Source: Escherichia phage F2. Taken from it: DNA of 64,000 bases. The notes below the pieces were generated by a model. It had not been told where the DNA came from. It saw nothing but the letters and a program-made list of their open reading frames with translations, and did not search any database. The stretch lies in the sequence record NC_054913.1; one strand, written 5' to 3'. This document shows, one piece after another, positions 1-64,000 of this stretch. A program made the translations under genes and the position numbers. The number at the start of each line of letters is the position of its first letter. Positions within the stretch are counted from its first letter, which is position 1.

Positions 1-2
1 AT

Positions 3-218
3 ATGTTTGAAGTGCTTGATAATGCAGCCGAACTCAGAGTTCATGCTCAACTAACTCATGTACTCAATGCTTTGCTCCCAGACCAAGTAGATTCTATTGC
101 TATTACTCTTCTCCCTGGGTCTGCACACGTCATAGTGGTATTTGATCTTGACGGCGATTTAGTTATCCAATGTGATATCAATTTCGGTACACAAAAAATT
201 GAATGCAAAGCAATTTAA
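3..218 (+). CDS. hypothetical protein (ORFan)
   Basis: 71-codon ORF from the track; co-directional with the early genes; no recognisable motif. Confidence 0.3.
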   Translation: MFEVLDNAAELRVHAQLTHVLNALLPDQVDSIAITLLPGSAHVIVVFDLDGDLVIQCDINFGTQKIECKAI

Positions 219-278
219 TGGTTTACAACATGGTGGAGTTGTGATACTATAACTCTACCAACAAATGAGGAAATAGAA

Positions 279-515
279 ATGCTAAGTGAAAACCCAATTA
301 CAGTACACGAATTTCAGATTAAAGTAAAAGAATTTGCTCAAGCACTCATCAATAAAGTGTCTGAACGTTTCCAAGATGCAACATTACGAGTTATTCAAGA
401 ATCTCCACGTTCTTTTCTCATAATCGTTAATCCTAAAGATGGTGACCAAATTACTAATCTTAAATTAGGCAGTGATGGTCTTGTTGAAGCAACTCGAGTA
501 TATGGAACACTATAA
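279..515 (+). CDS. hypothetical protein (ORFan, 78 aa)
   Basis: ORF preceded by GAGGAAATAGAAATG; no recognisable motif. Confidence 0.4.
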   Translation: MLSENPITVHEFQIKVKEFAQALINKVSERFQDATLRVIQESPRSFLIIVNPKDGDQITNLKLGSDGLVEATRVYGTL

Positions 516-635
516 TGAGAGCTATCTCATTACTATCGTGAATGGTCATAAATCTGAGAACTACCAACTTAGCCTGTCTAATCCGGTTAAAGGTATTGTT
601 GAATCAGAATCTGTTTATATCTCCTAAGGATTGTT

Positions 636-1628
636 ATGTTACCTGTCATCAGAAAACTTATTTCTCCAAAAGAACTGGCTGAGATTATTCCTTTGTCGGA
701 AGCTTACGCATCACAAGTGGCTTCTCATCGCGAACAAGTTAATTCGATTATGAACGGTGAAGACCCACGCAAACTTATTGTTGTAGGTCCTTGTTCAATT
801 CATGACCCTATTGCTGCTGTTGAATACGGCAAACGTCTGGCTGAACTTCAAACTCGTCTTCCTAATGTTCTGTTAGTGATGCGCGTTTATTTTGAAAAGC
901 CTCGAACTACCGTAGGTTGGAAAGGTCTTGTAAATGATCCATATCTTGACGGAAGTTTTGATATGAACCACGGTCTTATAGTTGCACGAACATTGTGTCG
1001 TAAACTTCTACGTATGGGACTTCCATTAGCAACTGAAGTATTAGACCCATTCACGATTAAGTATCTTTCTGGTATTTTCTCATGGGTTGCTATTGGCGCC
1101 CGTACGACTGAAAGTCAGACACATCGTGAAATTGCTTCAGGTCTACCGATGTGCGTAGGCTTCAAGAACGCAACCAATGGTTCTATTAAAGTAGCTACAG
1201 ACGCGATGTATAGTGCCGCCTGGCCTCATCGGTATATGGGTATGGACGTCGATGGTACTGTAGGCATTGTTGAAGCTGAAGGTAATCAGAATACGCATAT
1301 CGTATTGCGTGGCGGGACCAACGGCCCGAACTATCATTCTTCTGATATTCAAGAAGCTTCTAACAAAGCAAGGGCAGTAGGTCTGAATCATTATGTAATG
1401 GTTGACTGTAGCCATGCAAACGCTGATGGTCATTATAGCAATCAAATTGGTATTGGTAAAAATTTAGCAGCTAATGATTTGGTCAAAGGAATTATGATAG
1501 AATCATTCCTACATGAAGGAAATCAAAAAATTTCTGATAATATGTCCTATGGCGTTTCCGTTACCGATGCGTGCATCAGTTGGGAACAAACTAAAGAGCT
1601 GTTAACTTATATTAATAAGGTTCAATAA
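636..1628 (+). CDS. 3-deoxy-D-arabino-heptulosonate-7-phosphate (DAHP) synthase, class I (AroG/F/H-like)
   Basis: 330 aa; blocks LIVVGPCSIHDP, MRVYFEKPRTTVGWKGL, IGARTTESQTHRE, GFKN, HIVLRGG, GIMIESFLHEGNQ match class I DAHP synthases; stop overlaps cd start (TAATG). Confidence 0.9.
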   Translation: MLPVIRKLISPKELAEIIPLSEAYASQVASHREQVNSIMNGEDPRKLIVVGPCSIHDPIAAVEYGKRLAELQTRLPNVLLVMRVYFEKPRTTVGWKGLVNDPYLDGSFDMNHGLIVARTLCRKLLRMGLPLATEVLDPFTIKYLSGIFSWVAIGARTTESQTHREIASGLPMCVGFKNATNGSIKVATDAMYSAAWPHRYMGMDVDGTVGIVEAEGNQNTHIVLRGGTNGPNYHSSDIQEASNKARAVGLNHYVMVDCSHANADGHYSNQIGIGKNLAANDLVKGIMIESFLHEGNQKISDNMSYGVSVTDACISWEQTKELLTYINKVQ

Positions 1629-2209
1629 TGAAAGCTAGCACATACCTTCAGATTGCATATCTGATTTCTCAAGAATCAAAATGTTGTTCATGGAAAGTTG
1701 GCGCAGTCATTGAAAAAGATGGGCGCATTATTTCTACTGGGTATAACGGTTCACCTGCAGGTGGCGTTAACTGTTGCGAACATGCATCTGAAAATGGTTG
1801 GTTGAAGAATAAACCAAGCCCGGTCATCGTTGCTGGACATAAAGAAGGCACTACAGCATTTGGACGGGTGGATAATTTTGTTTTGGCTAAAGAACATCGG
1901 GCCGCTCATAGTGCATGGTCTGCTAATAACGAAATCCATGCTGAATTGAATGCAATTTTGTTTGCAGCTCGTAAAGGTAATTCTATTGAAGGTGCTACGT
2001 TATATACGACGCTTTCTCCGTGTCCTGATTGCACTAAAGCTATTACGCAGTCAGGTATTAAAAAGGTTGTATACGCAGAATTATATGACAGATCTCCTGA
2101 AAATTGGGCAGACATTCTAAAACAAGCTGGTATTGAAGTAATTCAGTACTCTCGTAATAATCTTCGTTCTCTGAATTGGGAACAAATCCGAAACTTTTGT
2201 GGTGAATAA
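1628..2209 (+). CDS. cd: dCMP deaminase
   Basis: 193 aa as in T4 Cd; zinc-binding HAELNA and SPCPDC motifs of the cytidine/dCMP deaminase fold. Confidence 0.9.
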   Translation: MKASTYLQIAYLISQESKCCSWKVGAVIEKDGRIISTGYNGSPAGGVNCCEHASENGWLKNKPSPVIVAGHKEGTTAFGRVDNFVLAKEHRAAHSAWSANNEIHAELNAILFAARKGNSIEGATLYTTLSPCPDCTKAITQSGIKKVVYAELYDRSPENWADILKQAGIEVIQYSRNNLRSLNWEQIRNFCGE

Positions 2210-2210
2210 T

Positions 2211-2507
2211 ATGATTTTAACTGAACAGGAAACTATGGTTCTTCGTGAACGTATTAAAACTATTCTGTCTGTAGGCGTTCATTGTGTTGTATTTGAAAAG
2301 GCTAACGGTGAGGTACGCACTATGTTTGCTTCGCGCGATGAACTTGAAGTCAAATATGAAAATAACAATCCGGCAACAGAAGTTCGTTATGAACCTCGTG
2401 AATCAGTTCGAGCATTCGATACCAAGTTAGGTCAGTGGCGTTCTTTCCGCCTTGATAAAGTAATTTCGGTTGATGGTACTCCTGTAGAACGTTTGCTTCT
2501 TATGTAA
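2211..2507 (+). CDS. hypothetical protein (gene 31.x-like position)
   Basis: ORF with ATG at 2211 just after the cd stop; track start at 2199 is GTG. Confidence 0.5.
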   Translation: MILTEQETMVLRERIKTILSVGVHCVVFEKANGEVRTMFASRDELEVKYENNNPATEVRYEPRESVRAFDTKLGQWRSFRLDKVISVDGTPVERLLLM

Positions 2508-2534
2508 TATGCTTTACGAATAGTATGGTATTAT
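2508..2534 (+). promoter_or_regulatory. putative MotA-dependent middle promoter upstream of gene 31
   Basis: MotA-box-like TGCTTTA at 2510-2516 and TATTAT 12 bp downstream at 2529-2534. Confidence 0.45.
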
Positions 2535-2564
2535 TAATCTATCGTCAAACAACAAGGAAATAAG

Positions 2565-2897
2565 ATGTCTGAAGTACAACTCCCAATTCGTGCTGTTGGT
2601 GAATATGTCATTCTGGTTTCTGAACCCGCTCAAGCAGGTGATGAAGAAGTTACAGAATCAGGACTTGTGATTGGTAAACGTGTTCAAGGTGAAGTTCCTG
2701 AACTATGTGTAGTTCATTCTGTAGGTCCTGATGTTCCTGAAGGTTTTGTTGAAGTCGGTGATTTGACTCCACTACCAGTTGGACAAATTCGAAATGTTCC
2801 ACATCCATTTGTGGCTTTGGGACTTAAACAACCTAAAGAAATTAAACAGAAATTCGTAACATGCCACTATAAAGCTATTCCGTGTCTTTATAAGTGA
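2565..2897 (+). CDS. 31: gp31 co-chaperonin (GroES-like)
   Basis: 110 aa; near-collinear with T4 gp31 from recall ([34 protein letters not shown] ... [13 protein letters not shown]). Confidence 0.85.
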
Positions 2898-3021
2898 TAT
2901 AAATAACTATATGAAGAGAACACTCTTCTAAGCGGTAGCCTACAACTGAGAGACTTGTCGAAAGAAGGTGAAATTCAGACGAACGTGGCTACTAAATATT
3001 ATCTCGAATTGAGAATTTAAA

Positions 3022-3270
3022 ATGATTAAACAATTACAACACGCTCTTGAACTGCAACGAAACGCATGGAATAACGGTCACGAAAACTACGGTGCGTCAA
3101 TTGATGTTGAAGCCGAAGCACTGGAAATCCTGCGATATTTCAAACATCTGAATCCTGCTCAGGCTACTCTGGCTTCTGAACTGGAAGCTAAAGATGAATT
3201 GAAATATGCTAAGCCTCTGGCTTCTGCAGCACGCAAAGCAGTTCGTCATTTTGTTATTACCCTGAAGTAA
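3022..3270 (+). CDS. hypothetical protein (82 aa)
   Basis: ORF in the hyperplastic 30.x region; no motif recognised. Confidence 0.45.
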   Translation: MIKQLQHALELQRNAWNNGHENYGASIDVEAEALEILRYFKHLNPAQATLASELEAKDELKYAKPLASAARKAVRHFVITLK

Positions 3271-3292
3271 GTTAAATCGAGGAGCCGTCGAA

Positions 3293-3484
3293 TTGTCTGA
3301 TTATCGATTTGCGAATCGGTATGTTTTAGAAGTACCGCCCCGACAATTTTACGGTGTACCTCTTGAATGTTACTATCATGCGTCAGAAAAGTGTTATCTG
3401 TGTAAGTCTTGGTGGTATGATGACGAGGTTTATGGTTATCCTGTCGTTAAATATCCAAAACCTATGTTCCCCTTGAGGGCTTGA
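3293..3484 (+). CDS. hypothetical Cys/Tyr-rich small protein
   Basis: 63-codon ORF with TTG start preceded by GAGGAG; weak. Confidence 0.3.
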   Translation: MSDYRFANRYVLEVPPRQFYGVPLECYYHASEKCYLCKSWWYDDEVYGYPVVKYPKPMFPLRA

Positions 3485-3532
3485 GCAGGCCATGTCAATA
3501 AGTCCTGCATTTTCATTTAAAGAGAATTTATA

Positions 3533-3712
3533 ATGGCAAAACAAGCTAAAGCAAAGAAAGCAGTTGAAAAGAAAGTTGATGGTACCTCTAAACGCGCTGG
3601 ATACAAGCGTGGGTCGAACTCTCGTATTAATCAAACAGTTGAGAAGATCATGCGCAGAGCACGTGCAGTTCTTCGAGATGATGCTTCTCGTTTTGGAAAG
3701 GTTGTTGCATAA
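3533..3712 (+). CDS. small highly basic protein (59 aa), not in the ORF track
   Basis: ATG at 3533; translation MAKQAKAKKAVEKKVDGTSKRAGYKRGSNSRINQTVEKIMRRARAVLRDDASRFGKVVA; followed by a terminator hairpin. Confidence 0.45.
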   Translation: MAKQAKAKKAVEKKVDGTSKRAGYKRGSNSRINQTVEKIMRRARAVLRDDASRFGKVVA

Positions 3713-3717
3713 TTTTA

Positions 3718-3740
3718 GGGAGACTTCGGTCTCCCTTTTG
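3718..3740 (+). terminator. rho-independent terminator hairpin
   Basis: GGGAGAC-TTCG-GTCTCCC followed by TTTTG. Confidence 0.6.
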
Positions 3741-3772
3741 TGCGTTTAGGGCAGAAAAAGTTTAAAAAAGAT

Positions 3773-3801
3773 GTTTACTCTCCTGTAGGATGTGTTACTA
3801 T
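3773..3801 (+). promoter_or_regulatory. T4-type early promoter
   Basis: GTTTAC at 3773-3778, 17-bp spacer, TACTAT at 3796-3801; downstream block shared with the other early promoters. Confidence 0.55.
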
Positions 3802-3842
3802 AGACTTGTACCACCTAATCAATAAAACAATCGGAGAATAAA

Positions 3843-4211
3843 ATGAAAATCAATCTGAACTCATACATCAAATGTAAAGACCACGACGGTTATAAAGCTA
3901 TCGAAATTAAAGAATTCCAGTGGATGTTATACAAAGAGCAATTTGAGTTCGTAGGTTGTATGACCCCTGAAGGTCCTTCAGATGATTTCTCTTGGAAAAT
4001 TGTGTTAGCAAACTTTTTCACAGGTGACACATACGAATTAAAAACTATTATTACCGGTAAAATTCGTTCAGAAACATATGTTGACGAAGAAACTGGTTAC
4101 TCTGAAGATGTTACATGGTATCAAAATGGACGCATTACAGCAGATAACCTGATCGAAAAAATGAAAGCCAAAGGTGTTTTAAATTTAGACAATTGGATTA
4201 AAGTTGCATAA
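3843..4211 (+). CDS. hypothetical protein (ORFan, 122 aa)
   Basis: ORF with RBS GGAGAATAAAATG and its own early promoter. Confidence 0.55.
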   Translation: MKINLNSYIKCKDHDGYKAIEIKEFQWMLYKEQFEFVGCMTPEGPSDDFSWKIVLANFFTGDTYELKTIITGKIRSETYVDEETGYSEDVTWYQNGRITADNLIEKMKAKGVLNLDNWIKVA

Positions 4212-4215
4212 AACA

Positions 4216-4255
4216 GTTTACTTTGGTACAGGTTATGTTATTATAGACCTGTACC
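4216..4255 (+). promoter_or_regulatory. T4-type early promoter with stem-loop (PeSL-like)
   Basis: GTTTAC at 4216-4221, 17-bp spacer, TATTAT at 4239-4244; perfect 8-bp inverted repeat GGTACAGG (4225-4232) / CCTGTACC (4248-4255). Confidence 0.6.
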
Positions 4256-4285
4256 AACAAACAACTTAAACATCTGGAGAATAAA

Positions 4286-4651
4286 ATGAACTACACCAAC
4301 TTCGAACGCAAATATGTTTCTAACGGTATCGCTGGTTCTATCGATATGGTTTGTTTGTGGAAGCATAAAAATGGTTCAGTATGTGAAATTGAGCAGTGCA
4401 TGACTCCTAATTATGTTTATATGCGATTTGAAAATGGCATCACTGTTTCAATCACGATGGAAGGTTCCAACTTCAAAATTGCATTAGATGACGATTTCCG
4501 TCAACGTGATTTAGGTACTCATCCTTGCTGGAACGGTGTTAATCGTAAACTTCTGGTTAAAACTTGGATTCGTCATATCCTGAGTAACCGAGCTAAACCT
4601 GAACATCTCGAAGCAATCTTTGATGTAGTTCTTAACGAATTCGATATCTAA
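4286..4651 (+). CDS. hypothetical protein (ORFan, 121 aa)
   Basis: ORF with RBS GGAGAATAAAATG and its own promoter and hairpin. Confidence 0.55.
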   Translation: MNYTNFERKYVSNGIAGSIDMVCLWKHKNGSVCEIEQCMTPNYVYMRFENGITVSITMEGSNFKIALDDDFRQRDLGTHPCWNGVNRKLLVKTWIRHILSNRAKPEHLEAIFDVVLNEFDI

Positions 4652-4658
4652 TTTAACT

Positions 4659-4674
4659 GGGAGCTTCGGCTCCC
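4659..4674 (+). terminator. stable hairpin (putative terminator or RNA-stability element)
   Basis: GGGAGC-TTCG-GCTCCC; no T-run follows. Confidence 0.4.
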
Positions 4675-4686
4675 ACTGAGGAAATT

Positions 4687-5301
4687 ATGTTTAAAGTTAA
4701 TACTTTTTATAAAATGAATTTTAAAAATGGGGATATTACTCCACGCCTTAAAAACATGTTCTCATATGACCTTATCGAGCCTTTTGAAGTTTTAGAAGTT
4801 ACTGATGCCGGCTCGGTTTGTGAAATTAGAACTTCTGAAGGTAAAATTTATCAGGCAGGTGTTGGTAAATTCAGTAATTGTTTTACTTTAATATTCTCGA
4901 CCGATTTAGATGAGCATTTTATTGAATGTCCTAACCCTAAGGTCCACGAAGTTCCACATCAAGAAACTAAGAAAAATGGCCCGCACGAATATACGAAGGT
5001 TGAAACTCCTCACGGCGTGATGTGGCGTCATAACTCTCCTTTTGGAAGTAAAGGAACATTTGCTCAACCGTCTAAACCGTATGACGATGAAAAATACATC
5101 GTCGTCTTTTTATCTGAACAGGGTACTCAAGACAGTGGATGCCAACGTTCCGGTTTATTGAGTGAACTTGAAGCTCATAACCAAGCACGTGAATTCGTTG
5201 AGAAAAATCCTGGTTCTGAAGCTCTAGTCATGAAAGCAATTACTCAATATATCACTGCTCAACCTGTTGTTCATCCAGTAGAAATTAATTTCGTTAAGTA
5301 G
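4687..5301 (+). CDS. hypothetical protein (ORFan, 204 aa)
   Basis: long ORF with RBS GAGG before the ATG; no motif recognised. Confidence 0.55.
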   Translation: MFKVNTFYKMNFKNGDITPRLKNMFSYDLIEPFEVLEVTDAGSVCEIRTSEGKIYQAGVGKFSNCFTLIFSTDLDEHFIECPNPKVHEVPHQETKKNGPHEYTKVETPHGVMWRHNSPFGSKGTFAQPSKPYDDEKYIVVFLSEQGTQDSGCQRSGLLSELEAHNQAREFVEKNPGSEALVMKAITQYITAQPVVHPVEINFVK

Positions 5302-5331
5302 TTTACATCCAAGGACGGATTAGAGTATAAT
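5301..5331 (+). promoter_or_regulatory. putative early promoter
   Basis: GTTTAC at 5301-5306, TATAAT at 5326-5331; spacer 19 bp, slightly long. Confidence 0.4.
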
Positions 5332-5355
5332 GATTTCTTTAGTAAGTGGAAAAAT

Positions 5356-5553
5356 ATGAAATTTTTAATAGCACAAACAGTTCAATTAAAAGGTGTTGGA
5401 ATTCCTGGGGTGATTTTTAAAGTTCTCCCTGAATTTAAAACCGGCGCTGGAATTATCAATGAAGCGTATGCTGTTCAATGGGTTGATTGGACTTCTGACA
5501 TACGTATGGGTAAAGAGTTATCTCCTATTAAAGGGTTGAAACATGTTGAATAA
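5356..5553 (+). CDS. hypothetical small protein (65 aa)
   Basis: ORF; no motif. Confidence 0.4.
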   Translation: MKFLIAQTVQLKGVGIPGVIFKVLPEFKTGAGIINEAYAVQWVDWTSDIRMGKELSPIKGLKHVE

Positions 5554-5755
5554 ATTAATCCAGAAATTGTTTGGTACGGAAATGATCGAAGTTACTTATC
5601 GTGTAACAGACTGCTCGCCTATTCATCCACAGGATGAACCGTTTATCAAGACAATTAAAATGCTTAAAAATGACGGTGGTTTATCTATTGAAGACCGTCT
5701 GCCTAGTTACGGACATTGGGCTGATGTTGAAATTATAAGTGTTAAAGATGTCTGA
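5543..5755 (+). CDS. hypothetical small protein (70 aa)
   Basis: ORF overlapping the neighbours at both ends. Confidence 0.4.
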   Translation: MLNKLIQKLFGTEMIEVTYRVTDCSPIHPQDEPFIKTIKMLKNDGGLSIEDRLPSYGHWADVEIISVKDV

Positions 5756-6206
5756 ATTAGAAATAAGAAGCAATTTCAAATGGCCGTCATGCGCATTAAG
5801 TAATTTCGCCCAATGGCCTTTTGTTATGGATGGTATTCAATTCGGAGGACTTGAAGGATTTCTCCAAGGATGTAAGGTGAAAAATGTTGAACAACAAAGA
5901 CGTATATTTGGGCTGTCAGGACTGGCCGCACAGCAAGCTGGAAGGTCTTATGCAAGAGCTCAGGACCATGGGACTCTCTTCTGGTTAGGAGTTCCATTTT
6001 CAAGATACTCTGAAGCATGGAAAGAATTATATACAAATGCATATTTTGAAGCAGCGATCCAAAACAAGGGGTTTCGCGACGCCTTACAAGCCTCTAAAGG
6101 AAAAATTTTGAAGCACAGCATGGCCAGCCACCTAACAAAAGATGATACAATATTAACTGAAGCTGAATTTATTGATGTGTTAAACCTATTAAGAGACTCT
6201 TTATGA
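5748..6206 (+). CDS. NADAR-domain protein (YbiA-like; putative ADP-ribose or N-glycoside hydrolase)
   Basis: LSNFAQWP and DGIQFGGLEGFLQGCKV match the NADAR signature as recalled from E. coli YbiA (FSNFAAWP, DGKTWPTSEHYFQAQKF); ATG at 5748; stop overlaps next start (ATGA). Confidence 0.65.
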   Translation: MSELEIRSNFKWPSCALSNFAQWPFVMDGIQFGGLEGFLQGCKVKNVEQQRRIFGLSGLAAQQAGRSYARAQDHGTLFWLGVPFSRYSEAWKELYTNAYFEAAIQNKGFRDALQASKGKILKHSMASHLTKDDTILTEAEFIDVLNLLRDSL

Positions 6207-7018
6207 AGCCTACTATTTTGACTGATATTGATGGTGTATGTTTAAGCTGGCAATCTGGACTTCCTTATTTTGCCCAAAAATATAATCTTCCATTAGAACA
6301 TATTTTAAAAATGATTCAGGACGAAAAATTTATTTCTCCTGGTAAACTGTTCAATACCGACGATAACCTTGGTAAACAATTAATAGAAAAATATAATAGC
6401 TCTGATTTTATTCGTTACTTAGCGCCTTATTCGGATGCTCTTCGAGTTATCAATAAACTAAAAGAAGACTATAATTTTGTAGCCGTGACGGCGCTAGGTG
6501 ATTCAATTGATGCTCGATTGAATAGACAATTTAATTTGAATGCTTTGTTCCCAGGCGCTTTTTCTGAAGTAATGATGTGTGGTCATGATTCGTCAAAGGA
6601 ACAATTATTTGAACTAGCTAAAACAAAATATAACGTGATTTGTTACGTTGACGATTTAGCTCATCACTGTGACCATGCGGCAGAAATTCTTAATGTACCG
6701 ATTTATTGGTTGGCTCGTGGTGAACGTGATGATATTCCTCGCACTGCACAACGTGTACACACGTGGGATGATATTGAATCTCGTTTGGTTTCACCCGAGC
6801 ATAATTCAGATTCAGATCGTGAAGACCTTTTAAAACGATTGGCGGATTTGCTTAAAGAATCTGGTGCAACAAGTCCAGGTGCATGGCCTAATCAAATTGG
6901 CGCTCCGTCGAATCCGTATACCTGGCGAAACCAAGGACCGACTGATATGCAGCCATGGTGGACGATTCAAAACTTTCCTTTAGATTCGTCCAAATGGACT
7001 TGGTCTACAAATTGTTAA
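6203..7018 (+). CDS. HAD-superfamily phosphatase (5'(3')-deoxyribonucleotidase-like) with a Trp-rich C-terminal extension
   Basis: HAD motifs DIDGV (motif I), VAVTAL (II), conserved Lys, YVDD (IV); C-terminal ~80 aa unrelated and W-rich. Confidence 0.6.
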   Translation: MKPTILTDIDGVCLSWQSGLPYFAQKYNLPLEHILKMIQDEKFISPGKLFNTDDNLGKQLIEKYNSSDFIRYLAPYSDALRVINKLKEDYNFVAVTALGDSIDARLNRQFNLNALFPGAFSEVMMCGHDSSKEQLFELAKTKYNVICYVDDLAHHCDHAAEILNVPIYWLARGERDDIPRTAQRVHTWDDIESRLVSPEHNSDSDREDLLKRLADLLKESGATSPGAWPNQIGAPSNPYTWRNQGPTDMQPWWTIQNFPLDSSKWTWSTNC

Positions 7019-7027
7019 GGGTTAATT

Positions 7028-7297
7028 ATGTTTGTAGTTCATGATATTACAGATGGCAAAAACACCACACGTGACTACGGTCACGTTAACATGTTCTTTC
7101 GAGACTGGCCATTGTTTCGTTCAGTAAAAGACGCAGAAATATTTAAAGAGTGTGTTGAACAAGGGTTCATCTACATTTCAGAATACTATGTTGAAGGACT
7201 CGGTAAATGGATTACCACTTATCAGAAAACGCTGAAATCGCTTCTAGATGAAGTGGCTTATAATAGAACCGTAACCAAAATCGAGGACATCAAATGA
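7028..7297 (+). CDS. hypothetical protein (89 aa)
   Basis: ORF directly upstream of the ligase gene with a 4-nt overlap. Confidence 0.5.
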   Translation: MFVVHDITDGKNTTRDYGHVNMFFRDWPLFRSVKDAEIFKECVEQGFIYISEYYVEGLGKWITTYQKTLKSLLDEVAYNRTVTKIEDIK

Positions 7298-8787
7298 TTT
7301 TAGATATTTTAAACCAAATAGCTGCGATCGGTTCTACTAAAACAAAACAAGAAATCCTTAAGAAAAATAAGGACAACAAATTACTTGAACGTGTGTACCG
7401 TTTAACATATGCACGTGGTATCCAGTATTATATTAAGAAATGGCCAGGACCTGGTGAAAGGTCTCAAGCGTATGGACTTCTTGAATTAGATGACATGTTG
7501 GATTTTATTGAGTTCACATTAGCCACTCGTAAACTCACTGGTAATGCTGCAATTAAAGAGCTCATGGGTTATATCGCTGATGGTAAACCTGATGATGTAG
7601 AAGTCCTTCGTCGCGTAATGATGCGCGACCTTGAAGTAGGTGCTTCAGTGTCTATCGCGAATAAGGTGTGGCCTGGACTTATTCAATTGCAACCACAGAT
7701 GTTAGCATCTGCATATGATGAGAAATTGATTACTAAAAATATTAAATGGCCCGCATTTGCCCAATTAAAAGCAGATGGTGCTCGTTGTTTCGCTGAAGTC
7801 CGCGATGGTGGTGTTCAATTCTTTTCTCGTGCCGGTAACGAATACCATGGTCTTACTCTATTAGCGGATGAACTAATGGAAATGACTAAAGAAGCTCGTG
7901 AAAGACACCCTAATGGGGTTTTAATCGACGGTGAATTAGTTTATCATTCATTCGATATTAAAAAGGCTGTGAGCTCAGGAAATGATCTGTCGTTCTTATT
8001 TGGTGATAATGAAGAATCCGAAGAAGTACAAGTTGCAGACCGTAGCACTTCAAATGGTTTAGCAAATAAATCTCTTCAAGGGACTATTTCTCCTAAAGAA
8101 GCGGAAGGTATGGTTCTTCAAGCCTGGGACTATGTTCCTTTAGATGAAGTCTATTCTGATGGCAAAATTAAAGGTCAGAAATACGATGTTCGTTTTGCTG
8201 CTCTTGAAAATATGGCTGAAGGCTTTAAACGAATTGAACCTATCGAAAACCAGTTAGTTCGTAATCTTGACGAAGCTAAAGTGGTTTATAAAAAATATGT
8301 TGACCAAGGTCTTGAAGGTATTATCCTTAAAAACCGTGATTCATACTGGGAAAACAAACGCTCTAAGAACCTAATTAAATTTAAAGAAGTTATTGATATC
8401 GCTTTAGAAGTTGTAGGATACTATGAACACTCTAAAGACCCTAACAAATTAGGTGGTGTCGAACTCGTATCACGTTGTCGTCGTATTACAACCGATTGTG
8501 GTTCAGGGTTTAAAGATACAACTCATAAAACAGTTGATGGTGTAAAGGTTCTTATTCCTTTAGATGAGCGTCATGATTTGGACCGTGAACGATTAATGAC
8601 CGAAGCTCGTGAAGGTAAATTGATTGGACGTATTGCTGATTGTGAATGCAATGGTTGGGTTCATTCTAAAGGACGTGAAGGCACTGTAGGTATTTTCCTT
8701 CCAATTATTAAAGGGTTCCGTTTTGATAAAACAGAAGCGGATTCGTTTGAAGACGTATTTGGACCGTGGTCCCAGACAGGTTTATAA
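7294..8787 (+). CDS. 30: ATP-dependent DNA ligase
   Basis: 497 aa; N-terminus collinear with T4 gp30 from recall (MIL.ILN.IA.IGSTK.KQ.IL.KNKDN.LL.RVYRLTY); adenylation motif KADGAR. Confidence 0.9.
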   Translation: MILDILNQIAAIGSTKTKQEILKKNKDNKLLERVYRLTYARGIQYYIKKWPGPGERSQAYGLLELDDMLDFIEFTLATRKLTGNAAIKELMGYIADGKPDDVEVLRRVMMRDLEVGASVSIANKVWPGLIQLQPQMLASAYDEKLITKNIKWPAFAQLKADGARCFAEVRDGGVQFFSRAGNEYHGLTLLADELMEMTKEARERHPNGVLIDGELVYHSFDIKKAVSSGNDLSFLFGDNEESEEVQVADRSTSNGLANKSLQGTISPKEAEGMVLQAWDYVPLDEVYSDGKIKGQKYDVRFAALENMAEGFKRIEPIENQLVRNLDEAKVVYKKYVDQGLEGIILKNRDSYWENKRSKNLIKFKEVIDIALEVVGYYEHSKDPNKLGGVELVSRCRRITTDCGSGFKDTTHKTVDGVKVLIPLDERHDLDRERLMTEAREGKLIGRIADCECNGWVHSKGREGTVGIFLPIIKGFRFDKTEADSFEDVFGPWSQTGL

Positions 8788-8975
8788 TGAAAGCTTATTT
8801 AGAAACAGTTATTGTAGCTAAGAAGGATGGTGGAGATGTTTCCACCTCTTGCTCTCAGATTATATTAGATTTTCCTAATGAAAATTCGTATCGGGTTTTC
8901 GTAGATAACGTTAATGGGTACGAAAAAGGCCCTAATTTTGAAGTTTATCGTACTTTGCTCCCGATTGTGGATTAA
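8787..8975 (+). CDS. hypothetical small protein (62 aa)
   Basis: ATG overlaps the ligase stop (TAATG); followed by a terminator. Confidence 0.4.
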   Translation: MKAYLETVIVAKKDGGDVSTSCSQIILDFPNENSYRVFVDNVNGYEKGPNFEVYRTLLPIVD

Positions 8976-8996
8976 GAGCCTTCGGGCTCTTTTTGG
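8975..8996 (+). terminator. rho-independent terminator
   Basis: AGAGCC-TTCG-GGCTCT followed by TTTTT. Confidence 0.6.
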
Positions 8997-8997
8997 C

Positions 8998-9011
8998 ATA
9001 AATATAAATTA
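8998..9011 (+). promoter_or_regulatory. putative late promoter upstream of alt
   Basis: overlapping near-consensus CATAAATA / TATAAATT about 20-30 bp before the alt ATG. Confidence 0.35.
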
Positions 9012-9030
9012 TTACTAAAAGGAAAACACT

Positions 9031-11118
9031 ATGTCTGAACAATTAAATGAAGTGTTTGAATCTGAAGGCAGTCTTCCTGTCGTCAATTTGAACCCTAAAG
9101 CTAAAGTTCCACAAGTCTGGAAAATTGGTGATATCGATACAAACATCGTAGTTCGCTTATTCTCTTACCTTTCTGAAGGCGATGCTGTAAAACAAGTTAA
9201 ACTTGGCGACAAATACGCTCATGTTGTTATTATGAGTCTGTCTGAAAAGGGTAATCTCGCTGAATTGAAAAATGGCCTTGGTCCTGCTCCTATTGATGCA
9301 ATCAACACCATTTTCAATACGGTATATGAACAGGTTAAAGCTCTTCGTATGGATGCAGTTCTGTTCCGGTTCCCTACCAAGAAATTGAAAGGACGTGGAC
9401 AACAGCTTCAAACTCTTCTTGCTCGTTTAGTTTCTACTAAAACTGGCGGTCGTTTTAAAGTATTGTCAGCAATGTATCAATTCACAGGTAAACACACCTA
9501 TGTGATGATGGTTCGTAAAAATGCCAACATTGAAGATATTAAAGGCATCCCTAACATTAACACAGAGTTGTACACGAAAGTAGATTCTGATGTTGGCGAA
9601 GTTTATGTGAGTAAAAAGACTGGTGAAATGGTCACCAAAGAAGCGGCTATCGCTGGTTCTATTGCTGCTGTAGAAGAAAAACGTAAAGATAAGCCTGTTA
9701 TTGCTCGTACTAAAATTTCTCGTCGTGCTATTGCAGCAAGTCAATCTTTAGAAGCTGACCGCCAAGAAGGTGAGTTATTCCAGAAATACGAAAATTCTGC
9801 TAAAGAAGTTAGTGGCCCAGCTACAGCCGAATTACTTCCTGAAGCATATGAAATCGTACTAGCCCAAGCATCGTCCACAGCAAAAGGCACTTTAGTTGCT
9901 GATATCGAAAATAAGATTTATAATCGTATTGATGAATCCTTTAGATTTGCTGATGAAGTTTCTTATGGTAGTGTTATTAAGCCAACTTTAGAAAAGTTTG
10001 CTAAGAAAATTAAAACTGAAAAAACAACATCTGTTAAAGCATTAGCTGCTTTTGTTGAAGCTGCAAATGAAATTGCAGACTCTATTAAAGACGAATGGTT
10101 TGAAGATTTTAGACGTGATAATTTCCAACTGGCCGACGACGTTTTAGCTGAAGTATCTGAAAAAACTTGGAAACAACGTAAATCAGCGTTCTTGTCTAAT
10201 GTGATGTATACTTATGCACGAGAATCGGCTAGAGGCACCTTTAATATAACAATGAATCGGGACCCTAAACAATACTCTGTTGCTGAAAAACGAGCTATTC
10301 GTGAATATGCCTCTTCTGCGTATACCGATATCAATAATATGTTGTTAGGTCGTTATAAACCAGATTTTTACGATGTTGCAGATGAAGATGAAGTTAAACG
10401 CGCTATTGATGGTCTTGATTCGGCGTTTTTAAATGGAGACCGTTTACCTGAAGGACTAACGTTATATAGAGCCCAGTCTATCAGAATGCCTATTTACGAA
10501 GCAATGGTTAAAAATAAGGTATTCTACTTCAGAAACTATGTTTCCACTTCACTAGCTCCTATTATTTTCGGTGGGTTTAAAGAGAACGTTGCCCTTGGAC
10601 TTGCTCCTGAAGAAGTTCGCAAAGAGCTTAACATTGACAATAATGACGAAGGTGTTACTATTTCTCCTAGTCAAGTAAGAACAGCTATGCATGCACCAGA
10701 CCAAATCCGTGTTAACGTTGGATGGGCTATTGATGGCGCCCATAAAGTTAACGTGATTTATCCTGGACAGTTGAGTAATCACCCTAATGAGCAAGAAATT
10801 ATTTTGCCTAGAGGCATTCTCTTGCAGATAAATAAAATTACGGATGCGTCATCTGACACTGGTGCAGGTTTAGAATCCAACCTTAAATTTATTCAAGCTG
10901 AAGTCATGTCCTCAGACCAGTTGGACGAAGTTGTCATTTACGATGGTGATGTTCTCATGGAAACAGGCGAGGTGGTTGCTATGACTGGTGAAATCGAATC
11001 AGATGAGCCGATATCGTTCTCCTCATTTGTAGAAAAAACTAGTGCTCCTAAAGGATTGAAATTGTTAGCATCTTTAATGGATTTAGAATCAGTTCCGTTT
11101 AAATTTGTCCAAGGATAG
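9031..11118 (+). CDS. alt: Alt-type ADP-ribosyltransferase (capsid-packaged, modifies host RNA polymerase)
   Basis: 695 aa versus T4 Alt 682; position between gene 30 and gene 54; ART motifs YRAQS (Arg), YVSTSLA (STS), QEIILPRG (catalytic Glu region). Confidence 0.75.
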   Translation: MSEQLNEVFESEGSLPVVNLNPKAKVPQVWKIGDIDTNIVVRLFSYLSEGDAVKQVKLGDKYAHVVIMSLSEKGNLAELKNGLGPAPIDAINTIFNTVYEQVKALRMDAVLFRFPTKKLKGRGQQLQTLLARLVSTKTGGRFKVLSAMYQFTGKHTYVMMVRKNANIEDIKGIPNINTELYTKVDSDVGEVYVSKKTGEMVTKEAAIAGSIAAVEEKRKDKPVIARTKISRRAIAASQSLEADRQEGELFQKYENSAKEVSGPATAELLPEAYEIVLAQASSTAKGTLVADIENKIYNRIDESFRFADEVSYGSVIKPTLEKFAKKIKTEKTTSVKALAAFVEAANEIADSIKDEWFEDFRRDNFQLADDVLAEVSEKTWKQRKSAFLSNVMYTYARESARGTFNITMNRDPKQYSVAEKRAIREYASSAYTDINNMLLGRYKPDFYDVADEDEVKRAIDGLDSAFLNGDRLPEGLTLYRAQSIRMPIYEAMVKNKVFYFRNYVSTSLAPIIFGGFKENVALGLAPEEVRKELNIDNNDEGVTISPSQVRTAMHAPDQIRVNVGWAIDGAHKVNVIYPGQLSNHPNEQEIILPRGILLQINKITDASSDTGAGLESNLKFIQAEVMSSDQLDEVVIYDGDVLMETGEVVAMTGEIESDEPISFSSFVEKTSAPKGLKLLASLMDLESVPFKFVQG

Positions 11119-11152
11119 TTTACAAACACATGGATGTGTGATACTATCATCC
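11118..11152 (+). promoter_or_regulatory. T4-type early promoter (PeSL-like)
   Basis: GTTTAC at 11118-11123, TACTAT at 11142-11147, imperfect inverted repeat GGATG / CATCC around the -10. Confidence 0.5.
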
Positions 11153-11163
11153 CATCAACAACA

Positions 11164-11470
11164 CGAGGAAAACGTTATGAAATCTATGCTTCGCTTTAAT
11201 GGTCAAGAACTAGTAGTTGAAGATGTTATCCCAGCGGATGATGCTTTTAACGAAGCTGTGATTGACGAATTGAATCGAGTATTCCCAGGTGCATTCCATA
11301 TTGCTATGGAACCTCTTAAAAACTTTCGTGACCCTGAACACACTGATCAAATTTTTGTCGGTGTAGTGACGGGTCATTTAGAAACAGAGGTACCAATGGT
11401 CGTATTAGTTAAATACTCTAAAGATGATACTCCATTCCGAGCACCAGCATTCCTTTCATTCCGTAAATAA
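11164..11470 (+). CDS. hypothetical protein (102 aa)
   Basis: ORF with RBS GAGGAAAACGTTATG; own promoter and terminator. Confidence 0.5.
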
Positions 11471-11479
11471 ACCCCTAAA

Positions 11480-11502
11480 GGGAGACGTTGTCTCCCTTTT
11501 TC
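11480..11502. terminator. bidirectional terminator hairpin between convergent genes
   Basis: GGGAGAC-GTT-GTCTCCC followed by TTTTTC on +, A-run on the other strand. Confidence 0.55.
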
Positions 11503-11503
11503 T

Positions 11504-12466
11504 TTATAGTCCTAAAACTCTTGACGCAGAATTCACCACACCTGTCAATGTGTTTATATTAGACACACCTCCAGCAGTCCCACCTAATCTAGAAAGTCTT
11601 GATACTGCACTTCCTAGACCAGAATCATTCTGATTATTTCCAAACATTCCTGAAACACTACTAATAAGTCCTGATTCCAGCCATTCTAAAGCAGCCTGTC
11701 TATTTACAGCACCTGATTGCATAACGCGATAAGCAAATGTTACATCAAAAACTGTTATCTGATTATCACCGTCATACGTTAACTCAGGAGAAGAGACACT
11801 AACAGGAATACATCCAGTGAACATGACAGCGGTATGTGGTAAACCATTTCGTGCATGTAAATTAACCTGAATATCTGCTTCGACGTCTTGTGGTAAAGCA
11901 CGAAGACCTGTTACAGGGTCTTGGACTGAGTTTACCCAGTCTTGCATTGCTCTAAAGTTAGATGCTTCGGAATCCATTCTAAAGCTTATTACTAACGGGT
12001 CCATTTCACGGCCGGTAATTCGGATGTTCGGTGAGTTATAGTTGAAATCTGTTTCATAAGATAATCGGTTCTCAGGCATTTTTACAGAATAAATCATTAA
12101 ACCTGTATTATTATATGCCATATTGAAGAAGTCTATCAGATAAGATCCTACTGTGAACTCGCCTAACAAGCTTTGTACCGTACGTTGACTCATTGCTCCA
12201 ATCAGATATTTACTTACACCTGATTTTCGAATTAATTTCTGTGTTCCTGCTGTAATCAGGGTTGTTACGCCCTGATTGATATCACCTTGAGTCAATCCTA
12301 GCCAATCAGAATCCAACCCTAAGTTATTATAAGCAAAACTACCAATTGACGAAATTAGTGAAGATGATTTAGTCGACGGTGTAGTAGCAAATACACAACT
12401 AAACATATTGTTTCGTTGGAAATCTGCATTTATAGCTTGGTTATTAAATTCTTCTAAAGAGTACAT
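11504..12466 (-). CDS. 54: baseplate tail-tube junction protein gp54
   Basis: 320 aa, T4 gp54 size and position after gp48. Confidence 0.75.
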   Translation of the reverse strand: MYSLEEFNNQAINADFQRNNMFSCVFATTPSTKSSSLISSIGSFAYNNLGLDSDWLGLTQGDINQGVTTLITAGTQKLIRKSGVSKYLIGAMSQRTVQSLLGEFTVGSYLIDFFNMAYNNTGLMIYSVKMPENRLSYETDFNYNSPNIRITGREMDPLVISFRMDSEASNFRAMQDWVNSVQDPVTGLRALPQDVEADIQVNLHARNGLPHTAVMFTGCIPVSVSSPELTYDGDNQITVFDVTFAYRVMQSGAVNRQAALEWLESGLISSVSGMFGNNQNDSGLGSAVSRLSRLGGTAGGVSNINTLTGVVNSASRVLGL

Positions 12467-13575
12467 TAGAAAGTCCCCGCATAAAGTGAAGAACGGTTTA
12501 ATGTAATAATTTCTCGCATTGTTATCTCTAACGTAAATGTTGACGGTAAGTTAGGAGCAACAGCAAGACCATTAAATTGTCCATTTGGAGTTTTATCAAA
12601 ACGTACGCTTTGAATTTGGCATGGGCCAAATACGTCAGTTAATCCATCAAATTTAGACGTATAACCAAAGTTTTTAACCATCCAAATTGTAGGGTTGCTT
12701 ACAACTAATACGTTTGTTAATGACGCAGTAATCTTTTCAAACAACGTCTTATTTTTTACTGCATCATCCGGCGTCATAGGCTCAATAAACGTTGAACGGT
12801 ACCATTCGTCTAAATAACTTTTAATCTCTTGGGCGTACTGTGATTTACCGGTCTCACCATATGAGAAATAGTTAAAATACTGGTAAATGTTTATAATAGC
12901 CATAAGGTCTTCAGTTGAACGTGGAGTTAAATCCCATGTAAAGACTTTAGTACGGTTCTCAGCACCACCATACATACTACGAGAAGTCGTATAAATCTGT
13001 TCGTTATTATCAGCCATAAGCCCTTGAGTAATAGAATCTAATGCACCAAAAACTGCAGTAGAAGCAATGTTACTTAAAACACCCGTAGCAGTACCTCCAC
13101 CTTTAGTAATAAGGCTATCACCAACATCATTAAAACGATGTGAAGTTGTATCAACGTCAGATTTGGAACGCGGCAAAAGTATATTAGCAACAGGAGTTTT
13201 ATTTATAGTAGGTTTATTAGCTCCGGCAGGAAGCAACCCATTAGAGAATTTAGTCACTGCATCTTTCACATTATCAGTTAAATCTGATATGATACCATTA
13301 GATGAAGTGCCGGCGTATGCCGGACGTAAATTCCTGAGGGATCCTGAATCGCGTGCAGACATATTGTACGCGGTAAATAATAATCCATTCTTATAAAGGT
13401 CTGTTACCTGGAAGTCTCCTGTGGAGTCATTTCCGGCTGCTCTTCCTGTAGGAAATTGAGCAACATAAGTTTTAGTAGTTGTTTCGGTTTTAGTGCTTTG
13501 CCCAGCACTTTCTGAGACTGGGATTGCTTTATTTAAATCCTTTGCATCTACTACTATTTCTTTTACACTAATCAT
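12466..13575 (-). CDS. 48: baseplate tail-tube junction protein gp48
   Basis: 369 aa, T4 gp48-like size and synteny. Confidence 0.75.
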   Translation of the reverse strand: MISVKEIVVDAKDLNKAIPVSESAGQSTKTETTTKTYVAQFPTGRAAGNDSTGDFQVTDLYKNGLLFTAYNMSARDSGSLRNLRPAYAGTSSNGIISDLTDNVKDAVTKFSNGLLPAGANKPTINKTPVANILLPRSKSDVDTTSHRFNDVGDSLITKGGGTATGVLSNIASTAVFGALDSITQGLMADNNEQIYTTSRSMYGGAENRTKVFTWDLTPRSTEDLMAIINIYQYFNYFSYGETGKSQYAQEIKSYLDEWYRSTFIEPMTPDDAVKNKTLFEKITASLTNVLVVSNPTIWMVKNFGYTSKFDGLTDVFGPCQIQSVRFDKTPNGQFNGLAVAPNLPSTFTLEITMREIITLNRSSLYAGTF

Positions 13576-13583
13576 GATAATCC

Positions 13584-15356
13584 TTAATTAACACCGGTGG
13601 CATGGAAAATTCCAGGAGCCGTTGTACTTGTTACAGGGGTCATATTCTGGACTACGGTATTCTTTTTGACGACATTATTTGTGTTACTAATCGCCGCTAC
13701 CGGTTGCTGTTGTTTAGATTCAGAAGCACGTCCTTTCTCTATTGACTGAACTTGTTTTGCTTCAGGAGATTTAGTCGAAGATTCAGGCTTAACTGTTGTC
13801 TGGGCTTTTTTGGCTTCAGCCATTTTATTATTTAGCTTTTCAAATCTAGCATCCAATTCCTTTTTAACAACAGGAGTTTTATTAAGTTCAGGGTCTTTAA
13901 TAAGTTTACTTAAATCAGCATAAGACTTCTCGACGTTTTTAGCATTTTCTGGATTAGTCATATCGATTTTATCGATATAATCCTCAAATCTAACTAGTGC
14001 CGCACGAGTTTCATTAGCTTTTATATACGCCTCTTTACGCTCCTCTTCAGGTAACTCTTTTAATTTTGCTGATTCCGCAGCACGCTCATCGCTTGTACTA
14101 AACTCTTCTTTATTGTCATTACCACGAACCCAGTTAGTAACGAATGTTTTGCCGCGTTGTAACATATCAAGACCTTTAGAAACGGTTCCTAATTCCCCAT
14201 CGTCACGCTTCATTTGATATTTAGCGACTTTCTCTTGGTCTTCTTTCTTTAATGTGTTCCCAGTAGTTTCTTGGAATCCTTCCAAAGCACGTCCTTCTAT
14301 TTCGTCTGCGGTATCACCAAAACCTATAGCACGCAATATAGACGCGGAGAGTTTAGCCATTCCTAATTGAATTAGTTCACCTAAGTTCATTAATGCTGTT
14401 CCTACACCTTTGACAATAGCAACGGTTAAACCACCCCAGTCTCCAGCTTCCCACAATTGTTTTATAGAGTCAATAGAAGTGAATATATCACTTAAGAATT
14501 TACCCCACTCTTTAGCTTCATCGGAGAATTTAGTAAAGTTTTCATCAAATAAATCCCAGGCAGAAGTGAACTTGTCTGTCCAATATTTGAAATGGACTAT
14601 CAATAAATCAATACCGATAACAATACCAAGAATAAGTGCGGCCATTTTTGCTGCTTCAATAGCAGCCGTTATAGTGTATTTGAAAAGCATTCCAGCAATT
14701 CTGTCAGAAATTGATATTGATTTATTAAACCCGGCTTGAACTGTTTTGGTGAGCATTGCAATTTTATCGCTCAATTTAAAGCTAATCCCGCCTTTAGAAT
14801 CAGAAGTAGAATTAGCACTTTCTTGAACCGGGGCTGGGAAGAAATCTTCGTCTGGCTTATTATCAATCTTTTCAGGTGTAGGTAATGCTTTAAACAGCTC
14901 ATCATAAGTTTCATTCTCAACCACTTTAACAGGTATTGCGTTCTCAATTACTTCAAGAGAGGTGCCTCCTGTATTTTGAATAGCGGTAGATGTTTGTAAT
15001 TTTTGCTCTAATAATGTAGCTAATCGGTCTAACTTGGAGCTTATTGCACTAGAAACTTCGTTTATACTTTTAGTGACTTCAGTTTGTTTTTCAATAACTT
15101 CTGCGATAAGCTCTGTGCCTTCAGCAGTATTATCTGTCGAATTCTTTAAGTCTCCAATTGATTCAATAATTCCATTGCCTTTATCTTCTACACTTTGTGA
15201 TGTGAGTTCAGACGCGGCTTGGACATCGTCTAGTTTTGATGAAATATCATTCAATGCTTCTAATGAATCAGTAGCTGCTGTTGCAGCTACTTTTTGTGGT
15301 TTATTATCGGCAATGACCTTATTTCTACGCATGGATTTCATTTCTTCAGGTTTCAT
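13584..15356 (-). CDS. 29: tail length tape-measure / baseplate hub protein gp29
   Basis: 590 aa as T4 gp29; synteny 27-28-29-48-54. Confidence 0.75.
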   Translation of the reverse strand: MKPEEMKSMRRNKVIADNKPQKVAATAATDSLEALNDISSKLDDVQAASELTSQSVEDKGNGIIESIGDLKNSTDNTAEGTELIAEVIEKQTEVTKSINEVSSAISSKLDRLATLLEQKLQTSTAIQNTGGTSLEVIENAIPVKVVENETYDELFKALPTPEKIDNKPDEDFFPAPVQESANSTSDSKGGISFKLSDKIAMLTKTVQAGFNKSISISDRIAGMLFKYTITAAIEAAKMAALILGIVIGIDLLIVHFKYWTDKFTSAWDLFDENFTKFSDEAKEWGKFLSDIFTSIDSIKQLWEAGDWGGLTVAIVKGVGTALMNLGELIQLGMAKLSASILRAIGFGDTADEIEGRALEGFQETTGNTLKKEDQEKVAKYQMKRDDGELGTVSKGLDMLQRGKTFVTNWVRGNDNKEEFSTSDERAAESAKLKELPEEERKEAYIKANETRAALVRFEDYIDKIDMTNPENAKNVEKSYADLSKLIKDPELNKTPVVKKELDARFEKLNNKMAEAKKAQTTVKPESSTKSPEAKQVQSIEKGRASESKQQQPVAAISNTNNVVKKNTVVQNMTPVTSTTAPGIFHATGVN

Positions 15357-15886
15357 TCAAGCAATCCAATAATTTCTGCTATACCCTTAATAGGGCCATT
15401 AGGGCCTGGAATAGCAATAGTTGTCGAAAGGTCTTCTGCCCATTTGATTACAAAAGCAGGCATCTCAAGGAAAGAAATTTCTTTCTCTTCGTCATTAACT
15501 TTTATTAAGCAATTTGATAGCATTTCACTGATTGTAGCGAATTGTTCAAATTTGCCTGGGGGTCTAAAATAAAAAGTATTACCTTGAAATTGGAATTCTG
15601 TTCGTTGGCATACATAGACGTCATCTAGTTTATAAGTGAATCCATCTTTTTCAACTTCAGACTTAAGTTTGTTATTAAATTCCAATATGTGTAGACATGC
15701 AAAATCAAAATCTGCTGGACTCATATTTTTACAAATAGAATCTGCTAAGATTTTCATGTTTTCATCAGGGCCTTTAACGTCCTTTAAAAGATTATAATGT
15801 TTGAGCCCTAATTTGGGAATCATTACCTTTTTATTAGACTGTGGTAGAATTATTTTCTTTAGAGGTAGAATCAGATTTAAGTTCAT
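15353..15886 (-). CDS. 28: baseplate hub distal subunit gp28
   Basis: 177 aa as T4 gp28; overlaps gp29 start (ATGA). Confidence 0.7.
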
Positions 15887-17006
15887 TTTTAACCTTAACT
15901 GGGTTAACAGGTTCTAACACCATTGAGTTGGTAAACATGTACAGATGAGTTTGTGAGTTGTTATTTGATAACTCATGAATAACTTCATCCACGTAAAATT
16001 CGGATTTGAATTGGTTCTTTTGGTCGACAAATATAATTTTAGTAGCAGGCGTTATGTTAAAATTACCTGTAGTAGTGCATTTAGCATATCCGTCGTATTG
16101 AGCCATTGTCTGAAGACGACTTGCTTCTTCAAATCCATTACGATAGGTCATTTCTGAATATCCACCTGATCTTGACACAAGAATAGCATTATCACCATCA
16201 CCTGTAACAATAACCGGAATAGATGTATCTAAAAATGAATGAGCGAATATCGTGGCGTTTTTAATAGGGTCTCTTGTAAATTGGTTAGCTTTAGTCATCC
16301 AGGTGAAATCCCATACTAATGGATACTCAAGCTCTTGAATATACTGACCTACAGTATTTGGCTCGCCTACAACCATCTTAATGCCTTCCTGACCAATAAG
16401 AGTATCATAGTCAATCATGTTTACGCCTAAAATATCTTGCCATACGAATACGAACTTATCACTCGCTGTAGCAAGTCCTAATTCTCTGACATATGCCAAA
16501 TAATCGTCAAATGTGCTTGTCCAAGGGATATCAGGAACATAAGCATTAATAGTGTTTATTGGCGGAGTAATTAACGTACGGTCTTTATATATGACACCTA
16601 ACATTTCACGTATAGATTCTCCTGCGTCTGAGAAGAATGGTCGCCCAAATTTAAGATTCTCTATAGAATGTATTGTTCCAAGCTCAATTGCAATAATATT
16701 GTCACCTTTTGAGTCCACAGACACAGAATAATGTCTACATCCATAAATTCGAGTTCTAACTTGGAGAGGTGTGTTTGAATTTGAAACAGAGATTTGAACT
16801 ATCTGTCTACCGTCCATTTTAGTGTGGATGTTTTTAGTGTCATAAAATTGAAGAATCCCTTCATTTCTTCCATATAGCGAATCTCGCATGGTTAAAGTTG
16901 TTATTGTTGCTGCGAGTTCAACGTATCTATTTTCTTGCCAAGCCGAATAATCTTGGTATAATTTAACGCTTAAGTTAGGATATCCTGGACGTTGGAATAC
17001 TGTCAT
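15834..17006 (-). CDS. 27: baseplate hub subunit gp27
   Basis: 390 aa versus T4 391; synteny. Confidence 0.8.
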
Positions 17007-17755
17007 TTTTTATGGTCCTTTTCTACTAATGTTAAAGCAATACCACGTTCAACAGGAATCATTTGCATAATAGAATCCAATGTGTATTGACTCTTTACTA
17101 GTGAATGGTTTATCTGATAGAATGTAAAAATCTCATCAGGGTTAACTAACAATTTAAAAACCTCTAAGATATCAGTATATGTTTTAACATGGCGTTCACA
17201 ACAACCTAATCTAAGGGTCAAATTAATAGGGTTCATAGAAGCAATAACCTTCTCGAGAGAGTCAATGTCTATTGCTTCTATTACTTGGATTTGGTTCTCT
17301 TCAGTCAAATCATTCCATGGGTACCATTCATCATTATAATATATTTCTTTTATGTTTTCACTTATCATTAATGCTTTATTGTCATAAAACTTTTCAGGGA
17401 AAGAAAAACGTATTTTTATACCAGCAACATCAAGTTCAGGTTCGACTAGTTCTTTTTGATATATCTCAAATGGTGCAGTTTTTTCTTTAGAGCATTTAGG
17501 GCAAGTGAAAATAACGGGAACTTTTGTTTTGCCTATAGAGCCTGCAAAAACTTGCAGGAATATAAATGGTTGCCATGTTTTAGGGTACTCGCCAAAATAA
17601 TCATCAATCAGATCGGCAATTATTTCTTTTTGTTCTTGCGGCGAACGATGTTCGATATCATTTCTAACTAGTAAAAAGTCTCTATAATCCGCCACAGTGA
17701 ACGGCTTAAAACGATGAACACCATCCGGTAATTTACAACGAATTATATTAGCCAT
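17003..17755 (-). CDS. 51: baseplate hub assembly catalyst gp51
   Basis: 250 aa versus T4 249; synteny. Confidence 0.75.
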
Positions 17756-17772
17756 AATTACTCCTTTTCTAT

Positions 17773-17784
17773 TATTTATAAATA
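17773..17784. promoter_or_regulatory. divergent overlapping late promoters for gene 51 (-) and gene 26 (+)
   Basis: TATTTATAAATA: TATAAATA readable on both strands between divergent late genes. Confidence 0.55.
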
Positions 17785-17802
17785 CACAATAAAGGAGTTA
17801 AC

Positions 17803-18429
17803 ATGTACAAATATACGTTTACCGTACGTTTAGGCGATAAAGAAGTGAATTGTAGAGCCTTTACTTTAAAAGAATATTTAGGACTCATAGGTGCGCGGGC
17901 TACCGGTACTATTGAATCAGCAGTGAACAATATTATCACTAATTGCTCTAACGCTAAAAACTTGACTAAACAAGAAGCCGAGCTATTGTTGGTAAATCTG
18001 TGGGCACATTCGTTAGGTGAAGTGAATCAAGAACACACCTGGAATTGTTCCTGTGGGCATTCATTTCAAGTCTATATGAATTTATTGCACACTCAATTAG
18101 ATGAACAGGCCGATCCCTGGTATTCGTTCAGCGGTATTAAAATTAAATTCCGTCAACCTAAATTATTTGACGATAAAAATATCGCATTAATGATTGCTTC
18201 ATGTATTGAGGCCGTTTTTGTCAATGGAGAGTCCATCCCTGTTGAAGATTTAACTGAAGCAGAAATAAACGACCTTTACGGCCTTATAACAGAAGATGAC
18301 ATGATCAATATTAAAAATCTTTTAGTATCGCCATCAATTTATCTGGCAACCCCTATTAAATGTCCCAAATGTGGGGCGTCACACGTTCACACAATACGAG
18401 GCCTCAAAGAATTCTTTGAGTTACTATAA
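17803..18429 (+). CDS. 26: baseplate hub subunit gp26
   Basis: 208 aa as T4 gp26; synteny. Confidence 0.75.
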   Translation: MYKYTFTVRLGDKEVNCRAFTLKEYLGLIGARATGTIESAVNNIITNCSNAKNLTKQEAELLLVNLWAHSLGEVNQEHTWNCSCGHSFQVYMNLLHTQLDEQADPWYSFSGIKIKFRQPKLFDDKNIALMIASCIEAVFVNGESIPVEDLTEAEINDLYGLITEDDMINIKNLLVSPSIYLATPIKCPKCGASHVHTIRGLKEFFELL

Positions 18430-18827
18430 TGTCTAATATCAATAAACTTTATTCAGATATCGACCCAGAAATGCGTATGGATTGGAACAAGGACGTTGCT
18501 CGTTCTGTAGGACTTCGTTCTATTAAAAATAGTCTTCTTGGCATAGTGACAACTAGAAAAGGCTCACGCCCCTTCGACCCTGAATTTGGATGCGATTTGG
18601 TCGACGAACTTTTCGAGAACATGACACCACTTACAGCCGATACGATTGAGCGTAATATCCAGGCAGCTGTTCGTAACTATGAGCCACGCATCGACAAACT
18701 TTCTGTGAGTGTAACGCCAGTATATGATGACTATACGGTTATAGTAGAGATTAGATTTTCGGTCGTAGACAACCCTGACGATATTGAACAAATTAAACTT
18801 CAGTTAGCGTCAAGCAATAGAGTGTAA
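18429..18827 (+). CDS. 25: baseplate wedge protein gp25
   Basis: 132 aa as T4 gp25; synteny. Confidence 0.8.
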   Translation: MSNINKLYSDIDPEMRMDWNKDVARSVGLRSIKNSLLGIVTTRKGSRPFDPEFGCDLVDELFENMTPLTADTIERNIQAAVRNYEPRIDKLSVSVTPVYDDYTVIVEIRFSVVDNPDDIEQIKLQLASSNRV

Positions 18828-18907
18828 TGCTTCAAGGCAACCTATGTATAATGGTTTTAGGTCCTTCCGATACAGCCGGGAGATTATTAGTTAAAAGAGA
18901 GAACATT

Positions 18908-19321
18908 ATGAAGCTGGAAGATTTACAGGAAGAGTTAGACGCAGACTTAGCTATTGATACGACAAAGTTGCAATATGAGACTGCGAATAATGTTAAGTTA
19001 TACAGCAAATGGCTACGTAAGCACTCATTTATTCGTAAAGAAATGTTGCGTATAGAGACTCAGAAGAAAACTGCTCTAAAAGCAAGATTAGACTACTACT
19101 CGGGACGAGGTGACGGTGATGAATTCAGTATGGACCGATACGAGAAGTCTGAAATGAAAACTGTCCTGGCTGCAGATAAAGATGTGCTTAAAATAGAGAC
19201 TACTTTACAATACTGGGGAATTTTACTTGAGTTCTGTAGTGGTGCACTTGACGCAGTTAAGTCTCGTAGTTTTGCACTTAAACATATCCAAGATATGCGA
19301 GAATTTGAAGCGGGGCAATAA
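18908..19321 (+). CDS. uvsY: recombination mediator UvsY
   Basis: 137 aa from ATG 18908 (T4 UvsY 137 aa); position after gene 25. Confidence 0.75.
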   Translation: MKLEDLQEELDADLAIDTTKLQYETANNVKLYSKWLRKHSFIRKEMLRIETQKKTALKARLDYYSGRGDGDEFSMDRYEKSEMKTVLAADKDVLKIETTLQYWGILLEFCSGALDAVKSRSFALKHIQDMREFEAGQ

Positions 19322-19545
19322 TGCGTTATTCAATTGAAGATGCCTTTAATAATGATGAAGAATTTGAAACTGAAATTAAATTCTTAATGGAAAAGTATCA
19401 TCTACGTCGTCAGGATATTCGTATTCTGGCAGACCACCCTTGTGGCGAAGACGTCCTTTATATTAAAGGGAAGTTTGCCGGGTACATCGATGAGTATTTT
19501 TATACAAAAGATATGGGTATCGATATGTGCATGCGAGTGGTATAA
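19321..19545 (+). CDS. hypothetical protein (uvsY.-1 position)
   Basis: 74-aa ORF overlapping the uvsY stop. Confidence 0.5.
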   Translation: MRYSIEDAFNNDEEFETEIKFLMEKYHLRRQDIRILADHPCGEDVLYIKGKFAGYIDEYFYTKDMGIDMCMRVV

Positions 19546-19549
19546 ATAG
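19542..19549 (+). promoter_or_regulatory. late promoter
   Basis: exact TATAAATA 29 bp before ATG 19578. Confidence 0.5.
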
Positions 19550-19577
19550 ATATGTAATTTCAACTTAGGAGGCAATC

Positions 19578-19745
19578 ATGTCAGATAAGATTTGTGTTGT
19601 CTGTAAAACTCCAATCGATTCTGCATTGGTTGTTGAAACAGACAAAGGTCCAGCACATCCTGGTCCTTGTTATAATTATGTCCAACAAATGCCGGTTTCA
19701 GAAAGTTCAGAAGAGCAATTGAACGAAACCCAACTTTTACTATAG
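19578..19745 (+). CDS. small Cys-rich protein (55 aa; uvsY.-2 position), not in the ORF track
   Basis: strong RBS AGGAGG; MSDKICVVCKTPIDS...PGPCYNY zinc-ribbon-like. Confidence 0.45.
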   Translation: MSDKICVVCKTPIDSALVVETDKGPAHPGPCYNYVQQMPVSESSEEQLNETQLLL

Positions 19746-19761
19746 TGTTACCTTTTTTGCC

Positions 19762-19800
19762 TATGGTTTTTGGCCCTTCCAAAAAGGTCGGGCCTTTTTT
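19762..19800. terminator. putative bidirectional terminator
   Basis: TTTTTGG-CCCTT-CCAAAAA and GC hairpin followed by TTTTTT between convergent genes. Confidence 0.4.
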
Positions 19801-19802
19801 AA

Positions 19803-20036
19803 TTAGAAGTCTTCTTCCTCATCCTCATCATCGTTGCCTTCAAGTTCGGCACGCTTACCTGCTAAGGCATCCCTGACAGAAATATCATCTGTATCTTTTA
19901 ATTCCGTTTCTTTTATACGTTTCTTATAATAAGCTTCCAATTCTTCAAGCCCTTCTAAGGTATGACAACTAGCAATTTTACCCATGAATTCGTCAATAGA
20001 TGCTTCGTATAAAAATTGTTTAAATTCAAGTACCAT
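19803..20036 (-). CDS. uvsW.1: UvsW.1-like small acidic protein
   Basis: 77 aa (T4 UvsW.1 76 aa) with acidic C-terminus, directly downstream of uvsW. Confidence 0.6.
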   Translation of the reverse strand: MVLEFKQFLYEASIDEFMGKIASCHTLEGLEELEAYYKKRIKETELKDTDDISVRDALAGKRAELEGNDDEDEEEDF

Positions 20037-20047
20037 TTTTATCTCCT

Positions 20048-20063
20048 AAGGGCCGAAGCCCTT
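20048..20063 (-). promoter_or_regulatory. intercistronic UUCG-type hairpin
   Basis: AAGGGC-CGAA-GCCCTT between the uvsW stop and the uvsW.1 start. Confidence 0.4.
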
Positions 20064-21576
20064 ATAAATTAATTGTTTTCATTACATAGTTAAATTTCTC
20101 ATCAGCGTAACGTTGGATACGATCAATACCGTGTTTTAACAAGTAATTAAGATGAGTATACTTCTTTTTAGTATTTAATGATTTAGGTTTTACACCTGCG
20201 TCATCTATGAGATCCCAAACTGTAGCAACAGCTTTAGAACCATGCTTACGAAGCACACGACCTACGGTTTGAAGTACGATAATTTTTGATTTAACACCAT
20301 GGGCGAAAATAACATGATGAAGATTCTTGACTGAAATACCAGTAGAGAATACTCCATATGATGCGACAATAATAATGCCTTTACCATTTTCTGCCATGAC
20401 TTTAAGCGCGTTACGTGTTTCAGTATCAACTTCACCTGATACGTAATAAACTTTTTCGTATCCAAGCTCTTTAATAGCTTCAAATATTTCTTTACCGTGT
20501 GTAACGTGTTTAAACATTACAAAGGCGTTCTCGTCTTTCTTAGCCAATTTGACTGAAAGTTGAGCAATCCACTTTGTACGTCGTTTTAGTCCAGTAATAA
20601 TTTTAACTTCTTCTTGGTATGTTTTACCTTTTAATTTAACGGCGAATTCGTCCGGATAACGAAGGAAAATACTATTAATCTTAAGCTCAGTTACCTGTCC
20701 GTCTTCCATTAATTTAGACGTGCTAACAGGACGGAAGATTTCGCCGAACATACCTACGTACTGCATTACATTAGCTTTTCCGTCTCTTAATGAGCCAGAT
20801 AAACCGAATTTAAACATGCAATTATTTAATCCTGAGATGATTGAAGAAATACTTTTGCCTGTGGCTAAGTGGCATTCATCGTTCATCATCATACCGAACT
20901 GAGAGAACCATTCTTTAGGCTGCTTAACTACTGTTTGCCATGTACCAACAATAATTGGAGCGTCGTTTTTAGCTCTGTCCGCTTTATCAGCACCACCGCC
21001 AATTTTCTTAATCATCGAATGACTAAACAAACGATAATCAACAAAATCATTAGCCATCTGGGTTGTCAATGCTGTTGTAGGGACGATAATGAGAATTTTA
21101 CCTTCATAGTTCTCTAGATAATATCGAGCTAAAAGTGCTTGGATTAGTGATTTACCTGCTGATGTCGGAAGGTTTAAAATTCGACGACGATTAACTAGTC
21201 CTTCGTATACTGCATCTTTTTGATACCAATGTGGTTCGATTTTGGCGTTGCCCGAATAAATTTCTTGTTTAGAAAGCCATGCGTCAAAATCTTCCCTGGT
21301 AAGGTCTTCAGTCTCAAAGATTTTAGGGTCAATCCATACAGAATAACTCATATTGTTACAGAACTTTTTTATTTGTCCTACAAGTCCATATGGTAACAAA
21401 CGGTTATAATCTAAAAGTCGAATTCTACCATCCCATTGCCCATAGCGATATTTTGGGTTAAATTTATACCCGTCAGCTTCAAAGCTAAAAAAGTCACGAA
21501 GTTCGTAAAACGTACTTTCGTCGCATTCAATGCGCACGTGACTAAAATCATAAAAATGTACTTTAATGTCAGTCAT
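20062..21576 (-). CDS. uvsW: UvsW RNA-DNA / DNA helicase
   Basis: 504 aa versus T4 502; Walker A PTSAGKS, DECH box, SF2 helicase motifs. Confidence 0.85.
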   Translation of the reverse strand: MTDIKVHFYDFSHVRIECDESTFYELRDFFSFEADGYKFNPKYRYGQWDGRIRLLDYNRLLPYGLVGQIKKFCNNMSYSVWIDPKIFETEDLTREDFDAWLSKQEIYSGNAKIEPHWYQKDAVYEGLVNRRRILNLPTSAGKSLIQALLARYYLENYEGKILIIVPTTALTTQMANDFVDYRLFSHSMIKKIGGGADKADRAKNDAPIIVGTWQTVVKQPKEWFSQFGMMMNDECHLATGKSISSIISGLNNCMFKFGLSGSLRDGKANVMQYVGMFGEIFRPVSTSKLMEDGQVTELKINSIFLRYPDEFAVKLKGKTYQEEVKIITGLKRRTKWIAQLSVKLAKKDENAFVMFKHVTHGKEIFEAIKELGYEKVYYVSGEVDTETRNALKVMAENGKGIIIVASYGVFSTGISVKNLHHVIFAHGVKSKIIVLQTVGRVLRKHGSKAVATVWDLIDDAGVKPKSLNTKKKYTHLNYLLKHGIDRIQRYADEKFNYVMKTINL

Positions 21577-21626
21577 GTCAAATTACCATGTAATAAATAT
21601 AGTTATATTTATAATGAGGAAATATC

Positions 21627-22295
21627 ATGATCGATAAAGACTATATTGAAGAGTTACGTGCTCTTTCTGATAAAAAGGAAGCCAAAGCTAAACTGTTTGA
21701 ATATGCGGAACAATTTGGTATTAGTGTTAAGAAAACAAAATCATTCGATAATATTGTTATTGATATCGAAGAAGCTCTTAACGCACTGGCTGATGAACCA
21801 TTACCTGAAACTGATGGATTATCTATCACCGATTTAATTACTGCAGCAGATGATGTGGACGGTGTTAATTTCACCAACGAAGAAGTTAAAGAAGAAGCTA
21901 TTCTGTTGTTTGATTCTCCAACAGAACAAGTTGAAGTATTAGAAGTTGTCGAACAAGAAAAAGAATTCGACCATGATAAATTCGAAGAAGCAATTACTCA
22001 GGTTGTTGAATCTGAAAAAGAGCCTGAGGCAGAGGTAAATAAAGAAGTAAAATTTGTTCTGCCTGAAAATTTTAGTCCTACACTCATTAAATTAGGCAAA
22101 AGCCCAGGATATGTTACTGTTCCTTGGTGGATTTATCAATGGATAGCCGAAACCCCAGATTGGAAATCTCGCCCAACTAGTTTTGTGCATGCTTCTGCTC
22201 ACCAAACATTATTTAGCTTAATTTATTATATTAATCGCGATGGATCAGTTCTAATTCGTGAATCTCGTAATTCTTCTTTCGTAACATTAAAATAA
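21627..22295 (+). CDS. inh: Inh-like protein (putative inhibitor of prohead protease gp21)
   Basis: 222 aa versus T4 Inh 226; acidic central region; position adjacent to hoc. Confidence 0.5.
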   Translation: MIDKDYIEELRALSDKKEAKAKLFEYAEQFGISVKKTKSFDNIVIDIEEALNALADEPLPETDGLSITDLITAADDVDGVNFTNEEVKEEAILLFDSPTEQVEVLEVVEQEKEFDHDKFEEAITQVVESEKEPEAEVNKEVKFVLPENFSPTLIKLGKSPGYVTVPWWIYQWIAETPDWKSRPTSFVHASAHQTLFSLIYYINRDGSVLIRESRNSSFVTLK

Positions 22296-22304
22296 GGATA
22301 ACTT

Positions 22305-23147
22305 ATGGCTTTTACAGTTGATATAACTCCTAAAACACCTACTGGAGTTATAGATGAGACTAAGCAGTTTACTGCTACTCCCAGTGGTGAAACTGGAGGT
22401 GGAACTATTACCTATGCATGGAGTGTAGACGGTGCTCCTCAAGTAGGATCGGCAGAAACTTTTGATTATATGTTAAAAGGACCTGCTGGAACAAAAACAA
22501 TTAAAGTTGTTGCAACAAATACTATTCCTGATACTGAAGCTGAAACAGCAGAAATTACTACGACTATCACGGTTAATAAGAAGACAATGAATCCACAGGT
22601 TACATTGACTCCTCCTTCTATTAACGTTCATCAAGATGCTTCGGCTACATTTACTGCTAATGTAACCGATGCTCCTGAAGAAGCGCAAATCGAATATTCA
22701 TGGAAGAAAGATTCTTCTCCTGTAGAAGGGTCAACTAATGTATATACCGTTGATACTTCATCTGTTGGAAGTCAAACTATTGAAGTTACTGCAACTATTA
22801 CTGCAACTGATTACGATAGCAAAACTATTACAGCAGAAGGTCAAGTTCAAGTGACTGATAAAGTTGCTCAAGAACCAGAAGGTGAATTACCTTATGTTCA
22901 TCCTCTTCCACATCGTACTTCAGCTTATATCTGGTGCGGTTGGTGGGTTATGGATGAAATCCAAAAAATGACTGAAGAAGGTAAAGATTGGAAAACTGAC
23001 GACCCAGATAGTAAATATTACCTGCATCGTTACACCCTTCAGAAGATGATACAAGATTATCCAGAAGTTGATGTTCAAGAATCACGTAATGGATACATCA
23101 TCCATAAAACTGCTTTAGAAACTGGTATCATCTATACCTATCCATAA
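22305..23147 (+). CDS. hoc: Hoc-like highly immunogenic outer capsid protein
   Basis: 280 aa; two Ig-like T/V-rich repeats plus a conserved C-terminal capsid-binding module; T4 Hoc is 376 aa. Confidence 0.7.
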   Translation: MAFTVDITPKTPTGVIDETKQFTATPSGETGGGTITYAWSVDGAPQVGSAETFDYMLKGPAGTKTIKVVATNTIPDTEAETAEITTTITVNKKTMNPQVTLTPPSINVHQDASATFTANVTDAPEEAQIEYSWKKDSSPVEGSTNVYTVDTSSVGSQTIEVTATITATDYDSKTITAEGQVQVTDKVAQEPEGELPYVHPLPHRTSAYIWCGWWVMDEIQKMTEEGKDWKTDDPDSKYYLHRYTLQKMIQDYPEVDVQESRNGYIIHKTALETGIIYTYP

Positions 23148-23152
23148 TCGTA

Positions 23153-23180
23153 AGGGGCTTCGGCCCCTTTCTTCGTTTTT
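23153..23180 (+). terminator. rho-independent terminator
   Basis: AAGGGGC-TTCG-GCCCCTT followed by a T-rich tract. Confidence 0.6.
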
Positions 23181-23234
23181 AAAGCATACAAAACACATCT
23201 TGAGATTGATGTATAATGGCACAAACCAAATGAT

Positions 23235-23441
23235 ATGGGATTGATTATGAGAGTTGAAGTTGAAGTTTATACATTACATGAGGCGGGATTTTCATTCGTA
23301 GAAATTGCTCAAAAAATCGGTTTACAACCTAAAGAAGTTGGATTACTATGGACTAAAGCCGAGACAGCTCGGTCAAAGTTTAAAGCAAAAGAAAAAGTTG
23401 TATACCGTAAACGTTTGATTAACAGAAAGGTGAAGAAATGA
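23235..23441 (+). CDS. hypothetical small protein (possible HTH)
   Basis: 68-aa ORF; alternative start at 23247. Confidence 0.4.
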   Translation: MGLIMRVEVEVYTLHEAGFSFVEIAQKIGLQPKEVGLLWTKAETARSKFKAKEKVVYRKRLINRKVKK

Positions 23442-23689
23442 GTTTTGCACAGGAATTAAGAGAAAGGGCCCTGGCCACTAAAGCCAATTTGTTGAAAGAT
23501 TTTATTGCTAACTTCTCTGTGATGGCAGAGAAAGCCGCTGACAAAGGCCAGACACAATTTACATACTATCCGTCAAAGAATGATTTAACTATCACCGAGC
23601 AAATCGGGGAGTGGTTCCGTGATAACGGCTTTCAGTACAAAATTAATCACGACCAGCGTGATGGGCACTGGATAGAAATCAAGTTCTAG
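23438..23689 (+). CDS. hypothetical protein (83 aa)
   Basis: ORF overlapping the upstream stop (ATGA). Confidence 0.5.
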   Translation: MSFAQELRERALATKANLLKDFIANFSVMAEKAADKGQTQFTYYPSKNDLTITEQIGEWFRDNGFQYKINHDQRDGHWIEIKF

Positions 23690-23691
23690 TA

Positions 23692-23718
23692 TGCTTTACA
23701 TTTTTTGATGGTATAATG
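23692..23718 (+). promoter_or_regulatory. putative middle promoter upstream of rnlB
   Basis: TGCTTTA at 23692-23698 and TATAAT at 23713-23718; spacing 14 bp, slightly long. Confidence 0.35.
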
Positions 23719-23808
23719 AATCTAGGTTCTATCCATTCAAATTAAACATTGGGTCAGAGATAGAGTCTCTGCTAATTATTTTGATATTATTATTTATAAT
23801 GGTGATTT

Positions 23809-24816
23809 ATGTTTAAGAAATACAGCAGTCTTGAAAACCACTACAACTCTAAGTTTATTGAAAAACTCTACACTAATGGTTTGACTACTGGTGTTTGGGT
23901 AGCACGTGAGAAAATCCATGGGACCAACTTCTCGTTAATAATTGAACGTGACAACGTCACATGCGCCAAGCGCACAGGCCCTATTCTTCCAGCAGAAGAT
24001 TTTTACGGCTATGAAATCGTACTCAAGAAGTATGATAAAGCTATTAAAGGTGTTCAAGAAGTCATGGAAAGTATTTCAACTTCAGTGCCGGTGTCATATC
24101 AAGTCTTTGGTGAATTCGCCGGTGGTGGAATCCAGAAAGGTGTTGACTACGGTGAAAAAGATTTTTATGTGTTCGATATCATCATAAACACGGAAAGTGA
24201 TGATACTTATTATATGAGTGATTACGAAATGCAAGATTTCTGTAATACGTTTGGTTTTAAAATGGCACCAATGCTTGGTCGTGGAACATTTGATTCTCTT
24301 ATCATGATTCCAAATGACCTTGATTCCGTCTTAGCCGCTTATAATGCTACTGCGTCAGAAGACCTTGTAGAAGCAAATAATTGTGTATTTGATGCTAATG
24401 TTATTGGCGATAATACGGCAGAAGGTTATGTTCTGAAGCCTTGTTTCCCTAAATGGCTGCCAAACGGTACTCGTGTAGCTATTAAGTGCAAGAACTCTAA
24501 ATTCAGTGAAAAGAAAAAGTCAGATAAGCCTATTAAAACTCAGGTTCCATTATCCGAAATTGACAAAAACTTGCTTGATGTTCTAGCTTGTTATGTTACA
24601 TTAAATCGTGTTAATAATGTGATTTCTAAGATTGGGACTGTAACGCCAAAAGATTTTGGCAAAGTGATGGGATTGACTGTTCAAGATATTCTGGAAGAAA
24701 CTTCTCGTGAAGGTATTGTATTAACATCATCTGATAATCCGAATCTTGTTAAGAAAGAATTAGTCCGAATGGTGCAAGATGTTCTGCGTCCTGCATGGAT
24801 TGAATTAGTATCATAA
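23809..24816 (+). CDS. rnlB: RNA ligase 2
   Basis: 335 aa; near-collinear with T4 Rnl2 from recall ([21 protein letters not shown] ... [12 protein letters not shown] ... [11 protein letters not shown]). Confidence 0.85.
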
Positions 24817-24817
24817 C

Positions 24818-24846
24818 GAAAAAGGGACCGTAAGGTCCCTTTGTTT
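24818..24846. terminator. bidirectional terminator between rnlB and gene 24
   Basis: AAAGGGACC-GTAA-GGTCCCTTT flanked by A and T runs. Confidence 0.6.
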
Positions 24847-26129
24847 TATTCATCAATAATAATTTTTGGTAGCTTAACACCTAATAAAACAGACAAATCT
24901 GAACGTCCTGCCATTTTATCCATGTCCCCACCATCAATTACTCTCGCTTCTTTTTCATCTTTTGCTACTGTGTAAGGATTCGCAGATAAAGCATATCTAA
25001 CCAATAATCCGATAGATGGTTGCAAGCTTTCTGGATCAACTACGACTTTAAATGCACCGACATGTTCCGGGTCATCTAAATCTACTCCTTCAGTGTATGG
25101 AGCATAAAAGATGGACCCCACAATTTCTTTTTCGCCGATATTTTCTACAACACCCACAATAACATAATCTAACGGACTGTTGGTATCGCAGTAAAGAGGT
25201 AATCCATTTGCCAAGAATCCATAAGCATTTTGTGAAAGATACTTGTCATCTTCTGGCTTATGTTTTAACCAACCAGAAGCAGCAAGAATAGCAGCTGCAC
25301 GAGCTGAGGCTACACAAAACGTTGCAGTATAAGTTGTCTCTTTTTGAATGTGTGATACCATTTCACACACCATTCGATATAATGAACGACCTGCTTCTGG
25401 AGCGGATGCATAGCTCAAGTCAATAAATCCGGTGTCAGTAATTCCAGTAACTTTATAACGTTTCGATACAGTAATTAAAGACTGAAGAATATCTTTATTA
25501 ATTTCATCAGCCATTTCAGTAGCAAGCAAATCTTCTAAGAAGTTAGGGGCATCAAATCCATTCGCTTCCAAATCTTGCGCTAATTCAACCGTGAGGCCAG
25601 TTTTAAGTTTACGAGATTTGACTGAAGTTTGCCATTTATTAATCTGGAATCTTGCATCAGAAATTTCGCTATCAGAGCTTTCAAATTTGCTTGTTACCGC
25701 TGCATCTGAAAATAACCGTACCTTTAAATGAACGACTGCAATCTGAAGAGCTAATTCTAGATCACTTTCTTGAATATCTGCAAATGGTGTATCTTCTAAC
25801 ACTTTATAGACGATATTATTATATTTGAAAAAATCGCCTTTATTTAGTGTGACTTTTGATTCTTCTGTGAGCTCAGTAATTTTTTCTCGGTCTACATATC
25901 CAACTTCACCAGCATAAGTAGCACCAGTTTTAAATGTGAATTCGTTATCTGGGTTAAGATATTTGATACCATAAAAAGCAGCAACAGGTTGATTAGTTCT
26001 TTGTGTTGCTACAATGTCAGAATATATTAATTTAGTCGTAGCGCGAGTCAAAGCAACGAGATTTGGGCGACCGATTGAGTTGCTAGTAGACGTTGTAGAT
26101 TCACGCAATAATTTTTGGATTTTACTCAT
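24846..26129 (-). CDS. 24: head vertex protein gp24
   Basis: 427 aa as T4 gp24; gp23 paralogue. Confidence 0.85.
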   Translation of the reverse strand: MSKIQKLLRESTTSTSNSIGRPNLVALTRATTKLIYSDIVATQRTNQPVAAFYGIKYLNPDNEFTFKTGATYAGEVGYVDREKITELTEESKVTLNKGDFFKYNNIVYKVLEDTPFADIQESDLELALQIAVVHLKVRLFSDAAVTSKFESSDSEISDARFQINKWQTSVKSRKLKTGLTVELAQDLEANGFDAPNFLEDLLATEMADEINKDILQSLITVSKRYKVTGITDTGFIDLSYASAPEAGRSLYRMVCEMVSHIQKETTYTATFCVASARAAAILAASGWLKHKPEDDKYLSQNAYGFLANGLPLYCDTNSPLDYVIVGVVENIGEKEIVGSIFYAPYTEGVDLDDPEHVGAFKVVVDPESLQPSIGLLVRYALSANPYTVAKDEKEARVIDGGDMDKMAGRSDLSVLLGVKLPKIIIDE

Positions 26130-26159
26130 TGCATTTTTTCCTTATTGAGAATATAATTT

Positions 26160-26167
26160 TATTTATA
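26160..26167 (-). promoter_or_regulatory. late promoter for gene 24
   Basis: TATTTATA on + (TATAAATA on -) 31 bp before the gene 24 start. Confidence 0.5.
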
Positions 26168-26173
26168 AAAGTG

Positions 26174-26203
26174 GTTTACACACAAAAAGTGTTGTGTTAC
26201 TAT
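26174..26203 (+). promoter_or_regulatory. T4-type early promoter
   Basis: GTTTAC at 26174-26179, 18-bp spacer, TACTAT at 26198-26203, shared downstream block TAGACCTATCAA. Confidence 0.55.
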
Positions 26204-26232
26204 AGACCTATCAAAACATGAGGAGATTAAAA

Positions 26233-26499
26233 ATGAACAAATTAAACTTTATCCGTACCACACTTTCTAACCTTGACAAAGACATCAAAGCTCTGGTAGA
26301 AAAATTTGGTACCAATCCTAATGGTAATGCAGTTAATGCATTGGTTAAGAAATACGAAGCCCTGGCTTATGAAACTGACTTCTGGTGGAACGGTGAATAT
26401 TCTACCCATACCAAAGACAAATCTGGTAACTGGCTGAAAATCCAAGAAAATCGTATTGACTTCCGTGATATCATCAACCGTCGTGTCAAAGCAGCGTAA
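26233..26499 (+). CDS. hypothetical protein (88 aa)
   Basis: ATG 26233 after RBS GAGGAG; track start at 26218 is upstream in frame. Confidence 0.5.
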   Translation: MNKLNFIRTTLSNLDKDIKALVEKFGTNPNGNAVNALVKKYEALAYETDFWWNGEYSTHTKDKSGNWLKIQENRIDFRDIINRRVKAA

Positions 26500-26502
26500 A
26501 TT

Positions 26503-27162
26503 ATGAATTATTTAATTTACAAAATAACCAATCTCATTAATAACAAGATTTATATTGGAGCCCATGCCACTACAGATGTTAACGATTCTTATATGGGTTC
26601 CGGGGTTAACATAGTAAAATCCATAAAGAAATACGGCTTAGAGAATTTTAAAAAGGAAATCCTTTTCAATTTCGAAACATCTGAAGAGATGTATGCTAAG
26701 GAAGCCGAACTAGTTGACGAGGCTTTTGTCATGAGAACAGATACTTATAATGCCGCCTTAGGCGGCAAGGGTAATCCTGTTATAGTAGCTTTACAGGAAC
26801 CTGGGTATCGTGAGATGTTATCCGAAAAGACAAAAGCTGGTATGACTGAAGAAGTTCGGGCCAAAATATCTAAAAAGAAATTAGGTTCTAAAGAATCTAA
26901 AGAACATCGAGAAAACAAATCTATATCAAATAAAAAGTTTTATAAAAATAGAGATTCTCATCTTAAAGGTAGAAAACTATCAGAAGAGCATAAAGCAAAA
27001 ATTAGAAAGAATTCTAATAAAGGTAAGAAATTTGTATTTGTGGATATTTCTATTAAAGGTCATGAATTTAACCACTACGATTACGCTGCCGAATTCTTTA
27101 ACGTATCCGCAAAAACTATAAGAAATTGGATTAATGAACGCGATGATTGTTTTAAGCTATAG
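26503..27162 (+). CDS. GIY-YIG homing endonuclease (segD-like position)
   Basis: N-terminal YLIYKITN...IYIGAH GIY-YIG motif with downstream E and N residues; T4 has segD between genes 23 and 24. Confidence 0.75.
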   Translation: MNYLIYKITNLINNKIYIGAHATTDVNDSYMGSGVNIVKSIKKYGLENFKKEILFNFETSEEMYAKEAELVDEAFVMRTDTYNAALGGKGNPVIVALQEPGYREMLSEKTKAGMTEEVRAKISKKKLGSKESKEHRENKSISNKKFYKNRDSHLKGRKLSEEHKAKIRKNSNKGKKFVFVDISIKGHEFNHYDYAAEFFNVSAKTIRNWINERDDCFKL

Positions 27163-27172
27163 AAACAAGAAT

Positions 27173-27190
27173 GGGAGACCGGAGTCTCCC
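27173..27190. terminator. hairpin between convergent genes (putative terminator)
   Basis: GGGAGAC-CGGA-GTCTCCC. Confidence 0.45.
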
Positions 27191-27219
27191 ATAAGGTTAT
27201 GTATTTTAACGTTAAAGCA

Positions 27220-28788
27220 TTAAATTCCTTTAACGTAGACGCGTCTAAAGTAAGCGTTCTTACCAAGGCTGTTCAGGATAGACGGCATACCGGACTGGAT
27301 GCGAGCACCTGGAGCCTGCAGGGAACTTTCAGCAAACGGGTTAACACCGATACCGTAACGAGTTTTAAAGCCCATTACTGGCTGGAAGTTCTTAGGATCG
27401 GAACCACGTAGTGGGGTAAGTGCAACGTAAGGAGCATAGTAAATACCTGCATCCATTTCGTTAGCGCCTTTGTAACCAACGGTGAAGTAATCCTGTTTAG
27501 CATACTGGTCGATGTATACTCGGTATTTACCACCAAGTACACCGGCAAATACAGATTTAGTAGTGTCGGTATTAAAACCAGAAGCCAGACCCTGTGCAGC
27601 ATAAGAAATACCAGTATCAACTGAAGCCAGTACGTTAACTACGTTACGGGAAGCGATAATGAAGTTACCTTCACCACGACCGGTTTGACGAGCAATTTCA
27701 ACTGCTTCTTTATCAATCTGGAACAACAGAGCTTTAAAGCTTTCACCGGCCCAACGAGCACCACGGATATCAATCGGGTCCTGGAAGTCAAATACACCAG
27801 CTTTAGAACCAACGATATTAGTCATACCAGATTTACCAACCTGAGCGGAGTAGTTAATCCAGTCAACAACTTCACGGTTGATTTCCAGCATAATTTCAGT
27901 GGCAAGAATACCGCTCAGTTCAGCATCAGCATCCATACCGTGTACTGCACGGAGGTCTTGTGCCAATTCGATGGAGTAAGCTGCTTTCAGCTGACGAGAT
28001 TTAGCTTCAATAACTTGTTTGTCGATACGGAAGCCCATTTCGTTCCACGGGTTGTCGGTAGAACCATTGAAGCCTTCCTGAAGTTCAGCGATAGAAGTAG
28101 CCATACCTTCAGCGATTTCTACCAGTACACCAGCTTCCATTTGTTTCTTAATTTCAGCATCCAGTTTAGTTGCATCGGTAGCGCCAGCATCGATTGTTAC
28201 TACAGCGGAAGCTTGTAGATACACAGTACCAGTTTCCTGGAAGAAGTGAGTATAGATATCACCTACAACGGTTTGTGTGCTAGCAGCCAGAGCTGGGAAT
28301 TTCTTAGCAGCACCCTGACCAGAGAACATCGCGTCTGGAGCATACATCGGATGGAAAGCTTCTTTAGCGTCAGCAGCGATAGGGTCTTTACCATATACTG
28401 CACGGAGAGCAAATACCTGACCGGTAGGGCTGTTCATAGGCTGAACACCACAAATATCGAAAGCGATCAGATTAGGAATAGCACGACGAACCATACCCAT
28501 AACTGCCGGCCCAATCTGGGTTACTGCACCAGAGGTTTGACCTGCTGCGATGTTCTGAGCATTATAACCATGGTCGCCACCAATTTCAGCTTCGGTCAAG
28601 AAAGAACCAAATGCCTGAGCGATTTTCTCGTCTTTATATTCAGGGGATACTTCGAAATCTTTTTCCTGGTTTTCGAAGATTTTAGCGATAATAGCCTGCT
28701 TGCTATTAGCGATTTCCGGCAGGCCTTCACCTTCCAGCAGTTCTTTCCATTTGTCTACGAGCTGAGCTTTAGTTTTGATAGTAGTCAT
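27220..28788 (-). CDS. 23: major capsid protein gp23
   Basis: 522 aa; near-collinear with T4 gp23 from recall (GEGLPEIANSKQAIIAKIFENQEKDF ... AFGSFLTEAEIGGDHGYNA). Confidence 0.95.
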   Translation of the reverse strand: MTTIKTKAQLVDKWKELLEGEGLPEIANSKQAIIAKIFENQEKDFEVSPEYKDEKIAQAFGSFLTEAEIGGDHGYNAQNIAAGQTSGAVTQIGPAVMGMVRRAIPNLIAFDICGVQPMNSPTGQVFALRAVYGKDPIAADAKEAFHPMYAPDAMFSGQGAAKKFPALAASTQTVVGDIYTHFFQETGTVYLQASAVVTIDAGATDATKLDAEIKKQMEAGVLVEIAEGMATSIAELQEGFNGSTDNPWNEMGFRIDKQVIEAKSRQLKAAYSIELAQDLRAVHGMDADAELSGILATEIMLEINREVVDWINYSAQVGKSGMTNIVGSKAGVFDFQDPIDIRGARWAGESFKALLFQIDKEAVEIARQTGRGEGNFIIASRNVVNVLASVDTGISYAAQGLASGFNTDTTKSVFAGVLGGKYRVYIDQYAKQDYFTVGYKGANEMDAGIYYAPYVALTPLRGSDPKNFQPVMGFKTRYGIGVNPFAESSLQAPGARIQSGMPSILNSLGKNAYFRRVYVKGI

Positions 28789-28805
28789 TTGTGTTAACCT
28801 TTAAA

Positions 28806-29618
28806 TTAGAAACGAGATGCGACTTTCGCATATAAACTTACATTAGAATTCTGTTCTACCTGAGTTGTGGTAGTGTCAACTGCTTCGGCAACAAAATTAA
28901 GACCGGCAGCGTCATTGTCAACTGTATTTATACCTTCGGTAATAGCGGCTTCTTCTTTAGTAGAACCTTTAACCATTTCTACAATAGCAGTTAACTTAGT
29001 ACCAAATGCGTCAGAATAATCCATACCTTCAACCAGGCCAATAACTTTTTCTTTCTGAGATTCAGTCAGGTCTTTTACGCTTTCATTAATAGCGGTTTCA
29101 CGCTGAACGTAATTGATATATGCATCACGTTTGGTAACTTCTTCGAACAAACGAGCGGTTTCTTCTTTATGTTCGGCCAGCTCTTCTTCCATTTCTGCTA
29201 CAACATCTACAGATTCTTCTGGAACAACAACGTTATGTTCAACAAACAGTTCTTTCAGACCACCAAGCATGGATTCGAACAAATCAGCTTTAATGCCTTT
29301 ATCAACTGCGATTTGGTTTTCTGCGAGCCATTCTTTTGCAAGATGGTCTAGGAATTTAGAAGCTTGTTCAGCCAATTTTTTATCAGCTTTCTCTTCAGCA
29401 TCTTCTTTAGCCTTTTCAACTTCTTCTTCGGCTTTTTCGGCGATGGCTTTGATATGAGATTCAGCCAGTTTGACTGCTTCCTGCTTAACGGTGGCTTCGA
29501 ATACAGTGCTGAAATTAGCTTTAACGTCCGGAGACAGTTCTACTGATTCGAAAACACTATTAAGAGCAACTGAAGTCTCGATGTTTTGAGCTTCTTTCAA
29601 AAGTTGTTCTTTGATCAT
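28806..29618 (-). CDS. 22: prohead core scaffold protein gp22
   Basis: 270 aa versus T4 269; acidic coiled-coil composition. Confidence 0.8.
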   Translation of the reverse strand: MIKEQLLKEAQNIETSVALNSVFESVELSPDVKANFSTVFEATVKQEAVKLAESHIKAIAEKAEEEVEKAKEDAEEKADKKLAEQASKFLDHLAKEWLAENQIAVDKGIKADLFESMLGGLKELFVEHNVVVPEESVDVVAEMEEELAEHKEETARLFEEVTKRDAYINYVQRETAINESVKDLTESQKEKVIGLVEGMDYSDAFGTKLTAIVEMVKGSTKEEAAITEGINTVDNDAAGLNFVAEAVDTTTTQVEQNSNVSLYAKVASRF

Positions 29619-29648
29619 TTTAGTGTCCTGTGGTTTAGATTACATTAT

Positions 29649-29656
29649 TATTTATA
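29649..29656 (-). promoter_or_regulatory. late promoter for gene 22
   Basis: TATTTATA on + 31 bp before the gene 22 start, inside the gene 21 3' end. Confidence 0.45.
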
Positions 29657-30293
29657 ATGCTTTTAAACTCTCTGTGAGAGCTTTAAATGCTTCATCAGCA
29701 CTGTTTTTGGTGATTTCCACCGAATTTTCTGATTCTGATATTTGTTTAGGAGTAACCCAAGCATCTGGAGCAGAAGGTCCCCATACGGCATCTACGCCGA
29801 CGGTTAATTTAAATCCTTCGTTCACGATACGGTACCCTTTATTGGTGTCGGTTAAAGAACCAAGACCACGAGAGGAAACACCTGGAATCCAACCGGCGCG
29901 TATATTAGCAGCTAATTTATCGCCGGGACCATGGTCGCCTTCAATAATTCTAGCACGTCCATATACATCGTTTCCTTTCCACCACATATCTTCAATAATG
30001 ATAGCGGCTTGCATAGGGTCAACATTTGCACGAGGTGGATGGTTTAATTCTCCAAGGGCTTGTTTGGTTTCGACTTGTTCTTTAATATAGTCACTTACTG
30101 CTTTTTCCAAAACACGTTTAGGATATAAACGTTTATTTCGGTTAACAACCTCTGCCTGAAGAAAAATACCTTCTATATAAAGCCCTGGTTTTAAGCCAGA
30201 ATCTTTTCCATCATGAGATTCCAACATTGGAACGCCATCAATAATCTCACCGGGTTGACCCCAAGTTTCAATAAGTAACTCGGGTTTATTCAT
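29652..30293 (-). CDS. 21: prohead protease gp21
   Basis: 213 aa versus T4 212; synteny. Confidence 0.85.
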   Translation of the reverse strand: MNKPELLIETWGQPGEIIDGVPMLESHDGKDSGLKPGLYIEGIFLQAEVVNRNKRLYPKRVLEKAVSDYIKEQVETKQALGELNHPPRANVDPMQAAIIIEDMWWKGNDVYGRARIIEGDHGPGDKLAANIRAGWIPGVSSRGLGSLTDTNKGYRIVNEGFKLTVGVDAVWGPSAPDAWVTPKQISESENSVEITKNSADEAFKALTESLKAL

Positions 30294-30718
30294 TAGCTTA
30301 ATCCTAATGCTTTACGACGTTTAAGAGCTTTTTTACGCTTACGCAAGCCTTTAACTTGGCCTGAAGGGTTAGCTTTTTTAGCTTTAACGACCTTACGAGC
30401 GATTTGTCTACGTTTTGCTTTAGAAAGACCAGTTGTTTGGAACGCGTTACGTTCACGAGTTTTACGGTCTTTAGTGCGAGTGACTTCACCACGAGAAGAA
30501 ACATGTTTAACGATAAACTCATTTAACTGTTCTTCATTAATAATGGAAGCCATTGCAACAGCTAAATCCGTTTCAGTTTCAAGCATGTTCTCGATAATAG
30601 TATTTATATCGTCAATATCGAGAGCAGAAGACAATGCATCGATTCGGCCCTGTGCTTCAGGAATAAGTGCTTCGACATTTTCGAGTACCAATTCATAAGA
30701 TTCAGGGATAAGATACAT
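30293..30718 (-). CDS. 68: prohead core protein gp68
   Basis: 141 aa as T4 gp68; basic C-terminus. Confidence 0.6.
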
Positions 30719-30954
30719 TATTCATCGTCCTCATCATCTTCGTCTTCGTCGTCATCGCCTTCATCAGCGTCGTCTTCCGAAGCTTTAGCTTTCTTTTCTT
30801 CTTCAGGTTCTTCGCCTTCAATCAAAAATTGAGAAGCGATTTCTGCTTTGCGTGCTTCAATCAAACGAACCGTTTTTTCTGCCATTGCACTTTCAAAAAA
30901 CTTTCGAGTAGCAACGAGGTCGTTTGATTTAATAGCTTGAATTAAATCGTCCAT
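30718..30954 (-). CDS. 67: prohead core protein gp67
   Basis: 78 aa versus T4 80; acidic C-terminal tail. Confidence 0.6.
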
Positions 30955-32525
30955 TAAAAATCCTCTTGTTCTTGGTCGGGGTCTTGGAAACGAGCCTCTT
31001 TCGACTCTTCTTCAATTTGCTTAGCCTCTTGTTCAATTTCCTCGTCAGACATCTGAAGAATATCTTTCATAGCTGTTCTGTGAGAAATATATTTACCAAT
31101 AAATGGTTCGGCCATCTGAAGCATATTAATGCGACGCTCCAGAATCTCAGCATCCTTTAATTCCGAGAAATAACTATCCCGATGAAATTTTATCTTAATA
31201 TTATTTATTTCATCATTCCACTCATCTTCTGTAATAATTCCTTTAAGAATTAAATTAGTTTTAAGCGGGTCTAGGAATATCTCTTCAAATTTATGTTGCA
31301 GCTCACGAATAAATTTACCAAACGACAATTCATCTCGTGTAATAGAAGTACCAGCATCAAACTGTATACCACCTTGGTCACTTGGAATACGGGTAATAGG
31401 AATACGTAAAGCCATATAAAGCGCATTACGGAACCAACGTACATCTTCCATATTTCCAGTATTATCTGCACCTGGTAATGTGTCAACTTCTGTTACTGCT
31501 TTACCATCACGTCGTTGTAACCAATAATCTTCGGTCATCGACATAATATGCTGCTGGTTTTTAATCTTGCCTGTAGTAGCATCATATGCAATACGGTTTT
31601 TCATAGTATTCATAACATGTTGCATATGTTCTGCTGCTTTTCTTGAAGGCATATTACCTGTATCAACGTACCATACACGACGATCAGGAGCACGAGTAAT
31701 ACGATAAATTACTACGGCATCCTCAAGAAGTTTTAATTGGTTCGCTGGCTTAATAGCCCGATGCAAATAACCGATGATATTTTTACCACAACAATCAACT
31801 AAACCAGAATGGGCATAAACAATCGCGGCTTTAGGGATTTTTATTTTTGTGCCAGCTTCATATATGCGACCATCACAAGCATAAGATTCGTGTGATGTGT
31901 CATAAATGAAATATTCTTTATAACCCTTGACTATTTTAACACCGGCTTCAGTGGTTGTAATAACTTCACGGACATATTGAACTTGACGTGGGTCTAAACG
32001 ACGAAGCTCTTTAATACCTTCTTTAGGGCGTTTAGGGTCAATAATTTTATGGAAGAAAATTCGAGAATCCACATACCAACGTCTAAAATGATCTGAACCT
32101 TTACGTTGGAAAGATAAATGATTTAACACTTCGTTAAATTCATCCAACATCATTGATTTGATGTTTGGACTAAATTTTGTGTTGTCTAAATTTATAGAAA
32201 CGACTTCTGTATCATCTTCATACACGATAGCATCGGAAACTATTTCAGAGACCGCGTTATCCACTTCATAGTTCGTCATCAAATTTCGATACGTATCGAT
32301 TAATTCACGGGTTGATTTGAGCCCTGGTTCTTGACTACCGAACATTCTCTGAAACATAGCATTATATGTTTGCTGTGCTTCATTTTCAGATACTTCGTAT
32401 TCTTTAGCGCCGTCGTCTAATTTTGGTGTGGTGATAGATTCTAAATTTTCTTTTTCTTGGTCTTTGTAATCACGTTCGTCCATTTTTGCCCATGGAGCAA
32501 ACAAACTTAAGATATTAAATTTCAT
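30954..32525 (-). CDS. 20: portal vertex protein gp20
   Basis: 523 aa versus T4 524; synteny. Confidence 0.9.
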
Positions 32526-32553
32526 TGTATTCTCCGAATGGGAATTATAGTTA

Positions 32554-32561
32554 TATTTATA
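32554..32561 (-). promoter_or_regulatory. late promoter for gene 20
   Basis: TATTTATA on + 29 bp before the gene 20 start. Confidence 0.5.
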
Positions 32562-32587
32562 TGGACTTCTCCGTCATCACGGGAAGC

Positions 32588-32603
32588 TGGGGATTTCTCC
32601 CCA
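32588..32603 (-). terminator. hairpin after gene 19
   Basis: TGGGGA-TTTC-TCCCCA. Confidence 0.4.
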
Positions 32604-32609
32604 ACCAGA

Positions 32610-33101
32610 TTATTCCCACCAATCAAGAGCAAGAGTTACTTCGAACGTTTCAATCTCGTTATTGCTGTCCCAGTCAAGAGATACTTCACCAACGTTAGTA
32701 GGCCACAAGCCAACAATTTCAACTTCTTTAGTGACCGTTTTAGCATCACGAGCAAATTGACGAACGATAGCAGTCTTTTTATATTCAGCAGGTTTACCAC
32801 CGGTAATTTCATTACCTTGTCCTGCTGCAATACCTTGCCAATCAACAAATTTCTGACGAATGCTATGAGCATCATCGTTCATTACTGTAATAGTCCAATC
32901 ATCGAATGTACGATCACCAGCCACGTTAATTTTACGGTTCATATAAGAAACAGGAACCTTTTCAACGATCGCAGCAGGAAGAGCCGTAGCACGACACTGG
33001 AAGCTAAAGTTTTGCCCAAGATAAGAGATTTCTACTTCAAACAGGTTAGGGCGAGCGAAATCACCTGATTCGAAGGCACGAGTTACGTCATCTACAAACA
33101 T
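32610..33101 (-). CDS. 19: tail tube protein gp19
   Basis: 163 aa as T4 gp19. Confidence 0.85.
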   Translation of the reverse strand: MFVDDVTRAFESGDFARPNLFEVEISYLGQNFSFQCRATALPAAIVEKVPVSYMNRKINVAGDRTFDDWTITVMNDDAHSIRQKFVDWQGIAAGQGNEITGGKPAEYKKTAIVRQFARDAKTVTKEVEIVGLWPTNVGEVSLDWDSNNEIETFEVTLALDWWE

Positions 33102-33174
33102 ATTAGCCTCTGTAGTAATATGGGCTTAGGATTAACCAGATGCCCATAGAATTAATTTTTAAACGATATAGTTA

Positions 33175-33182
33175 TATTTATA
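33175..33182 (-). promoter_or_regulatory. late promoter for gene 19
   Basis: TATTTATA on + between the gene 18 stop and the gene 19 start. Confidence 0.45.
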
Positions 33183-33203
33183 TGGGCTACCGAAATAGCC
33201 CAT
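33182..33203 (-). terminator. hairpin after gene 18
   Basis: ATGGGCTA-CCGAAA-TAGCCCAT. Confidence 0.45.
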
Positions 33204-33214
33204 CAGGCGTCTTA

Positions 33215-35197
33215 TTAGCCACTTACAGTACCAATTAGTTCGTCGAAATCGGCACCAGTTGCTGTTGCTACAAAGTTCAACGTAATATAATTTATCGAGC
33301 GGGCAGGTTGTAAGTAGAAAGTAGCTACAAATTCATTACGGTCGATAACTGCTGGGGTGTTATTGGTAGTATCACAAACAACTTTAAAGTTATATACACC
33401 ACCAAGAGCTTTAATACCCTGTAGATATTGAGAAGTCTCTGTACGGAAAGAAGAACGGGTAAATGCGTTGTTCAATTCAAACAGGCGATATTTAGATGCT
33501 GAACCAATGTTCGTTTTAACCATATTGAACAAACGACGAACGTTAATACGGTCAAATGGTGAAGGAACAGAAGTGGCAGTTTTATCACCATACAGAACAT
33601 ACCCATCACCACCGGTACCAGTAACAGGGTTAATAGCTTCCTGATACAAACGATCACGCTGTGGTTGGCGAGTTTCAATTGCAAGCTTAATAACGTTAAG
33701 AATTTGTCCACGGTTATAACCGGCAGGAGACATCCAAGGCTGAGAAATATTGTCTGTGCGAGCACAAAGACCAGCAATATCAGCAGCTAATGGAACCCAA
33801 CGATTCACGTCATTATATTTGTCATATTGATATTTATAGTTACCGTCAATAGCAGCATAAGTAGAACTTATATTAAAGTTATTATCAGTGTAAGTTCCTG
33901 ACGCAGTACGCCAATCGACCAGATTATCAACTGCACGATTAACAGGAATACCGACTACAGTTGCACGTGGCGGTGAGCAAAGAACCAAACAATCTTGGCG
34001 AGAATCACCAATTGCTACAACATGTTTCTGAACTGTAGAAGCAACTTCTAAAGATTCACCTGCACAAGAACCGGCAATAAACAACTGCGCATTAACAGAT
34101 TCACGGTCAGCAAACAAATCCCAAGCTTCCATTAAATCACCAGCGTCAACCGTTTCATTAGATGATAAGCCACCACTCAGTTTGATTACGCCAGAGAAAC
34201 CTTTTGGCCAACCTTGTGCAGTAGCGAAAATATAATTGCTTGCGCCTTTAGCAAAGAAATCATCAATAAAGATATTACTACCATAAATATCGCGTTCACC
34301 ACGCTTAGTAGAAAGAATTACGCTCTGAACTACAGCATCGTTACGACGAACGATAATTGCATATTGGTCATCAGTTTGTGGGCCATATCCAAAGATTGCT
34401 TTAGCAGTAGATGCACGAGTACCACCATCAGGATAAATTTTTAACTGGGCTGAAGCACCTTTGTCATAGTCTGCTTTAGATACGATTTCAATTTCGAGCT
34501 GGTCGCCAAGTTCACCAGGATAAAGAGCAACTACGCCTGGGACACCGTATTTTTTAATAGATTCTTGGAAAGTTAGAGAAGTAATAGCTTCTTCAGAAGT
34601 TTCAACTTCAGTTAACAGAATACCTGAATCGGTTACGATAGAACCAATTGTAATAACGCCAGAAAGTCCAGAAGAAGAACTGGCAACTTCGGCGGTCCAA
34701 TTAGAACCCAATGCCGGATATTCATTAATTTCTTTTGCACGAGCAATAATTTTACCGGTTGGGATATAAATGTTAAGAATTTTACCATCGACATCAACTG
34801 AAGTGACATAACCATCTGCTTCAACAGTTTCGGTCAAATACTTAACGATAATTTTATCACCAACTGCATAGTTACTACCAGCAGCAGAGATTGTGAATTC
34901 AATATTGCCTGCTACAGGAGATGAGTTCTTAGCAGCATCACGATCAACTGCGCGTACAACACGAAGGTCATTACCATATTGAAGGAAGTTCATAGCAGAC
35001 ATGAAATAATCTGCTGTATCCGTATTAGGAGTACCAAACATATCAACCAATGCAACTTCATCAGTGATTTGTTTAATCTGGAATGCAGGTCCCCATTGGA
35101 ATTTTCCAGCCAGGGCAGCGGTACCAGTGGAGTTATTAACTACAGTACTCTGTACGGTAGTTTCTTTGAGCTCAACGCCCGGAGAGAGAAGTGCCAT
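33215..35197 (-). CDS. 18: tail sheath protein gp18
   Basis: 660 aa versus T4 659. Confidence 0.9.
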   Translation of the reverse strand: MALLSPGVELKETTVQSTVVNNSTGTAALAGKFQWGPAFQIKQITDEVALVDMFGTPNTDTADYFMSAMNFLQYGNDLRVVRAVDRDAAKNSSPVAGNIEFTISAAGSNYAVGDKIIVKYLTETVEADGYVTSVDVDGKILNIYIPTGKIIARAKEINEYPALGSNWTAEVASSSSGLSGVITIGSIVTDSGILLTEVETSEEAITSLTFQESIKKYGVPGVVALYPGELGDQLEIEIVSKADYDKGASAQLKIYPDGGTRASTAKAIFGYGPQTDDQYAIIVRRNDAVVQSVILSTKRGERDIYGSNIFIDDFFAKGASNYIFATAQGWPKGFSGVIKLSGGLSSNETVDAGDLMEAWDLFADRESVNAQLFIAGSCAGESLEVASTVQKHVVAIGDSRQDCLVLCSPPRATVVGIPVNRAVDNLVDWRTASGTYTDNNFNISSTYAAIDGNYKYQYDKYNDVNRWVPLAADIAGLCARTDNISQPWMSPAGYNRGQILNVIKLAIETRQPQRDRLYQEAINPVTGTGGDGYVLYGDKTATSVPSPFDRINVRRLFNMVKTNIGSASKYRLFELNNAFTRSSFRTETSQYLQGIKALGGVYNFKVVCDTTNNTPAVIDRNEFVATFYLQPARSINYITLNFVATATGADFDELIGTVSG

Positions 35198-35224
35198 TTT
35201 AATTCCTCTTAATTTGCTTTATTT

Positions 35225-37550
<2,326 letters not shown>

Positions 37551-38375
37551 TTATTGTTTTCTAGGACCAGGAGGGGTTGGTGGAGTCGGGATTGGAATAT
37601 CATGAGTATAAGTTTGTTCAACTTCGCCATTCCAATCTTGTGCTTCAACGTCTCTCGGTTTAATTTCTGTATCAACTGATTCAAAAACGCTGGCGGCTGA
37701 TTGAAGGTCTCGTTCATTAGCATGAAAATCAAGATAAGTCGTTTTAATAAGGCCTTCTGCTGCGCCTACCGGAGGATACATCCATCCATTTACTTCAAAT
37801 GTTAATGACCACTCTAAACGTCGACGGGATAAATTATCACCGTCTATTTGTTCATCCATTGCTGCTGCCATCCATACGACTTTAATATCCCTTTCAAATG
37901 GAATATCCTGCCCATATTGCTCAATCATAGTCGTATTAAAATGCGGCTGAAAATATGGAATAATTTGCTCAACGATTTGGAACATATCATCTTCATAACG
38001 AGTAAAGATGCTCAGTTCAAAAATCATTTTAATTGGTGATGGGTTGTATTGGTCTACAATATCCTTAGTCGATTTACTCAAAAGAGAGTTATTCAATATA
38101 TTCGTTTTAAACGTTGGGTTATAAACGAAATCTACCATTTGGAGATTTATACGTGGTAGAATAGTTTCGACTTTAGCCACATCTTCTTGTGAGTTTATAG
38201 AGGTCCATTTATTAAGTTTCATCATAAAGTGCTCTTTAGATGCATACGTAATAGGAACTCTAATTAATTTATTGCCTGTAGACAATTGACGGTTAACTTG
38301 GATATTTGAAAACAAATCGCCCATCATTGTGATATATCGCCTGAACGACGAGTTGTAAAAATAACCAAACATCAT
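37551..38375 (-). CDS. 15: tail sheath stabiliser / completion protein gp15
   Basis: 274 aa versus T4 272; synteny. Confidence 0.8.
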   Translation of the reverse strand: MMFGYFYNSSFRRYITMMGDLFSNIQVNRQLSTGNKLIRVPITYASKEHFMMKLNKWTSINSQEDVAKVETILPRINLQMVDFVYNPTFKTNILNNSLLSKSTKDIVDQYNPSPIKMIFELSIFTRYEDDMFQIVEQIIPYFQPHFNTTMIEQYGQDIPFERDIKVVWMAAAMDEQIDGDNLSRRRLEWSLTFEVNGWMYPPVGAAEGLIKTTYLDFHANERDLQSAASVFESVDTEIKPRDVEAQDWNGEVEQTYTHDIPIPTPPTPPGPRKQ

Positions 38376-38424
38376 TTCTCCTAACCGGCCTTTCGACCGG
38401 TGTTTGCTTTATCTTATCTATTTA

Positions 38425-39189
38425 TTAATTCATAAACCCATCGTCAAATGGTGAATTTTGTCTACCACGGTTGTTAACTACTACATACGGCTCAACGTAT
38501 TCACTTGCCTCTGAATTGATTTGCTCAACTTCAGAATATTCATCGATATTAATGTCATGGATACCGTCAAGATTTCTAACAGGGTTAAGTTCCAAGTCAC
38601 TAAATTCAGGTATATTGATACCTTCATTTTTCTGAAGCACCGGATTGATTTCTTCGCCAGAGTAAATAAACTTGCCTGCAGTAATTTTACGAATCGCATT
38701 TTTACCTACTTGATAGAATGGGTCATATGGTTCAACCCAGTTAATCTCAAACAAACTGTTATCCATTGGGAAGTATATTAAATCACCTTCCTTGGGCTCC
38801 TGATTGTTGACCTGGTGTTTGAAAAGACCTGGGTTAATAGATAATGTAACTTCGTCTTGAACTTGCATTCCGAAGTTGCTGAAGAACGATTTCGCTCCTT
38901 CATAACCTTCAAAAGAGTTCAGATATGCAGCAAATTTCCATGCTTTAGTAAATTTATTTTTAAGGTCCTCACCAAAGATAAGGTCCACGGCAACATATTC
39001 ACGTGGAACATAAAAACATTCAATACCGCGCATCTGTATGCTTTCTGCTACTAACACATCAGCTAGGGTTTGACTATTTTCGTATTTGTTGAAGTTCACG
39101 TATTTGTTTAAAATCTCGGTTTCATTAGTTTTAGAATAGCCTTCTCGGTTTTCTAACTTTGCAAATAAATTTGAATTATACGTCGACAT
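38425..39189 (-). CDS. 14: neck protein gp14
   Basis: 254 aa versus T4 256; synteny. Confidence 0.8.
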
Positions 39190-39811
39190 AATTCCATCCT
39201 GCCCATTTAGGTTTGTTGTTTTTGCATCGGCCTATAACCGCGCTTGATGTGATATTAAATTCTTCACCACATTCTTTGCAGGTGTTAAATATTTTACCAT
39301 TTACACTAACTTTTCGAGCTGCTGGATTTTTTGAACCAGAAAAATCAGGATGTCTATGTTTGAAATCTTTCCACATTCTTGCTGTAGATTCTTTACGTTT
39401 TCTTAACCCTTCTTCAGTCCATTTTCTTGATTTTGCGGCGTCAGACATTTTCTTTTTAGATTGGGCTGAACGTTTTTGTCCTATAGATGGATTATCTTCT
39501 GGGTTAATATACGACCTTCCGCCTGCACCACCTTTAACAAGATTTGCGCAATTTTCTAAAATGGATAATTCATCTACCAGTAACTCTTCAGCTTCATCCA
39601 TTAGAGCTTTAGATTCAAATGGCTTAGACCATATAATTTCTTTTATACAAGACGGACCGTATTTTCTTTTGGCCCTTCGTATAAAGGTACCAGACCCAGT
39701 ATAAGGGTCTTTTGAAGGGTCTTCGTAAACTGATTTGTGTTTACCACCATAAATCTTTATACCGGTGGATGTTTCAAATGTTGTAATATACAATCTGTAG
39801 TATGTTGCCAT
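39176..39811 (-). CDS. GIY-YIG homing endonuclease inserted between genes 13 and 14
   Basis: [28 protein letters not shown] motif, downstream R, E, N; NUMOD-like basic repeat; C-terminal CKECGEEF Zn finger. Confidence 0.65.
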
Positions 39812-39812
39812 A

Positions 39813-40739
39813 TTAACCTACCAAAATACCTGCAGGAGGGTCCAGTAAATATAACTCTTCTCGTAAAGCTTCTTTCTCTAAACGAGCTTCTTCAATTAAT
39901 CGAACACCATCAACAGTGACGCCACCAGGTAACATCATACCTTGATGTCTAGCAAGAATTTGTCCGTTAAGCTCTTTAGCTAATGCAGTTGCATAATCTT
40001 TAACCCAGCGGTTGTTATATGCGCCTTGTTTAGTTGCAGGATCTTCACCAACTCGACGTCCGACCAAATTATGGTCTGGATTATCATAACGTTCAGAAAT
40101 AGACCATGAATCACGAGGACCGACCTGTCCGTACCCTACTGTATTTCCTACCATCTTATGGGTCTCGATATAAGAGCGAACATACGATTCAACGATAATG
40201 ACATCTTTCTGTCTAAAGTTACCCATTACTTTTAATTGCTCGTTTGCAGAGTTAAACCAAAAATCTGGAAGAGGAGCAATCATATCTTGAAGCATACCCA
40301 TATAAGATACTAATTGAGAATAATACCCGAGGTCAGCGCCAAAAGCGTTCGGACCGTAGAATTTACCACAATTACTACCCATACCACCTGAAACACCTGC
40401 CATTCCTAAAAGGAAATCAGTGAACCATGGATAAGTTGCATTACCATCCATTGAAGTAATAGAGCCAACATTTGTTCTTATAATTCTTGTTACAGCAAAT
40501 ACGTTAGAACCGCGCATATCAAATACGCCGTGACGGTATTTTTCTTCGTCATCAACAAAAAATACATGGAAACCTTTATTCAACCCGTCAAAATGGTATT
40601 CGCCATAAAGTTCTAACGCTCGTGAAATACAATCATAAATTTGGTCTGTAGTTAATTCAACATTTACAATAGGAGCGCCTAAACGACGTAATATTACGTC
40701 CTTTAATTCTTTAGGGTTTTGTGCATTATAACCTGACAT
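39813..40739 (-). CDS. 13: neck protein gp13
   Basis: 308 aa versus T4 309. Confidence 0.8.
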
Positions 40740-40750
40740 ATAAATCCTTT

Positions 40751-40766
40751 AGGGCCCGAAGGCCCT
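40751..40766 (-). promoter_or_regulatory. intercistronic UUCG hairpin between wac and gene 13
   Basis: AGGGCC-CGAA-GGCCCT on + (UUCG loop on the mRNA strand). Confidence 0.4.
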
Positions 40767-40771
40767 TTTCA

Positions 40772-42220
40772 TTAAGCTGTAGGAAGTTCAACCCATGCAC
40801 CATCTTTGCGAACATAGAATTTACCGTCTGAAGGAGCATCTTCAATATATCCAGCTTCCTTAAGAGTTTGGATTTCAGCTTCTGCAGCGGCCAAATCAGT
40901 TTCAAGAGTAGCAATTCTAGAAGTTAAACCATTAATTGTCGTATCATGACTTTTAACTGTAGGCAATATACCACGTTCTTCAACAGTCGAACCATTTGGG
41001 TTGGTGCCATTTATAAGAGTATTTAATGTGTTTACAGAACCCTTAATCCCTGTGGTATTAGTCCCAACATCAGTTTGAATGTTCTGAACGTCATTACTCA
41101 TCTCACCGATAGATCCTTCAAGCGCTCGAGTACGATAAAGCAAAGAGCCGTCTGGTTCAGGTTTCCCACCTGAAGCGTCAACACCGACTACGTTATTTAA
41201 CCATGACACATTAAAACGCAATCCTGACGAAGAATCAGAGCCGACAACAGTGTTCAATGCTCCGATAGCATCAGTATTGAGTTTAATACGTCCTTGGATT
41301 GTAGTAGGCAAATCATCGGTGCCGATGGCAGTTTCTACTGTAGTCAAACGAGGTTTAATACCACCTGATTGATTGAGCTCAAGATTAATGTCGTTTATTG
41401 CTGAACTATTCGCATTAGTTGTAGTAATAATGGAAGTCGTATTAGGATACCCAATAGACTGTTTAATGCCATCTAAGTCAGCATTTTGTCGCGACAAAGT
41501 TAAATCAATACCGGAAAGACGACTAAATACTGGAGTAGTGAAAGAAGTGCGAGGTCCCATTTCTTCGCGTAAGTGTTCGACTTCACTAGTTAAAGAGCCG
41601 ACGTCAGAATCAGCAAATTTAGTTTCTAAATCAGTTAATCGAACACCGTGGTCAACAATCACGGAGCTATTAGTCATAATACGGCGTTTCATACCAGTGC
41701 TATCATTTCCTGGAGTAGGAACCCCATTAATATCTTGACCGGTATATTGTCCTAATTCATTTTTAATCCAAAGCAGGTCGTTACGAACAGTTCTATAAAC
41801 TGAATCTGTTTCCTGATTATAAACACCAATATCATCAGTATTCGCATCAATATGTTCATTCAAATCATTCAATTCACTAGCATGGGTTTGAACTGTGACT
41901 TTAATGACATCGATATCTTGGGTGTTCTGACCTATCTGCGCAAGAGCATCAACATCCCCAGAAACATCTAAAATACCTTGAATAACTTTGATATCTTTAT
42001 TGGCTGTATTCAGAGAAGATGCTATAGTTTTAATATTAACATCTAACGCTTCTACGTTACGTTGAACTTCAACAATAGGACGGTTCATTACACCTTCAGA
42101 ACCGTATTTTGTGTCAGCACCTGTTATTTCTTCATCGTTTTTAATCCATTCAATACGACTCTGACCCGCGTCTGGTGGGCCGTCAACATATGGTAAATCT
42201 ACCAGAGTTATATCAGTCAT
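40772..42220 (-). CDS. wac: fibritin (whisker) Wac
   Basis: 482 aa; C-terminal foldon GYIEDAPSDGKFYVRKDGAWVEL. Confidence 0.85.
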   Translation of the reverse strand: MTDITLVDLPYVDGPPDAGQSRIEWIKNDEEITGADTKYGSEGVMNRPIVEVQRNVEALDVNIKTIASSLNTANKDIKVIQGILDVSGDVDALAQIGQNTQDIDVIKVTVQTHASELNDLNEHIDANTDDIGVYNQETDSVYRTVRNDLLWIKNELGQYTGQDINGVPTPGNDSTGMKRRIMTNSSVIVDHGVRLTDLETKFADSDVGSLTSEVEHLREEMGPRTSFTTPVFSRLSGIDLTLSRQNADLDGIKQSIGYPNTTSIITTTNANSSAINDINLELNQSGGIKPRLTTVETAIGTDDLPTTIQGRIKLNTDAIGALNTVVGSDSSSGLRFNVSWLNNVVGVDASGGKPEPDGSLLYRTRALEGSIGEMSNDVQNIQTDVGTNTTGIKGSVNTLNTLINGTNPNGSTVEERGILPTVKSHDTTINGLTSRIATLETDLAAAEAEIQTLKEAGYIEDAPSDGKFYVRKDGAWVELPTA

Positions 42221-43803
42221 TATTTTACCTTAATGATATAGTTTAAAGAAATATTCCATGGGCGAGTTTCATTTCCAATTAATTCCGGACGATTCATGGT
42301 ATATTTAGAGTTACGCTGAGACGCTGGATCAATTTCATATCCCTCGTTAGTAAAATACGAACGGTTATCCCAGTCAAGTCCTTTACGAGTACCAACAAAG
42401 TTTGAACGACGAGTATTACCAAATGCACCGGAATCGTCATGTTCACCAAAACCACCAGCATGCTTATGATATGACATCTGTTGTTTTTGCACTTCACCAA
42501 CATATCCACCAGTACAACCTACCGCCAGACGAGGCTTACCGAATTGGTCATTACCATTAACATTAGGGTTAGTTAAATGGTTACCACGACCTGAGCCGCG
42601 AACAAATAATCCACGCATATCAGGCAAGCCTGGGTTAGAAGAACTACCACCATATCGTGTCCCAATTCTGGAAGCATATACCGGACATTCTGAAGCAGAA
42701 ACAGTCCCACCGTGACAGAAACGCCAGTCAGAACTCGGTAAACTATCTGCAGCCCACATTGTAATAGCGCCAACTGGAAGAATTCGGTCTAATTCATTTT
42801 GAGTCACAATACGATTGCCTTGAATATAACCACCAGTCATATTGACATTACCCGTTATATTAGCGCCACCAGAACCAACCGTCAACGTATTATTAATGCG
42901 AAGCGTGCCATTAATAGTTTGTCCACCTCGTTGGTGGATAACATCAGCATTCCAAGCAAGGGCAGAAGAACCATCACCACCTGATTGGCTACCCGCTTGT
43001 GTAGTTAAACGAACAACTCCACGTAAAGAAGTTGTAGCCCCACGCCCGTTTAATGTTGCGCCGGTCACTACAACTGAAGAGTTGTTACTATTTACTTCAG
43101 TCTGTGTCCCTAGTTTAACGACACCTTTATTAGTTTCTGATGCTACTGAATTCATAAAGGTATAAGGTGAAATTGCATAGCCTTCACGCAGGGTGCCTTG
43201 TTGTGCTTGAGCAACTGTAGCCAAACGAACAACACCTGTAATAGATTCGGTGGCGTCACTATTATTTGGAGCAATTTGCGAAATAAGTTTAATTGCTAAT
43301 TGTTGCGTTTTTAACGGAGTCATTGCCGTTGTATCGTCAGAACCAGCTAATGCCGCGGCAGAAGTTGAAATTTTAATTACACCATTTGTTGCTTCTGTTG
43401 ACACTTTTGTCTGAAATACATTGTCTATTTTTTGATTCAATTTAAGCGGAGTAATTGATGCATCGTCAATAGCTCCGGTTACTGCTTCATCTTCAGTAGC
43501 ATAACGAGTTAAGCCATATTGTGTTTCGGTTGCATTAGGATATTGTAGACGAGCATTCAGTGTTGCCGGAGTAACAGCTTTACTATTATCTAATCCATCA
43601 ATAACTTCTTGTGGAGTAGCTATTTGAATAATTCCTGGTGTAGTAGTTGTTGCTTCCGGTACGCCATTAACACCTGAAGGAGAAATAGCAGCTAATGCGG
43701 CTTGGACATTAGTGACTGTATCTGGAAAATTCGACCCCGTAGGGTCGAATTCAACGTAAATGGATTCGTTTGAAACGTGTTGGTATGTATTGTTATTACT
43801 CAT
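42220..43803 (-). CDS. 12: short tail fibre protein gp12
   Basis: 527 aa as T4 gp12. Confidence 0.85.
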
Positions 43804-44459
43804 GAGGCTCTCACAAAGTGGTAGAAAACGGTAGGAGTGTTATGGTTATCAAGAGTAACCGTTTGGGCACCCAATAAATTCCATGTTCCGTATCCGGATT
43901 TTGCTTCAGACAAAATTTCTTGTGAAATTGTTACACCAAACGAAGCATATGTTGGCAACACATGACGTTGGTTATCTAAATATGTCACCTGAAGTTTATT
44001 ACCTTCGGTCGGATGGTCTTTATAAGAAGAAATAGCGATTTGATTAGCAATGGCTTCTTGTAAAGCTATACGAACTTGTGCCGTTAATTCGTTATCAGTC
44101 ATACCGATTGTTGCTTTAACAGCAAGTCCAAATACGTTAATAACGACCGGCGTTCCAGGGGCCAAAGTATCGTCGAGAACATCACCAGAAAAAGTCCAAT
44201 AATCAACTTGTGCTGTACCTTCAGGCGATACGCCTGAAGTGTTTGTGACAACAGTACCAATATCAGCTCGTGCCATATTATGGACATCATTTATTGCAGA
44301 TTCTACGTTAGCATCATAAAAACCGCGAGCTAACTGAGAAATAGTCACTGAACCTACAGCTTGGTTGTTTAAAACATCAATTTGAGCTGGATTTTTTCTG
44401 TAATTCAAAAAATCAGCATGACGGGAAATAACTCCCGCCTTTGTATTAAGTACAGTCAT
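43800..44459 (-). CDS. 11: baseplate wedge / short-fibre attachment protein gp11
   Basis: 219 aa from internal ATG ([13 protein letters not shown]...), as T4 gp11. Confidence 0.8.
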
Positions 44460-46264
44460 TATGCAATCCTTACCCAACGGTATACAGTTATAGATGGCTG
44501 AATATTAGTTATAGAACGCGCTGGAACATGAGATCCGTTAGTCTTTGCATGGTCTTCACGATATTTAGTGTAAATAGGACCTTCTTCATCTGGGTCATAT
44601 TGGCAACCGCCTATAATTACTGTACCATTATCATCAGAAATAAGAACCTTTTCATCGGTTTGCGTAGCTGGTAAATCAGCATTTTCTAATGTGATGGTTG
44701 TTACACCAACGGTACCACCTGCGGTATGAGTAGGGTTACCATTGATGTCAAGGTCATTATTATTTAATGCAAAATTAGGATCCGACGCGTCGTCATTCCA
44801 ACCTGCTAATACTTTGCCTTGTCCCCAAATTTTCCACGAACCAAAACCTAAATAAGTTGCCGGATTATTAGGGTTAACCGCATTTTCGTAAATAGTCCCG
44901 ACAGGATAAATTGTATCAAATATTGCTGAGATAGTCGAGAATTCACGTTCATACTTAGGAACAGGTTCTACATTAGGCCATCCAATTTTATCGAAATCGG
45001 TTAATGCAACGTCACCAGTAATTTCAATGTTAGACCCTTGAGAAACATATTTCTCATCAGCGACATCAAGGATTTCGTCCATTTCAAGAAGAGTTCCTAA
45101 ATCGTTATTAAACCATGTGATGGTAATAATGTCTTGGTCTTCAAATTGACGATCAAACAAAATTGCGCTAGGGATATTATCAGTATACTCAATCGCATAA
45201 TCTGTATACGATTGAGTCCATGTCCCGCCGAGGTTTGTGCATGACTCTTCAGAATCAGCATCCACACCTTCACAACGGAAAATAGGAGTACCAACAGTGC
45301 CAGCTAATTCTTGGAGAATACCATTGAAGCGAACTTCTAACGAATTCGGGTTAGGTGGTTCCGTAGGATTAATACCAAATGCTGTAAATGGAATAGACCG
45401 GAACGTACTCAAATCAGTGACGTAAATACTTCCGTCAATAGACTTTTTAGCAGTCAATTTACTATCTAAAATGCGAACTTGGCGACGAGTATATGAACTA
45501 CGCCACTGAGAAACACCATCTAGGAATGTCTCAATTTGTACGGTGTCCCCAACATTACATGGTTGGCGTAATCTGATATTAAATCCATCAAGTGCAACCA
45601 GTTCACCGGGATTAGCGCCTGGAGAACCAAAATCACTATTATCACTGAATACATCACCATAATACAATTCGTTGCCACGATGTTTTACGCGAATGTTGTT
45701 AACGTTATAAGAGGTCCCGTTAAAAACATCCATGAAATCGGTCTGTCCTTGGGTTTCAACCAGATATTCTCTACGAGCAACATTACTAATGTCAGAGCTA
45801 ACTATTTTATCAATTTGTTTGTTCTTGATATATTCCCAACGTCCAGGAGCACAATAAACTAATTCTAAATCAGAGAACTGAACGTTAATTTCTACCGGAG
45901 ATGAAGAACCTTTAATCGTGTCTCCGTTTGCCGGAATTAAAGTAACAGGGTTAATGTTCCAAGTTGCAAATACGTCACGAGCACGAATAACTTTATTATA
46001 GTCTGCAATTGTCCCTTTAGGAAGATTTACCGAAACCCGGCCAGAAGTAGTATTAATTGCATAAGATTTACCCCAAGCCGCCTTAAGATTAAGACCATCA
46101 GCCGCATCATAAGTCTTCCATGCGCCAGCGGAATAAGGAACTTCACCATCACCTAATTCATAATAGATTTCGTCAAAGTTCTCATTTATTTTTTCACCAC
46201 CTCGACGAAGGTAATCGCCTTGTCCGTCATCAACGACGTTACCAATTTTAATATTTTGTTTCAT
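44459..46264 (-). CDS. 10: baseplate wedge protein gp10
   Basis: 601 aa versus T4 602. Confidence 0.8.
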
Positions 46265-47136
46265 TATTGAGCGACCCCAATTTTCTGAGTTGAGATAATT
46301 TTAACTGCCGAACGTAATCCAATAATATCAGATGTAATCGTCATAGTAACAAAGTTGTTAATAATACTAAAGCTAATATTAGCAATCTCGTCGGTTTCAT
46401 CTACATTACCAACTCGCATTACTGCAAATTCGGTAGAAAGAACTTCTGAGTTAATTGTATCTATTAGAATATTTATTTCGCATGTTTTTATTTTTCTACC
46501 GTCAGCGGATTGGCATGTAACAAGCAATTTAGCCATGTTATAATCTGTACGATAAAAGAGAGGAATAGAAACTGTGTTTCCTGTAAGACTCCAAGTCCCA
46601 TCGACAGGAGATTCTTTCTGCCCAAACATGCTATCAGTAGAATAATTCCATACTGAAGTTGGCCCATTAATTTCAATACAACGAAGAACAACATGGGTAT
46701 AAGGGGTGGAAATAACAAGATTATTAAGAACGCCTTTAATTGAACCATCGGTTACTTGGATACTTAAAGGATTGTTAACAGAAATAGACCCATTAGAGTT
46801 TATGAATTCTACAGAGTCACCTAATTCAGGACGGTCAATAATAACAATCACACCGCCATCAGAAGCATCAATATCATGCATGGTGCCAGGTTTAATAGGA
46901 GTTTGATAATCGACAGCCTTTCCTTTTTGATAATAGCCTGTGGCATGAATAGTTTGACCTGTTGGTCCGGTTCCATCTGCTACGGCCATTTTACGTTGAT
47001 CGCCAAATGCATTGTAAATAGCGTTGATATCGTCATTTATTTTATTACCACCGTCGAATAAGATATCACCTGTTGAGGCATTACCAATTTCGCCGGTATC
47101 GATTAATTGTTTAGGAGTTTGCTTAAAAAATGCCAT
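46264..47136 (-). CDS. 9: baseplate wedge / long-fibre socket protein gp9
   Basis: 290 aa versus T4 288. Confidence 0.8.
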   Translation of the reverse strand: MAFFKQTPKQLIDTGEIGNASTGDILFDGGNKINDDINAIYNAFGDQRKMAVADGTGPTGQTIHATGYYQKGKAVDYQTPIKPGTMHDIDASDGGVIVIIDRPELGDSVEFINSNGSISVNNPLSIQVTDGSIKGVLNNLVISTPYTHVVLRCIEINGPTSVWNYSTDSMFGQKESPVDGTWSLTGNTVSIPLFYRTDYNMAKLLVTCQSADGRKIKTCEINILIDTINSEVLSTEFAVMRVGNVDETDEIANISFSIINNFVTMTITSDIIGLRSAVKIISTQKIGVAQ

Positions 47137-47168
47137 AATTCTGCCTTTTGTTGTCCGATATTATATTC

Positions 47169-47176
47169 TATTTATA
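47169..47176 (-). promoter_or_regulatory. late promoter for gene 9
   Basis: TATTTATA on + 33 bp before the gene 9 start. Confidence 0.45.
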
Positions 47177-47187
47177 GATACAAAAAT

Positions 47188-47205
47188 GGGAGCCCGAAGG
47201 CTCCC
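47188..47205 (-). terminator. hairpin after gene 8
   Basis: GGGAGCC-CGAA-GGCTCCC. Confidence 0.45.
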
Positions 47206-47208
47206 TAA

Positions 47209-48213
47209 TTAAAACATAAACAAAATGTTAATTTCTTCTGTTTGGTCCATTGCCATAATAACAGGTGGTCGGTTTTCCATATAAATCATTTCACCGGAAT
47301 GACGCTGCAGGTCTCTAGGGTCGTAATAATCCTTTTCTGCTTTAACATTAGGGTCATTTGGATTTTTCTTAGCTTCTAACGGGTTTGTGATAATTGATAT
47401 CTGTCTAAAACCCTTGTTACCAGGCAAAGCTGCCTCAGGGAAATAAACAGAATCAAAATATGCTTTAAACCGCATCGTATTGGCTTTAACACGGTAAATC
47501 AAGCCGTAGTCATCTTGTTGCCAAGTTAAGTTATTTTCATATCCCCAACGGGCGGGGTCTTCTTTAATTTCTTCCGGCCATGGAACTACAAGATATTCAT
47601 TAGTGCAACGGTTAATTGACACATCGGCAGGAATCTCATAAAGGTATTCCCAAATATATCCATCACCGGTTTCGATAACCCCATTAGCATCGCCTCTGCC
47701 TTCAGGAGGAGACATAGAACGAACAGACGGAGTCCATTTACCACCTAATTTAAGACATTCATCTTTATTATCTAAAGATTCTATTGAACAGAGCCCTACG
47801 TCAGGGACATCTAAACAACGGTAAATTAACCAACCAGCTCCAACTTCTGTCGCGTTGTACGGAGCAGTATTACATGCGACTATATCGTTAATTCTAAACG
47901 TGTAAGGGTCTGGATATCGCACATCTCCCCAATCACGTCTAGGAATAACAGAATCTAACATTGAAGGTAAAACTTTAACGGTACCCATCATATGGGACCA
48001 CATATCAGTAACACCAAGAACAGAATCTGTAGGATAAGGTGGGGCGAAGCCCACCTCATTTTCATTTGACGCCCAAGGCTCTGAACGTCCAAACGTAATA
48101 TAAATGGAGTTCTTATCATCTCCATCCCCAACTGAATTATAAAAATTCAGCATTTTCTCTGTTCTAAATTTTGATGTAACTATTGCACGATAGATAACAC
48201 TTGAATCATTCAT
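47209..48213 (-). CDS. 8: baseplate wedge protein gp8
   Basis: 334 aa as T4 gp8. Confidence 0.8.
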   Translation of the reverse strand: MNDSSVIYRAIVTSKFRTEKMLNFYNSVGDGDDKNSIYITFGRSEPWASNENEVGFAPPYPTDSVLGVTDMWSHMMGTVKVLPSMLDSVIPRRDWGDVRYPDPYTFRINDIVACNTAPYNATEVGAGWLIYRCLDVPDVGLCSIESLDNKDECLKLGGKWTPSVRSMSPPEGRGDANGVIETGDGYIWEYLYEIPADVSINRCTNEYLVVPWPEEIKEDPARWGYENNLTWQQDDYGLIYRVKANTMRFKAYFDSVYFPEAALPGNKGFRQISIITNPLEAKKNPNDPNVKAEKDYYDPRDLQRHSGEMIYMENRPPVIMAMDQTEEINILFMF

Positions 48214-51200
48214 CTAATTTAACCTGTGGTGGATTCACGGGGTCTCTTGGATTTCCTACATTATCGATTAACCGTTGTTCAACCAAATCTCTAAATCTAG
48301 AGAATGTTGTTCCGGACGCATCAAATAATGGGCTCATCAGTTTACGTCGTTCCGATGGAAGTTGACCTTGAAATATAGAGTTATTGTTTTCAGCGTTATA
48401 ATCTTCAGGCAATGGATAATCTTGACCAGCCATAGGGCCTATTTCATATATCGCTTTACCTGTAATAGGGTCAAACTCAACATTTCCTTGTGGGTCTAAT
48501 TTAGCCACTCGGTCTGCATATTTAGTCGGTAATCCAGAATCCCACTTATAGTTTTTGTATTTATTAATAATGGTTTCAACATGTTTAAGTGTTAATCCAG
48601 TGTTAATAAACATTGTGAGAAGGGTAATTGCGATAAATCCAAATCCAACCGGATGAACAAAACGTAATACGTCTGATTTCCAACGAGATGATGGAAGTTT
48701 AGATTTAATCTTCATTACGTAGTATGCTCTACCACGATTTATGTAATCGATGTTGTTCTGAGAAAGCTCTTTACCTTTAATACCACGAACAATTTCACCT
48801 TCAAAACCAGGGAGTCTTTCAGCTTTAACTTCCTGTCCTTGGATTAAACGACCTAAGAGGTTGTGAATTGTTACAGCCCATTGTAATTTACCTTTAGAGT
48901 AACTTCTCTCGATATACGTCACATTACAACGTCCTGTAGCGGTGTATATGGTTTGTCCGACCAAATCTTCTGTCAACGAATCAGATTCAATGATGATATC
49001 ATATTCGGTCCCGGAACTAGATTCAATTTCAATTTCAACATCTTCATTATAAAGCACTTTAAACAAGAATTTATATGATGCTTCAGTTCCTTTAGTTGAA
49101 TAGAAGTCATAACTTCTTGATTCAAAGAAACGAGACACTAAATCGCGTTTTTCGGCGTTTAAGTAAATGTTTCGTTTATAAATCTCAGACCATAAATATT
49201 CCCACGCATGTTCTTCTCGTGGATATTGATTTTTAATAAGATTTAAAAGGTTGTTATAATGGGTCCCATAACCGTCAGAAAGATACTGAATATAAGCCTC
49301 GCAGAATGCTTCGAAGTTTGTATTATCTAAAAGATAAGACTCCGGCATCATTGTAGTGAGCAATGGTCGTAAATCTGGGTCCGCAATACCATTCTCTTCC
49401 ACAGGAGCCCATGTGGTATCTTTTTCTTGGTTTTGTAACGATGCTGTTAAGAATACATTAGTAGGCTTCCAAATTATAGAAACATTATCTCTAACACGGT
49501 AACTAAAATCATAATAAGAAATAATCTCACCTGATGCTTTATAGAAAATCATGCCGGATGCATATTTTTTAAATCCGGCGAAATCTACGTTAGGCATCAC
49601 TATTGTACAGTCTCCATCATTCCAATATTCATGAACTTCACGGTCTGAAGAACTAAGTGGGTGACTCTCAATAACCTTAGTGTAAAGTAAATCAGAATAA
49701 ATTACAACGGCCTTGTCTGAGTTATTAATCCAACAACGAGTACCAGACTTTCTAGAATAACTAAAGAATGGCTCAGCATAGTATTCCATCGGTTGAGGAG
49801 TGAACGATTCCCATTGAGAGTCTTCAGTTGAAATAAATGACATCATATGATAATGTTTATCAGCCAACCATTCGCGAGGATACTCGTATTTAACAGCACC
49901 GATTAAACCGTACTTGGTTTGTGTTTTTTGGTCATCAACAATATCTGATTCTAAAAATTTAAAATTACTAGATGAAATAGATAACTCAACACCATCAGTA
50001 GACATACTGGTGTACCCAGGTTCAATACGACGGCGTTCTTCTTCAGTATTACCAAACACACGTTTAAATGTGCCAGCATCATGGTCTAGAACGTAAACAC
50101 CTTTATCAGCAGAATCAACAATAGGAGTGGTCCTCGGGTCGTCATTAAGATTAACAACTTCACCGATAATCAGTGCAAATATTTTACCACCGACAGAATC
50201 CATTTTATAGCAAACTGCCTTAGGGTTACCTGTGATGTTAAATGTTTCTTGTTCAAACAAACGTTCGGAATATGTCGGAGATAATGGGTCTGAATCAATA
50301 GGGGCATTACTAGTTTTAATAAAACGGACTTTATCTCGAGCAGCAACATATACATAATCGTCATTGCAAACGATAGCTTCTGCAATACGTGATACGTTAG
50401 CAGGTAATGATGCGTAGTTACCAAATATTTCTACATCAAATCCTAAATTTAACTGGTCACCAATTTTAGCAAATGTTATATCTTGAGAACTAAATCTCAC
50501 ATCATCAGCAGACCAACGAACGTCAGTTGATTTACGGCCGTAAAATAATTTATCATACCCAAGAACATACGTGGTGTAATCTGTCTGGTAATACACTGTT
50601 CTTGATACAGGGTACCCTACACGGTCATTAAACAATTTAACCGATTTCCAGGTTTGTCCCTTATCATTAGAGACTTTAACCACAGGCTGATACCGTTCAA
50701 ACAAATAAAGAATTCCTTCGGATTCCATCAAATAAACACGGTTTATATCATGACACACCTGTTGAATCGAACCTTGAATTTCATGATACTCATTTTCACC
50801 AATAATGAAATTTTTAATAGATGAAATATCCGCATAAGCAGGGCTAAATTGGAACGATTCATTCATTAGAGCTGCCATTATAGTGTCGTTATTAAAATCG
50901 ACATAAGCCGTGTTGTTATTTGTAAATTTTTCTCTAATAAAAGTATTAGCCAATTGCATTTCAATCATATGTTGAAATGTATACGCGTTAGTCTGAAATG
51001 ATTCAAATATTTCGGTATATACCCAATCAGATCTCTCGAAGCCTTCAGCGGCAGTTGATACACGAATAATATAAGAAGTTAATGGGTCTAAGCTACTTTC
51101 GAACCAGTTGCTATTAGGAGTATATCCTAAATTTGTCCATCTGTAGCTGGCAGGGGGAATTATTTCCCCGTCTGCCGTTTTAGTCTCAGCGATTTCTACG

Positions 51201-51304
51201 AAATAGTAGAAATTAGCACCAACGTCATCCCAGCGTATTTGAACTTGGTTAGCGGACAACTTGGATATTCTGAGACTTGTGACTGCTGGCGCTTTTACTG
51301 TCAT
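48206..51304 (-). CDS. 7: baseplate wedge initiator gp7
   Basis: 1032 aa as T4 gp7. Confidence 0.85.
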   Translation of the reverse strand: MTVKAPAVTSLRISKLSANQVQIRWDDVGANFYYFVEIAETKTADGEIIPPASYRWTNLGYTPNSNWFESSLDPLTSYIIRVSTAAEGFERSDWVYTEIFESFQTNAYTFQHMIEMQLANTFIREKFTNNNTAYVDFNNDTIMAALMNESFQFSPAYADISSIKNFIIGENEYHEIQGSIQQVCHDINRVYLMESEGILYLFERYQPVVKVSNDKGQTWKSVKLFNDRVGYPVSRTVYYQTDYTTYVLGYDKLFYGRKSTDVRWSADDVRFSSQDITFAKIGDQLNLGFDVEIFGNYASLPANVSRIAEAIVCNDDYVYVAARDKVRFIKTSNAPIDSDPLSPTYSERLFEQETFNITGNPKAVCYKMDSVGGKIFALIIGEVVNLNDDPRTTPIVDSADKGVYVLDHDAGTFKRVFGNTEEERRRIEPGYTSMSTDGVELSISSSNFKFLESDIVDDQKTQTKYGLIGAVKYEYPREWLADKHYHMMSFISTEDSQWESFTPQPMEYYAEPFFSYSRKSGTRCWINNSDKAVVIYSDLLYTKVIESHPLSSSDREVHEYWNDGDCTIVMPNVDFAGFKKYASGMIFYKASGEIISYYDFSYRVRDNVSIIWKPTNVFLTASLQNQEKDTTWAPVEENGIADPDLRPLLTTMMPESYLLDNTNFEAFCEAYIQYLSDGYGTHYNNLLNLIKNQYPREEHAWEYLWSEIYKRNIYLNAEKRDLVSRFFESRSYDFYSTKGTEASYKFLFKVLYNEDVEIEIESSSGTEYDIIIESDSLTEDLVGQTIYTATGRCNVTYIERSYSKGKLQWAVTIHNLLGRLIQGQEVKAERLPGFEGEIVRGIKGKELSQNNIDYINRGRAYYVMKIKSKLPSSRWKSDVLRFVHPVGFGFIAITLLTMFINTGLTLKHVETIINKYKNYKWDSGLPTKYADRVAKLDPQGNVEFDPITGKAIYEIGPMAGQDYPLPEDYNAENNNSIFQGQLPSERRKLMSPLFDASGTTFSRFRDLVEQRLIDNVGNPRDPVNPPQVKLDE

Positions 51305-53274
51305 TGTGAAATAGGCTCCAAATCTATAGTTAAGTACTGAGGACGTAAGTCATTTTCGAATACGATTAAAGAACCATCCTTTGTAAAAATAATATCATCT
51401 GCAGGGTCGGAATAAAGTTCAATTGTTTGAACTTCAAAACGGTCTGAAGTGAGGTCAATTTTAGCAATGTTCCAATAAATCGAATCGGCAGGATAATTCA
51501 CTTCACCAATTGAATAGTATTTGTTTCGTCCGTCAGTAACAGTAAGTTTATTAAAATCATTACCTGTATAAGGTTGTATATTTTCGTTTTCAACAACATC
51601 ACCGTCTGCAAATGGACCAATAATAACTTGACCTATGCCACGGTCATTACGGTCAGAAGATACTATGCGAACACCGTATTTAATAGTTTCGTTTGCATTT
51701 TCTGGATTAGGTCTGTGCGAATCAAACGAGAATATATTAGATTCCATCGATCTATCTTTAATCTGATTATTGTATTTAATACCGGCCTCAGGCGTTTTAT
51801 AGAAGTTTTGTACTTCGCGAACCATTTGAATAGTAGCTGAAGAACCAATAATAGAAATATCTGCATCATCGACATAAGTTAGCATTTTAGATTTTGCAAA
51901 TGATGAGTTAAAAATTTCTACATCTTCAATATAATAACGGTCTATTTTATTAATAATCTGCCCTTCAAGATATTGTTCTGATTCCTGGAGTTTATTCAAC
52001 GCGTACGTAACTTTGATATTCATTTTGATAAACAAATAATCAGGCGAAATAACAACAGGTGTAATAGTCCCTAAGTTATAATCATTCAAATAGTTTTTGA
52101 TATCATCACGTTGAACAGAAGTCAAATACAATCCAGATTTAGGCTTAGCAGCAATATATGCGTACCCTGGTTTAGATGAATCCGTGAATGTTTGAACAGC
52201 TTGAATAATAGAACCAAACCGCTCAGAGACGAATGTGTCATAGTCGGAAGCGGTTACACAACGTTGTTGAGTTTCGCGTTTAATTGTGCCTAATTCGCGG
52301 ATACGTTCAATATCTTCAGGGTCGCCGCCACCATCGGCCCCAACAAAGTCTGGGTTATTGCTAGGGTTCTCGTTAATACCGATTACCGTGATATTAGCTA
52401 ATGTATCAGCATAAGAAAATCCTACAGCACCGTTAGCATCTGCGCCGTTAGTAGAAATATACTCAATTACGATTTTAGAACCCTGAACAGGTTTAAGGCC
52501 ACCAATATAGTTAGATGTTAACGCACCTTCTGATGTGTTAATAGAGATTTCGCCTTCACCAAAATAAAATTCAGTGTTCCCATCAACTGTTTCACGCATA
52601 TAATAGATTGTTGACGTAGAACCAGCGTGAACCATCGACTTACGAGTCCAGTTAATCCATTCTGCTCCGTCAACATACAACTTAACCAAATTACGGTCAA
52701 TATTCTTATCACGAATAATGATAGGTTTTAATCTATCAAATGTTAATTCAGTGCGAACAATACGTCCTTGAGCTAATCGAAGACGTGGAAAATATTGGTT
52801 ATTTTTGTCTTTAACTACAATGACATCTTCAGTAGAAACAAAGTTATACGGGTTAACAGAAGTATCTTTAGCGTATGCTAAGAAACGAGTGCCACGTGGA
52901 ATGGTGATATAGTTTCTATTTAATGCATCAGTACATGTGAGCATAATTTCTGTTTGTGCTGCTGATTTAGATGAAGGCAGATATCCGTTATCTTGAGCCG
53001 CTTGTACAACAGAACTACGCAAGTTTGCAGTACGCATAAAACTTTCATACACTGCACTATTACTGAACTGTTGGATGTAAAGAGTGTTATATGCTAAAAG
53101 GTCACACAATACGTTTAAACGCGAACCTTCAAAATCATAATCAAGAAATTCATTCTGTCCATTGAGCCATTCGATAATGTTCTGTTTGATTTCGGCAAAT
53201 GTGCCCCCGATAAAAATCTCGGGAATAGCATTCGCTGTTCGGGTTAATTGATAATTTACAGGAGTGTTTGCCAT
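51301..53274 (-). CDS. 6: baseplate wedge protein gp6
   Basis: 657 aa from internal ATG (MANTPVNYQL...) preceded by AGGA; track ORF extends 19 codons upstream. Confidence 0.85.
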   Translation of the reverse strand: MANTPVNYQLTRTANAIPEIFIGGTFAEIKQNIIEWLNGQNEFLDYDFEGSRLNVLCDLLAYNTLYIQQFSNSAVYESFMRTANLRSSVVQAAQDNGYLPSSKSAAQTEIMLTCTDALNRNYITIPRGTRFLAYAKDTSVNPYNFVSTEDVIVVKDKNNQYFPRLRLAQGRIVRTELTFDRLKPIIIRDKNIDRNLVKLYVDGAEWINWTRKSMVHAGSTSTIYYMRETVDGNTEFYFGEGEISINTSEGALTSNYIGGLKPVQGSKIVIEYISTNGADANGAVGFSYADTLANITVIGINENPSNNPDFVGADGGGDPEDIERIRELGTIKRETQQRCVTASDYDTFVSERFGSIIQAVQTFTDSSKPGYAYIAAKPKSGLYLTSVQRDDIKNYLNDYNLGTITPVVISPDYLFIKMNIKVTYALNKLQESEQYLEGQIINKIDRYYIEDVEIFNSSFAKSKMLTYVDDADISIIGSSATIQMVREVQNFYKTPEAGIKYNNQIKDRSMESNIFSFDSHRPNPENANETIKYGVRIVSSDRNDRGIGQVIIGPFADGDVVENENIQPYTGNDFNKLTVTDGRNKYYSIGEVNYPADSIYWNIAKIDLTSDRFEVQTIELYSDPADDIIFTKDGSLIVFENDLRPQYLTIDLEPISQ

Positions 53275-53282
53275 TTTAATTC

Positions 53283-53576
53283 CTATTTTATAAAGACTTT
53301 TGACGAGGCCTGAGAAACAGTATCCCCGCATGAAATTGGGTCAGCCATTTGAACAGCCTTTTTACCGGTGACATATACTTTAGATGTACGAGGTTCAGTA
53401 ACACCTCCATGAGTCTCGTATGGTTTTTTAATTTCTGTATGAGGTGTTATTTGGTCTCCTGCCACAAGAACAGGAATACCGCCGGTGAATACTTTAGATT
53501 GGGAAGCATTTATTACAGTAGGAGGCCATGCTTCATGACCTGTTGTAACGCACTTGTCGTAACTTAAGCCAGACAT
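53283..53576 (-). CDS. 5.4: PAAR-repeat spike tip protein gp5.4
   Basis: 97 aa from internal ATG, as T4 gp5.4; Gly/Thr-rich beta-repeat composition. Confidence 0.7.
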
Positions 53577-53578
53577 TT

Positions 53579-54094
53579 TCACGGCCTCACATAAACATAG
53601 TTTCGTAATTGTTGAGCCCATTTGCTCCAATTTCCTACTATAGTTTTTGTATAAACCTTAGTAAGAGTTTTTTGTACTGGAGCCGGTGGAGGTTCTGTAC
53701 CAGAGTCACTTCTAGAACCGCCTGATGAACTTTCTTCTTGGTAGTTATAAATCATTTCAACCGTATAACTAAACACTTTACGAAGATTCTGAGGAGCTCT
53801 CCACAAATATAACTGTGTGGATTCATCTTTTGGTAAATCATCCCATGAAGATGCGGTTTCAAAATCATCATTTAATCGGTATTTCAATGCATCCGAAGAA
53901 AAGCTAAACACACTTTCATATGTTCCATATAAACGATTACCATCTACCGTAATGCCTTGTGTCGGTTCATAATCTGTTATATTTATTGACACTAAAGTTT
54001 CGGTTGTTTCTAACTGTGGAGTAAAAAGGACGTCAATAGACGCCCCTTCCATGTCTTCTCCTAAGTCGGTATTTAAAGGAAGTATATTAGCCAA
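53579..54094 (-). CDS. hypothetical protein (gene 5.x position)
   Basis: 171-aa ORF between the seg-like gene and 5.4. Confidence 0.5.
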
Positions 54095-54950
54095 TTACTG
54101 AATTCTCCAATGGTGTAAATTTATAATCACATTTTTTCAATGCTTTTAAAATTGCGTTATAACTTACATCCGGTAGATTATGTTCAATTGCTTTTTCTCT
54201 AAACCATTTATATTTCTGCGGATGAGGTTTTCCCAAATCCTCCCAAAGTTTTTTGACTTTTTCAATACTAATCCAAGGTTCAACTGATCTTAGTTTTTTA
54301 TTTCTAGTATCTAATCTTGATTTTCTTATTAAAGGATTATTCCAGGATTTTTTCGTTCCTTCTATTTTTCCTGGATGATTAATTAATTTGTTTCTATATT
54401 CATCGGATTTCCATAAAGATTTGACAGTATTAGAAATACGAATTTTTAATGTGGGATCATTTTCAAAAGCAGTTTTCATCGCATTACTCATTTTCTTTCG
54501 ATATTCCGATTCCGAACATCTAAGTTTATTAATTTTTGAAATTTTTTCTGAAAATTCTTTTGTAGATTTTCCTTTTGCCAAAGCTTTAAGTTGAGTTTCT
54601 CGATACTCAGGATTAGACCACATTCGTTTTAAATCGTTTGAAGAAAATCCATCTCCACCGTCTTTTATATTAACACACTGGCCTGTTTTTCTATATTCAG
54701 ATATCCAAAATTTTTCTCTTTCATTTAAAACATCGAGTGTTGAAACGAATTCGATAATTTCGAAATCTATAGCATAGCCTGGTTTGTTTTTAATCTTTTG
54801 TATATAATCCCCGCTTCCTACGTAATTATCATCCTCTAGATTAAAATATCTGGATTCATGCTTTCCTATATATATTCGAACCAACCCCTTTGGGTTGGTT
54901 ACTGTTGATTTATAAATGTAACGGAATTGTATGGTTTTGGATTTCTTCAT
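54087..54950 (-). CDS. GIY-YIG homing endonuclease (segC-like position)
   Basis: FRYIYKSTVTNPKGLVRIYIGKH GIY-YIG motif; C-terminal Lys/Arg-rich NUMOD-like repeats. Confidence 0.7.
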   Translation of the reverse strand: MKKSKTIQFRYIYKSTVTNPKGLVRIYIGKHESRYFNLEDDNYVGSGDYIQKIKNKPGYAIDFEIIEFVSTLDVLNEREKFWISEYRKTGQCVNIKDGGDGFSSNDLKRMWSNPEYRETQLKALAKGKSTKEFSEKISKINKLRCSESEYRKKMSNAMKTAFENDPTLKIRISNTVKSLWKSDEYRNKLINHPGKIEGTKKSWNNPLIRKSRLDTRNKKLRSVEPWISIEKVKKLWEDLGKPHPQKYKWFREKAIEHNLPDVSYNAILKALKKCDYKFTPLENSVIG

Positions 54951-54965
54951 AATTTACCTCTGAAT

Positions 54966-54973
54966 TATTTATA
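54966..54973 (-). promoter_or_regulatory. late promoter for the seg-like gene
   Basis: TATTTATA on + 16 bp before the seg start, inside the gene 5 3' end. Confidence 0.45.
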
Positions 54974-56705
54974 ACCCGACATCCACACGGCTACCATCAA
55001 TTGTGTATTGACCAGATGAAATAGAACTCATAGATGCCATTGTTTCTGCCCAATCCCCGGCAACAGTCATATCAACATTACCATTAACAGTCCATTTAAC
55101 GTTTCCGTTGACGGTGTAATCATGATTCCCTTCGACCTGAGTTTTAGCATCACCTTTAACAAGAATATCTGCATTTCCGTCAACAACTATTTTGATATTA
55201 CCCTTAACGTAAAGAGTTCCATCGCCTTCAACAGTTTTAGATTGGTTACCGCGAATAAAGATTGTGTCATTGCCATCTATTTGATGGAGGCGGTCTGCCA
55301 TGTTATAATATATTTCATTAGCACCAACGTTAACAAGCTTATCGCCAGAAATCAAGAAGTTCCCATCACCATTAGTGATGTCAAAAAGGTCTTCTACAGT
55401 TTTACGAGTACGACGCCCAGACGGAGAAACTTCCTCATATGACCCTGTTGGATGAACTAAGCGATAACGTTCATTACCTGGAGTATCGTCAAATTCTTGG
55501 ATATGGCCGCTTTCTGTTTCCATAGCATGAACGTATGGATACTCACCACGATAACTTGATTCCGGTTCTTTAAAAAGGATACGTGAATCTAATGGAACAG
55601 GAGGACCAGCCGGGTCTTCTGGATCGGTATTTCTAGTAACTAAATCGGCACCAACTCCTGGTGAAGGCGGTGTTTTAACAGGAACGCCATATGATTCCAT
55701 GTTACCAGTTAAAATAATTGTTGTTACACGTGAAGCACGCCCTTTAGTCTGTTGGAACCATAACGAATCGCGTCCAGATTTGTATGCAGTTTTCCAATCA
55801 CCTGTGGCCATTGCTTTAAGCATAGTATTGAATTTTGCTACACCACCAACGCCCATCTGGAAGCACATGTTTTCTAATGCCATTTGGCGAGATCTGTTCA
55901 TTTTAGCATAAACAGGACCTACTTTAGAATTAGAACGAATGTCTTTTTGCATCTTAGCAAGGTCCTTCTCAAATAACGCTGTTGCTTCTTCTAATGTAAT
56001 AGTTCCCGGATTTCCTGTTACTTCACGCCCTACTTGATCAGATAACAATTTATTAATTCGAGACATATCTCGGGTTTTTTCCATTACTATAAGGTGTCCA
56101 ATACCTACTGTAGGATATCCGAGATGGTCCCAATACACTTTATCACGAAGACCTTCGTCACGACGTAACATTTCTGTTATTGTAAAATTAGGGTCATCAT
56201 CTTCTGGAATATTTGCTAAATCTGTATCGTCTGGGTTTATACCATAATCCAAGTTGTTATCTTGAATTACGTTAGAGTTTGAATAATAACCAGCTTCGCC
56301 GCCTTGGTTTAATACGTTCGTATCATTACCTAAACGTCGCGGATACTGGCCTGTCGGGTCTGAAAAACCTTCAAGTCTATTAGGCTTTTCACGTACTATT
56401 CCGCCATATGTACCAAGTACAATCCCGTTTGTTTTCCATTTGTCTAAAAAATGACCATATACTCGAGTTCCTTCAACAGGACCTGTAACAGAACCACCAA
56501 TACCTGACATTGATGCAGACGTAATAGGTTGAATAACAGTCATCCATGGAAGTTTTTCTGTAGGAATACCTTGTACATCACCTTGTGTTCTCTGCGCCGG
56601 ATGAAGACCAACGACTCGAACTCGAACTCGCCCTTGTTTTAATGGGTCCATTCTATCCTCGACAACACCCACGAACCAATTAAGGCTACTGCTAATCATT
56701 TCCAT
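54969..56705 (-). CDS. 5: baseplate central spike and tail lysozyme gp5
   Basis: 578 aa versus T4 575; lysozyme block DEGLRDKVYWDHLGYPTVGIGHL; C-terminal beta-helix VxGxxxxx repeats. Confidence 0.9.
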   Translation of the reverse strand: MEMISSSLNWFVGVVEDRMDPLKQGRVRVRVVGLHPAQRTQGDVQGIPTEKLPWMTVIQPITSASMSGIGGSVTGPVEGTRVYGHFLDKWKTNGIVLGTYGGIVREKPNRLEGFSDPTGQYPRRLGNDTNVLNQGGEAGYYSNSNVIQDNNLDYGINPDDTDLANIPEDDDPNFTITEMLRRDEGLRDKVYWDHLGYPTVGIGHLIVMEKTRDMSRINKLLSDQVGREVTGNPGTITLEEATALFEKDLAKMQKDIRSNSKVGPVYAKMNRSRQMALENMCFQMGVGGVAKFNTMLKAMATGDWKTAYKSGRDSLWFQQTKGRASRVTTIILTGNMESYGVPVKTPPSPGVGADLVTRNTDPEDPAGPPVPLDSRILFKEPESSYRGEYPYVHAMETESGHIQEFDDTPGNERYRLVHPTGSYEEVSPSGRRTRKTVEDLFDITNGDGNFLISGDKLVNVGANEIYYNMADRLHQIDGNDTIFIRGNQSKTVEGDGTLYVKGNIKIVVDGNADILVKGDAKTQVEGNHDYTVNGNVKWTVNGNVDMTVAGDWAETMASMSSISSGQYTIDGSRVDVGL

Positions 56706-57280
56706 TATGCAATCTCCATCTCACGAATCAAATCAGTAATAAACGAGTTTATATCTTCTTTTGCAACAATTTTTATTTTACGAAGTTTTTCATTATTTAA
56801 TATTGCCGCTTCATAAGTATCTACTGCAGCTAAAGGTCCTTTATATTGCGGGTACTTACGAGCTTCATCACCTTTATCATACCACACTAAAGGCTCATCA
56901 GGATATGAAACTAAATTGTAAAATTTCTCACGGTTCTCGTTAATATGGTAAAGAATTTGGTCTCCACCAGCATTTGCATATTTCTGAATAGACGCTTGAT
57001 ACGCTGCTTCCTGAGATGTAATCCAACCATAATACGGATCATAGTTATCATTACACATCAAAAGGACCCAGTATAATTGAGGGTTGCCATAAATTATGTT
57101 TGCTAGTTCTTCAGGACGTGGAGAGCCTTTAATGTAATAAGAACGTAATCTATAATTGGCAGCAACACGTTTAAAGTACTCTTTATAGTTACGAAATATG
57201 TCTGTCATAGGAATAGTAGGTGCATTCTTATCAACTGTTTTAGCACTATATCCTATTGGGTCGAAGAATGTAAATAACAA
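56705..57280 (-). CDS. 53: baseplate wedge protein gp53
   Basis: 191 aa versus T4 196; synteny. Confidence 0.75.
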   Translation of the reverse strand: MLFTFFDPIGYSAKTVDKNAPTIPMTDIFRNYKEYFKRVAANYRLRSYYIKGSPRPEELANIIYGNPQLYWVLLMCNDNYDPYYGWITSQEAAYQASIQKYANAGGDQILYHINENREKFYNLVSYPDEPLVWYDKGDEARKYPQYKGPLAAVDTYEAAILNNEKLRKIKIVAKEDINSFITDLIREMEIA

Positions 57281-57307
57281 AATAGTCTCCTTCCAATATG
57301 AAATTGG

Positions 57308-57330
57308 TATAAATAATAATACTATTTATA
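57308..57330. promoter_or_regulatory. divergent late promoters for gene 4 (+) and gene 53 (-)
   Basis: TATAAATA on + at 57308-57315 and TATTTATA at 57323-57330. Confidence 0.5.
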
Positions 57331-57341
57331 AGGAGGACAAC

Positions 57342-57791
57342 ATGGCCTACTCTGGTAAATGGGTCCCGAAAAATTTAAAAAAATACCGTGGAGACCATAC
57401 CAAAATAACGTATCGTTCAAACTGGGAAAAATTCTTTTTCGAATGGTTGGATAAAAATCCAGAAATTATTGCATGGGGCAGCGAAACGGCAGTAATTCCA
57501 TATTTTTGTAATGCTGAAGGTAAGAAACGTCGATACTATATGGACATATGGATGAAAGATGCATCAGGTCAAGAGTTCTTTGTAGAAATAAAACCAAAGA
57601 AAGAAACTCAGCCACCTATTAAGCCTGCAAATCTTACTACCGCAGCAAAGAAACGTTATATGAATGAAATATACACCTGGTCTGTGAACTGCGACAAATG
57701 GAAAGCTGCTTCTGCTGTCGCAGAAAAGAGAAATATAAAATTTCGAGTTCTAACCGAAGACGGACTTAGGAAACTCGGATACAAGGGGTAA
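57342..57791 (+). CDS. 4: head completion protein gp4
   Basis: 149 aa from ATG 57342 after AGGAGG; N-terminus [11 protein letters not shown]...[27 protein letters not shown] as T4 gp4. Confidence 0.8.
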
Positions 57792-57793
57792 TT

Positions 57794-58615
57794 ATGAGCA
57801 TATTCCAAATTATATCTGAAGGCGTACAAGCCCCTAAGATTGCTCAGTCTATGAATGAAAGAAAATGGATTGAGATAGGATTAGAATACAAGAAAGCTAA
57901 AGAGAAAGGAATCACTGCAAAAGCATTTGCAGAATCAAAAGGAATAAAATACTCGTCGTTTACATCTGCAATGTCTAGATATGCATCATCTATTAAGACT
58001 GCACAGAAAATTGAAACACTTGAATCTAAACCTAAAAATAAACTCAATAAGCAAGAACGTCAACTTCTGATGATAAACTCGTTTCGCAGTTCAATACGAG
58101 AAAAGATTAGAAATGAAGGCGCAGCAGTAAACAACAAATCATCGAAGTGGTTTGTTGAAACAATTAAGAAAAGTGTAAAAGGTCATAAAGTAGTCAAGCC
58201 TACGCCAGGCAAAATTTATACTTACGTGTATGATGCTAAACATAAAGATACTCTGCCATACTGGGACCGATATCCTTTGATTATTTATTTAGGATTAGGT
58301 AAACATAATTTGATGTATGGGTTAAACTTGCACTATATCCCACCTAAAGCACGACAACAGTTTCTTGAAGAATTGCTGAAGCAATATGCTAGCACAACTA
58401 CTATTACTAATAACACAAAGTTGAAGATAGACTGGAGCAAGGTGAAAGGATTTCAAGGTGCTGACAAAATGATTAAAGCATACCTGCCAGGCCACATTAG
58501 AGGAACAATAACAGAAATCGCTCCTAAAGACTGGGCTAACATAATCATGTTACCTACTCAGCAATTTATGTCAAAAGGAAAACGTTTCTCTGCGAATACT
58601 GTTTGGAAATCTTAA
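57794..58615 (+). CDS. 2: DNA end-protector protein gp2
   Basis: 273 aa versus T4 274. Confidence 0.8.
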
Positions 58616-58717
58616 TTCTATTCTCTTCCGTTCTTCTGATATTCTGTTGAACCAGATTAATGGAAGAGACCTAAAACCATTATACTGCATTTTTATTAAA
58701 GCGTTTTTGAGGTGCTT

Positions 58718-59302
58718 ATGACTCGTCCAACGAGACAGATTTTTAACCAAACAAATATAACAAACTTTGTTGTGGATATCCCGGATAGTACACGAACTTC
58801 AGGTTTTGTGCTCAATGCCCAAACGGCACCGTTGCCAGGTGTGAGAATTCCTGTTGTTGAAACCGTGACAGGCACAATGGGGTTAGGACGTGCAATGCGC
58901 GCAGGCACCACATTTGAATATGACCCTTTTGTTGTACGATTTATAGTTGATGAAGACATGACGTCCTGGATGAACATGTATAAATGGATGCTCAGCACTA
59001 ATAACTATATAACCGGACATAATACGGCCCACTCCGATGGTCCTGAGTTTGTTACTTTGCACATTTTAAACAACAATAAGACCGAAGTAGTTTTGACGGC
59101 AAATTTCTATAAACCATGGATTTCTGATTTGAGTGAAATTGAATTTAGTTACACCGAAGACTCTGACCCTGCCGTTACGTGCGTAGCAACTATTCACTAC
59201 GCGTATATGACGATAGAAAAGGATGGCGAAGTCATTGTATCTCAACAACCACGTCAAGCAGTCGAATCTAAATCCATTTCTAGACACCCTTCCTTGCGTT
59301 AA
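58718..59302 (+). CDS. 3: tail completion / sheath terminator protein gp3
   Basis: 194 aa from ATG 58718 after GAGGTG (T4 gp3 176 aa); synteny 4-2-3-1. Confidence 0.7.
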   Translation: MTRPTRQIFNQTNITNFVVDIPDSTRTSGFVLNAQTAPLPGVRIPVVETVTGTMGLGRAMRAGTTFEYDPFVVRFIVDEDMTSWMNMYKWMLSTNNYITGHNTAHSDGPEFVTLHILNNNKTEVVLTANFYKPWISDLSEIEFSYTEDSDPAVTCVATIHYAYMTIEKDGEVIVSQQPRQAVESKSISRHPSLR

Positions 59303-59355
59303 TCGCTTCTAGCTCCGTATGTTATAATCACTCATAAATTATATGAGGAAAACCT

Positions 59356-60090
59356 ATGGAGCTAATCTTTTTAAGCGGCATCAAACGTAGTGGTAAAGAC
59401 ACCACTGCCGATTACATCAATTCAAACTTTAAATCCGTAAAATACCAATTGGCCTATCCGATTAAAGACGCCCTAGCAATAGCCTGGGGACGTAGACATG
59501 CCGAAAACCCTGATGTATTCACTGAGTTGAAATATGAATACTTTGAAGGCATTGGATACGACCGTGAAACACCATTAAATCTCAATAAGTTGGATGTTAT
59601 TGAATTATTGGAAGAAGCGCTAATTTATTTACAAAGTCAATATTTACCAATTAATAATGTTAAAGTATTATCATCATTAGAAGGTGGGTATTCATATCTA
59701 GATATTAAACCATATGAAGCCCTGCGTGAAGCTATAAATAATATCAACGACACATGGTCAATCCGCCGTCTTATGCAAGCCCTCGGTACGGATGTTGTCG
59801 TTAATTTATTTGACCGTATGTATTGGGTTAAACTTTTTGCATTAAACTATATGGATTATATTGGAAGTGATTTCGATTACTATGTTGTAACCGATACACG
59901 CCAAGTCCATGAAATGGAAACCGCTAGAGCGATGGGTGCTACAGTTATTCATGTGGTTCGCTCTGGTACGGAATCCACTGATAAACATATTACAGAAGCT
60001 GGGTTGCCTATTGAAGAAGGCGATTTAGTTATTACAAACGACGGCTCTTTAGAAGAGCTTTATTCTAAAATTGAAACAATCTTAAGGTAA
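59356..60090 (+). CDS. 1: deoxynucleoside monophosphate kinase gp1
   Basis: 244 aa versus T4 241; P-loop GIKRSGKDT. Confidence 0.85.
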   Translation: MELIFLSGIKRSGKDTTADYINSNFKSVKYQLAYPIKDALAIAWGRRHAENPDVFTELKYEYFEGIGYDRETPLNLNKLDVIELLEEALIYLQSQYLPINNVKVLSSLEGGYSYLDIKPYEALREAINNINDTWSIRRLMQALGTDVVVNLFDRMYWVKLFALNYMDYIGSDFDYYVVTDTRQVHEMETARAMGATVIHVVRSGTESTDKHITEAGLPIEEGDLVITNDGSLEELYSKIETILR

Positions 60091-60094
60091 TAAA

Positions 60095-60780
<686 letters not shown>

Positions 60781-60793
60781 TTTTCACAAAACA

Positions 60794-60829
60794 GTTTACA
60801 TAAGGATGATGGTGTGTTACTATCATCCT
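60794..60829 (+). promoter_or_regulatory. T4-type early promoter with stem-loop (PeSL-like)
   Basis: GTTTAC at 60794-60799, TACTAT at 60818-60823; 8-bp inverted repeat AGGATGAT / ATCATCCT around the -10. Confidence 0.6.
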
Positions 60830-60857
60830 ATCAAATAAACGACCTCAAGGAAATAAA

Positions 60858-61145
60858 ATGAAAACCTATAAAGAATTTATATCACCTGTTGCTAACGTTT
60901 CTACTCTGACCGAAGCAACCCTTACTTCCGAAGTTATTAAAGCAAATAAAGGACGTGAGGGTAAACCAATGATTAGTCTGGTTGACGGCGAAGAAGTAAA
61001 AGGTACTGTTTACTTAGGGGATGGATGGTCTGCTAAGAAAGATGGCGCTACTATTGTTATCTCTCCGGCTGAAGAGACTGCACTGTTTAAAGCTAAGCAT
61101 ATTTCTGTAGCTCAGCTTAAAATTATTGCAAAAACTCTTCTGTAA
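60858..61145 (+). CDS. internal-protein-like capsid-packaged protein
   Basis: 95 aa; N-terminus MKTYKEFISPVANVSTLTE matches the T4 internal-protein capsid-targeting sequence (MKTYQEFIAE, recalled) and an L-x-E protease-site pattern. Confidence 0.6.
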   Translation: MKTYKEFISPVANVSTLTEATLTSEVIKANKGREGKPMISLVDGEEVKGTVYLGDGWSAKKDGATIVISPAEETALFKAKHISVAQLKIIAKTLL

Positions 61146-61149
61146 AGTA

Positions 61150-61186
61150 GTTTACATGCTGATAGGACTATGTTATAGTAGTCCTA
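61150..61186 (+). promoter_or_regulatory. T4-type early promoter with stem-loop (PeSL-like)
   Basis: GTTTAC at 61150-61155, TATAGT at 61174-61179; perfect 9-bp inverted repeat ATAGGACTA / TAGTCCTAT. Confidence 0.6.
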
Positions 61187-61216
61187 TCAAATCAAATGAG
61201 TAAATGGAGAAATAAA

Positions 61217-61402
61217 ATGAAACGCGCTGAACTGATTCGTAATGTTGCTGTAGTAATTGCTTCAATGGCTTTTAGTTTTTCGATGTTTGTAGGATTCATT
61301 TGTGGACTACTGACAACAACAGAAAATTCTATCTCATTGGTAGTAGCATTTCTAATCGGTTTAATCGCTATCGTTATGGATAAAATTTCTAAAGGTGAAT
61401 AG
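61217..61402 (+). CDS. small membrane protein (61 aa, two predicted TM helices)
   Basis: ATG 61217 after GGAGAAATAAAATG; hydrophobic stretches VAVVIASMAFSFSMFVGFICGLL and LVVAFLIGLIAIVM. Confidence 0.45.
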   Translation: MKRAELIRNVAVVIASMAFSFSMFVGFICGLLTTTENSISLVVAFLIGLIAIVMDKISKGE

Positions 61403-61403
61403 A

Positions 61404-61778
61404 ATGTATAAAGTGTACGCGGATTATCAGGCTAATCCATCTGAAAAGCCAGATTGCCAAATTGGATGGGCTCATGATACCCTGCTTGAAGCAGTAGATG
61501 CTGCTCAAAAATTAGGATATAGTTATGTGGATATTGTTCAACCTGGTGGAACAGTTATTACTCTTGAAGAGTTTAATAATATTAAACCAAACTTTTTACT
61601 TTTTGCAGGTGATAATTATTATCCTCGTGGTGGATATGCTGATTTAATCGCGAAAGCCGCTACTGAAGATGAATTACGCCAAATTATTGAAGACAATAAA
61701 TCAAAACGATTTGGCGATAGTTTTGACTGGTGGCAAATCGTAAATGCCCATACACATACTATTGTTGATAAAGGTTAA
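61404..61778 (+). CDS. hypothetical protein (124 aa)
   Basis: ATG 61404 after AAAGGTG; ORF. Confidence 0.5.
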   Translation: MYKVYADYQANPSEKPDCQIGWAHDTLLEAVDAAQKLGYSYVDIVQPGGTVITLEEFNNIKPNFLLFAGDNYYPRGGYADLIAKAATEDELRQIIEDNKSKRFGDSFDWWQIVNAHTHTIVDKG

Positions 61779-61780
61779 TA

Positions 61781-62071
61781 ATGATTCTTTATGCGAAAGT
61801 ATCATCCATTGAAAATGGATATAAATATGATCAAGAAGCAGCTAAAGCCTTGATTGATGATTATGGCATTTTAACATGTTTTGAAGTTGAAAAGGTTTAC
61901 ATCGACCGTTCGTCTTCACAGGTTAAATTACTCTGTGAAGATGATAAATTTAACACAGTTAACTTTGATTTCTTTATTGAAACAGAAAAAGGTCCTCTTG
62001 AATATGATATTTTCAAGAATCCTTTGAAATTACGTTGCATTGAATATAATTACATTAATACGGTACGGTGA
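61781..62071 (+). CDS. hypothetical protein (96 aa)
   Basis: tightly packed ORF. Confidence 0.5.
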   Translation: MILYAKVSSIENGYKYDQEAAKALIDDYGILTCFEVEKVYIDRSSSQVKLLCEDDKFNTVNFDFFIETEKGPLEYDIFKNPLKLRCIEYNYINTVR

Positions 62072-62075
62072 TTAA

Positions 62076-62591
62076 ATGAATATTTGTTTAGGCAGTACAA
62101 TTCCTAAAGGTTATGTAATTGATGTCACTACTTGGGAAAATGACGGTGACAACTATAAAACCAAAACATTATTTGGTGTAGAAGAGCATGAGCTCCAACA
62201 GTTTAAATATCTCTTGAAGAAATTTAAGAGTCGTCATTCTAGTACTAAAGCTGAACGTTACTGTGGTAATACACTATTCAGTGATTGCTCGCTTTTAATC
62301 TATGAATACTTGGTTGAAGGACTGTTCTCAGACCAGCTTTATCCAGAATTCATTAAAAAGGTCTTTGATATTGAAGTCGACCTCGGTAATAAATCTGAAG
62401 AAGACGAATCACGTGTATTTGACCTGTTCCGTGAGAATGGATATTTGGTATCAGAAGGTCTCACTGATATTCTTGGCCATGCTTCCGAATATTATGATTA
62501 TGATTTCTTGCGTGTAGTTGAACGTGTCGAATTTGCTTATATTGAAGAAGAAATCGTTTTGCCAACCGTTAAAATGATTGATTTGCTTTAA
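62076..62591 (+). CDS. hypothetical protein (171 aa)
   Basis: ORF; acidic C-terminal half. Confidence 0.5.
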   Translation: MNICLGSTIPKGYVIDVTTWENDGDNYKTKTLFGVEEHELQQFKYLLKKFKSRHSSTKAERYCGNTLFSDCSLLIYEYLVEGLFSDQLYPEFIKKVFDIEVDLGNKSEEDESRVFDLFRENGYLVSEGLTDILGHASEYYDYDFLRVVERVEFAYIEEEIVLPTVKMIDLL

Positions 62592-62670
62592 GAATTATGT
62601 GTTATTATTAATTCATACCCTCTATTACCAAAGGTGCTCTAAAGTGCCTTTCATAATAGAAAGTTATTTA

Positions 62671-62745
62671 GGCCCTGTAGCTCAATGGGAGAGCTGTCAG
62701 CTCATAACTGATAGGTAGCTGGATCGAAACCAGCCAGGGCCACCA
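62671..62745 (+). tRNA. tRNA with CAU anticodon (Met, or lysidine-modified Ile2)
   Basis: manual cloverleaf: acceptor GGCCCTG/CAGGGCC, D arm GCTC/GAGC, anticodon loop CTCATAA, T arm GCTGG-ATCGAAA-CCAGC, encoded CCA. Confidence 0.8.
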
Positions 62746-62751
62746 AACAAA

Positions 62752-62823
62752 TGGTGCATCGTATAAAGGTTATTACGGGGAGCTGTTAACTCCTTTATCT
62801 TGGTTCGAGTCCAAGTGCGCCAG
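62752..62823 (+). tRNA. tRNA-Asn (GUU anticodon), putative
   Basis: manual fold: acceptor TGGTGCA/TGCGCCA with one G-U pair, anticodon loop CTGTTAA, T arm CTTGG-TTCGAGT-CCAAG; D stem has one mismatch. Confidence 0.55.
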
Positions 62824-62868
62824 TAATTTAAACGAAGTAAATTAAGTGCTCTATCCAAATAATAAATA

Positions 62869-62887
62869 CTCCTATATTTTATAGGAG
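62869..62887 (+). promoter_or_regulatory. RBS-sequestering hairpin upstream of the endonuclease gene
   Basis: CTCCTATA-TTT-TATAGGAG perfect 8-bp stem containing the Shine-Dalgarno GGAG; AATAAATA late-promoter-like box at 62861-62868. Confidence 0.5.
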
Positions 62888-62897
62888 ATAATTGGTA

Positions 62898-64000: not shown

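Follow-up and report, generated by a model that had tools for sequence, protein, structure and literature searches.

Entry of carbon into the shikimate pathway of Escherichia coli is controlled mainly at 3-deoxy-7-phosphoheptulonate (DAHP) synthase, through feedback inhibition and TyrR/TrpR repression, and the later enzymes of the pathway are largely constitutive. In the type I-alpha enzymes, the inhibitor site is built by an N-terminal extension together with a beta-hairpin (PMC4735112). The side chains of AroG Q151 (AroF Q152) and S180 (AroF S181) bind the backbone of the inhibiting Phe or Tyr, AroG D155 makes a salt bridge that stabilizes the site, and the AroG substitutions P150L, S180F, and F209A/S confer feedback resistance (PMC9529685). 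Naturally unregulated DAH7PS isozymes that serve special demands also exist, PhzC being one example (PMC6435475).

Phage-encoded DAHP synthases are already known at the level of annotation. The gene is annotated in phages HX01, JS09, PhAPEC2, phiC120, Marfa, phiP4-3, KLB31, and others. It has carried that annotation in GenBank for years, is represented by PHROG 5045, and comes up in passing in at least two papers on phage genomes: the phiC120 paper lists a DAHP synthase domain (PMC8022965), and the paper on Klebsiella phage KLB31 proposes the enzyme as an auxiliary metabolic gene (PMC11845039). The BASEL paper makes no mention of it, and in the literature that we searched, phage DAHP synthases appear just as brief annotation remarks, with neither biochemical nor genetic work, expression measurements, or mutant phenotypes for any of them. 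The synthase described here is an unexceptional example of an annotated auxiliary metabolic gene of phages, and the novelty implied in a preliminary description of this DNA did not hold up. What the analysis does is sharpen the idea of feedback escape, which is still drawn from sequence, into a specific and cheaply testable prediction.

We analyzed a 64,000-nt window from Escherichia phage F2 (NC_054913.1). Over the first 3 kb, it matches Escherichia phage vB_EcoM_JQD51 at 99.6% identity and JS09 at 99.2%, which marks the source phage as a JS09-like member of Mosigvirus, the genus that also includes RB69. All features described below lie on the plus strand. The synthase gene (636–1,628; 330 aa, ATG start, TAA stop at 1,626–1,628) is located between homologs of cd.2 and cd, in the same orientation as cd. 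Near the beginning of the window is the 3' part of a cd.3 homolog (DUF7355; 3–218; Pfam PF24051, E = 4e-21, profile positions 21–93 of 93), the start of which lies before the window; at this gene, the annotation of phage Mizar has a 91-aa CDS resembling a T4 cd-pseT intergenic ORF. The cd.2 homolog (DUF7320, 78 aa) follows at 279–515 (Pfam PF24005, E = 1.5e-35; PHROG 1504). A Shine-Dalgarno-like ribosome-binding site for the synthase, TAAGGA (625–630), is found five bases 5' of the start codon, and the Mizar annotation has a ribosome-binding site at the same place. Downstream of the synthase are cd, encoding a dCMP deaminase of 193 aa (1,628–2,209; Pfam PF00383, E = 1.6e-26; PHROG 174, E = 8e-75), and a gp31.1 homolog with a WYL_2 domain (2,199–2,507; Pfam PF10902; PHROG 1086), for which the Mizar annotation puts the CDS start at ATG 2,211. 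The conserved block ends downstream with the Cpn10-like co-chaperonin gp31 (2,565–2,897; Pfam PF00166; PHROG 931, E = 5e-50). In T4, according to the preliminary description, this position holds the cd.x genes and pseT. Those genes have not been replaced, as the cd.3 and cd.2 homologs are in place and close relatives have pseT further upstream; rather, the synthase is an insertion that separates cd.2 from cd.

As first reported, the synthase stop overlaps the cd start in the sequence TAATG (1,626–1,630), in which the cd ATG is at 1,628–1,630 and the last A of the TAA is held in common. This overlap probably couples the translation of the two genes. A scan for promoters and terminators found nothing resembling either between the synthase and cd, and the count of such sites across the region was not above that in shuffled sequence. 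A candidate sigma-70/T4-early-like promoter upstream of cd.2 (222–250; TTTACA, 17-nt spacer, TACTAT, with TG; 9/12 in the consensus scan) might possibly be the start of a transcript covering the synthase and cd. Because the scan gave nothing above shuffled sequence, gene order is the sole basis for the predicted timing of synthase expression: the gene falls within frd-td-nrdAB-denA-...-pseT-cd, a run of early/middle genes for nucleotide metabolism.

The reading of the product as a full-length class I DAHP synthase was confirmed by profile searches. It exceeds the curated cutoffs of Pfam PF00793 DAHP_synth_1 (E = 5e-75, 252 bits; cutoff 25.5), NCBIfam TIGR00034 aroFGH (428.5 bits; cutoff 173.2), and NCBIfam NF009395 (455.9 bits; cutoff 343), and it matches PHROG 5045 over residues 1–330 (E = 2.5e-182; category "moron, auxiliary metabolic gene and host takeover"). 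It remains below the isozyme-specific equivalog cutoffs for AroG (NF006723, 364.5 versus 568) and AroH (NF009396, 386.7 versus 463). Among the E. coli isozymes, the synthase shares 51% identity with AroF, 48% with AroG, and 44% with AroH; E. coli AroF is also its best solved relative (E = 4e-105), and the nearest bacterial relatives, at 50–54% identity, are spread over many phyla. We disfavor an assignment of this ORF as a KDO8P synthase, since it has the KPRT motif and its top NCBIfam matches are all DAHPS models.

The active site is intact. The metal ligands C53, H260, E289, and D311 (AroG C61, H268, E302, and D326) and ten PEP/erythrose-4-phosphate (E4P) residues, including the KPRT motif, are invariant in all 24 phage-clade sequences. 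The equivalents of AroG R92, K97, R99, T100, R165, K186, and R234, which cover the KPRT(T) motif for the E4P phosphate and the Arg/Lys residues that bind PEP, are all present and invariant across the clade. Absence of catalytic residues had been raised as grounds for doubting the assignment; all 14 catalytic or substrate residues were found in each of the 24 sequences. The AlphaFold model (mean pLDDT 91.4, pTM 0.91) has helices at 11–17 and 22–39 ahead of a (beta/alpha)8 barrel, a beta-hairpin at 198–214, and coil over the first ~10 residues; its sole low-confidence stretch is the KPRTTV loop at 89–94. Foldseek aligned it to DAH7PS structures of Neisseria meningitidis and E. coli (5DCB, 1KFL, and 8E0Z) with TM-scores of 0.94–0.96 and rmsd of 1.4–1.7 Å. 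Altogether, the ORF most likely encodes a catalytically competent type I-alpha DAHP synthase, which would form DAHP from PEP and E4P.

The N-terminus of the synthase is shorter than those of AroG, AroF, and AroH by 8, 9, and 7 residues, respectively, and not by the 15–20 residues relative to AroG that were originally estimated. Two internal deletions (5 and 3–4 aa) and a shorter C-terminus make up the rest of the length difference from the E. coli enzymes. Phage-clade members have 6–10 residues before the AroG L16 column, versus 14–19 in most of the nearest bacterial relatives listed. Equivalents of AroG D6 and D7, an acidic pair in the inhibitor site of the AroG-Phe structure, are absent in all 24 clade members.

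The inhibitor pocket itself has been rewritten. We scored as fixed differences those positions at which the 24 phage-clade sequences and their 95 closest bacterial homologs each have a consensus of at least 90% and the two consensus residues are unlike. Just six of 330 aligned positions qualify (AroG P150I, Q151K, D155G, S180P, F209Y, and T223A), and five of these six are among 11 known inhibitor-site or feedback-resistance positions (PMC9529685; hypergeometric P = 9e-8). The corresponding residues of the synthase are I141, K142, G146, P171, and Y200 (AroG P150, Q151, D155, S180, and F209), so that it does not have the canonical inhibitor-pocket residues of the feedback-regulated isozymes AroG, AroF, and AroH. 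Within the clade, the substituted residues are conserved in 23/24 (I, K, and G) or 24/24 sequences (P and Y). Given the rewritten pocket and the removal of the tip of the N-terminal extension, the synthase is most likely insensitive to inhibition by Phe, Tyr, or Trp. The escape from aromatic amino-acid control suggested in the preliminary description thus remains plausible as a prediction from sequence, now on firmer grounds than the N-terminus, in that both residues that hold the inhibitor's backbone (Q151 and S180) are replaced along with P150, D155, and F209; the size given for the N-terminal truncation was wrong.

How unusual is this remodeling? Across 150 representatives of the family at 50% identity, Q151 and S180 are both present in 76 and both absent in 45. 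With just 76 of 150 retaining this pair, we reject the notion that pocket remodeling is unique to the phage clade. The pocket is labile across the family, so the phage change is not unusual for DAHP synthases and its significance is tempered. The particular phage combination of pocket residues was found in none of these 150 representatives. Two of the representatives, P0121 and P0122, were rejected as relatives of the phage clade; they are tandem double DAHPS proteins, and their top scores came from two copies. Other virus-associated copies keep the canonical pocket, except for one lineage (L021/L022) on a 262-kb contig, which has P-N-H-P-Y-S. This lineage is a weak sister of the T4-like clade (57/100 bootstraps); its remodeled pocket may come from shared ancestry, and we do not claim convergent remodeling.

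We consider it somewhat probable that the phage makes an early-expressed DAHP synthase, insensitive to aromatic amino acids, whose role is to sustain carbon entry into the shikimate pathway of the infected cell; the activity, insensitivity, timing, and benefit in this scheme are all inferred. T-even phages stop host transcription. After this shut-off, AroG, AroF, and AroH would not be re-inducible, and in nutrient-rich conditions they would be feedback inhibited. The phage synthase, presumably transcribed with the early/middle nucleotide-metabolism genes and translationally coupled to cd, would be deregulated and could maintain carbon flow into the pathway, with the later enzymes provided by the host. 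By itself, it would be sufficient to sustain chorismate production while the host isozymes are inhibited. Candidate products would be derived from chorismate: aromatic amino acids to build the large burst of phage protein, possibly the pABA part of folate, or quinones.

Loss of the canonical residues need not mean loss of a regulatory site. Mean entropy within the phage clade is 0.39 at pocket positions versus 1.02 in the rest of the protein (Mann-Whitney P = 0.01), and such high conservation suggests that the site may still have a role, either with another ligand or structurally at the dimer interface. It is possible, if rather unlikely, that the synthase is active and allosterically controlled by a different ligand, with the remodeled pocket (Ile-Lys, Gly, Pro, and Tyr) as a new effector site. 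The substituted residues are near-invariant in a clade that has diverged to 55% identity, the pocket is more conserved than its surroundings, and the beta-hairpin and most of the N-terminal extension are retained in the AlphaFold model, all of which would fit a working site. The Gln-to-Lys change would perhaps suit an anionic metabolite, and chorismate, prephenate, a nucleotide, or a nucleotide sugar may be candidates; control by one of these would tie shikimate entry to phage metabolism. However, the pocket residues are at the tight-dimer interface, where conservation may be structural, and the sequence itself yields no candidate ligand.

The synthase is widespread among T4-like phages. By tblastn, it is present in 211 phage records as intact, full-length ORFs, with every match covering at least 80% of the protein. 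Most similar are 138 records at 95% identity or higher, mostly annotated as DAHP synthase under various names; among them, the NBG1 and Mizar proteins match that of the window at 100%. A further 47 of the 211 are at 60–80% identity, including Klebsiella, Enterobacter, Edwardsiella, and Erwinia phages and phage EcS1, and 26 are below 60%, including Proteus phages. Copies at the pseT-cd locus with 55–77% identity occur in T4-like phages of Klebsiella, Enterobacter, Edwardsiella, Erwinia, Serratia, Proteus, and Providencia. The order pseT, small ORFs including cd.2, DAHPS, zero to two small ORFs, cd, 31.1, and gp31 was found in all ten T4-like loci examined from IMG/VR as well as in Marfa and phiP4-3. 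The phylogeny and homology searches that had been proposed showed the phage copies to be monophyletic (87/100 neighbor-joining bootstraps), with AroF (51%) as the nearest E. coli isozyme. The synthase is a long-standing resident of one T4-like phage lineage and was acquired once.

RB69 lacks the synthase; in its annotation, cd.2 directly adjoins cd, with the same kind of overlap as that between the synthase and cd. By BLAST, window positions 1–530 and 1,625–2,976 align to RB69 at 96–97%, with nothing between. The segment absent from RB69 (531–1,624; 1,113 bp when placed in register with the repeat, 515 to 1,628) comprises a leader of ~105 nt and the synthase gene. At its left junction (513–530), TAATG occurs a second time, and after it comes a degenerate repeat of cd's first 16 nt: ATGAGAGCTATCTCAT is identical to ATGAAAGCTAGCACAT (1,628–1,643) at 13 of 16 positions by direct comparison. 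Both flanks align to the same 19 bp of RB69. The polymorphism is a 1.1-kb indel between short direct repeats, and conservation of the locus in distant genera makes loss by the RB69 line the simpler interpretation. As this close relative does without the synthase, any benefit of the gene must be conditional.

The phage distribution brings up a second demand that the synthase could serve. In Mosigviruses, cytosine is replaced by arabinosylated 5-hydroxycytosine, through a proposed diversion of ribulose-5-phosphate into UDP-arabinose (PMC13326640). An irreversible drain on E4P (and PEP) could shift the non-oxidative pentose-phosphate pathway in favor of supplying pentoses, in which case the synthase would serve DNA hypermodification. 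Among the matches listed, every synthase-bearing lineage has an NDP-pentose cluster (SIS isomerase and/or AfhE-like nucleotidyltransferase-kinase), and group counts match: 25 and 25 for Klebsiella, 7 and 7 for Proteus, 6/6/6 for Serratia ATCC 39006 hosts, and 13/13/13 for LF82 hosts. The close relative Mizar has the full cluster. In tblastn surveys, the SIS isomerase was found in 274 records and the AfhE-like nucleotidyltransferase-kinase in 372, the synthase-bearing lineages being a subset of the cluster carriers. However, RB69 and Acinetobacter phages, including DLP3, arabinosylate their DNA without the synthase, and the Acinetobacter phages have 57 records with the cluster versus four weak DAHPS matches. 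Since the synthase was acquired once, the co-occurrence is effectively a single event and may just reflect shared ancestry, and the papers on the modification pathway are silent on the gene. By our own reasoning, an E4P drain would also waste carbon and would be in competition with the normal reverse non-oxidative route to pentoses. On balance, a role in hypermodification appears very unlikely. The broader proposal, that the rewritten pocket is a new site under a phage-relevant metabolite or that the synthase is an E4P/PEP valve for the pentose demand of arabinosyl-5-hydroxycytosine, fares slightly better and is still doubtful; if true, it would explain why the synthase is confined to T4-like lineages with an NDP-pentose cluster.

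The synthase is under purifying selection: the two informative pairs gave dN/dS of 0.05 (Klebsiella phages) and 0.15 (Enterobacter/Edwardsiella phages). Dispensability in RB69 and the loss of canonical regulatory residues could be taken as signs that the gene is decaying or that what remains is non-enzymatic, such as a structural or moonlighting protein, but such a reading is highly improbable for a gene with these dN/dS values, invariant catalytic residues, full-length intact ORFs in 211 of 211 records, and a barrel modeled with high confidence.

Composition likewise fits long residence in phage genomes. The synthase has a GC content of 41.0% and GC3 of 29%, close to cd (40.0% and 26%) and unlike E. 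coli aroG, aroF, and aroH (52–53% and 50–57%), which bears out the AT-rich, phage-like composition described at the outset. Although the family is otherwise typical of bacteria and one cluster representative is source-labeled Escherichia coli (on a phage-sized contig of 170,875 bp), we reject recent host carry-over or an assembly chimera with host DNA as having virtually no likelihood, given 44–51% identity to AroH, AroG, and AroF, the GC3 difference, and the fact that 138 Mosigvirus genomes, sequenced independently, and phages of at least six other genera carry the same gene at this locus. The gene is therefore resident, as originally supposed, with 211 phage records and cross-genus synteny to attest to it.

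If the favored reading of an aromatic-amino-acid-insensitive synthase is correct, then a whole clade of enzymes from coliphages and Klebsiella and Proteus phages would be natural, multiply substituted, feedback-resistant DAHP synthases, and would offer metabolic engineers a ready-made deregulated enzyme. The gene would join the small number of auxiliary metabolic genes in enterobacterial T4-like phages for which a mechanism is defined, and it would imply that these phages need host aromatic/chorismate metabolism to keep running after host shut-off. RB69 amounts to a natural null allele on a near-isogenic background, so the physiology of the synthase can be tested directly.

Compared with known systems, the synthase shares its fold, subfamily, metal ligands, KPRT motif, and PEP/E4P residues with E. 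coli AroF (PDB 6AGM/6AGL), AroG, and AroH, and, like AroF, it has Gly at the position of AroG S211. It differs from all three in lacking the first 7–9 residues, in carrying P150I, Q151K, D155G, S180P, and F209Y, and in being a viral gene with phage codon composition. The same positions are substituted in engineered feedback-resistant enzymes, namely AroG P150L, S180F, Q151 variants, and F209A/S, and AroF-cg Q159A and S188F (PMC9529685). Unlike those of the engineered enzymes, the phage changes are natural, combined, fixed in the clade, and under purifying selection, and the resistance of the phage enzyme is predicted.

The DAHP synthases of PHROG 5045 are the same gene at the same locus, with no difference, and earlier mentions of them are at the annotation level. 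A functional parallel is PhzC, the type IIB enzyme of the Pseudomonas phenazine cluster, a dedicated entry enzyme without aromatic amino-acid allostery that leaves chorismate demand unthrottled (PMC6435475). PhzC differs in being a chromosomal type II enzyme with less than 10% identity to type I, which lost regulation by deletion of helices and not by point substitutions. Fusions of DAHPS, chorismate mutase, and prephenate dehydratase on giant-virus MAG contigs are, like the phage synthase, virus-associated type I-alpha enzymes with an intact catalytic set; in contrast to it, they have a canonical P-Q-D-S-F-T pocket, are fused to Phe-branch enzymes, share 41–45% identity, and sit in an unrelated genomic context.

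The inserted segment, roughly 1.1 kb of the window that RB69 lacks, carries a short open reading frame ahead of the DAHP synthase gene. This 50-aa ORF (475-627, +) overlaps the 3' end of cd.2 and takes up the segment's leader, and the record of the close relative Mizar annotates it as hypothetical. The ORF matched none of the families tested, and phage Marfa has no counterpart ahead of its synthase gene; it may therefore not be a gene. Within the synthase gene, a good sigma-70-like promoter match on the opposite strand (1432-1460, -; TTTACC, 17-nt spacer, TATAAT with TG; 10/12) lies near a 100-aa antisense ORF (1143-1445). Since promoter-like sites in the region do not exceed the count expected from shuffled sequence, this match is probably due to chance.

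Downstream, the cd protein has 193 aa in the window (1628-2209), whereas RefSeq RB69 encodes 170 aa (L006:11743-12252), with a sequence that departs from the window cd past '...ADILK'. The shorter RB69 version probably stems from an error in the old record, either a frameshift or a sequencing mistake; further errors of this kind in the RB69 sequence have been described (PMC13326640).

Elsewhere in the window, a 204-aa ORF occupies the gp30-rIII interval (4687-5301, +). Mizar annotates it as hypothetical, with no T4 counterpart noted there. Close to the right end are genes for tRNA Met(CAT) (62671-62745, +), Asn(GTT) (62752-62823, +), and Arg(TCT) (63549-63624, +), which represent the tRNA cluster usual for T4-like phages. 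Beyond the window, the interval that separates uvsX from gp43 holds the arabosyl-5-hydroxycytosine toolkit in full in phages of this type, as seen in Mizar (L005:11726-18274, corresponding to Mizar 23,725-30,273). Its members are a ThyA homologue, a HAD/PNK-like phosphatase, a 561-aa nucleotidyltransferase-kinase, and a SIS arabinose-5-phosphate isomerase, and most of the toolkit genes are still "hypothetical" in the Mizar record.

Type I-alpha DAHP synthases also occur on other virus-associated contigs. About 12 AT-rich IMG/VR contigs (L046, L056, L058, L069, L070, L073, L077-L079, L082, L084, and L085), labelled viral or giant-virus and in most cases giant-virus MAGs, encode fusions of 633-682 aa (e.g., L056:9980-11992) in which the synthase is joined to a chorismate-mutase-like segment and prephenate dehydratase. 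A single polypeptide thus unites the first step with the Phe branch. The inhibitor pocket of these fusions is canonical, and the Thr of their KPRT motif is replaced by Ser.

Another DAHP synthase (48% identity; L021:9971-11020) is encoded on the jumbo-phage-sized contig IMGVR_UViG_3300028829_003504 (261,788 bp; L021/L022). The 3' end of its gene overlaps a thymidylate kinase ORF, and its neighbours encode a NUDIX protein, a type IB topoisomerase, a Tad6-like protein (Thoeris inhibitor domain), and a Dam methylase. Its pocket reads P-N-H-P-Y-S, remodelled in part from the canonical P-Q-D-S-F-T, with S180P and F209Y common to this synthase and the T4-like phage clade.

Follow-up and report, generated by a model that had tools for sequence, protein, structure and literature searches.

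A probable T4-type rIII/30.9-30.4 early accessory cluster with PeSL-type cassettes, and candidate structured RNAs beside rIII, in Escherichia phage F2

Positions 3022-5755 of the window (the whole stretch of 64,000 nucleotides of Escherichia phage F2, NC_054913.1, analysed here) carry a run of small open reading frames, and the question raised by this locus is whether they are novel genes exchanged cassette by cassette or a known part of a T4-type genome. The phage is a Mosigvirus, an RB69-like T4-type coliphage. In this region its sequence is 99.4% identical to that of Escherichia phage vB_EcoM_JQD51, and 872 phage records match. It is most probably (roughly 85%) the rIII/30.9-30.4 early accessory cluster, T4-type, of a Mosigvirus, a hyperplastic region with PeSL organisation. 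The order of the genes is gene 31, rIII, 30.9, 30.8, 30.7, a gene of 204 aa taking the 30.6 slot, 30.5, 30.4 and 30.3, in agreement with the annotations of T4, RB69, ATK47, mar005P1 and JS98, and the cluster is flanked by gene 31 and by 30.3/30.2/30.1/DNA ligase gene 30, everything being on the early-transcribed strand. The genes and their flanks are the following:

2565-2897, + strand: gene 31, GroES-like co-chaperonin, upstream flank, as annotated in relatives
3022-3270, + strand: rIII, lysis-inhibition accessory protein (phrog_1457)
3533-3712, + strand: 30.9, a very basic protein of 59 aa (phrog_1427)
3843-4211, + strand: 30.8, 122 aa, fast-evolving (PF06019, E 6.7e-44)
4286-4651, + strand: 30.7, 121 aa, highly conserved (PF06919, E 1.3e-51)
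4687-5301, + strand: 204-aa two-domain gene in the 30.6 slot, the genuinely variable cassette (phrog_17531)
5356-5553, + strand: 30.5, 65 aa (phrog_1690)
5543-5755, + strand: 30.4, 70 aa, diverging (phrog_2042)
5748-6206, + strand: 30.3/AdfN, NADAR DNA ADP-ribosylglycohydrolase, downstream flank (PF08010, E 4.2e-69)

The sequence-only reading had described at least eight ORFans of 59-204 aa with no recognisable motifs. Eight + strand ORFs in that size range do exist at 3022-5755 (82, 63, 59, 122, 121, 204, 65 and 70 aa), one of which, a 63-aa ORF with a TTG start at 3293-3484, is spurious. The term ORFan does not suit the other seven, which belong to families with members in some 120 to 1,000 phage records and are, except for the 204-aa gene, homologous to named T4 genes (rIII, 30.9, 30.8, 30.7, 30.5 and 30.4); the 204-aa ORF has no similarity to T4 30.6, and the 63-aa ORF has no named T4 counterpart. 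Nor are the motifs missing: 30.8 and 30.7 match Pfam families, whereas rIII, 30.9, the 204-aa ORF, 30.5 and 30.4 match PHROG families, only the 63-aa ORF being unmatched.

The first gene, rIII (82 aa), belongs to phrog_1457 (lysis inhibition) with E 2.6e-43. RIII is a cytoplasmic antiholin that binds the cytoplasmic domain of holin T, stabilises lysis inhibition and also binds ribosomal protein S1 (PMC9409239), and the protein of the present phage would have this antiholin role by analogy. With tblastn, 30.9 has matches in 1,005 phage records, including Klebsiella Jiaodavirus at 95% identity. The 30.8 protein is only 57% identical to that of RB69, yet both adjoining genes are 94-100% identical, and it is missing from T2 and S16. 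On the other hand, 30.7 keeps 93-95% aa identity to T4, T2, RB69 and JS98. T4 30.5, whose homologue is missing from RB69, phiC120, T2 and PM2, binds the host polyphosphate kinase (Ppk) and triggers the bNACHT11 defence (bioRxiv 10.1101/2024.12.17.629029). The 30.4 protein is 74% identical to that of RB69. As for the flanks, gp31 is 100% identical to that of RB69, and 30.3 is AdfN, an anti-DarTG1 protein (PMC11257639), whose allele is full length here and truncated in RB69; the program-made ORF of 30.3 begins at GTG 5739, the gene being annotated in relatives from ATG 5748.

The regulatory sequences of the cluster and its upstream flank are the following:

2508: MotA-box middle-promoter-like site (pattern match)
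2898-2905, + strand: exact match to the T4 late-promoter consensus TATAAATA, right after the gene 31 stop codon and upstream of rIII
3717-3740, + strand: intrinsic terminator GGGAGAC-UUCG-GUCUCCC with U-run, after 30.9 (-14.1 kcal/mol, z -3.0)
3774-3801, + strand: predicted 30.8 early promoter TTTACT-N16-TACTAT (PeSL consensus match)
4217-4244, + strand: predicted 30.7 early promoter TTTACT-N16-TATTAT (PeSL consensus match)
4225-4233/4247-4255, + strand: inverted repeat GGTACAGGT/ACCTGTACC spanning the 30.7 -10 box
4658-4675, + strand: stem-loop UGGGAGC-UUCG-GCUCCCA without U-run, after 30.7 (-13.5 kcal/mol)
5302-5331, + strand: predicted 30.5 early promoter TTTACA-N18-TATAAT (consensus match)

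Early promoters were sought with the published T4/PST consensus, TTTACW-N16-18-TAYWAT, which was taken with the PeSL definition from PMC4122927, the chance level being obtained from simulated sequence. Across the 64 kb, nine matches were found on the + strand and one on the - strand, the expectation being 0.44 +/- 0.69 per strand; a generic sigma-70 scan was no better than shuffles (19 found vs 20.9 expected). Three of the nine + strand matches are inside the 2.7-kb region (3774, 4217 and 5302), in the spacers just before 30.8, 30.7 and 30.5, with a Shine-Dalgarno sequence and then a start codon after each, as in PeSL elements. The earlier proposal that several ORFs have their own early promoter is thus correct for these three genes and fails for rIII, 30.9, the 204-aa ORF and 30.4, before which this consensus is absent. 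The upstream regions of 30.8 and 30.7 share about 70% identity over some 80 nt, the proteins being unrelated, and the 30.5 promoter occurs only along with the 204-aa cassette. The late promoter at 2898-2905 is kept in T4, RB69, ATK47, mar005P1, S16, PM2, ABTN and CW742.

Terminator hairpins had also been claimed for several ORFs, and there is one true terminator within the region, the strong one 3' of 30.9, which is annotated as such in ATK47, covaries in its stem in T4 and doubles as the stem-loop part of the 30.8 PeSL. The stem-loop after 30.7 is a GC one that lacks a U-run; its stem covaries in T4, T2 and JS98 and it forms the upstream edge of the variable 30.6 slot. A small hairpin is also seen 3' of gene 31 in the fold scan. 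Only at 30.8 is the canonical PeSL layout complete, the promoter being directly preceded by the stem-loop. At 30.7 the inverted repeat (-19.5 kcal/mol, z -3.15) overlaps the promoter instead of preceding it, and for the 30.5 promoter no stem-loop was seen upstream, the nearest being beyond the 204-aa gene. Promoter activity and termination are inferred here from these sequences and from work on T4. GGAG Shine-Dalgarno sequences of the RegB type are found at 3833-3836 (30.8) and 4275-4278 (30.7), only in these two genes. The T4 30.7 mRNA is a known RegB substrate (PMC9409239), and early timing and RegB cleavage may be presumed in the present phage from the sequence.

Cassette exchange is supported by the alternation of identity to T4 from gene to gene and by an exact replacement in the 30.6 slot. 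Amino acid identity to T4 goes from 96% (31), 93% (rIII) and 96% (30.9; 95% at the nucleotide level) to 37% (30.8), 94% (30.7), 64% (30.5), 49% (30.4), 96% (30.3) and 63% (ligase). At the nucleotide level it is 87-95% for 31, rIII, 30.9, 30.7 and 30.3 and 69% for the essential ligase. The high T4-Mosigvirus identity of those five genes could come partly from strong purifying selection and not from recent exchange. The 204-aa gene is found in about 112 Mosigvirus records and is absent from T4, T2, RB69, JS98, S16, PM2 and phiC120; its C-terminal domain also exists as stand-alone proteins of 118-152 aa, for instance SP18 "30.6A". The swap between this gene and 30.6 is bordered upstream by a stem-loop, a Shine-Dalgarno sequence and ATG-TTT that are shared, and downstream by the 30.5 ATG. 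In T4 and JS98, 30.6 and 30.5 overlap (TAATG), without a spacer, and the same slots differ in content in T2, S16 and PM2. PeSL-type elements adjoin the 30.6 replacement and also 30.5 and 30.8, genes that are present in some relatives and absent from others. The view of a plastic, cassette-like region in the sequence-only reading is therefore borne out by the alternating identity and by the swap at shared regulatory sequence.

The gene identities, the anatomy and statistics of promoters and terminator, the mosaic identity and the exact swap junctions are results of the present analysis. They match the hyperplastic-region/PeSL model, published by Arbiol et al. 2010 (PMC2839356) and Comeau et al. 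2014 (PMC4122927), so that the picture of the cluster is already known. As in PeSL cassettes, an AT-rich stretch, TTTACW-N17-TAYWAT, a Shine-Dalgarno sequence, a start codon and, at 30.8, an upstream stem-loop are present, and the elements adjoin indels and gene replacements between close relatives; the difference is that the elements other than that of 30.8 are partial ("half") PeSLs. From gene 31 to 30.3, the T4 cluster agrees in the order and orientation of its genes, and in both phages 30.9 is followed by a terminator and 30.7 by a stem-loop. However, in the present phage the 30.6 slot holds the unrelated 204-aa gene and an extra early promoter, and the spacer after rIII lacks the sequence called module X below and retains 51 bp lost in T4. 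Truncaite et al. 2006 (Virology 344:378, cited in PMC9409239) reportedly mapped, in the genes before gene 30, strong early promoters and a rho-independent terminator together with a stem-loop and RegB sites, conserved in 16 T4-type phages. The same kinds of elements are present here.

In the proposed working of the cluster, rIII and 30.9 would form a single transcription unit, read from upstream promoters including the late promoter at 2898 and stopping at the strong terminator at 3717-3740, after which 30.8 and 30.7 would each restart from their own early promoter. The GGAG ribosome-binding sites of the latter two are of a kind that the phage RegB nuclease cleaves, and this combination with an early promoter would give a burst of expression right after infection and then a quick shut-off. 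The stem-loop after 30.7 and the third early promoter would bracket the variable 30.6 slot. Each PeSL-type cassette would combine a stem-loop or terminator with an early promoter, a Shine-Dalgarno sequence and the start codon, and the conserved regulatory sequences may act as homology patches for recombination among co-infecting phages, so that single genes or alleles could be swapped independently. The products are probably dispensable accessory factors acting by binding host or phage proteins (holin and S1 for rIII, Ppk for 30.5), whereas the neighbouring 30.3 (AdfN) would act as an enzyme that strips ADP-ribose from DNA.

The alternative that the ORFs are novel ORFans encoding undiscovered anti-defence or host-takeover effectors, exchanged cassette by cassette, is rather unlikely. 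Its expectation of such functions does fit what has been published on rIII, T4 30.5 and the flanking 30.3, and the context is rich in function (AdfN adjoining, T4 30.5 with Ppk and bNACHT11, rIII with S1). Besides, 30.8 and 30.4 evolve fast amid conserved neighbours, as expected of arms-race interfaces, the 204-aa gene is limited to one genus, and the cluster genes are non-essential in T4 on K-12; in the HIDEN-SEQ supplement, T4 30.1-30.9 and rIII are non-essential and genes 30 and 31 essential. Nevertheless, seven of the eight ORFs fall in the large families mentioned above, two of them with Pfam families, and the PADLOC and NCBIfam profile search of all ORFs gave no match to defence or anti-defence families. 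The AF2 model of 30.7 (pLDDT 80.8) has a 7-strand sheet and 2 helices and its fold comparison gave no informative match, and the model of the 204-aa protein is poor (pLDDT 53). For 30.9, 30.8, 30.7, the 204-aa protein and 30.4, an anti-defence role would be presumptive, and we infer host-interaction roles for these five. The "injected-DNA-proximal" position given to the locus is not supported by the genomes of the T4 group, which are circularly permuted and terminally redundant (PMC4122927), so that no locus consistently enters the cell first. The accessory cluster is preferred, and the region is mostly ordinary because it is a dispensable, well-known T4-like cluster made of published promoter/stem-loop cassettes.

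The gaps on both sides of rIII contain the following features:

2934-2993, + strand: module Y, a three-tier rod with conserved loops UACAAC, GAAA and GAACGU, in the 31/rIII spacer
2974-3002: weak sigma-70-like site overlapping the 3' half of module Y
3279-3362, + strand: module A, a long helix with interruptions and a hairpin cap
3293-3484, + strand: the spurious 63-aa ORF, TTG start, overlapping modules A, B and C1
3371-3412, + strand: module B, shared with Phapecoctavirus alongside module A
3418-3464, + strand: module C1, candidate H-type pseudoknot (helix 1 3418-3428/3440-3449, helix 2 3431-3435/3461-3464)
3469-3480, + strand: hairpin C2, downstream of C1
3485-3518, + strand: hairpin GCAGG...CCTGC with U-rich tail, immediately 5' of the 30.9 ribosome-binding site

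These gaps may hold functional structured RNAs that have apparently not been described before (rod Y, rod A, pseudoknot C1 and small hairpins), a reading put forward tentatively, at slightly less than even odds. RNAalifold gives module Y 18 pairs, eight of them with compensatory double changes (six sequences), and module A has 25 predicted pairs, four with such changes. In C1, aligned over ten sequences of seven genera, six of the 15 pairs show compensatory changes; paired cells amount to 87.8%, vs 23-50% when the partners are slid, and the covariation score of 0.333 (vs <=0.077) was reached by 0 of 500 shuffles. The stem of the hairpin at 3485-3518, possibly an attenuator or stability element, covaries in S16 (ACTGG...CCAGT). 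According to its covariance model, module Y is present in a single copy per genome, which in Klebsiella KP179 and Serratia WSPA lies instead upstream of 30.9, where it occupies the position of that hairpin. The modules are kept across at least seven Tevenvirinae genera, with order and position shuffled. Modules A and B are common to the tRNA-Gln/tRNA-Pro spacer of Phapecoctavirus phages, an 83% identical copy lies between tRNA genes of PsgM04F and phiWec188, and a block of X, A and B likewise separates tRNA genes in Phapecoctavirus, a group of unrelated phages. No relevant Rfam match was obtained for modules Y, A and C1, either in the window (E up to 5) or in five related loci (E up to 1).

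The same sequence bears on the 63-aa ORF, for which the present phage does have an open frame of 63 codons, and a "hypothetical protein" is annotated at the rIII/30.9 spacer in some deposited relatives. That the spacer is protein-coding and not RNA is nevertheless very improbable. The start is TTG, and no family match was obtained in Pfam, PHROG, PADLOC and NCBIfam searches. The frame is broken in RB69, T4, ATK47 and mar005P1, the DNA beneath being still 74-94% identical, and the ORF is therefore not a conserved gene. The changes comprise indels of 1, 5 and 6 bp and the loss of 51 bp (in T4), the indels of RB69, ATK47 and mar005P1 including ones that are not multiples of three. Besides, the changes are compensatory in helices and not synonymous in codons, and this sequence also occurs between tRNA genes of another phage family. 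The ORF was rejected as a gene on the grounds of its broken frame, the lack of a family match and the conserved non-coding sequence beneath.

It is also improbable, to a lesser degree, that the spacer modules act as DNA and not as RNA, for example as recombination hot-spots, as repeats of an origin-like kind or as homology patches for the exchange of cassettes. ATK47 has an annotated "ori type 2 repeat" just before 30.9, the shuffled order between genera and the occurrence in an unrelated phage family are as for mobile DNA, and the PeSL model itself calls on DNA recombination at such motifs. However, the helices accept G-U type pairs (G-T in DNA) on the + strand only, a pseudoknot whose crossing helices covary is a typical RNA topology, all the modules lie on the transcribed strand inside transcription units, and the Phapecoctavirus element is co-oriented with the flanking tRNA genes.

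If the modules do function as RNA, they could be processed small RNAs or operators controlling rIII and 30.9, and they might be bound by the very basic 30.9 protein, ribosomal protein S1 or the RegB/RNase E machinery, which would connect them to the known rIII-S1-RegB circuit. In T4, the gene 32 mRNA leader is a cis-acting pseudoknot, and rnaC and rnaD are small stable RNAs beside tRNA genes. The spacer modules have no sequence similarity to rnaC/rnaD and differ in locus from these and from the gene 32 leader; the likeness, seen for the C1 pseudoknot and for the X, A and B copy of the tRNA spacer, is one of kind.

The locus 3022-5755 of Escherichia phage F2 (NC_054913.1) is a textbook T4 region, in which the published model of the hyperplastic region and its promoter-early stem-loop (PeSL) cassettes is rediscovered with little added. 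The sequence-only reading was real in outline, and the cassette architecture that it described is already known; the unexpected part is a set of RNA structures with covarying pairs in the spacers beside rIII, of which one also occurs in the tRNA clusters of another phage family, and only these spacer structures may be new.

Over 2500-6300, identity is 99.4% to Escherichia phage vB_EcoM_JQD51 and 98.6% to phage HX01. Matches to this stretch occur in 872 phage records, almost all from T4-type phages that infect enterobacteria, and the nearest annotated relatives are Mosigvirus (RB69 group). The early-transcribed strand is the + strand, with the order cd.3, cd.2, AroG-like gene, cd, 31.1, 31, rIII, 30.9 to 30.1 and the DNA ligase gene 30; the gene order over the region is the same in T4 and RB69. 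The gene between cd.2 and cd (636-1628) encodes a 330-aa AroG-type DAHP synthase (phospho-2-dehydro-3-deoxyheptonate aldolase), a variably present auxiliary metabolic gene of the shikimate pathway that is found in ATK47 and phiC120 and is missing in T4, T2, RB69 and mar005P1.

Eight + strand ORFs of 59-204 aa were confirmed between gene 31 (2565-2897) and the NADAR gene 30.3, and were assigned by tblastn and profile searches.

ORFs between gene 31 and gene 30.3
3022-3270, +, rIII, 82 aa, phrog_1457 'lysis inhibition'
3293-3484, +, unnamed ORF with TTG start, 63 aa, matches no family
3533-3712, +, 30.9, 59 aa, PHROG family
3843-4211, +, 30.8, 122 aa, PF06019
4286-4651, +, 30.7, 121 aa, PF06919
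4687-5301, +, 204-aa gene in the 30.6 slot, phrog_17531
5356-5553, +, 30.5, 65 aa, PHROG family
5543-5755, +, 30.4, 70 aa, PHROG family

Seven of the eight match PHROG or Pfam families and the ORFs are known T4 genes (30.9 matches 1,005 phage records), so that neither the lack of recognisable motifs nor the label ORFan can be maintained. The 63-aa ORF is spurious and not a gene: its frame is disrupted in RB69, ATK47 and mar005P1 by indels of 1, 5 and 6 bp, T4 lacks 51 bp of it, and the DNA beneath it is 74-94% identical over 774 records.

The region is indeed plastic and cassette-like, since identity to T4 alternates from gene to gene and gene content varies.

Identity to T4 (amino acid, nucleotide)
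31.1: 44%, 64%
31: 96%, 89%
rIII: 93%, 88%
30.9: 96%, 95%
30.8: 37%, 65%
30.7: 94%, 87%
30.5: 64%, 72%
30.4: 49%, 64%
30.3: 96%, 89%
30.2: 69%, 74%
30.1: 58%, 66%
DNA ligase (gene 30): 63%, 69%

As the essential ligase sets a baseline of about 69% at the nucleotide level, recent inter-genus exchange is the best explanation for the segments with 87-95%, and strong purifying selection may contribute. T2 lacks 30.8 and 30.5, RB69 and phiC120 lack 30.5, and different genes occupy these slots in S16 and PM2; rIII, 30.9, 30.7, 30.2 and gene 30 are the anchors among the variable slots. The 204-aa gene, restricted to about 112 Mosigvirus records, has precisely replaced 30.6: homology to phages of the 30.6 type takes in the stem-loop and the Shine-Dalgarno sequence up to and including 'ATG TTT', and is then lost until the start codon (ATG) of 30.5. 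The incoming segment contains the extra promoter, at 5302. The synteny comparison proposed for finding the variable cassettes thus yielded 30.8, the 30.6 slot, 30.5 and 30.4, with 30.9 and 30.7 near-invariant; this split points to the likely sites of host-specific adaptation. Diversifying pressure appears to act on 30.8 and 30.4, and strong constraint on 30.9 and 30.7. The same picture has been published as modular shuffling of the hyperplastic region mediated by PeSLs (PMC2839356, PMC4122927), although the complete canonical PeSL layout is found in the window only in the element 5' of 30.8.

A generic sigma-70 scan was uninformative (19 sites vs 20.9 in shuffles). The PeSL promoter consensus of T4 and PST, TTTACW-N17-TAYWAT (PMC4122927), relaxed to N16-18, matched the 64 kb nine times on the + strand and once on the - strand, compared with 0.44 +/- 0.69 per strand in simulated sequence. 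Three of the nine (3774, 4217 and 5302) fall inside the 2.7-kb locus, in the spacers immediately 5' of 30.8, 30.7 and 30.5, respectively. The other six (222, 11119, 23321, 26175, 60795 and 61595), most of which have a -10 box TACTAT after GTGT or GTGA, could be further cassette boundaries. A strong intrinsic terminator (-14.1 kcal/mol) lies 3' of 30.9 at 3717-3740, and a GC stem-loop without a U-run (-13.5 kcal/mol) lies 3' of 30.7 at 4658-4675; both stems show compensatory substitutions in T4, T2 and JS98. Besides, the 30.7 promoter carries a 9-bp inverted repeat across its -10 box. The proposal that several ORFs come with an early promoter and a terminator hairpin of their own therefore stands for three promoters and one true terminator plus stem-loops, and does not extend to every ORF. 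The description of the locus as proximal on the injected DNA is wrong in principle: genomes of the T4 group are circularly permuted and terminally redundant (PMC4122927), and therefore no locus has such a position. A site resembling a MotA-box middle promoter (TATGCTTTA...TATTAT) was also observed 5' of gene 31, at 2508-2534.

Upstream of 30.8 and of 30.7, some 80 nt are about 70% identical between the two genes, spanning the promoter, the leader, the GGAG Shine-Dalgarno sequence and 'AATAAAATGAA'. These two genes are the only ones with the RegB target motif GGAG in the ribosome-binding site, and the T4 30.7 mRNA is a known RegB substrate (PMC9409239). Paralogy of the two proteins, prompted by this paralogous upstream DNA and a common 'CMTP' motif, was rejected (BLASTP E 0.21, hhalign probability 0.1); the motif is not conserved inside the 30.7 family.

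With regard to function, rIII is a cytoplasmic antiholin that also binds ribosomal protein S1, blocking the S1-dependent activation of RegB (PMC9409239). The bNACHT11 defence has several triggers, one of which is T4 30.5, a protein that binds polyphosphate kinase (bioRxiv 10.1101/2024.12.17.629029). The product of 30.3 is AdfN, a NADAR enzyme that strips DarT1 ADP-ribosylation off DNA, and its RB69 allele is truncated and frameshifted (PMC11257639). The allele in the window, unlike that of RB69, is full length, with 96% identity to T4, and resistance of F2 to DarTG1 is accordingly predicted. The mechanical call of 30.3 starts at GTG 5739; relatives are annotated from ATG 5748 (5748-6206), which overlaps the 30.4 stop codon. 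In T4 growing on E. coli K-12, the HIDEN-SEQ supplement scores 30.1-30.9 and rIII as non-essential, and genes 30 and 31 as essential.

PADLOC and NCBIfam gave zero matches for all the ORFs, and a PDB sequence search found no relatives of solved structure for 30.9, 30.8, 30.7, the 204-aa protein or 30.4. The 30.7 model consists of a seven-strand sheet and two C-terminal helices (pLDDT 80.8), with no informative structural neighbours. The 204-aa protein has no similarity to T4 30.6 and only eight representatives among 1.84 billion as distant homologues. It has two domains, of which the C-terminal one also stands alone in phage proteins of 118-152 aa and the N-terminus weakly matches a KDM4A chain in sequence (E 0.16); its AF2 model was too poor for structure search (pLDDT 53, pTM 0.34). 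As a working inference, 30.9, 30.8, 30.7, the 204-aa protein and 30.4 would be small, dispensable proteins that modulate host physiology or immunity by protein binding.

The spacer between rIII and 30.9 (153-377 bp) was found in every Tevenvirinae genus sampled, and is made of short conserved modules whose order varies among genera. Covariation was detected in three modules flanking rIII: Y (2934-2993, in the 31/rIII spacer), A (3279-3362) and C1 (3418-3464). Module Y shows compensatory double changes in 8 of its 18 predicted pairs (six sequences) and module A compensatory changes in 4 of 25. The covariance model finds Y in a single copy per genome, and in Klebsiella phage KP179 and Serratia phage WSPA this copy lies directly 5' of 30.9 instead. 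Module C1 is compatible with an H-type pseudoknot drawn by eye from the same sequences later used for scoring, in which 87.8% of cells (ten sequences, seven genera) are paired compared with 23-50% with the partners slid, and 6 of 15 pairs show double changes. The score for covariation is 0.333, compared with no more than 0.077, and none of 500 shuffles attained the observed value. Helix 2 of C1 is represented by five distinct complementary sequence pairs across five genera, and pairs poorly in the T-even versions.

Modules Y, A and C1 match no Rfam family, and the spacer modules have no similarity to T4 rnaC/rnaD. BLAST found no additional copies of the rIII/30.9 spacer in the window, and a pattern scan of IMG/VR, aimed at more divergent copies, returned only eight loci, all T4-like. 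In phages of three genera, module B of this spacer is replaced by some 150 bp of inserted sequence, GGCAAGTGCATGCTACCCCGAGG...AACAGATAAG (JS98, about 4600-4760 of locus L007; phiC120, L011; KP179, about 610-760 of L020); the insert has no Rfam match, and ARAGORN found no tRNA or tRNA remnant in it in JS98 and phiC120. Just 5' of rIII, a small hairpin (3002-3014, TCTC-GAATT-GAGA) includes the Shine-Dalgarno sequence of the gene, and an analogous one (CCTC-ATTT-GAGG) at the same position in other genera suggests structural control of rIII translation. The tRNA cluster of the window (62671-63624; Met, Asn, Arg) has an ORF separating tRNA-Asn from tRNA-Arg, where T4 has the homing endonuclease segB, and no rnaC/rnaD-like sequence was seen 3' of tRNA-Arg within the window.

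In the Phapecoctavirus phages phiWec188 (401-600 of locus L026) and phiWec190, and likewise in 'Pseudomonas' phage PsgM04F (4463-4662 of L010), which is nearly identical to them, the 200 bp that separate tRNA-Gln from tRNA-Pro are exactly filled by a copy of modules X, A and B on the strand of the tRNAs; this copy is about 83% identical to module A of the window. This argues for a role at the RNA level and for horizontal transfer from one phage family to another. A function for these structures is a hypothesis; if it holds, they would form a new class of stable or regulatory RNA in phages, adjoining a gene, rIII, that has been tied to S1 and to the decay of mRNA. Over the tRNA-spacer stretch, PsgM04F shares 99% identity with E. 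coli phages, and its host label may therefore be doubtful.

Follow-up and report, generated by a model that had tools for sequence, protein, structure and literature searches.

Gene 30.9 of an RB69/HX01-like Escherichia phage: a small, highly basic protein of the rIII region that is widely kept among T4-like phages

The best-described counterpart of the gene studied here is gene 30.9 of phage T4, found at positions 130364-130540 between rIII and 30.8, whose product (MAKQAKAKKAVEKKVGDSKRAGYKRGSNSRINQTVEKIMRRARAVLRDDASRFGKQKA; NP_049823, 58 aa) was first deposited as 'ORF D' or the '11.1 kDa protein in Gp30-rIII intergenic region' (UniProt P17310). The label gp30.9 is also used in T2 and PP01. 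In vivo expression of rIII and 30.9 was studied by Driukas and Nivinskas (2003; cited in PMC9409239). In time-resolved omics of T4, the transcript was classified as early, whereas the protein was given the class NA, i.e., not detected (PMC9697503 Table S2). This non-detection is expected, since complete tryptic digestion of gp30.9 leaves no peptide longer than 7 residues. Knock-down of T4 30.9 by CRISPRi-ART was scored as 'Not Fit' (score 0.04, p = 0.26), and the neighboring gene 31 scored 4.1 with p = 1e-9 (PMC11879866 supplement). Literature searches on gp30.9, P17310, NP_049823, and 'gene 30.9' retrieved no functional study, and a search for papers on ribosome profiling or start-site mapping in T4 was equally negative. 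As for RIII, the product of the gene immediately upstream, its documented partners are the holin T and the ribosomal protein S1, and it blocks the activation of RegB; early, middle, and late promoters have been reported for the gene (PMC9409239).

The window, that is, the whole stretch of 64,000 nucleotides of Escherichia phage F2 (NC_054913.1) that was analyzed, belongs to a Mosigvirus of the RB69/HX01 type. The 59-codon ORF that a previous sequence-only reading had picked out is exactly as described, with its ATG at 3533-3535 and its TAA at 3710-3712 on the + strand (translation MAKQAKAKKAVEKKVDGTSKRAGYKRGSNSRINQTVEKIMRRARAVLRDDASRFGKVVA), in a free frame closed upstream by the in-frame stops at 3482-3484 and 3518-3520. 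The reason given for its omission from the ORF track was also right: the 60-codon cutoff alone hid it, and it was listed only when the minimum was set below the default of 60 aa (25 was used). However, the claim of a missed gene does not hold, because this is gene 30.9, annotated in T4, T2, RB69, and the near-identical HX01. The gene is not new, since the exact protein, its family PHROG 1427, and the HX01 CDS were already on record, and the gene call as such adds nothing to T4 and RB69 annotations that have included 30.9 for more than twenty years.

The 701 nt around 30.9 match 762 phage records and share 99.9% identity with Escherichia phage HX01 (Mosigvirus), whose RefSeq record annotates the very same CDS as D299_gp257. 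The window protein is identical to the RB69/Mosigvirus Gp30.9 (AAP76119, Q8SBJ9_BPR69), a 59-aa sequence present without changes on 363 contigs, and matches PHROG 1427 along residues 1-57 (E = 2.4e-31). Its identity to T4 gp30.9 is ~91% (90-91%) from end to end. The genes of the window, RB69, and T4 share the location between rIII and 30.8, the downstream terminator, the start MAKQAKAKKAVEKK, and the length class; compared with the T4 protein, that of the window has one residue more (VDGT versus VGD) and a C terminus ending in KVVA instead of KQKA. Full-length similarity, gene position, and a core formed by the motif plus an amphipathic helix all place the protein in the gp30.9 family. Considering the ORF, the RB69 identity, PHROG 1427, the HX01 annotation, and the dN/dS values given below, we regard the CDS at 3533..3712 (+; 59 aa plus TAA) as very probably a genuine protein-coding orthologue of T4 gene 30.9.

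Upstream of 30.9 and on the same strand are cd (dCMP deaminase, 1628-2209), 31.1 (2199-2507), 31 (2565-2897), and the immediate neighbor rIII (3022..3270, +; PHROG 1457 lysis inhibition accessory protein, E = 2.6e-43), while 30.8 (3843-4211, same strand; Pfam Phage_30_8, E = 6.7e-44) follows downstream. The order cd-31.1-31-rIII-30.9-30.8/30.7 is also that of T4 and T2 and is kept in Tequatrovirus, Jiaodavirus, Gaprivervirus, Gelderlandvirus, Karamvirus, and Roskildevirus. Genes 31 and 30 flank the early/accessory block to which 30.9 belongs. Gene 31 (Cpn10) and rIII (Linr3) are also followed by a 30.9-like gene in a distant metagenomic relative, and another distant member adjoins DNA ligase, on the 3' side of the ligase gene; the genomic context of the further distant members was uninformative. 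Pseudomonas phage PspYZU05 codes for a 92-aa version directly 3' of gene 31 that lacks a neighboring rIII, and in Salmonella phage 7-11 (Grimontviridae) the 30.9-like gene is found amid tRNA genes and genes of the host-takeover type, such as a Srd-like one, with no adjoining rIII. RIII and gp30.9 are both small cytoplasmic proteins coded by same-strand neighbors with a common terminator, but their sequences are unrelated.

A terminator had been noticed directly after the ORF, and it is indeed there: the hairpin AGGGAGAC-UUCG-GUCUCCCU at 3717-3736, followed by UUUGUG, forms an intrinsic terminator (3717..3742, +) that begins five bases past the stop codon. A simple pattern scan overlooked it because its T-count rule was not satisfied. 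The 51 nt from 3700 to 3750, which contain it, fold with -19.2 kcal/mol (z = -4.9, with 0 of 200 shuffles as good). The hairpin with its UUCG-type loop is kept in relatives with different stems (GGGAGAC/GTCTCCC here, GGACTCC/GGAGTCC in T4) and is annotated as a terminator in Mineola and PhAPEC2. Since this strong terminator follows 30.9 and none was found in the gap between rIII and 30.9, the latter is most simply read as the last gene of the rIII unit.

The gap itself (3271..3532, +) comprises 262 nt, at once the leader of 30.9 and the 3' UTR of rIII, and can be considered non-coding because its alignment with T4 has single-base indels. A 63-aa ORF starting with TTG (3293..3484) was considered as a second gene and discarded; it has no PHROG or Pfam match, and T4, with ~91% nucleotide identity to the window across this ORF, has single-base indels inside it. 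Two small conserved hairpins were found in the gap, ATCGATT-TGCG-AATCGGT at 3303-3320, followed by a short T run and with two compensatory changes relative to T4 (AATGATT/AATCATT), and another at 3485-3508; compensatory changes in the stems of the gap hairpins were seen against T4 and UTK0003. Folding of the 262 nt showed no unusual stability (z = +0.6 and -0.7). A 45-nt stretch of the gap is present in the window and T2 and missing from T4.

A candidate early-type promoter, TTTACG-17-TACTAT (3348-3376), was identified in this gap by its likeness to the promoter of 30.8; it is present in the window and T2, and its -10 element is deleted in T4. The sequence that it resembles, GTTTAC-17-TACTAT (3773-3801), is similar to T4 early promoters and conserved ahead of 30.8/30.7, and a late-promoter consensus, TATAAATA, is located at 2899-2906, just 3' of gene 31 and upstream of rIII. 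The putative Shine-Dalgarno sequence of 30.9 is a weak AAGAGA (3520..3525, +) placed 7-8 nt before the ATG, in a start region, AAAGAGAATTTATAATG, that is also found in T4, T2, and, with another last spacer triplet, VR26; other genera have GGAAGA in place of AAGAGA. The Shine-Dalgarno of 30.8 contains GGAG, the cleavage motif of RegB (PMC9409239), whereas that of 30.9 does not.

ORF length by itself gives no support to the gene beyond chance, and its status rests on conservation: there are 115 ATG-ORFs of at least 59 aa in the real window, against ~35 in shuffled copies. Conservation was examined in relatives, in which a non-coding region would have refuted the gene according to the sequence-only reading. 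This refutation did not occur: tblastn found the protein in 1005 phage records, and it is intact in the nine sequences used for a selection analysis of orthologues from seven genera. All indels among the nine are in frame, pS (0.16-0.64) is far above pN (0.01-0.30), and dN/dS ranges from 0.04 to 0.61, mostly 0.2-0.5, which indicates purifying selection. In distant relatives, the amino acids of SKRAGYKRxSNxR are kept while their codons vary (TCT/AGT/TCC/TCA, CGC/CGT, GCT/GCC/GCA, and TAC/TAT); because the residues stay as synonymous codons change, the constraint on this motif acts on the protein. Because close relatives strongly conserve the nucleotides of the motif codons, an RNA element was considered there, but this was rejected since distant relatives use different codons. 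An Rfam scan of the 30.9 region returned only terminator-driven noise.

These data bear on a different view of the locus, in which the frame would have arisen by chance, would act at the RNA or DNA level, or would be part of a longer, upstream-extended product such as the 97-aa T4 'ORF D'. The AT-rich DNA of the window does yield ORFs of 59 aa frequently by chance, and T4 gp30.9 is among the proteins that were not seen in the proteome, but purifying selection, in-frame indels, and amino acids conserved across synonymous changes argue against a chance frame, and Rfam gave nothing above noise for a function as RNA. Longer products have been annotated, both in old and in some current records (97 aa for 'ORF D' and 68-102 aa in others). 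However, the start MAKQ is conserved among orthologues while the upstream extensions are mutually unrelated, the stops at 3482 and 3518 block any extension in the window, and curators chose 58-59 aa for T4, T2, and RB69. Taken together, this view is very improbable.

The product is very basic and rich in Lys and Arg, as had been stated from the sequence: 10 K and 8 R among 59 residues (30.5%) versus 5 D/E, with a pI of 11.35, a net charge of +12.5, and a mass of 6.56 kDa. It can be divided into three parts. The first, MAKQAKAKKAVEKKVDGT (codons 1-18, 3533..3586, +), is a Lys/Ala-rich low-complexity segment in the alignments that varies in both length and sequence, and for which neither AlphaFold2 model gives more than low confidence or any secondary structure. 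It is followed by the family-defining motif SKRAGYKRGSNSR (codons 19-31, 3587..3625, +), delimited from the alignment columns of 23 sequences. R21, Y24, K25, and R26 are invariant in these sequences, down to 32% identity, and S19, K20, A22, G23, S28, N29, R31, and R44 are nearly so. The third part, SRINQTVEKIMRRARAVLRDDASRF (codons 30-54, 3620..3694, +), is a predicted amphipathic basic helix ending in ...ARxxL, a feature of the family core. Beyond it, the extreme C terminus varies as freely as the Lys/Ala-rich tail at the other end.

Structure was predicted with AlphaFold2 from 24 close homologues and, separately, from 23 diverse ones. Both runs gave a single helix with pLDDT 73-87, spanning residues 30-54 in the first model but starting at residue 34 in the second (34-54), and both left residues 1-30 at low confidence and with little or no structure. 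The hydrophobic moment of the helix is 0.59, versus 0.26 for shuffled versions (p ~ 0.01). The gene is also mosaic, since Mineola, UTK0003, and KaAlpha, which belong to three genera, have identical 5' 80 nt, and behind this common 5' part there are two kinds of C-terminal halves, ...QTVEKIMRRARAVLRDDASRFGKPKA and ...PLADQLASRARKVLAHDAAFGNPRKKA.

Members of the family occur in T4-like phages that infect Escherichia, Shigella, Klebsiella, Enterobacter, Citrobacter, Salmonella, Yersinia, Serratia, Erwinia, Cronobacter, and Pectobacterium, and, according to an annotation note, in Aeromonas phage 25. Outside this group, a homologue is carried by an unrelated podovirus, Salmonella phage 7-11. Among 1.8 billion representative proteins, an exhaustive profile search matched only 17, including a handful of distant relatives of 55-92 aa; 14 of the 17 are small phage-type family proteins or longer frames that contain the 30.9 sequence, and the other three are two 20-residue fragments and a eukaryote-like repeat protein, P0069, which we took as spurious because of its low complexity. 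The spread over many hosts and to the podovirus suggests a target that Gammaproteobacteria share, more than a T4-specific virion or replication partner.

Comparisons with known families yielded little. Pfam and NCBIfam scans of the window protein and family members found nothing meaningful, and Pfam gave no ribosomal protein family for the gp30.9 family. A PDB sequence search with the single protein returned just a chance match to RBM45 (E = 1.1), and Foldseek found no PDB match for the AlphaFold2 model, which is essentially one helix. The 23-member profile, searched against all PDB chains including ribosomes, had no ribosomal match at E <= 10 and no match to an arginine-rich (ARM) protein. 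DNA-binding families (HU, H-NS, H1-like, MotB, and Ndd) showed no domain or homology in Pfam, NCBIfam, PDB, or Foldseek, nor did the RNA polymerase binders AsiA, RpbA, Alc, Srd, Mrh, gp33, and gp55 in Pfam and PDB.

A disordered polycationic half, an amphipathic helix, and a gene that is dispensable, widely kept, and horizontally mobile make up the profile of an accessory factor for host takeover. We propose that gp30.9 may be such a factor, non-essential and binding a polyanionic target. Contact would be made by two flexible basic segments, the Lys/Ala-rich tail and the invariant S-K-R-A-G-Y-K-R-x-S-N-x-R motif, with the Arg and Lys residues of the latter touching phosphates and Tyr24 stacking on a base. 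The C-terminal helix, through its conserved hydrophobic stripe, could bring two copies together or else dock on a partner, and the protein would become ordered upon binding its target. Knock-down gives no phenotype that would narrow down the role of such a factor.

Whether gp30.9 binds nucleic acid at all is, in our judgment, an evenly balanced question: charge alone is a weak argument, and neither homology nor a match to a DNA- or RNA-binding family was found in Pfam, NCBIfam, or PDB, by sequence or by fold. An RNA or ribosomal target is tentatively suggested, the lean to RNA coming from the link to the S1-binding RIII, while DNA or the nucleoid seems a rather unlikely target. Docking on a conserved host protein, e.g., as an anti-defense factor, might also be envisaged, as tentatively as RNA, and some altogether different activity is an outcome to which we give little weight.

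In the RNA-directed version of the proposal, gp30.9 would be a ribosome- or RNA-binding factor working with RIII, i.e., a ribosomal-protein-like peptide that tunes translation or mRNA fate, a possibility that we hold with caution. Its size, charge, and disordered motif with Gly, an aromatic residue, and basic residues resemble those of small ribosomal proteins that thread into rRNA. By analogy, bL34/bL35-type proteins are similar to gp30.9 in size and pI, although there is no homology, and ARM peptides such as lambda N may be likened to it for their short disordered Arg/Lys-rich segment with an aromatic residue. An ARM-type segment of this kind would order only upon binding RNA.

Genomic data fit this RNA-directed version as well. 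The gene is directly 3' of rIII with no strong terminator in between and the one at 3717-3742 in common, the adjacency is kept in the distant metagenomic relative, RIII binds S1 and blocks RegB activation (PMC9409239), and the Shine-Dalgarno of 30.9 is free of the GGAG RegB site present at 30.8. However, adjacency is not function, and PspYZU05 and 7-11 have 30.9 without a neighboring rIII; besides, the PDB profile search gave no ribosomal match. The most specific form of the idea, in which gp30.9 would be a ribosomal-protein-like RNA or ribosome binder acting with RIII and rIII-30.9 a two-gene module that reprograms translation and mRNA decay, is a long shot. If true, it would provide an identity for one of the T4-induced ribosome-associated polypeptides that were reported long ago and never assigned.

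Somewhat doubtful, but compatible with several features of the gene, is a role as a conditional anti-defense protein or inhibitor of a host protein, with SKRAGYKRxSNxR acting as a short linear motif that matters only in certain hosts. The gene is small and early, can be dispensed with in the laboratory host, and forms part of a hyperplastic accessory block; it has spread to an unrelated phage family, and its C-terminal halves are mosaic, as is common for arms-race genes. In addition, AlphaFold2 predicts the motif to be disordered in isolation. Against this, a PADLOC scan of four family members gave no match at E <= 1, a weak point given that the library consists of defense and not anti-defense proteins, and literature searches retrieved no report of escape mutants or of a trigger.

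The sequence-only reading had pointed instead to the small basic early proteins of T4-like phages that bind the nucleoid or polymerase. In this case, gp30.9 would modulate transcription or act on host DNA by coating or compacting it. The high basicity, the early T4 transcript, and the layout of a basic arm plus an amphipathic helix agree with this, and bacterial DNA binders that resemble histone H1 have tails of the AKxAKAKKA type. MotB, Ndd, Alc, and similar proteins are early, accessory, and positively charged too, a likeness by analogy only, since gp30.9 is far smaller, largely disordered, and has no similarity to them in sequence or fold. Searches of Pfam, NCBIfam, and PDB found no similarity to these or to any characterized family, so that charge is all that the idea draws on. 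Nothing distinguishes a DNA from an RNA target, and there is no knock-down phenotype; we consider a nucleoid- or polymerase-binding role rather improbable.

Finally, the C-terminal helix might mimic helix 124-149 of the host nucleoid-occlusion factor SlmA and disturb SlmA or FtsZ, but this is highly improbable. In its favor, the only PDB matches of the family profile, all sub-threshold, are SlmA chains (best E = 0.049, a local match of 26-28 residues), the pairwise alignment has 12 of 26 identical residues (46%; RINQTVEKIMRRARAVLRDDASRFGK side) and hhalign gives a probability of 38%, both with a full-length SlmA sequence verified only for the PDB fragment, and one family member gives a weak TetR_C_12 match. 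Against it, the match is not significant for a database search, involves a single amphipathic helix, and fades in distant members, gp30.9 is far too short for a TetR fold, and T4 has no known reason to target SlmA. It is most probably a chance resemblance between amphipathic helices.

As to the accessory factor that we propose, its gene lacks a laboratory phenotype even though ~1000 T4-like phages keep it and it has reached an unrelated family. An invariant motif of 13 residues in a protein of 59 is an easy experimental target, and the identification of a partner would show what a widespread phage accessory gene does, and might shed light on the role of the rIII-30.9 unit beyond lysis inhibition.

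A separate observation concerns the rIII-30.9 gap of the relatives, many of which have there a conserved element of ~135 nt that is absent from the window and from T4. The Mineola gap (368 nt), which contains it, matched 417 phage records by blastn, and most of the partial matches cover the element, with ~95% identity across genera. Rfam yielded no match to it, and it does not resemble T4 rnaC or rnaD. Its fold comprises six helices with 38 base pairs and 99.7% of cells paired, and includes ten compensatory pairs versus 2.4 +/- 1.2 in shuffles (0 of 500) and 0-1 in slid controls. The element, located outside the window, has the appearance of a structured RNA not yet catalogued, and it is more novel than the finding on 30.9 itself.

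A conserved element of ~135 nt is found in the gap between rIII and 30.9 in many T4-like phages, and it is missing in the F2 window and in T4. Outside the window, it was located in the Klebsiella phage Mineola (L005:1205-1345) and in seven other related loci (L006:1234-1374, L007:1208-1348, L019:297-437, L020:369-509, L021:412-552, L022:394-534, and L023:393-533). A blastn search with the Mineola gap (368 nt), element included, matched 417 records, and the element, with ~95% identity across genera, is what most of the partial matches span. Its predicted fold has 38 pairs in six helices, with paired cells at 99.7%, and compensatory changes were found in 10 pairs, compared to 2.4 in shuffles (0/500) and 0 to 1 in slid controls. 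Comparison with Rfam gave no match, and no similarity was detected to T4 rnaC or rnaD. The element is a candidate for an uncatalogued structured RNA. In some records, small CDSs are annotated over it.

In F2, most of the gap (window 3271-3532) is taken up by a 63-aa TTG-start ORF (3293-3484, plus strand) in the same frame as 30.9. The T4 sequence is ~91% identical to it at the nucleotide level but contains single-base indels, and no match to the ORF was found in PHROG or Pfam; therefore, this stretch is conserved as DNA and not as protein. Two hairpins were found on the plus strand of the gap. The first (3303-3320, ATCGATT-TGCG-AATCGGT), located 33 nt past the rIII stop and followed by ATGTTTT, has a T4 counterpart, AATGATT-TGCG-AATCATT, that differs by two compensatory changes, and it may act as a weak terminator or as a stabilizer of the 3' end of the rIII mRNA. 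The second (3485-3508, GCAGG-[14 nt]-CCTGC) precedes the start of 30.9 by ~25 nt and is followed by a T-rich stretch. Phage UTK0003 retains the loop TGTCAATAAG with the stem GAACTGG/CCAGTTC instead, and in other genera this site is occupied by a different stem-loop.

Two plus-strand sequences resemble T4 early promoters, both of the form (G)TTTAC-17-TACTAT, and neither was flagged by a sigma-70 scan. The one before 30.8 (3773-3801) has an A-rich stretch upstream and is conserved in relatives, whereas the one within the gap (3348-3376) is found in the window and T2, its -10 element being deleted in T4. An exact match to the T4 late-promoter consensus, TATAAATA, is located upstream of rIII on the plus strand (2899-2906), where it directly follows gene 31.

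Gene 30.9 itself (3533-3712) is a mosaic. Mineola, UTK0003, and KaAlpha (loci L005, L008, and L009), which represent three genera, share exactly the same first ~80 nt of the gene, and the 3' halves fall into two sequence types, a combination that suggests recombination inside the conserved motif region of the gene. The C-terminal helix of gp30.9 shows a local likeness (residues 31 to 56, window 3623-3700, plus strand) to helix 124-149 of the Escherichia coli nucleoid-occlusion factor SlmA, with 12 of 26 residues identical and an hhalign probability of 38%, both against an approximate full-length SlmA sequence. The family profile matched SlmA in the PDB with an E value of 0.049. The likeness is probably due to chance.

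In several deposited genomes, the 30.9 protein (58 to 73 aa) is named "1,4-alpha-glucan (glycogen) branching enzyme, GH-13-type" (for example, in records OR352946, OR525701, MN994497, OK275722, and LR597657, all matched by window 3533-3712), obviously a propagated misannotation. In the RefSeq record of HX01, four ORFs of 20 to 26 aa are annotated around 30.9 (L001 1737-2115, equivalent to window 3436-3814), and these look like overannotation: two are within the gene, one per strand, and the remaining two, both on the minus strand, flank it.

Follow-up and report, generated by a model that had tools for sequence, protein, structure and literature searches.

The GGGAG(A/C)C hairpins that recur in the 64,000-nucleotide stretch analysed here (the window) are very probably standard T4-type intercistronic RNA stem-loops, in which the recurrence of the stem reflects shared constraints and not the spread of mobile copies. 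Judged from the sequence comparisons below, they are an already known and ordinary type of element, orthologous to the classical CUUCGG hairpins found between T4 cistrons. The window DNA is 98–99% identical to Mosigvirus phages JQD51 and JS09 and has the gene order of RB69 and T4; we assign its source to an RB69-like T4-type phage of the genus Mosigvirus.

Hairpins of the window

The five GGGAG(A/C)C hairpins described in the first-pass annotation (3717, 4658, 11477, 27171 and 47188) are all present where it placed them, as are the five "related" GC hairpins that it listed (8974, 20047, 23152, 24821 and 40751) (Table 1). Its CGAA/CGGA reading of loops at minus-strand sites had to be corrected: because the surrounding genes lie on the minus strand, the RNA loops at 20047, 27171, 40751 and 47188 are UUCG, UCCG, UUCG and UUCG, respectively. 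Read in the sense of the transcript, the loop is a C(UNCG)G tetraloop with a C-G closing pair in eight of the ten cited hairpins and GNRA in one. We also identified a hairpin at 33182 that the annotation did not include.

Table 1. Hairpins and adjacent promoters of the window, with predicted stability (kcal/mol) and orthologous forms
Position	Strand	Feature	Location	Stability	T4 counterpart	Forms among orthologues
3717..3736	+	hairpin A-GGGAGAC-UUCG-GUCUCCC-U, UUU tail	4 nt past gene 30.9 stop codon	-19.4 (z -6.0)	AGGACUCC-UUCG	GGGAGAC, GGGACUC (DNA GGGACTC), GGGACUCC (DNA GGGACTCC), GGGAACC
3774..3801	+	T4-type early promoter TTTACT-N16-TACTAT, A-rich tract before	downstream of hairpin 3717, upstream of gene 30.8			
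4658..4675	+	hairpin U-GGGAGC-UUCG-GCUCCC-A, no U tail	between gene 30.7 and 30.6A	-13.1	AGGGGC-UUCA	GGAGGC-UUCG, AUGGGGC-UACG, GAGCC-UUCG, GGGCUC-UAAA; (U)GAGGA always right after
8974..8991	+	hairpin AAGAGCC-UUCG-GGCUCUU, UUUGG tail	overlaps alt.1 stop codon, upstream of alt			AAGGCC, AAGGAGCC, AAAAGGGC, AGGACC; loop mostly UUCG
11477..11499	.	10-bp palindromic hairpin AAA-GGGAGAC-GUU-GUCUCCC-UUU	between convergent 3' ends of alt.-3 (+) and gene 54 (-)			GGAGAGC, GGGAGCC, GGGACC, GGGAGAGC, GGGAGC
20047..20064	-	hairpin UAAGGGC-UUCG-GCCCUUA, no U tail	contains uvsW stop codon			
23152..23169	+	hairpin AAGGGGC-UUCG-GCCCCUU, UCUUCGUUUUU tail	after hoc		identical hairpin, same site	
24821..24842	.	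hairpin AAAGGGACC-GUAA-GGUCCCUUU	between convergent rnlB (+) and gene 24 (-)	-15.7	AAAGGGACC, loop GAAA/UUUC	
27171..27192	-	hairpin AU-GGGAGAC-UCCG-GUCUCCC-AU, UCUUGUUUCU tail	3' of gene 23 (major capsid protein)	-16.5		
33182..33203	-	hairpin AUGGGCUA(U)-UUCG-(G)UAGCCCAU	late promoter UAUAAAUA directly after		GGCCUG-UUUCGG-CAGGCC + AUAUAAAUA, between genes 18 and 19	
40751..40766	-	hairpin AGGGCC-UUCG-GGCCCU, no U tail	between wac and gene 13		UGGGGCC-GCAA, same site	
47169..47176	-	late promoter TATAAATA for gene 9	11 nt past hairpin 47188			
47188..47205	-	hairpin GGGAGCC-UUCG-GGCUCCC, AUUUUUG tail	3 nt past gene 8 stop codon	-15.6		

A motif search found no enrichment of the bare 7-mer GGGAGMC (9 matches against 4.5 expected, with 5 of 100 shuffles reaching 9). 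It is the inverted-repeat arrangement that exceeds the shuffles: perfect GC-rich hairpins, defined by a stem of at least 6 with at least 4 G/C and a loop of 3–4, number 19 compared with 3.06 ± 1.8 in 200 dinucleotide shuffles, those with stems of at least 7 number 16 compared with 1.3, and arms with GGGAG number 5 compared with 0.01. As had been proposed, the hairpins are a genuine, non-random class whose stem recurs. RNA folding predictions put their stability between -12 and -19 kcal/mol (z-scores -2 to -6). All ten cited hairpins lie within intergenic gaps or overlap a gap edge or stop codon, such gaps making up ~2.6% of a 50-kb stretch in the closest relative that covers most of the window (summed from its CDS table), and a stop codon precedes every hairpin on the transcribed strand. 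The depositors of the ATK47 record marked several hairpin sites as terminators, including those corresponding to 3717, 8974 and 23152.

It is very unlikely that these palindromes act mainly as DNA cruciforms or hairpins, serving as recombination hot spots or replication signals with the RNA structure incidental. The stems are indeed perfect palindromes, and the 3–4-nt loop of the alt.-3/gene 54 hairpin flips orientation between near-identical phages (AAC in relatives more than 98% identical), which implies intrastrand hairpin formation or template switching in DNA. Hairpin 27171 also adjoins the boundary of an indel relative to JS09 (26225–27159), but that indel is explained by a homing-endonuclease ORF. 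Furthermore, the UNCG/GNRA loop bias is strong specifically on the transcribed strand, which makes sense for RNA only, the U-rich tails lie on the transcribed side, and the positions are tied to stop codons.

Conservation and covariation

A hairpin is present at the same sites in T4 and about 60 other T4-like phages, and these positions are fixed across phages whose anchor proteins (ligase, gp23 and gp8) are about 55–96% identical to those of the window. Because the positions are conserved in distant T4-like phages and T4, the hairpins were not inserted recently. Eight of the cited sites, and the additional 33182 site, carry a hairpin in T4, with other stems (in this region GGGAACC, GGACUCC, GGGGC, GGGGCC, GGACC, GGGACC and GGCC); the GGGAG stem was not found in T4 at any orthologous site of the region compared. 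What the hairpins of the window share with the T4 C(UUCG)G intercistronic hairpins is a UNCG loop closed by C-G and placement between genes of a T4-type genome. T4 intergenic regions are particularly rich in CUUCGG hairpins (Tuerk et al. 1988 PNAS 85:1364, as cited in PMC8948821 and PMC4371310).

Stems at the fixed sites differ between phages by compensatory double substitutions. Among 34 distinct sequences of the site 3' of gp23, pairs 1–7 are kept in 33–34, with two to four pair types per position, and among 29 distinct sequences of the gp8/gp9 site they are kept in 28–29; in both covariation tables, pairs 1–5 are perfect through the way in which hairpins were selected. A 92%-identical relative has GGGAGAC in place of the GGGAGCC of JQD51, with flanks that are otherwise identical.

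Stem vocabulary

We surveyed 251 terminator-like hairpins in 37 non-redundant clusters of T4-like phages. The commonest stems were GGGCC (15), GGGACC (13), GGAGCC (12), GGGGC (11), GGGAGCC and GGGC (10 each), and GGGAACC and GGGAGAC (8 each), and GGGAG stems accounted for 13.9%. GGGAG occurs at about twice this family rate in the window (5 of 15 hairpins) and genome-wide (8 of 30; P about 0.05 each); GGGAG(A/C)C is used at five sites in the window and at eight in the genome of the closest relative. Given the family stem set, the probability that any stem occurs at least three times among 15 hairpins is about 0.23, and that of at least five of 15 with GGGAG is 0.047. A model of stem vocabulary accounts for the GGGAG excess only marginally.

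The same design is found outside T4-like phages. Bacterial contigs of many phyla, at least 120 in number, contain the exact 18-mer GGGAGAC-UUCG-GUCUCCC, and a T run follows 103 of the 126 matches listed; the 18-mer is also present in unrelated viral contigs, mostly with a T run after it. Hairpins of the form GGGA-NN-C-UUCG are present in at least 120 diverse viral contigs, nearly all of them followed by T runs, and GA is the commonest NN among the matches listed. On this evidence the GGGAG(A/C)C stem is a common, predicted terminator design that unrelated phages and bacteria also use.

We propose that GGGAG(A/C)C belongs to a small number of stems favoured by constraints that the hairpins have in common. 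The UUCG loop must be closed by a C-G pair, the GGG/CCC base of the stem would sit beside A- or U-rich flanks, stems would be held to 6–9 bp in a tightly packed AT-rich genome, and Gs would be favoured on the 5' arm with pyrimidines on the 3' arm that leads into the U tract. GGG is found in the 5' arm of 52 of 98 UNCG stems and CCC in that of 8. A purine-rich 5' arm may weaken the hybrid of pyrimidine-rich RNA with the DNA template before the U tract. Each site would then shift among the preferred stems through compensatory double substitutions.

Recognition of the conserved stem by a phage or host protein, such as an RNase, a termination factor or a DNA-binding recombination protein, might raise the frequency of GGGAG, and GGGAG(A/C)C is the consensus at the gp23 site across many phages; such recognition has been a subject of speculation for the GGGG...CCCC stems of early-promoter cassettes (PMC2839356). 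We nevertheless consider such recognition very improbable. Compensatory changes freely replace the stem at every orthologous site, T4 has no GGGAG stem at the orthologous sites, bacteria without T4 proteins apparently use the identical hairpin as a terminator, and no UUCG-tetraloop-binding protein is known (PMC4371310).

Least probable of all is that the GGAG of the 5' arm is a RegB endoribonuclease target or decoy ribosome-binding site, with the hairpins serving in processing or translational control. RegB, whose gene RB69 encodes, cuts GGAG in intergenic regions of early transcripts (PMC3014915), and hairpins 3717 and 4658 lie within the early region. However, the stems that enclose the GGAG of the hairpins (-13 to -19 kcal/mol) leave none of it unpaired, and RegB is hindered by secondary structure (PMC3014915). 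None of the hairpins matches GGAGRAYARAA, the consensus of strong sites (PMC3014915), and many family members have stems that lack GGAG. The first-pass suggestion of a dedicated processing or termination factor is unnecessary, the hairpins being readable as intrinsic terminators or stabilisers and RegB being blocked by secondary structure (PMC3014915).

Predicted roles

Their common design is a short G-rich/C-rich stem that in most cases ends in an extra-stable C(UNCG)G or GNRA tetraloop and directly follows a stop codon on the transcribed strand. Seven hairpins (3717, 8974, 11477, 23152, 24821, 27171 and 47188) resemble intrinsic (Rho-independent) terminators in that, past the stop codon, a GC-rich stem-loop leads into a U-rich tract, and would act as factor-independent terminators or attenuators; they may also block 3'-to-5' exonucleases. 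Where genes converge (11477, 24821 and 27171), a perfect palindrome could serve both transcripts, and hairpin 11477 is likely a two-way terminator.

Hairpins 4658, 20047 and 40751 have no U tract and do not qualify as intrinsic terminators under the usual definition. These three abut the next ribosome-binding site: 4658 is followed by GAGGA and an ATG inside 12 nt, 20047 directly precedes GGAG and the ATG of uvsW.1, and 40751 is followed by AAAGGA and then ATG. The most tentative step of our proposal is a role for them in end protection and insulation: they are more likely to stabilise RNA ends at the junction, and, with the ribosome-binding site a few nucleotides on, they may keep the downstream initiation region unstructured.

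Promoter cassettes and possible exchange between sites

In T4-like phages, a hairpin followed by an early promoter is known as a PeSL (promoter-early stem-loop) (Arbiol et al. 2010, PMC2839356; Comeau et al. 2014, PMC4122927). These stem-loops are said to terminate transcription effectively, and a reporter assay was devised to test one of them (PMC2839356); their authors noted stems of G runs then C runs (PMC2839356, PMC4122927), as seen here; neither paper describes a Mosigvirus or RB69 PeSL set. Hairpin 3717 has the published layout of stem-loop, AT-rich tract, early promoter, ribosome-binding site and ATG, and lies in the variable 30.x small-ORF region. The proposed association with promoter cassettes is supported for this hairpin; no early promoter adjoins the other four cited GGGAG(A/C)C hairpins, which stand alone, between convergent genes or before late promoters. 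In the genome of the closest relative, an early promoter of the same layout (GTTTAC-N17-TA(T/C)TAT-AG) follows four other hairpins.

Hairpin 47188, its U tail and the late promoter for gene 9 read as a terminator-late-promoter cassette, a layout present at gp8/gp9 in most T4-like phages and also at gp35/gp36. We suggest that some hairpins supply the terminator of a composite cassette that also holds a promoter, in a PeSL-like arrangement at 3717 and ahead of a late promoter at 47188 and 33182.

The shared stem had been taken to suggest a dispersed repeat, possibly co-mobilised with promoter cassettes. Hairpin and promoter cassettes would then have spread or been homogenised by ectopic recombination or gene conversion, and identity of stems would reflect common descent. 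Beyond the layout at 3717, this receives some support from a second early cassette elsewhere in the genome (AGGGAG(A)C-UUCG-G(U)CUCCCU-UUUGUGC(G/A)UUU), which resembles that at 3717, and from PeSL recombination, including mini-circles, shown experimentally in RB49 and phi1 (PMC2839356). In JQD51 the gp8/9 cassette shares 31 identical bases with that of gp35/36; the two agree at 29 and 31 of 33 positions within two Mosigvirus-type phages and at 25 at most between phages. Since these cassettes are near-identical within a phage and differ between phages, some copying between the two sites, extending beyond the stem, probably occurs in this lineage, but the signal is absent from the other eight phages compared (overall P 0.13). 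Same-stem pairs are slightly commoner within genomes than between them (2.35% versus 1.68%), a difference that is not significant in this weak test of homogenisation (P=0.065).

By eye, stop codons and T runs are all that the five cited hairpins have in common beyond the stem. In the closest relative, the flanks of most pairs of GGGAG hairpins are no more alike than background, although four to six pairs equal or exceed the background maximum. Downstream tails agree at a mean of 7.4 of 15 positions in GGGAG pairs versus 5.95 in other pairs, and two GGGAG pairs reach 13 of 15, whereas the 529 other pairs reach at most 11. Like bacterial REP/BIME repeats, the hairpins are short GC-rich intergenic palindromes present in many copies per genome; REP elements, in contrast, have extended shared sequence, are present in some strains and absent from others, and have specific proteins that bind them, whereas the phage hairpins have conserved positions, share the stem alone and drift in stem by compensatory change. 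With the sites fixed, the stems covarying, the family vocabulary small and the exact hairpin arising independently in unrelated phages and bacteria, we regard a dispersed repeat as unlikely. Within the preferred reading as conserved stem-loops, ectopic exchange through short cassette identity would be an occasional possibility.

Homing-endonuclease ORFs, and not PeSL-flanked ORFans, account for the two indels relative to JS09. A segD-like GIY-YIG ORF ends at 27162, convergent with the gene 23 hairpin at 27171.

Hairpins of the window and their gene context

A 6-kb piece of the window is 98–99% identical to Escherichia phages JQD51, JS09 and HX01 and 97% identical to ATK47, all of them T4-type myoviruses, with JS09 and ATK47 filed in the genus Mosigvirus (RB69-like). 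Gene order was taken from the annotation of these relatives and of T4 (see table). Intergenic DNA is scarce, at about 2.6% of a 50-kb stretch covering most of the window, a figure added up manually from the CDSs annotated in the closest relative. The first-pass annotation had listed five hairpins with GGGAG(A/C)C stems and five related ones, and all ten are present. An Rfam 15 scan of the whole window returned three tRNAs only, and no hairpin reached the gathering score of any family.

Hairpins and other features of the window (hairpins by start coordinate or span)
Feature	Position	Strand	Loop	3' tract	Context
Hairpin	3717	+	C(UUCG)G	U-rich	after 30.9 stop codon; tail, A-rich tract, then early promoter TTTACT-N16-TACTAT (3774–3801) for 30.8
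Hairpin	4658	+	C(UUCG)G	no U tract found	ends 1–4 nt before ribosome-binding site of 30.6A
Hairpin	8974	+	C(UUCG)G	U-rich	after alt.1
Hairpin	11477–11499	both	GUU/AAC (3 nt)	U-rich (+)	between convergent 3' ends of alt.-3 and gene 54
Hairpin	20047	-	C(UUCG)G	no U tract found	ends 1–4 nt before ribosome-binding site of uvsW.1
Hairpin	23152	+	C(UUCG)G	U-rich	after hoc
Hairpin	24821	both	GUAA (GNRA)	U-rich	between convergent 3' ends of rnlB and gene 24
Hairpin	27171–27192	-	C(UCCG)G	weaker, UCUUGUUUCU	between convergent 3' ends of segD-like ORF and gene 23
Hairpin (eleventh, same kind)	33182	-	UUCG		AUGGGCUAU-UUCG-GUAGCCCAU; abuts late promoter TATAAATA
Hairpin	40751	-	C(UUCG)G	no U tract found	ends 1–4 nt before ribosome-binding site of gene 13
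Hairpin	47188	-	C(UUCG)G	U-rich, AUUUUUG	after gene 8; then late promoter TATAAATA for gene 9
Coding hairpin, perfect, 7 bp	7069–7086	+	UACG		ACGTGAC-UACG-GUCACGU within gene 30.1; codons R-D-Y-G-H-V
Coding hairpin, perfect, 10 bp	43728–43751	-	UACG		AAUUCGACCC-UACG-GGGUCGAAUU; about 55 nt inside gene 12 coding start
GIY-YIG homing-endonuclease-like ORF	26503–27162	+			segD position, convergent with gene 23 as in T4
GIY-YIG homing-endonuclease-like ORF	39176–39811	-			between genes 14 and 13
DAHP synthase gene	~636–1628	+			just upstream of cd
tRNA genes Met-CAT, Asn-GTT, Arg-TCT	62671–63624	+
Genes cd, 31, rIII, 30.9–30.1, 30 (ligase), alt.1, alt, alt.-3		+
Genes 54, 48, 29, 28, 27, 51		-
Genes 26, 25, uvsY		+			followed by uvsW
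Gene uvsW		-
Genes inh, hoc, 24.3, 24.2, rnlB		+
Genes 24, 23, onward to 5		-
Genes 4, 2, 3, 1, 57A, internal-protein genes, tRNAs		+

The bare heptamer GGGAGMC is not enriched in the window (9 matches vs. 4.5 expected). The window has 19 perfect GC-rich hairpins with loops of 3–4 nt, as opposed to 3.06 ± 1.8 in a set of 200 shuffles that preserve dinucleotides; stems of 7 bp or longer occur 16 times, with 1.3 expected from these shuffles, and arms containing GGGAG five times, with 0.01 expected. This excess of inverted repeats over the shuffles rules out a chance origin of the hairpins. With stems of 6–10 bp, predicted free energies of -11.5 to -19.4 kcal/mol and z-scores of -1.9 to -6.0 relative to shuffles, their predicted stability is unusual for the stem length. 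A simple promoter/terminator scanner run on positions 1–20000 flagged a single cited hairpin, the one at 11477; with a terminator count of 15 vs. a shuffle expectation of 12.8, this scanner is too crude for such short stems.

Each of the ten hairpins lies between genes or overlaps a stop codon. The CGAA and CGGA loops recorded previously are readings of the wrong strand, as the hairpins at 20047, 27171, 40751 and 47188 belong to minus-strand genes. On the transcribed strand, the loop is C(UNCG)G in eight of the ten, GNRA in one and 3 nt long in one. The depositors of ATK47 annotated terminators at the sites matching 3717, 4658, 8974, 23152 and 24821. UNCG loops with C-G closure, inter-cistron sites common to T4 and predicted stability are all features of T4-type intercistronic hairpins, and on these grounds the set very probably consists of the well-known CUUCGG terminator/stabiliser hairpins of such phages, which are already known. 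Their discovery value is accordingly small, these being textbook CUUCGG-type structures, some already annotated as terminators in a sister phage. They are of use in annotation: they show where transcription units end and, with the early or late promoters downstream of them, set the limits of regulatory cassettes.

Conservation across T4-like phages

Orthologous regions were collected from IMG/VR T4-like phages, with ligase (19 loci), gp23 (75), gp8 (58) and gp36 (27) as anchors, and from T4; gp9 yielded three loci only and was replaced by gp8. Because MAFFT put four of the loop-centred hairpins out of register, pairs were counted in the gapless loop-centred set. Almost every T4-like phage compared has a hairpin at the same junction, with a differing stem, in genomes whose anchor proteins are about 55–96% identical to those of the window. 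The stems 3' of gene 30.9 include GGGAGAC, GGGACTC, GGGACTCC and GGGAACC. Those 3' of gp23 are AUGGGAGAC-UUCG in many loci, and also GGGAGCC, GGGACC, GGGAACC, GGAGCC and GGGAGAGC-GAAA. Those 3' of gp8 include GGGAGAC, GGGAGCC, GGGACCC, GGAGAC, GGGCC, GGGACC, GGGACUCC and GCCACC, with the late promoter TATAAATA nearly always coming next.

Among 34 distinct sequences from the gp23 site, pairs 1–7 are kept in 33–34 of 34, with 2–4 Watson-Crick pair types per position; pairs 1–5 are perfect through the way hairpins were selected, and pairs 6–7 are free of that bias. The 29 sequences of the gp8 site show the same conservation and variation of pairs. One relative at 92% identity has GGGAGAC in place of the GGGAGCC of JQD51 between otherwise identical flanks, a clean double compensatory change. 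In T4, eight of the ten cited sites have a hairpin, as does the additional 33182 site; none was found downstream of uvsW, and the T4 stretch compared does not reach the gene 8/9 junction. The T4 hairpin after hoc is identical to that at 23152, and GGGAG is absent from all T4 hairpins of the corresponding region. Because the hairpins occupy the same sites with differing stems that preserve pairing, they are orthologous elements selected for structure rather than recent insertions.

At the 3' junction of gp23, three loci with a gp23 95–96% identical to that of the window (L023, L042 and L068) carry AAGGGACC-UUCG, and the window itself has AUGGGAGAC-UCCG followed by the tail UCUUGUUUCU, a form shared with phages whose gp23 is only 84% identical. 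This suggests that the 27171 junction, which lies beside an endonuclease ORF, is a mosaic.

Recurrence of the GGGAG stem

The stem vocabulary was compiled from 251 terminator-like hairpins of 37 non-redundant T4-like phage clusters, which were built from shared 31-mers (at least about 90% identity by estimate) with loci linked by contig name. The commonest stems were GGGCC (15), GGGACC (13), GGAGCC (12), GGGGC (11), GGGAGCC and GGGC (10 each), and GGGAACC and GGGAGAC (8 each), and GGGAG was found in 13.9% of the 251. UNCG stems are skewed, with GGG in the 5' arm of 52 of 98 vs. CCC in eight, a C-rich 3' arm and C-G as the loop-closing pair. The sharing of one stem, previously taken as the sign of a dispersed repeat, is in part expected: in 15 draws from this vocabulary, the probability that some stem comes up three or more times is 0.23. 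GGGAG is marginally enriched: five or more such stems are drawn with P=0.047, and 8 of about 30 terminator-like hairpins in the closest relative's complete genome have GGGAG (P ~0.05), about twice the share of the family. These eight are the five of the window and those 3' of gene 32, at gp35/gp36 and in one further early cassette.

The same design is common well beyond this group. An IMG/VR scan for GGGA-NN-C-UUCG-G-NN-UCCC matched at least 120 very diverse contigs of 31–69% G+C; among the matches listed, T runs follow nearly all, GA (giving GGGAGAC) is the commonest fully paired NN, and the fifth base tends to be G (42 of 75). The exact 18-mer GGGAGACTTCGGTCTCCC was found in at least 120 bacterial contigs, with Acidobacteriota, Bacteroidota, Firmicutes and many Proteobacteria among the matches listed, and a T run follows it in 103 of the 126 bacterial matches listed. 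The presence of the same hairpin and T run in diverse viruses and bacteria shows that the design extends beyond T4-like phages, and the GGGAGAC-UUCG hairpin is therefore best regarded as a generic terminator that is reached convergently. The common stem is a preferred design, to which exchange at the level of cassettes in this lineage may add a small and uncertain share. For genome scans in general, stem sharing among short terminators is weak evidence for common descent, because good UUCG-capped stems of 6–8 bp are few and an identical 18-mer recurs in unrelated phages and bacteria.

Mobile repeats and promoter cassettes

A REP- or MITE-like mobile repeat would be expected to show similarity past the stem, presence/absence variation and restriction to a lineage. 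Upstream flanks of GGGAG pairs are no more alike than those of other pairs (5.2/15 vs. 5.0). Downstream, the mean is 7.4/15 vs. 5.95, a difference carried by few pairs: two GGGAG pairs reach 13/15, and none of the 529 other pairs exceeds 11. At orthologous sites, neither presence/absence variation nor lineage restriction of the kind seen with mobile repeats was found. Little similarity past the stem, presence at the same sites across phages and an 18-mer that extends beyond the lineage led us to reject such a repeat. The proposal of a dispersed, co-mobilised repeat is thus largely unsupported, as orthologous sites are conserved, stems vary and flanks are mostly at background.

Of the five GGGAG hairpins of the window, one has the layout of an early-promoter cassette. 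Promoter-early stem-loop (PeSL) cassettes consist of a stem-loop, an AT-rich tract, an early promoter, a ribosome-binding site and ATG (PMC2839356, PMC4122927), and the hairpin at 3717 has this full layout, with a sigma-70-like early promoter. Elsewhere in the genome, four other hairpins precede the same promoter, GTTTAC-N17-TA(T/C)TAT-AG, and one of these four, AGGGAGC-UUCG-GCUCCCU-UUUGUGCA, closely resembles the hairpin at 3717. In contrast, the hairpins at 4658, 11477 and 27171 have no early promoter, and that at 47188 has a late promoter instead. Compared with JS09, the window has two insertions (26225–27159 and 39155–39801), both with GIY-YIG homing-endonuclease-like ORFs; both ORFs are present in JQD51 and both segments are missing from JS09. 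No indel flanked by PeSL-type cassettes was found relative to JS09, and the two genomes are collinear through the 30.x region, where hairpins 3717 and 4658 lie. Unlike in PeSL systems, the indels of the window are homing-endonuclease-like ORFs rather than cassette-flanked ORFans.

The gp8/gp9 junction (window 47169–47205) and the gp35/gp36 junction (JQD51 125709–125745, outside the window) are alike, sharing the block TTA-GGGAGCC-TTCG-GGCTCCC-ATTTTTGTAT followed by TATAAATA; in JQD51, 31 bases are identical. The two junctions also match each other in another Mosigvirus-type phage, at 31 of 33 positions and with a different tail, and cross-site identity between phages is at most 25. No such concerted signal was seen in the other eight of the ten phages compared (overall P=0.13). 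Same-stem pairs make up 2.35% within genomes vs. 1.68% between genomes, an excess in the direction of homogenisation that falls short of significance (P=0.065). The likeness of the two junctions within each of the two Mosigvirus-type phages points to occasional conversion between late cassettes in the Mosigvirus-type lineage, and concerted evolution of terminator-late-promoter cassettes is a possible cause of the likeness between gp8/9 and gp35/36. A broader proposal, which we consider rather improbable, is that the RB69-like unit of hairpin, U tail and late promoter TATAAATA is a convertible cassette, the late counterpart of PeSLs, with the gp8/gp9, gp35/gp36 and perhaps gp23 and gene 32 3' sites homogenised within each genome by ectopic gene conversion and diverging between genomes. 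If true, such conversion could explain the roughly twofold family share of GGGAG stems in the lineage, and the loop flip-flop at the alt.-3/gene 54 junction would be a second sign of recombinational activity of palindromes at the DNA level.

At that junction, the loop of hairpin 11477 (11487–11489) is GTT in the window and ATK47 and its reverse complement AAC in JQD51, JS09 and one IMG/VR contig, with identical flanks, which looks like flip-flop inversion within a perfect palindrome between convergent genes. In other lineages the loop at this junction flips between GTGA and TCAC, GTAT and ATAC, and TTAC and GTAA. Both the lineage-limited likeness of the two late cassettes and the inverted loops give modest hints of exchange at palindromes on the level of DNA.

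Likely functions of the hairpins

The data show the sequences and positions of the hairpins, the bias of the loops towards one strand, the tails, covariation at conserved sites and, by prediction, a high stability. From established knowledge, the U-tailed hairpins would act as intrinsic terminators and barriers to 3' exonucleases, by the general mechanism reviewed in PMC2988021; in PMC2839356, PeSL stem-loops are called effective terminators. A C(UUCG)G loop makes a short stem exceptionally stable, folds immediately and has no known bound protein (PMC4371310), properties that would suit junctions of only 20–70 nt. A passage in PMC8948821 describes T4 intergenic regions as rich in CUUCGG hairpins (quoting Tuerk 1988) and gene 32 mRNA as stabilised by a CUUCGG hairpin at its 5' end (quoting Gorski 1985). 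The tail-less hairpins (4658, 20047 and 40751) may guard the ends of RNA where two cistrons meet and insulate the initiation region of the second. The asymmetry of the arms, G-rich on the 5' side and pyrimidine-rich on the 3' side, may make the RNA:DNA hybrid less stable immediately upstream of the U tract.

Recognition by a dedicated processing or termination factor, as proposed in the first-pass annotation, finds little support. The endoribonuclease RegB was considered as a candidate on account of the GGAG in the stem. This GGAG is paired and followed by (A/C)CUUCG, a misfit to the unpaired RegB site GGAGRAYARAA, and secondary structure blocks the enzyme (PMC3014915), so that RegB action at these hairpins is unlikely.

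Additional observations

The two perfect hairpins within genes 30.1 and 12 also have UNCG loops. In relatives, the gene 30.1 hairpin has a UUCG loop and reads R-D-F-G-H-V in our own translation, so UNCG is kept and the amino acid altered. The DAHP synthase (aroG-like phospho-2-dehydro-3-deoxyheptonate aldolase) gene is annotated in relatives, where it adjoins cd.2/cd.3; in T4, only the small ORF cd.1 is listed directly upstream of cd, where the compared T4 stretch ends. Finally, the product names at loci L278–L281 of the JQD51 record (GenBank PV204681.1) look shifted by one CDS, an apparent annotation slip in the public record: a gp23-sized CDS of 1569 nt is named 'homing endonuclease' and the 813-nt CDS before it 'major capsid protein'.
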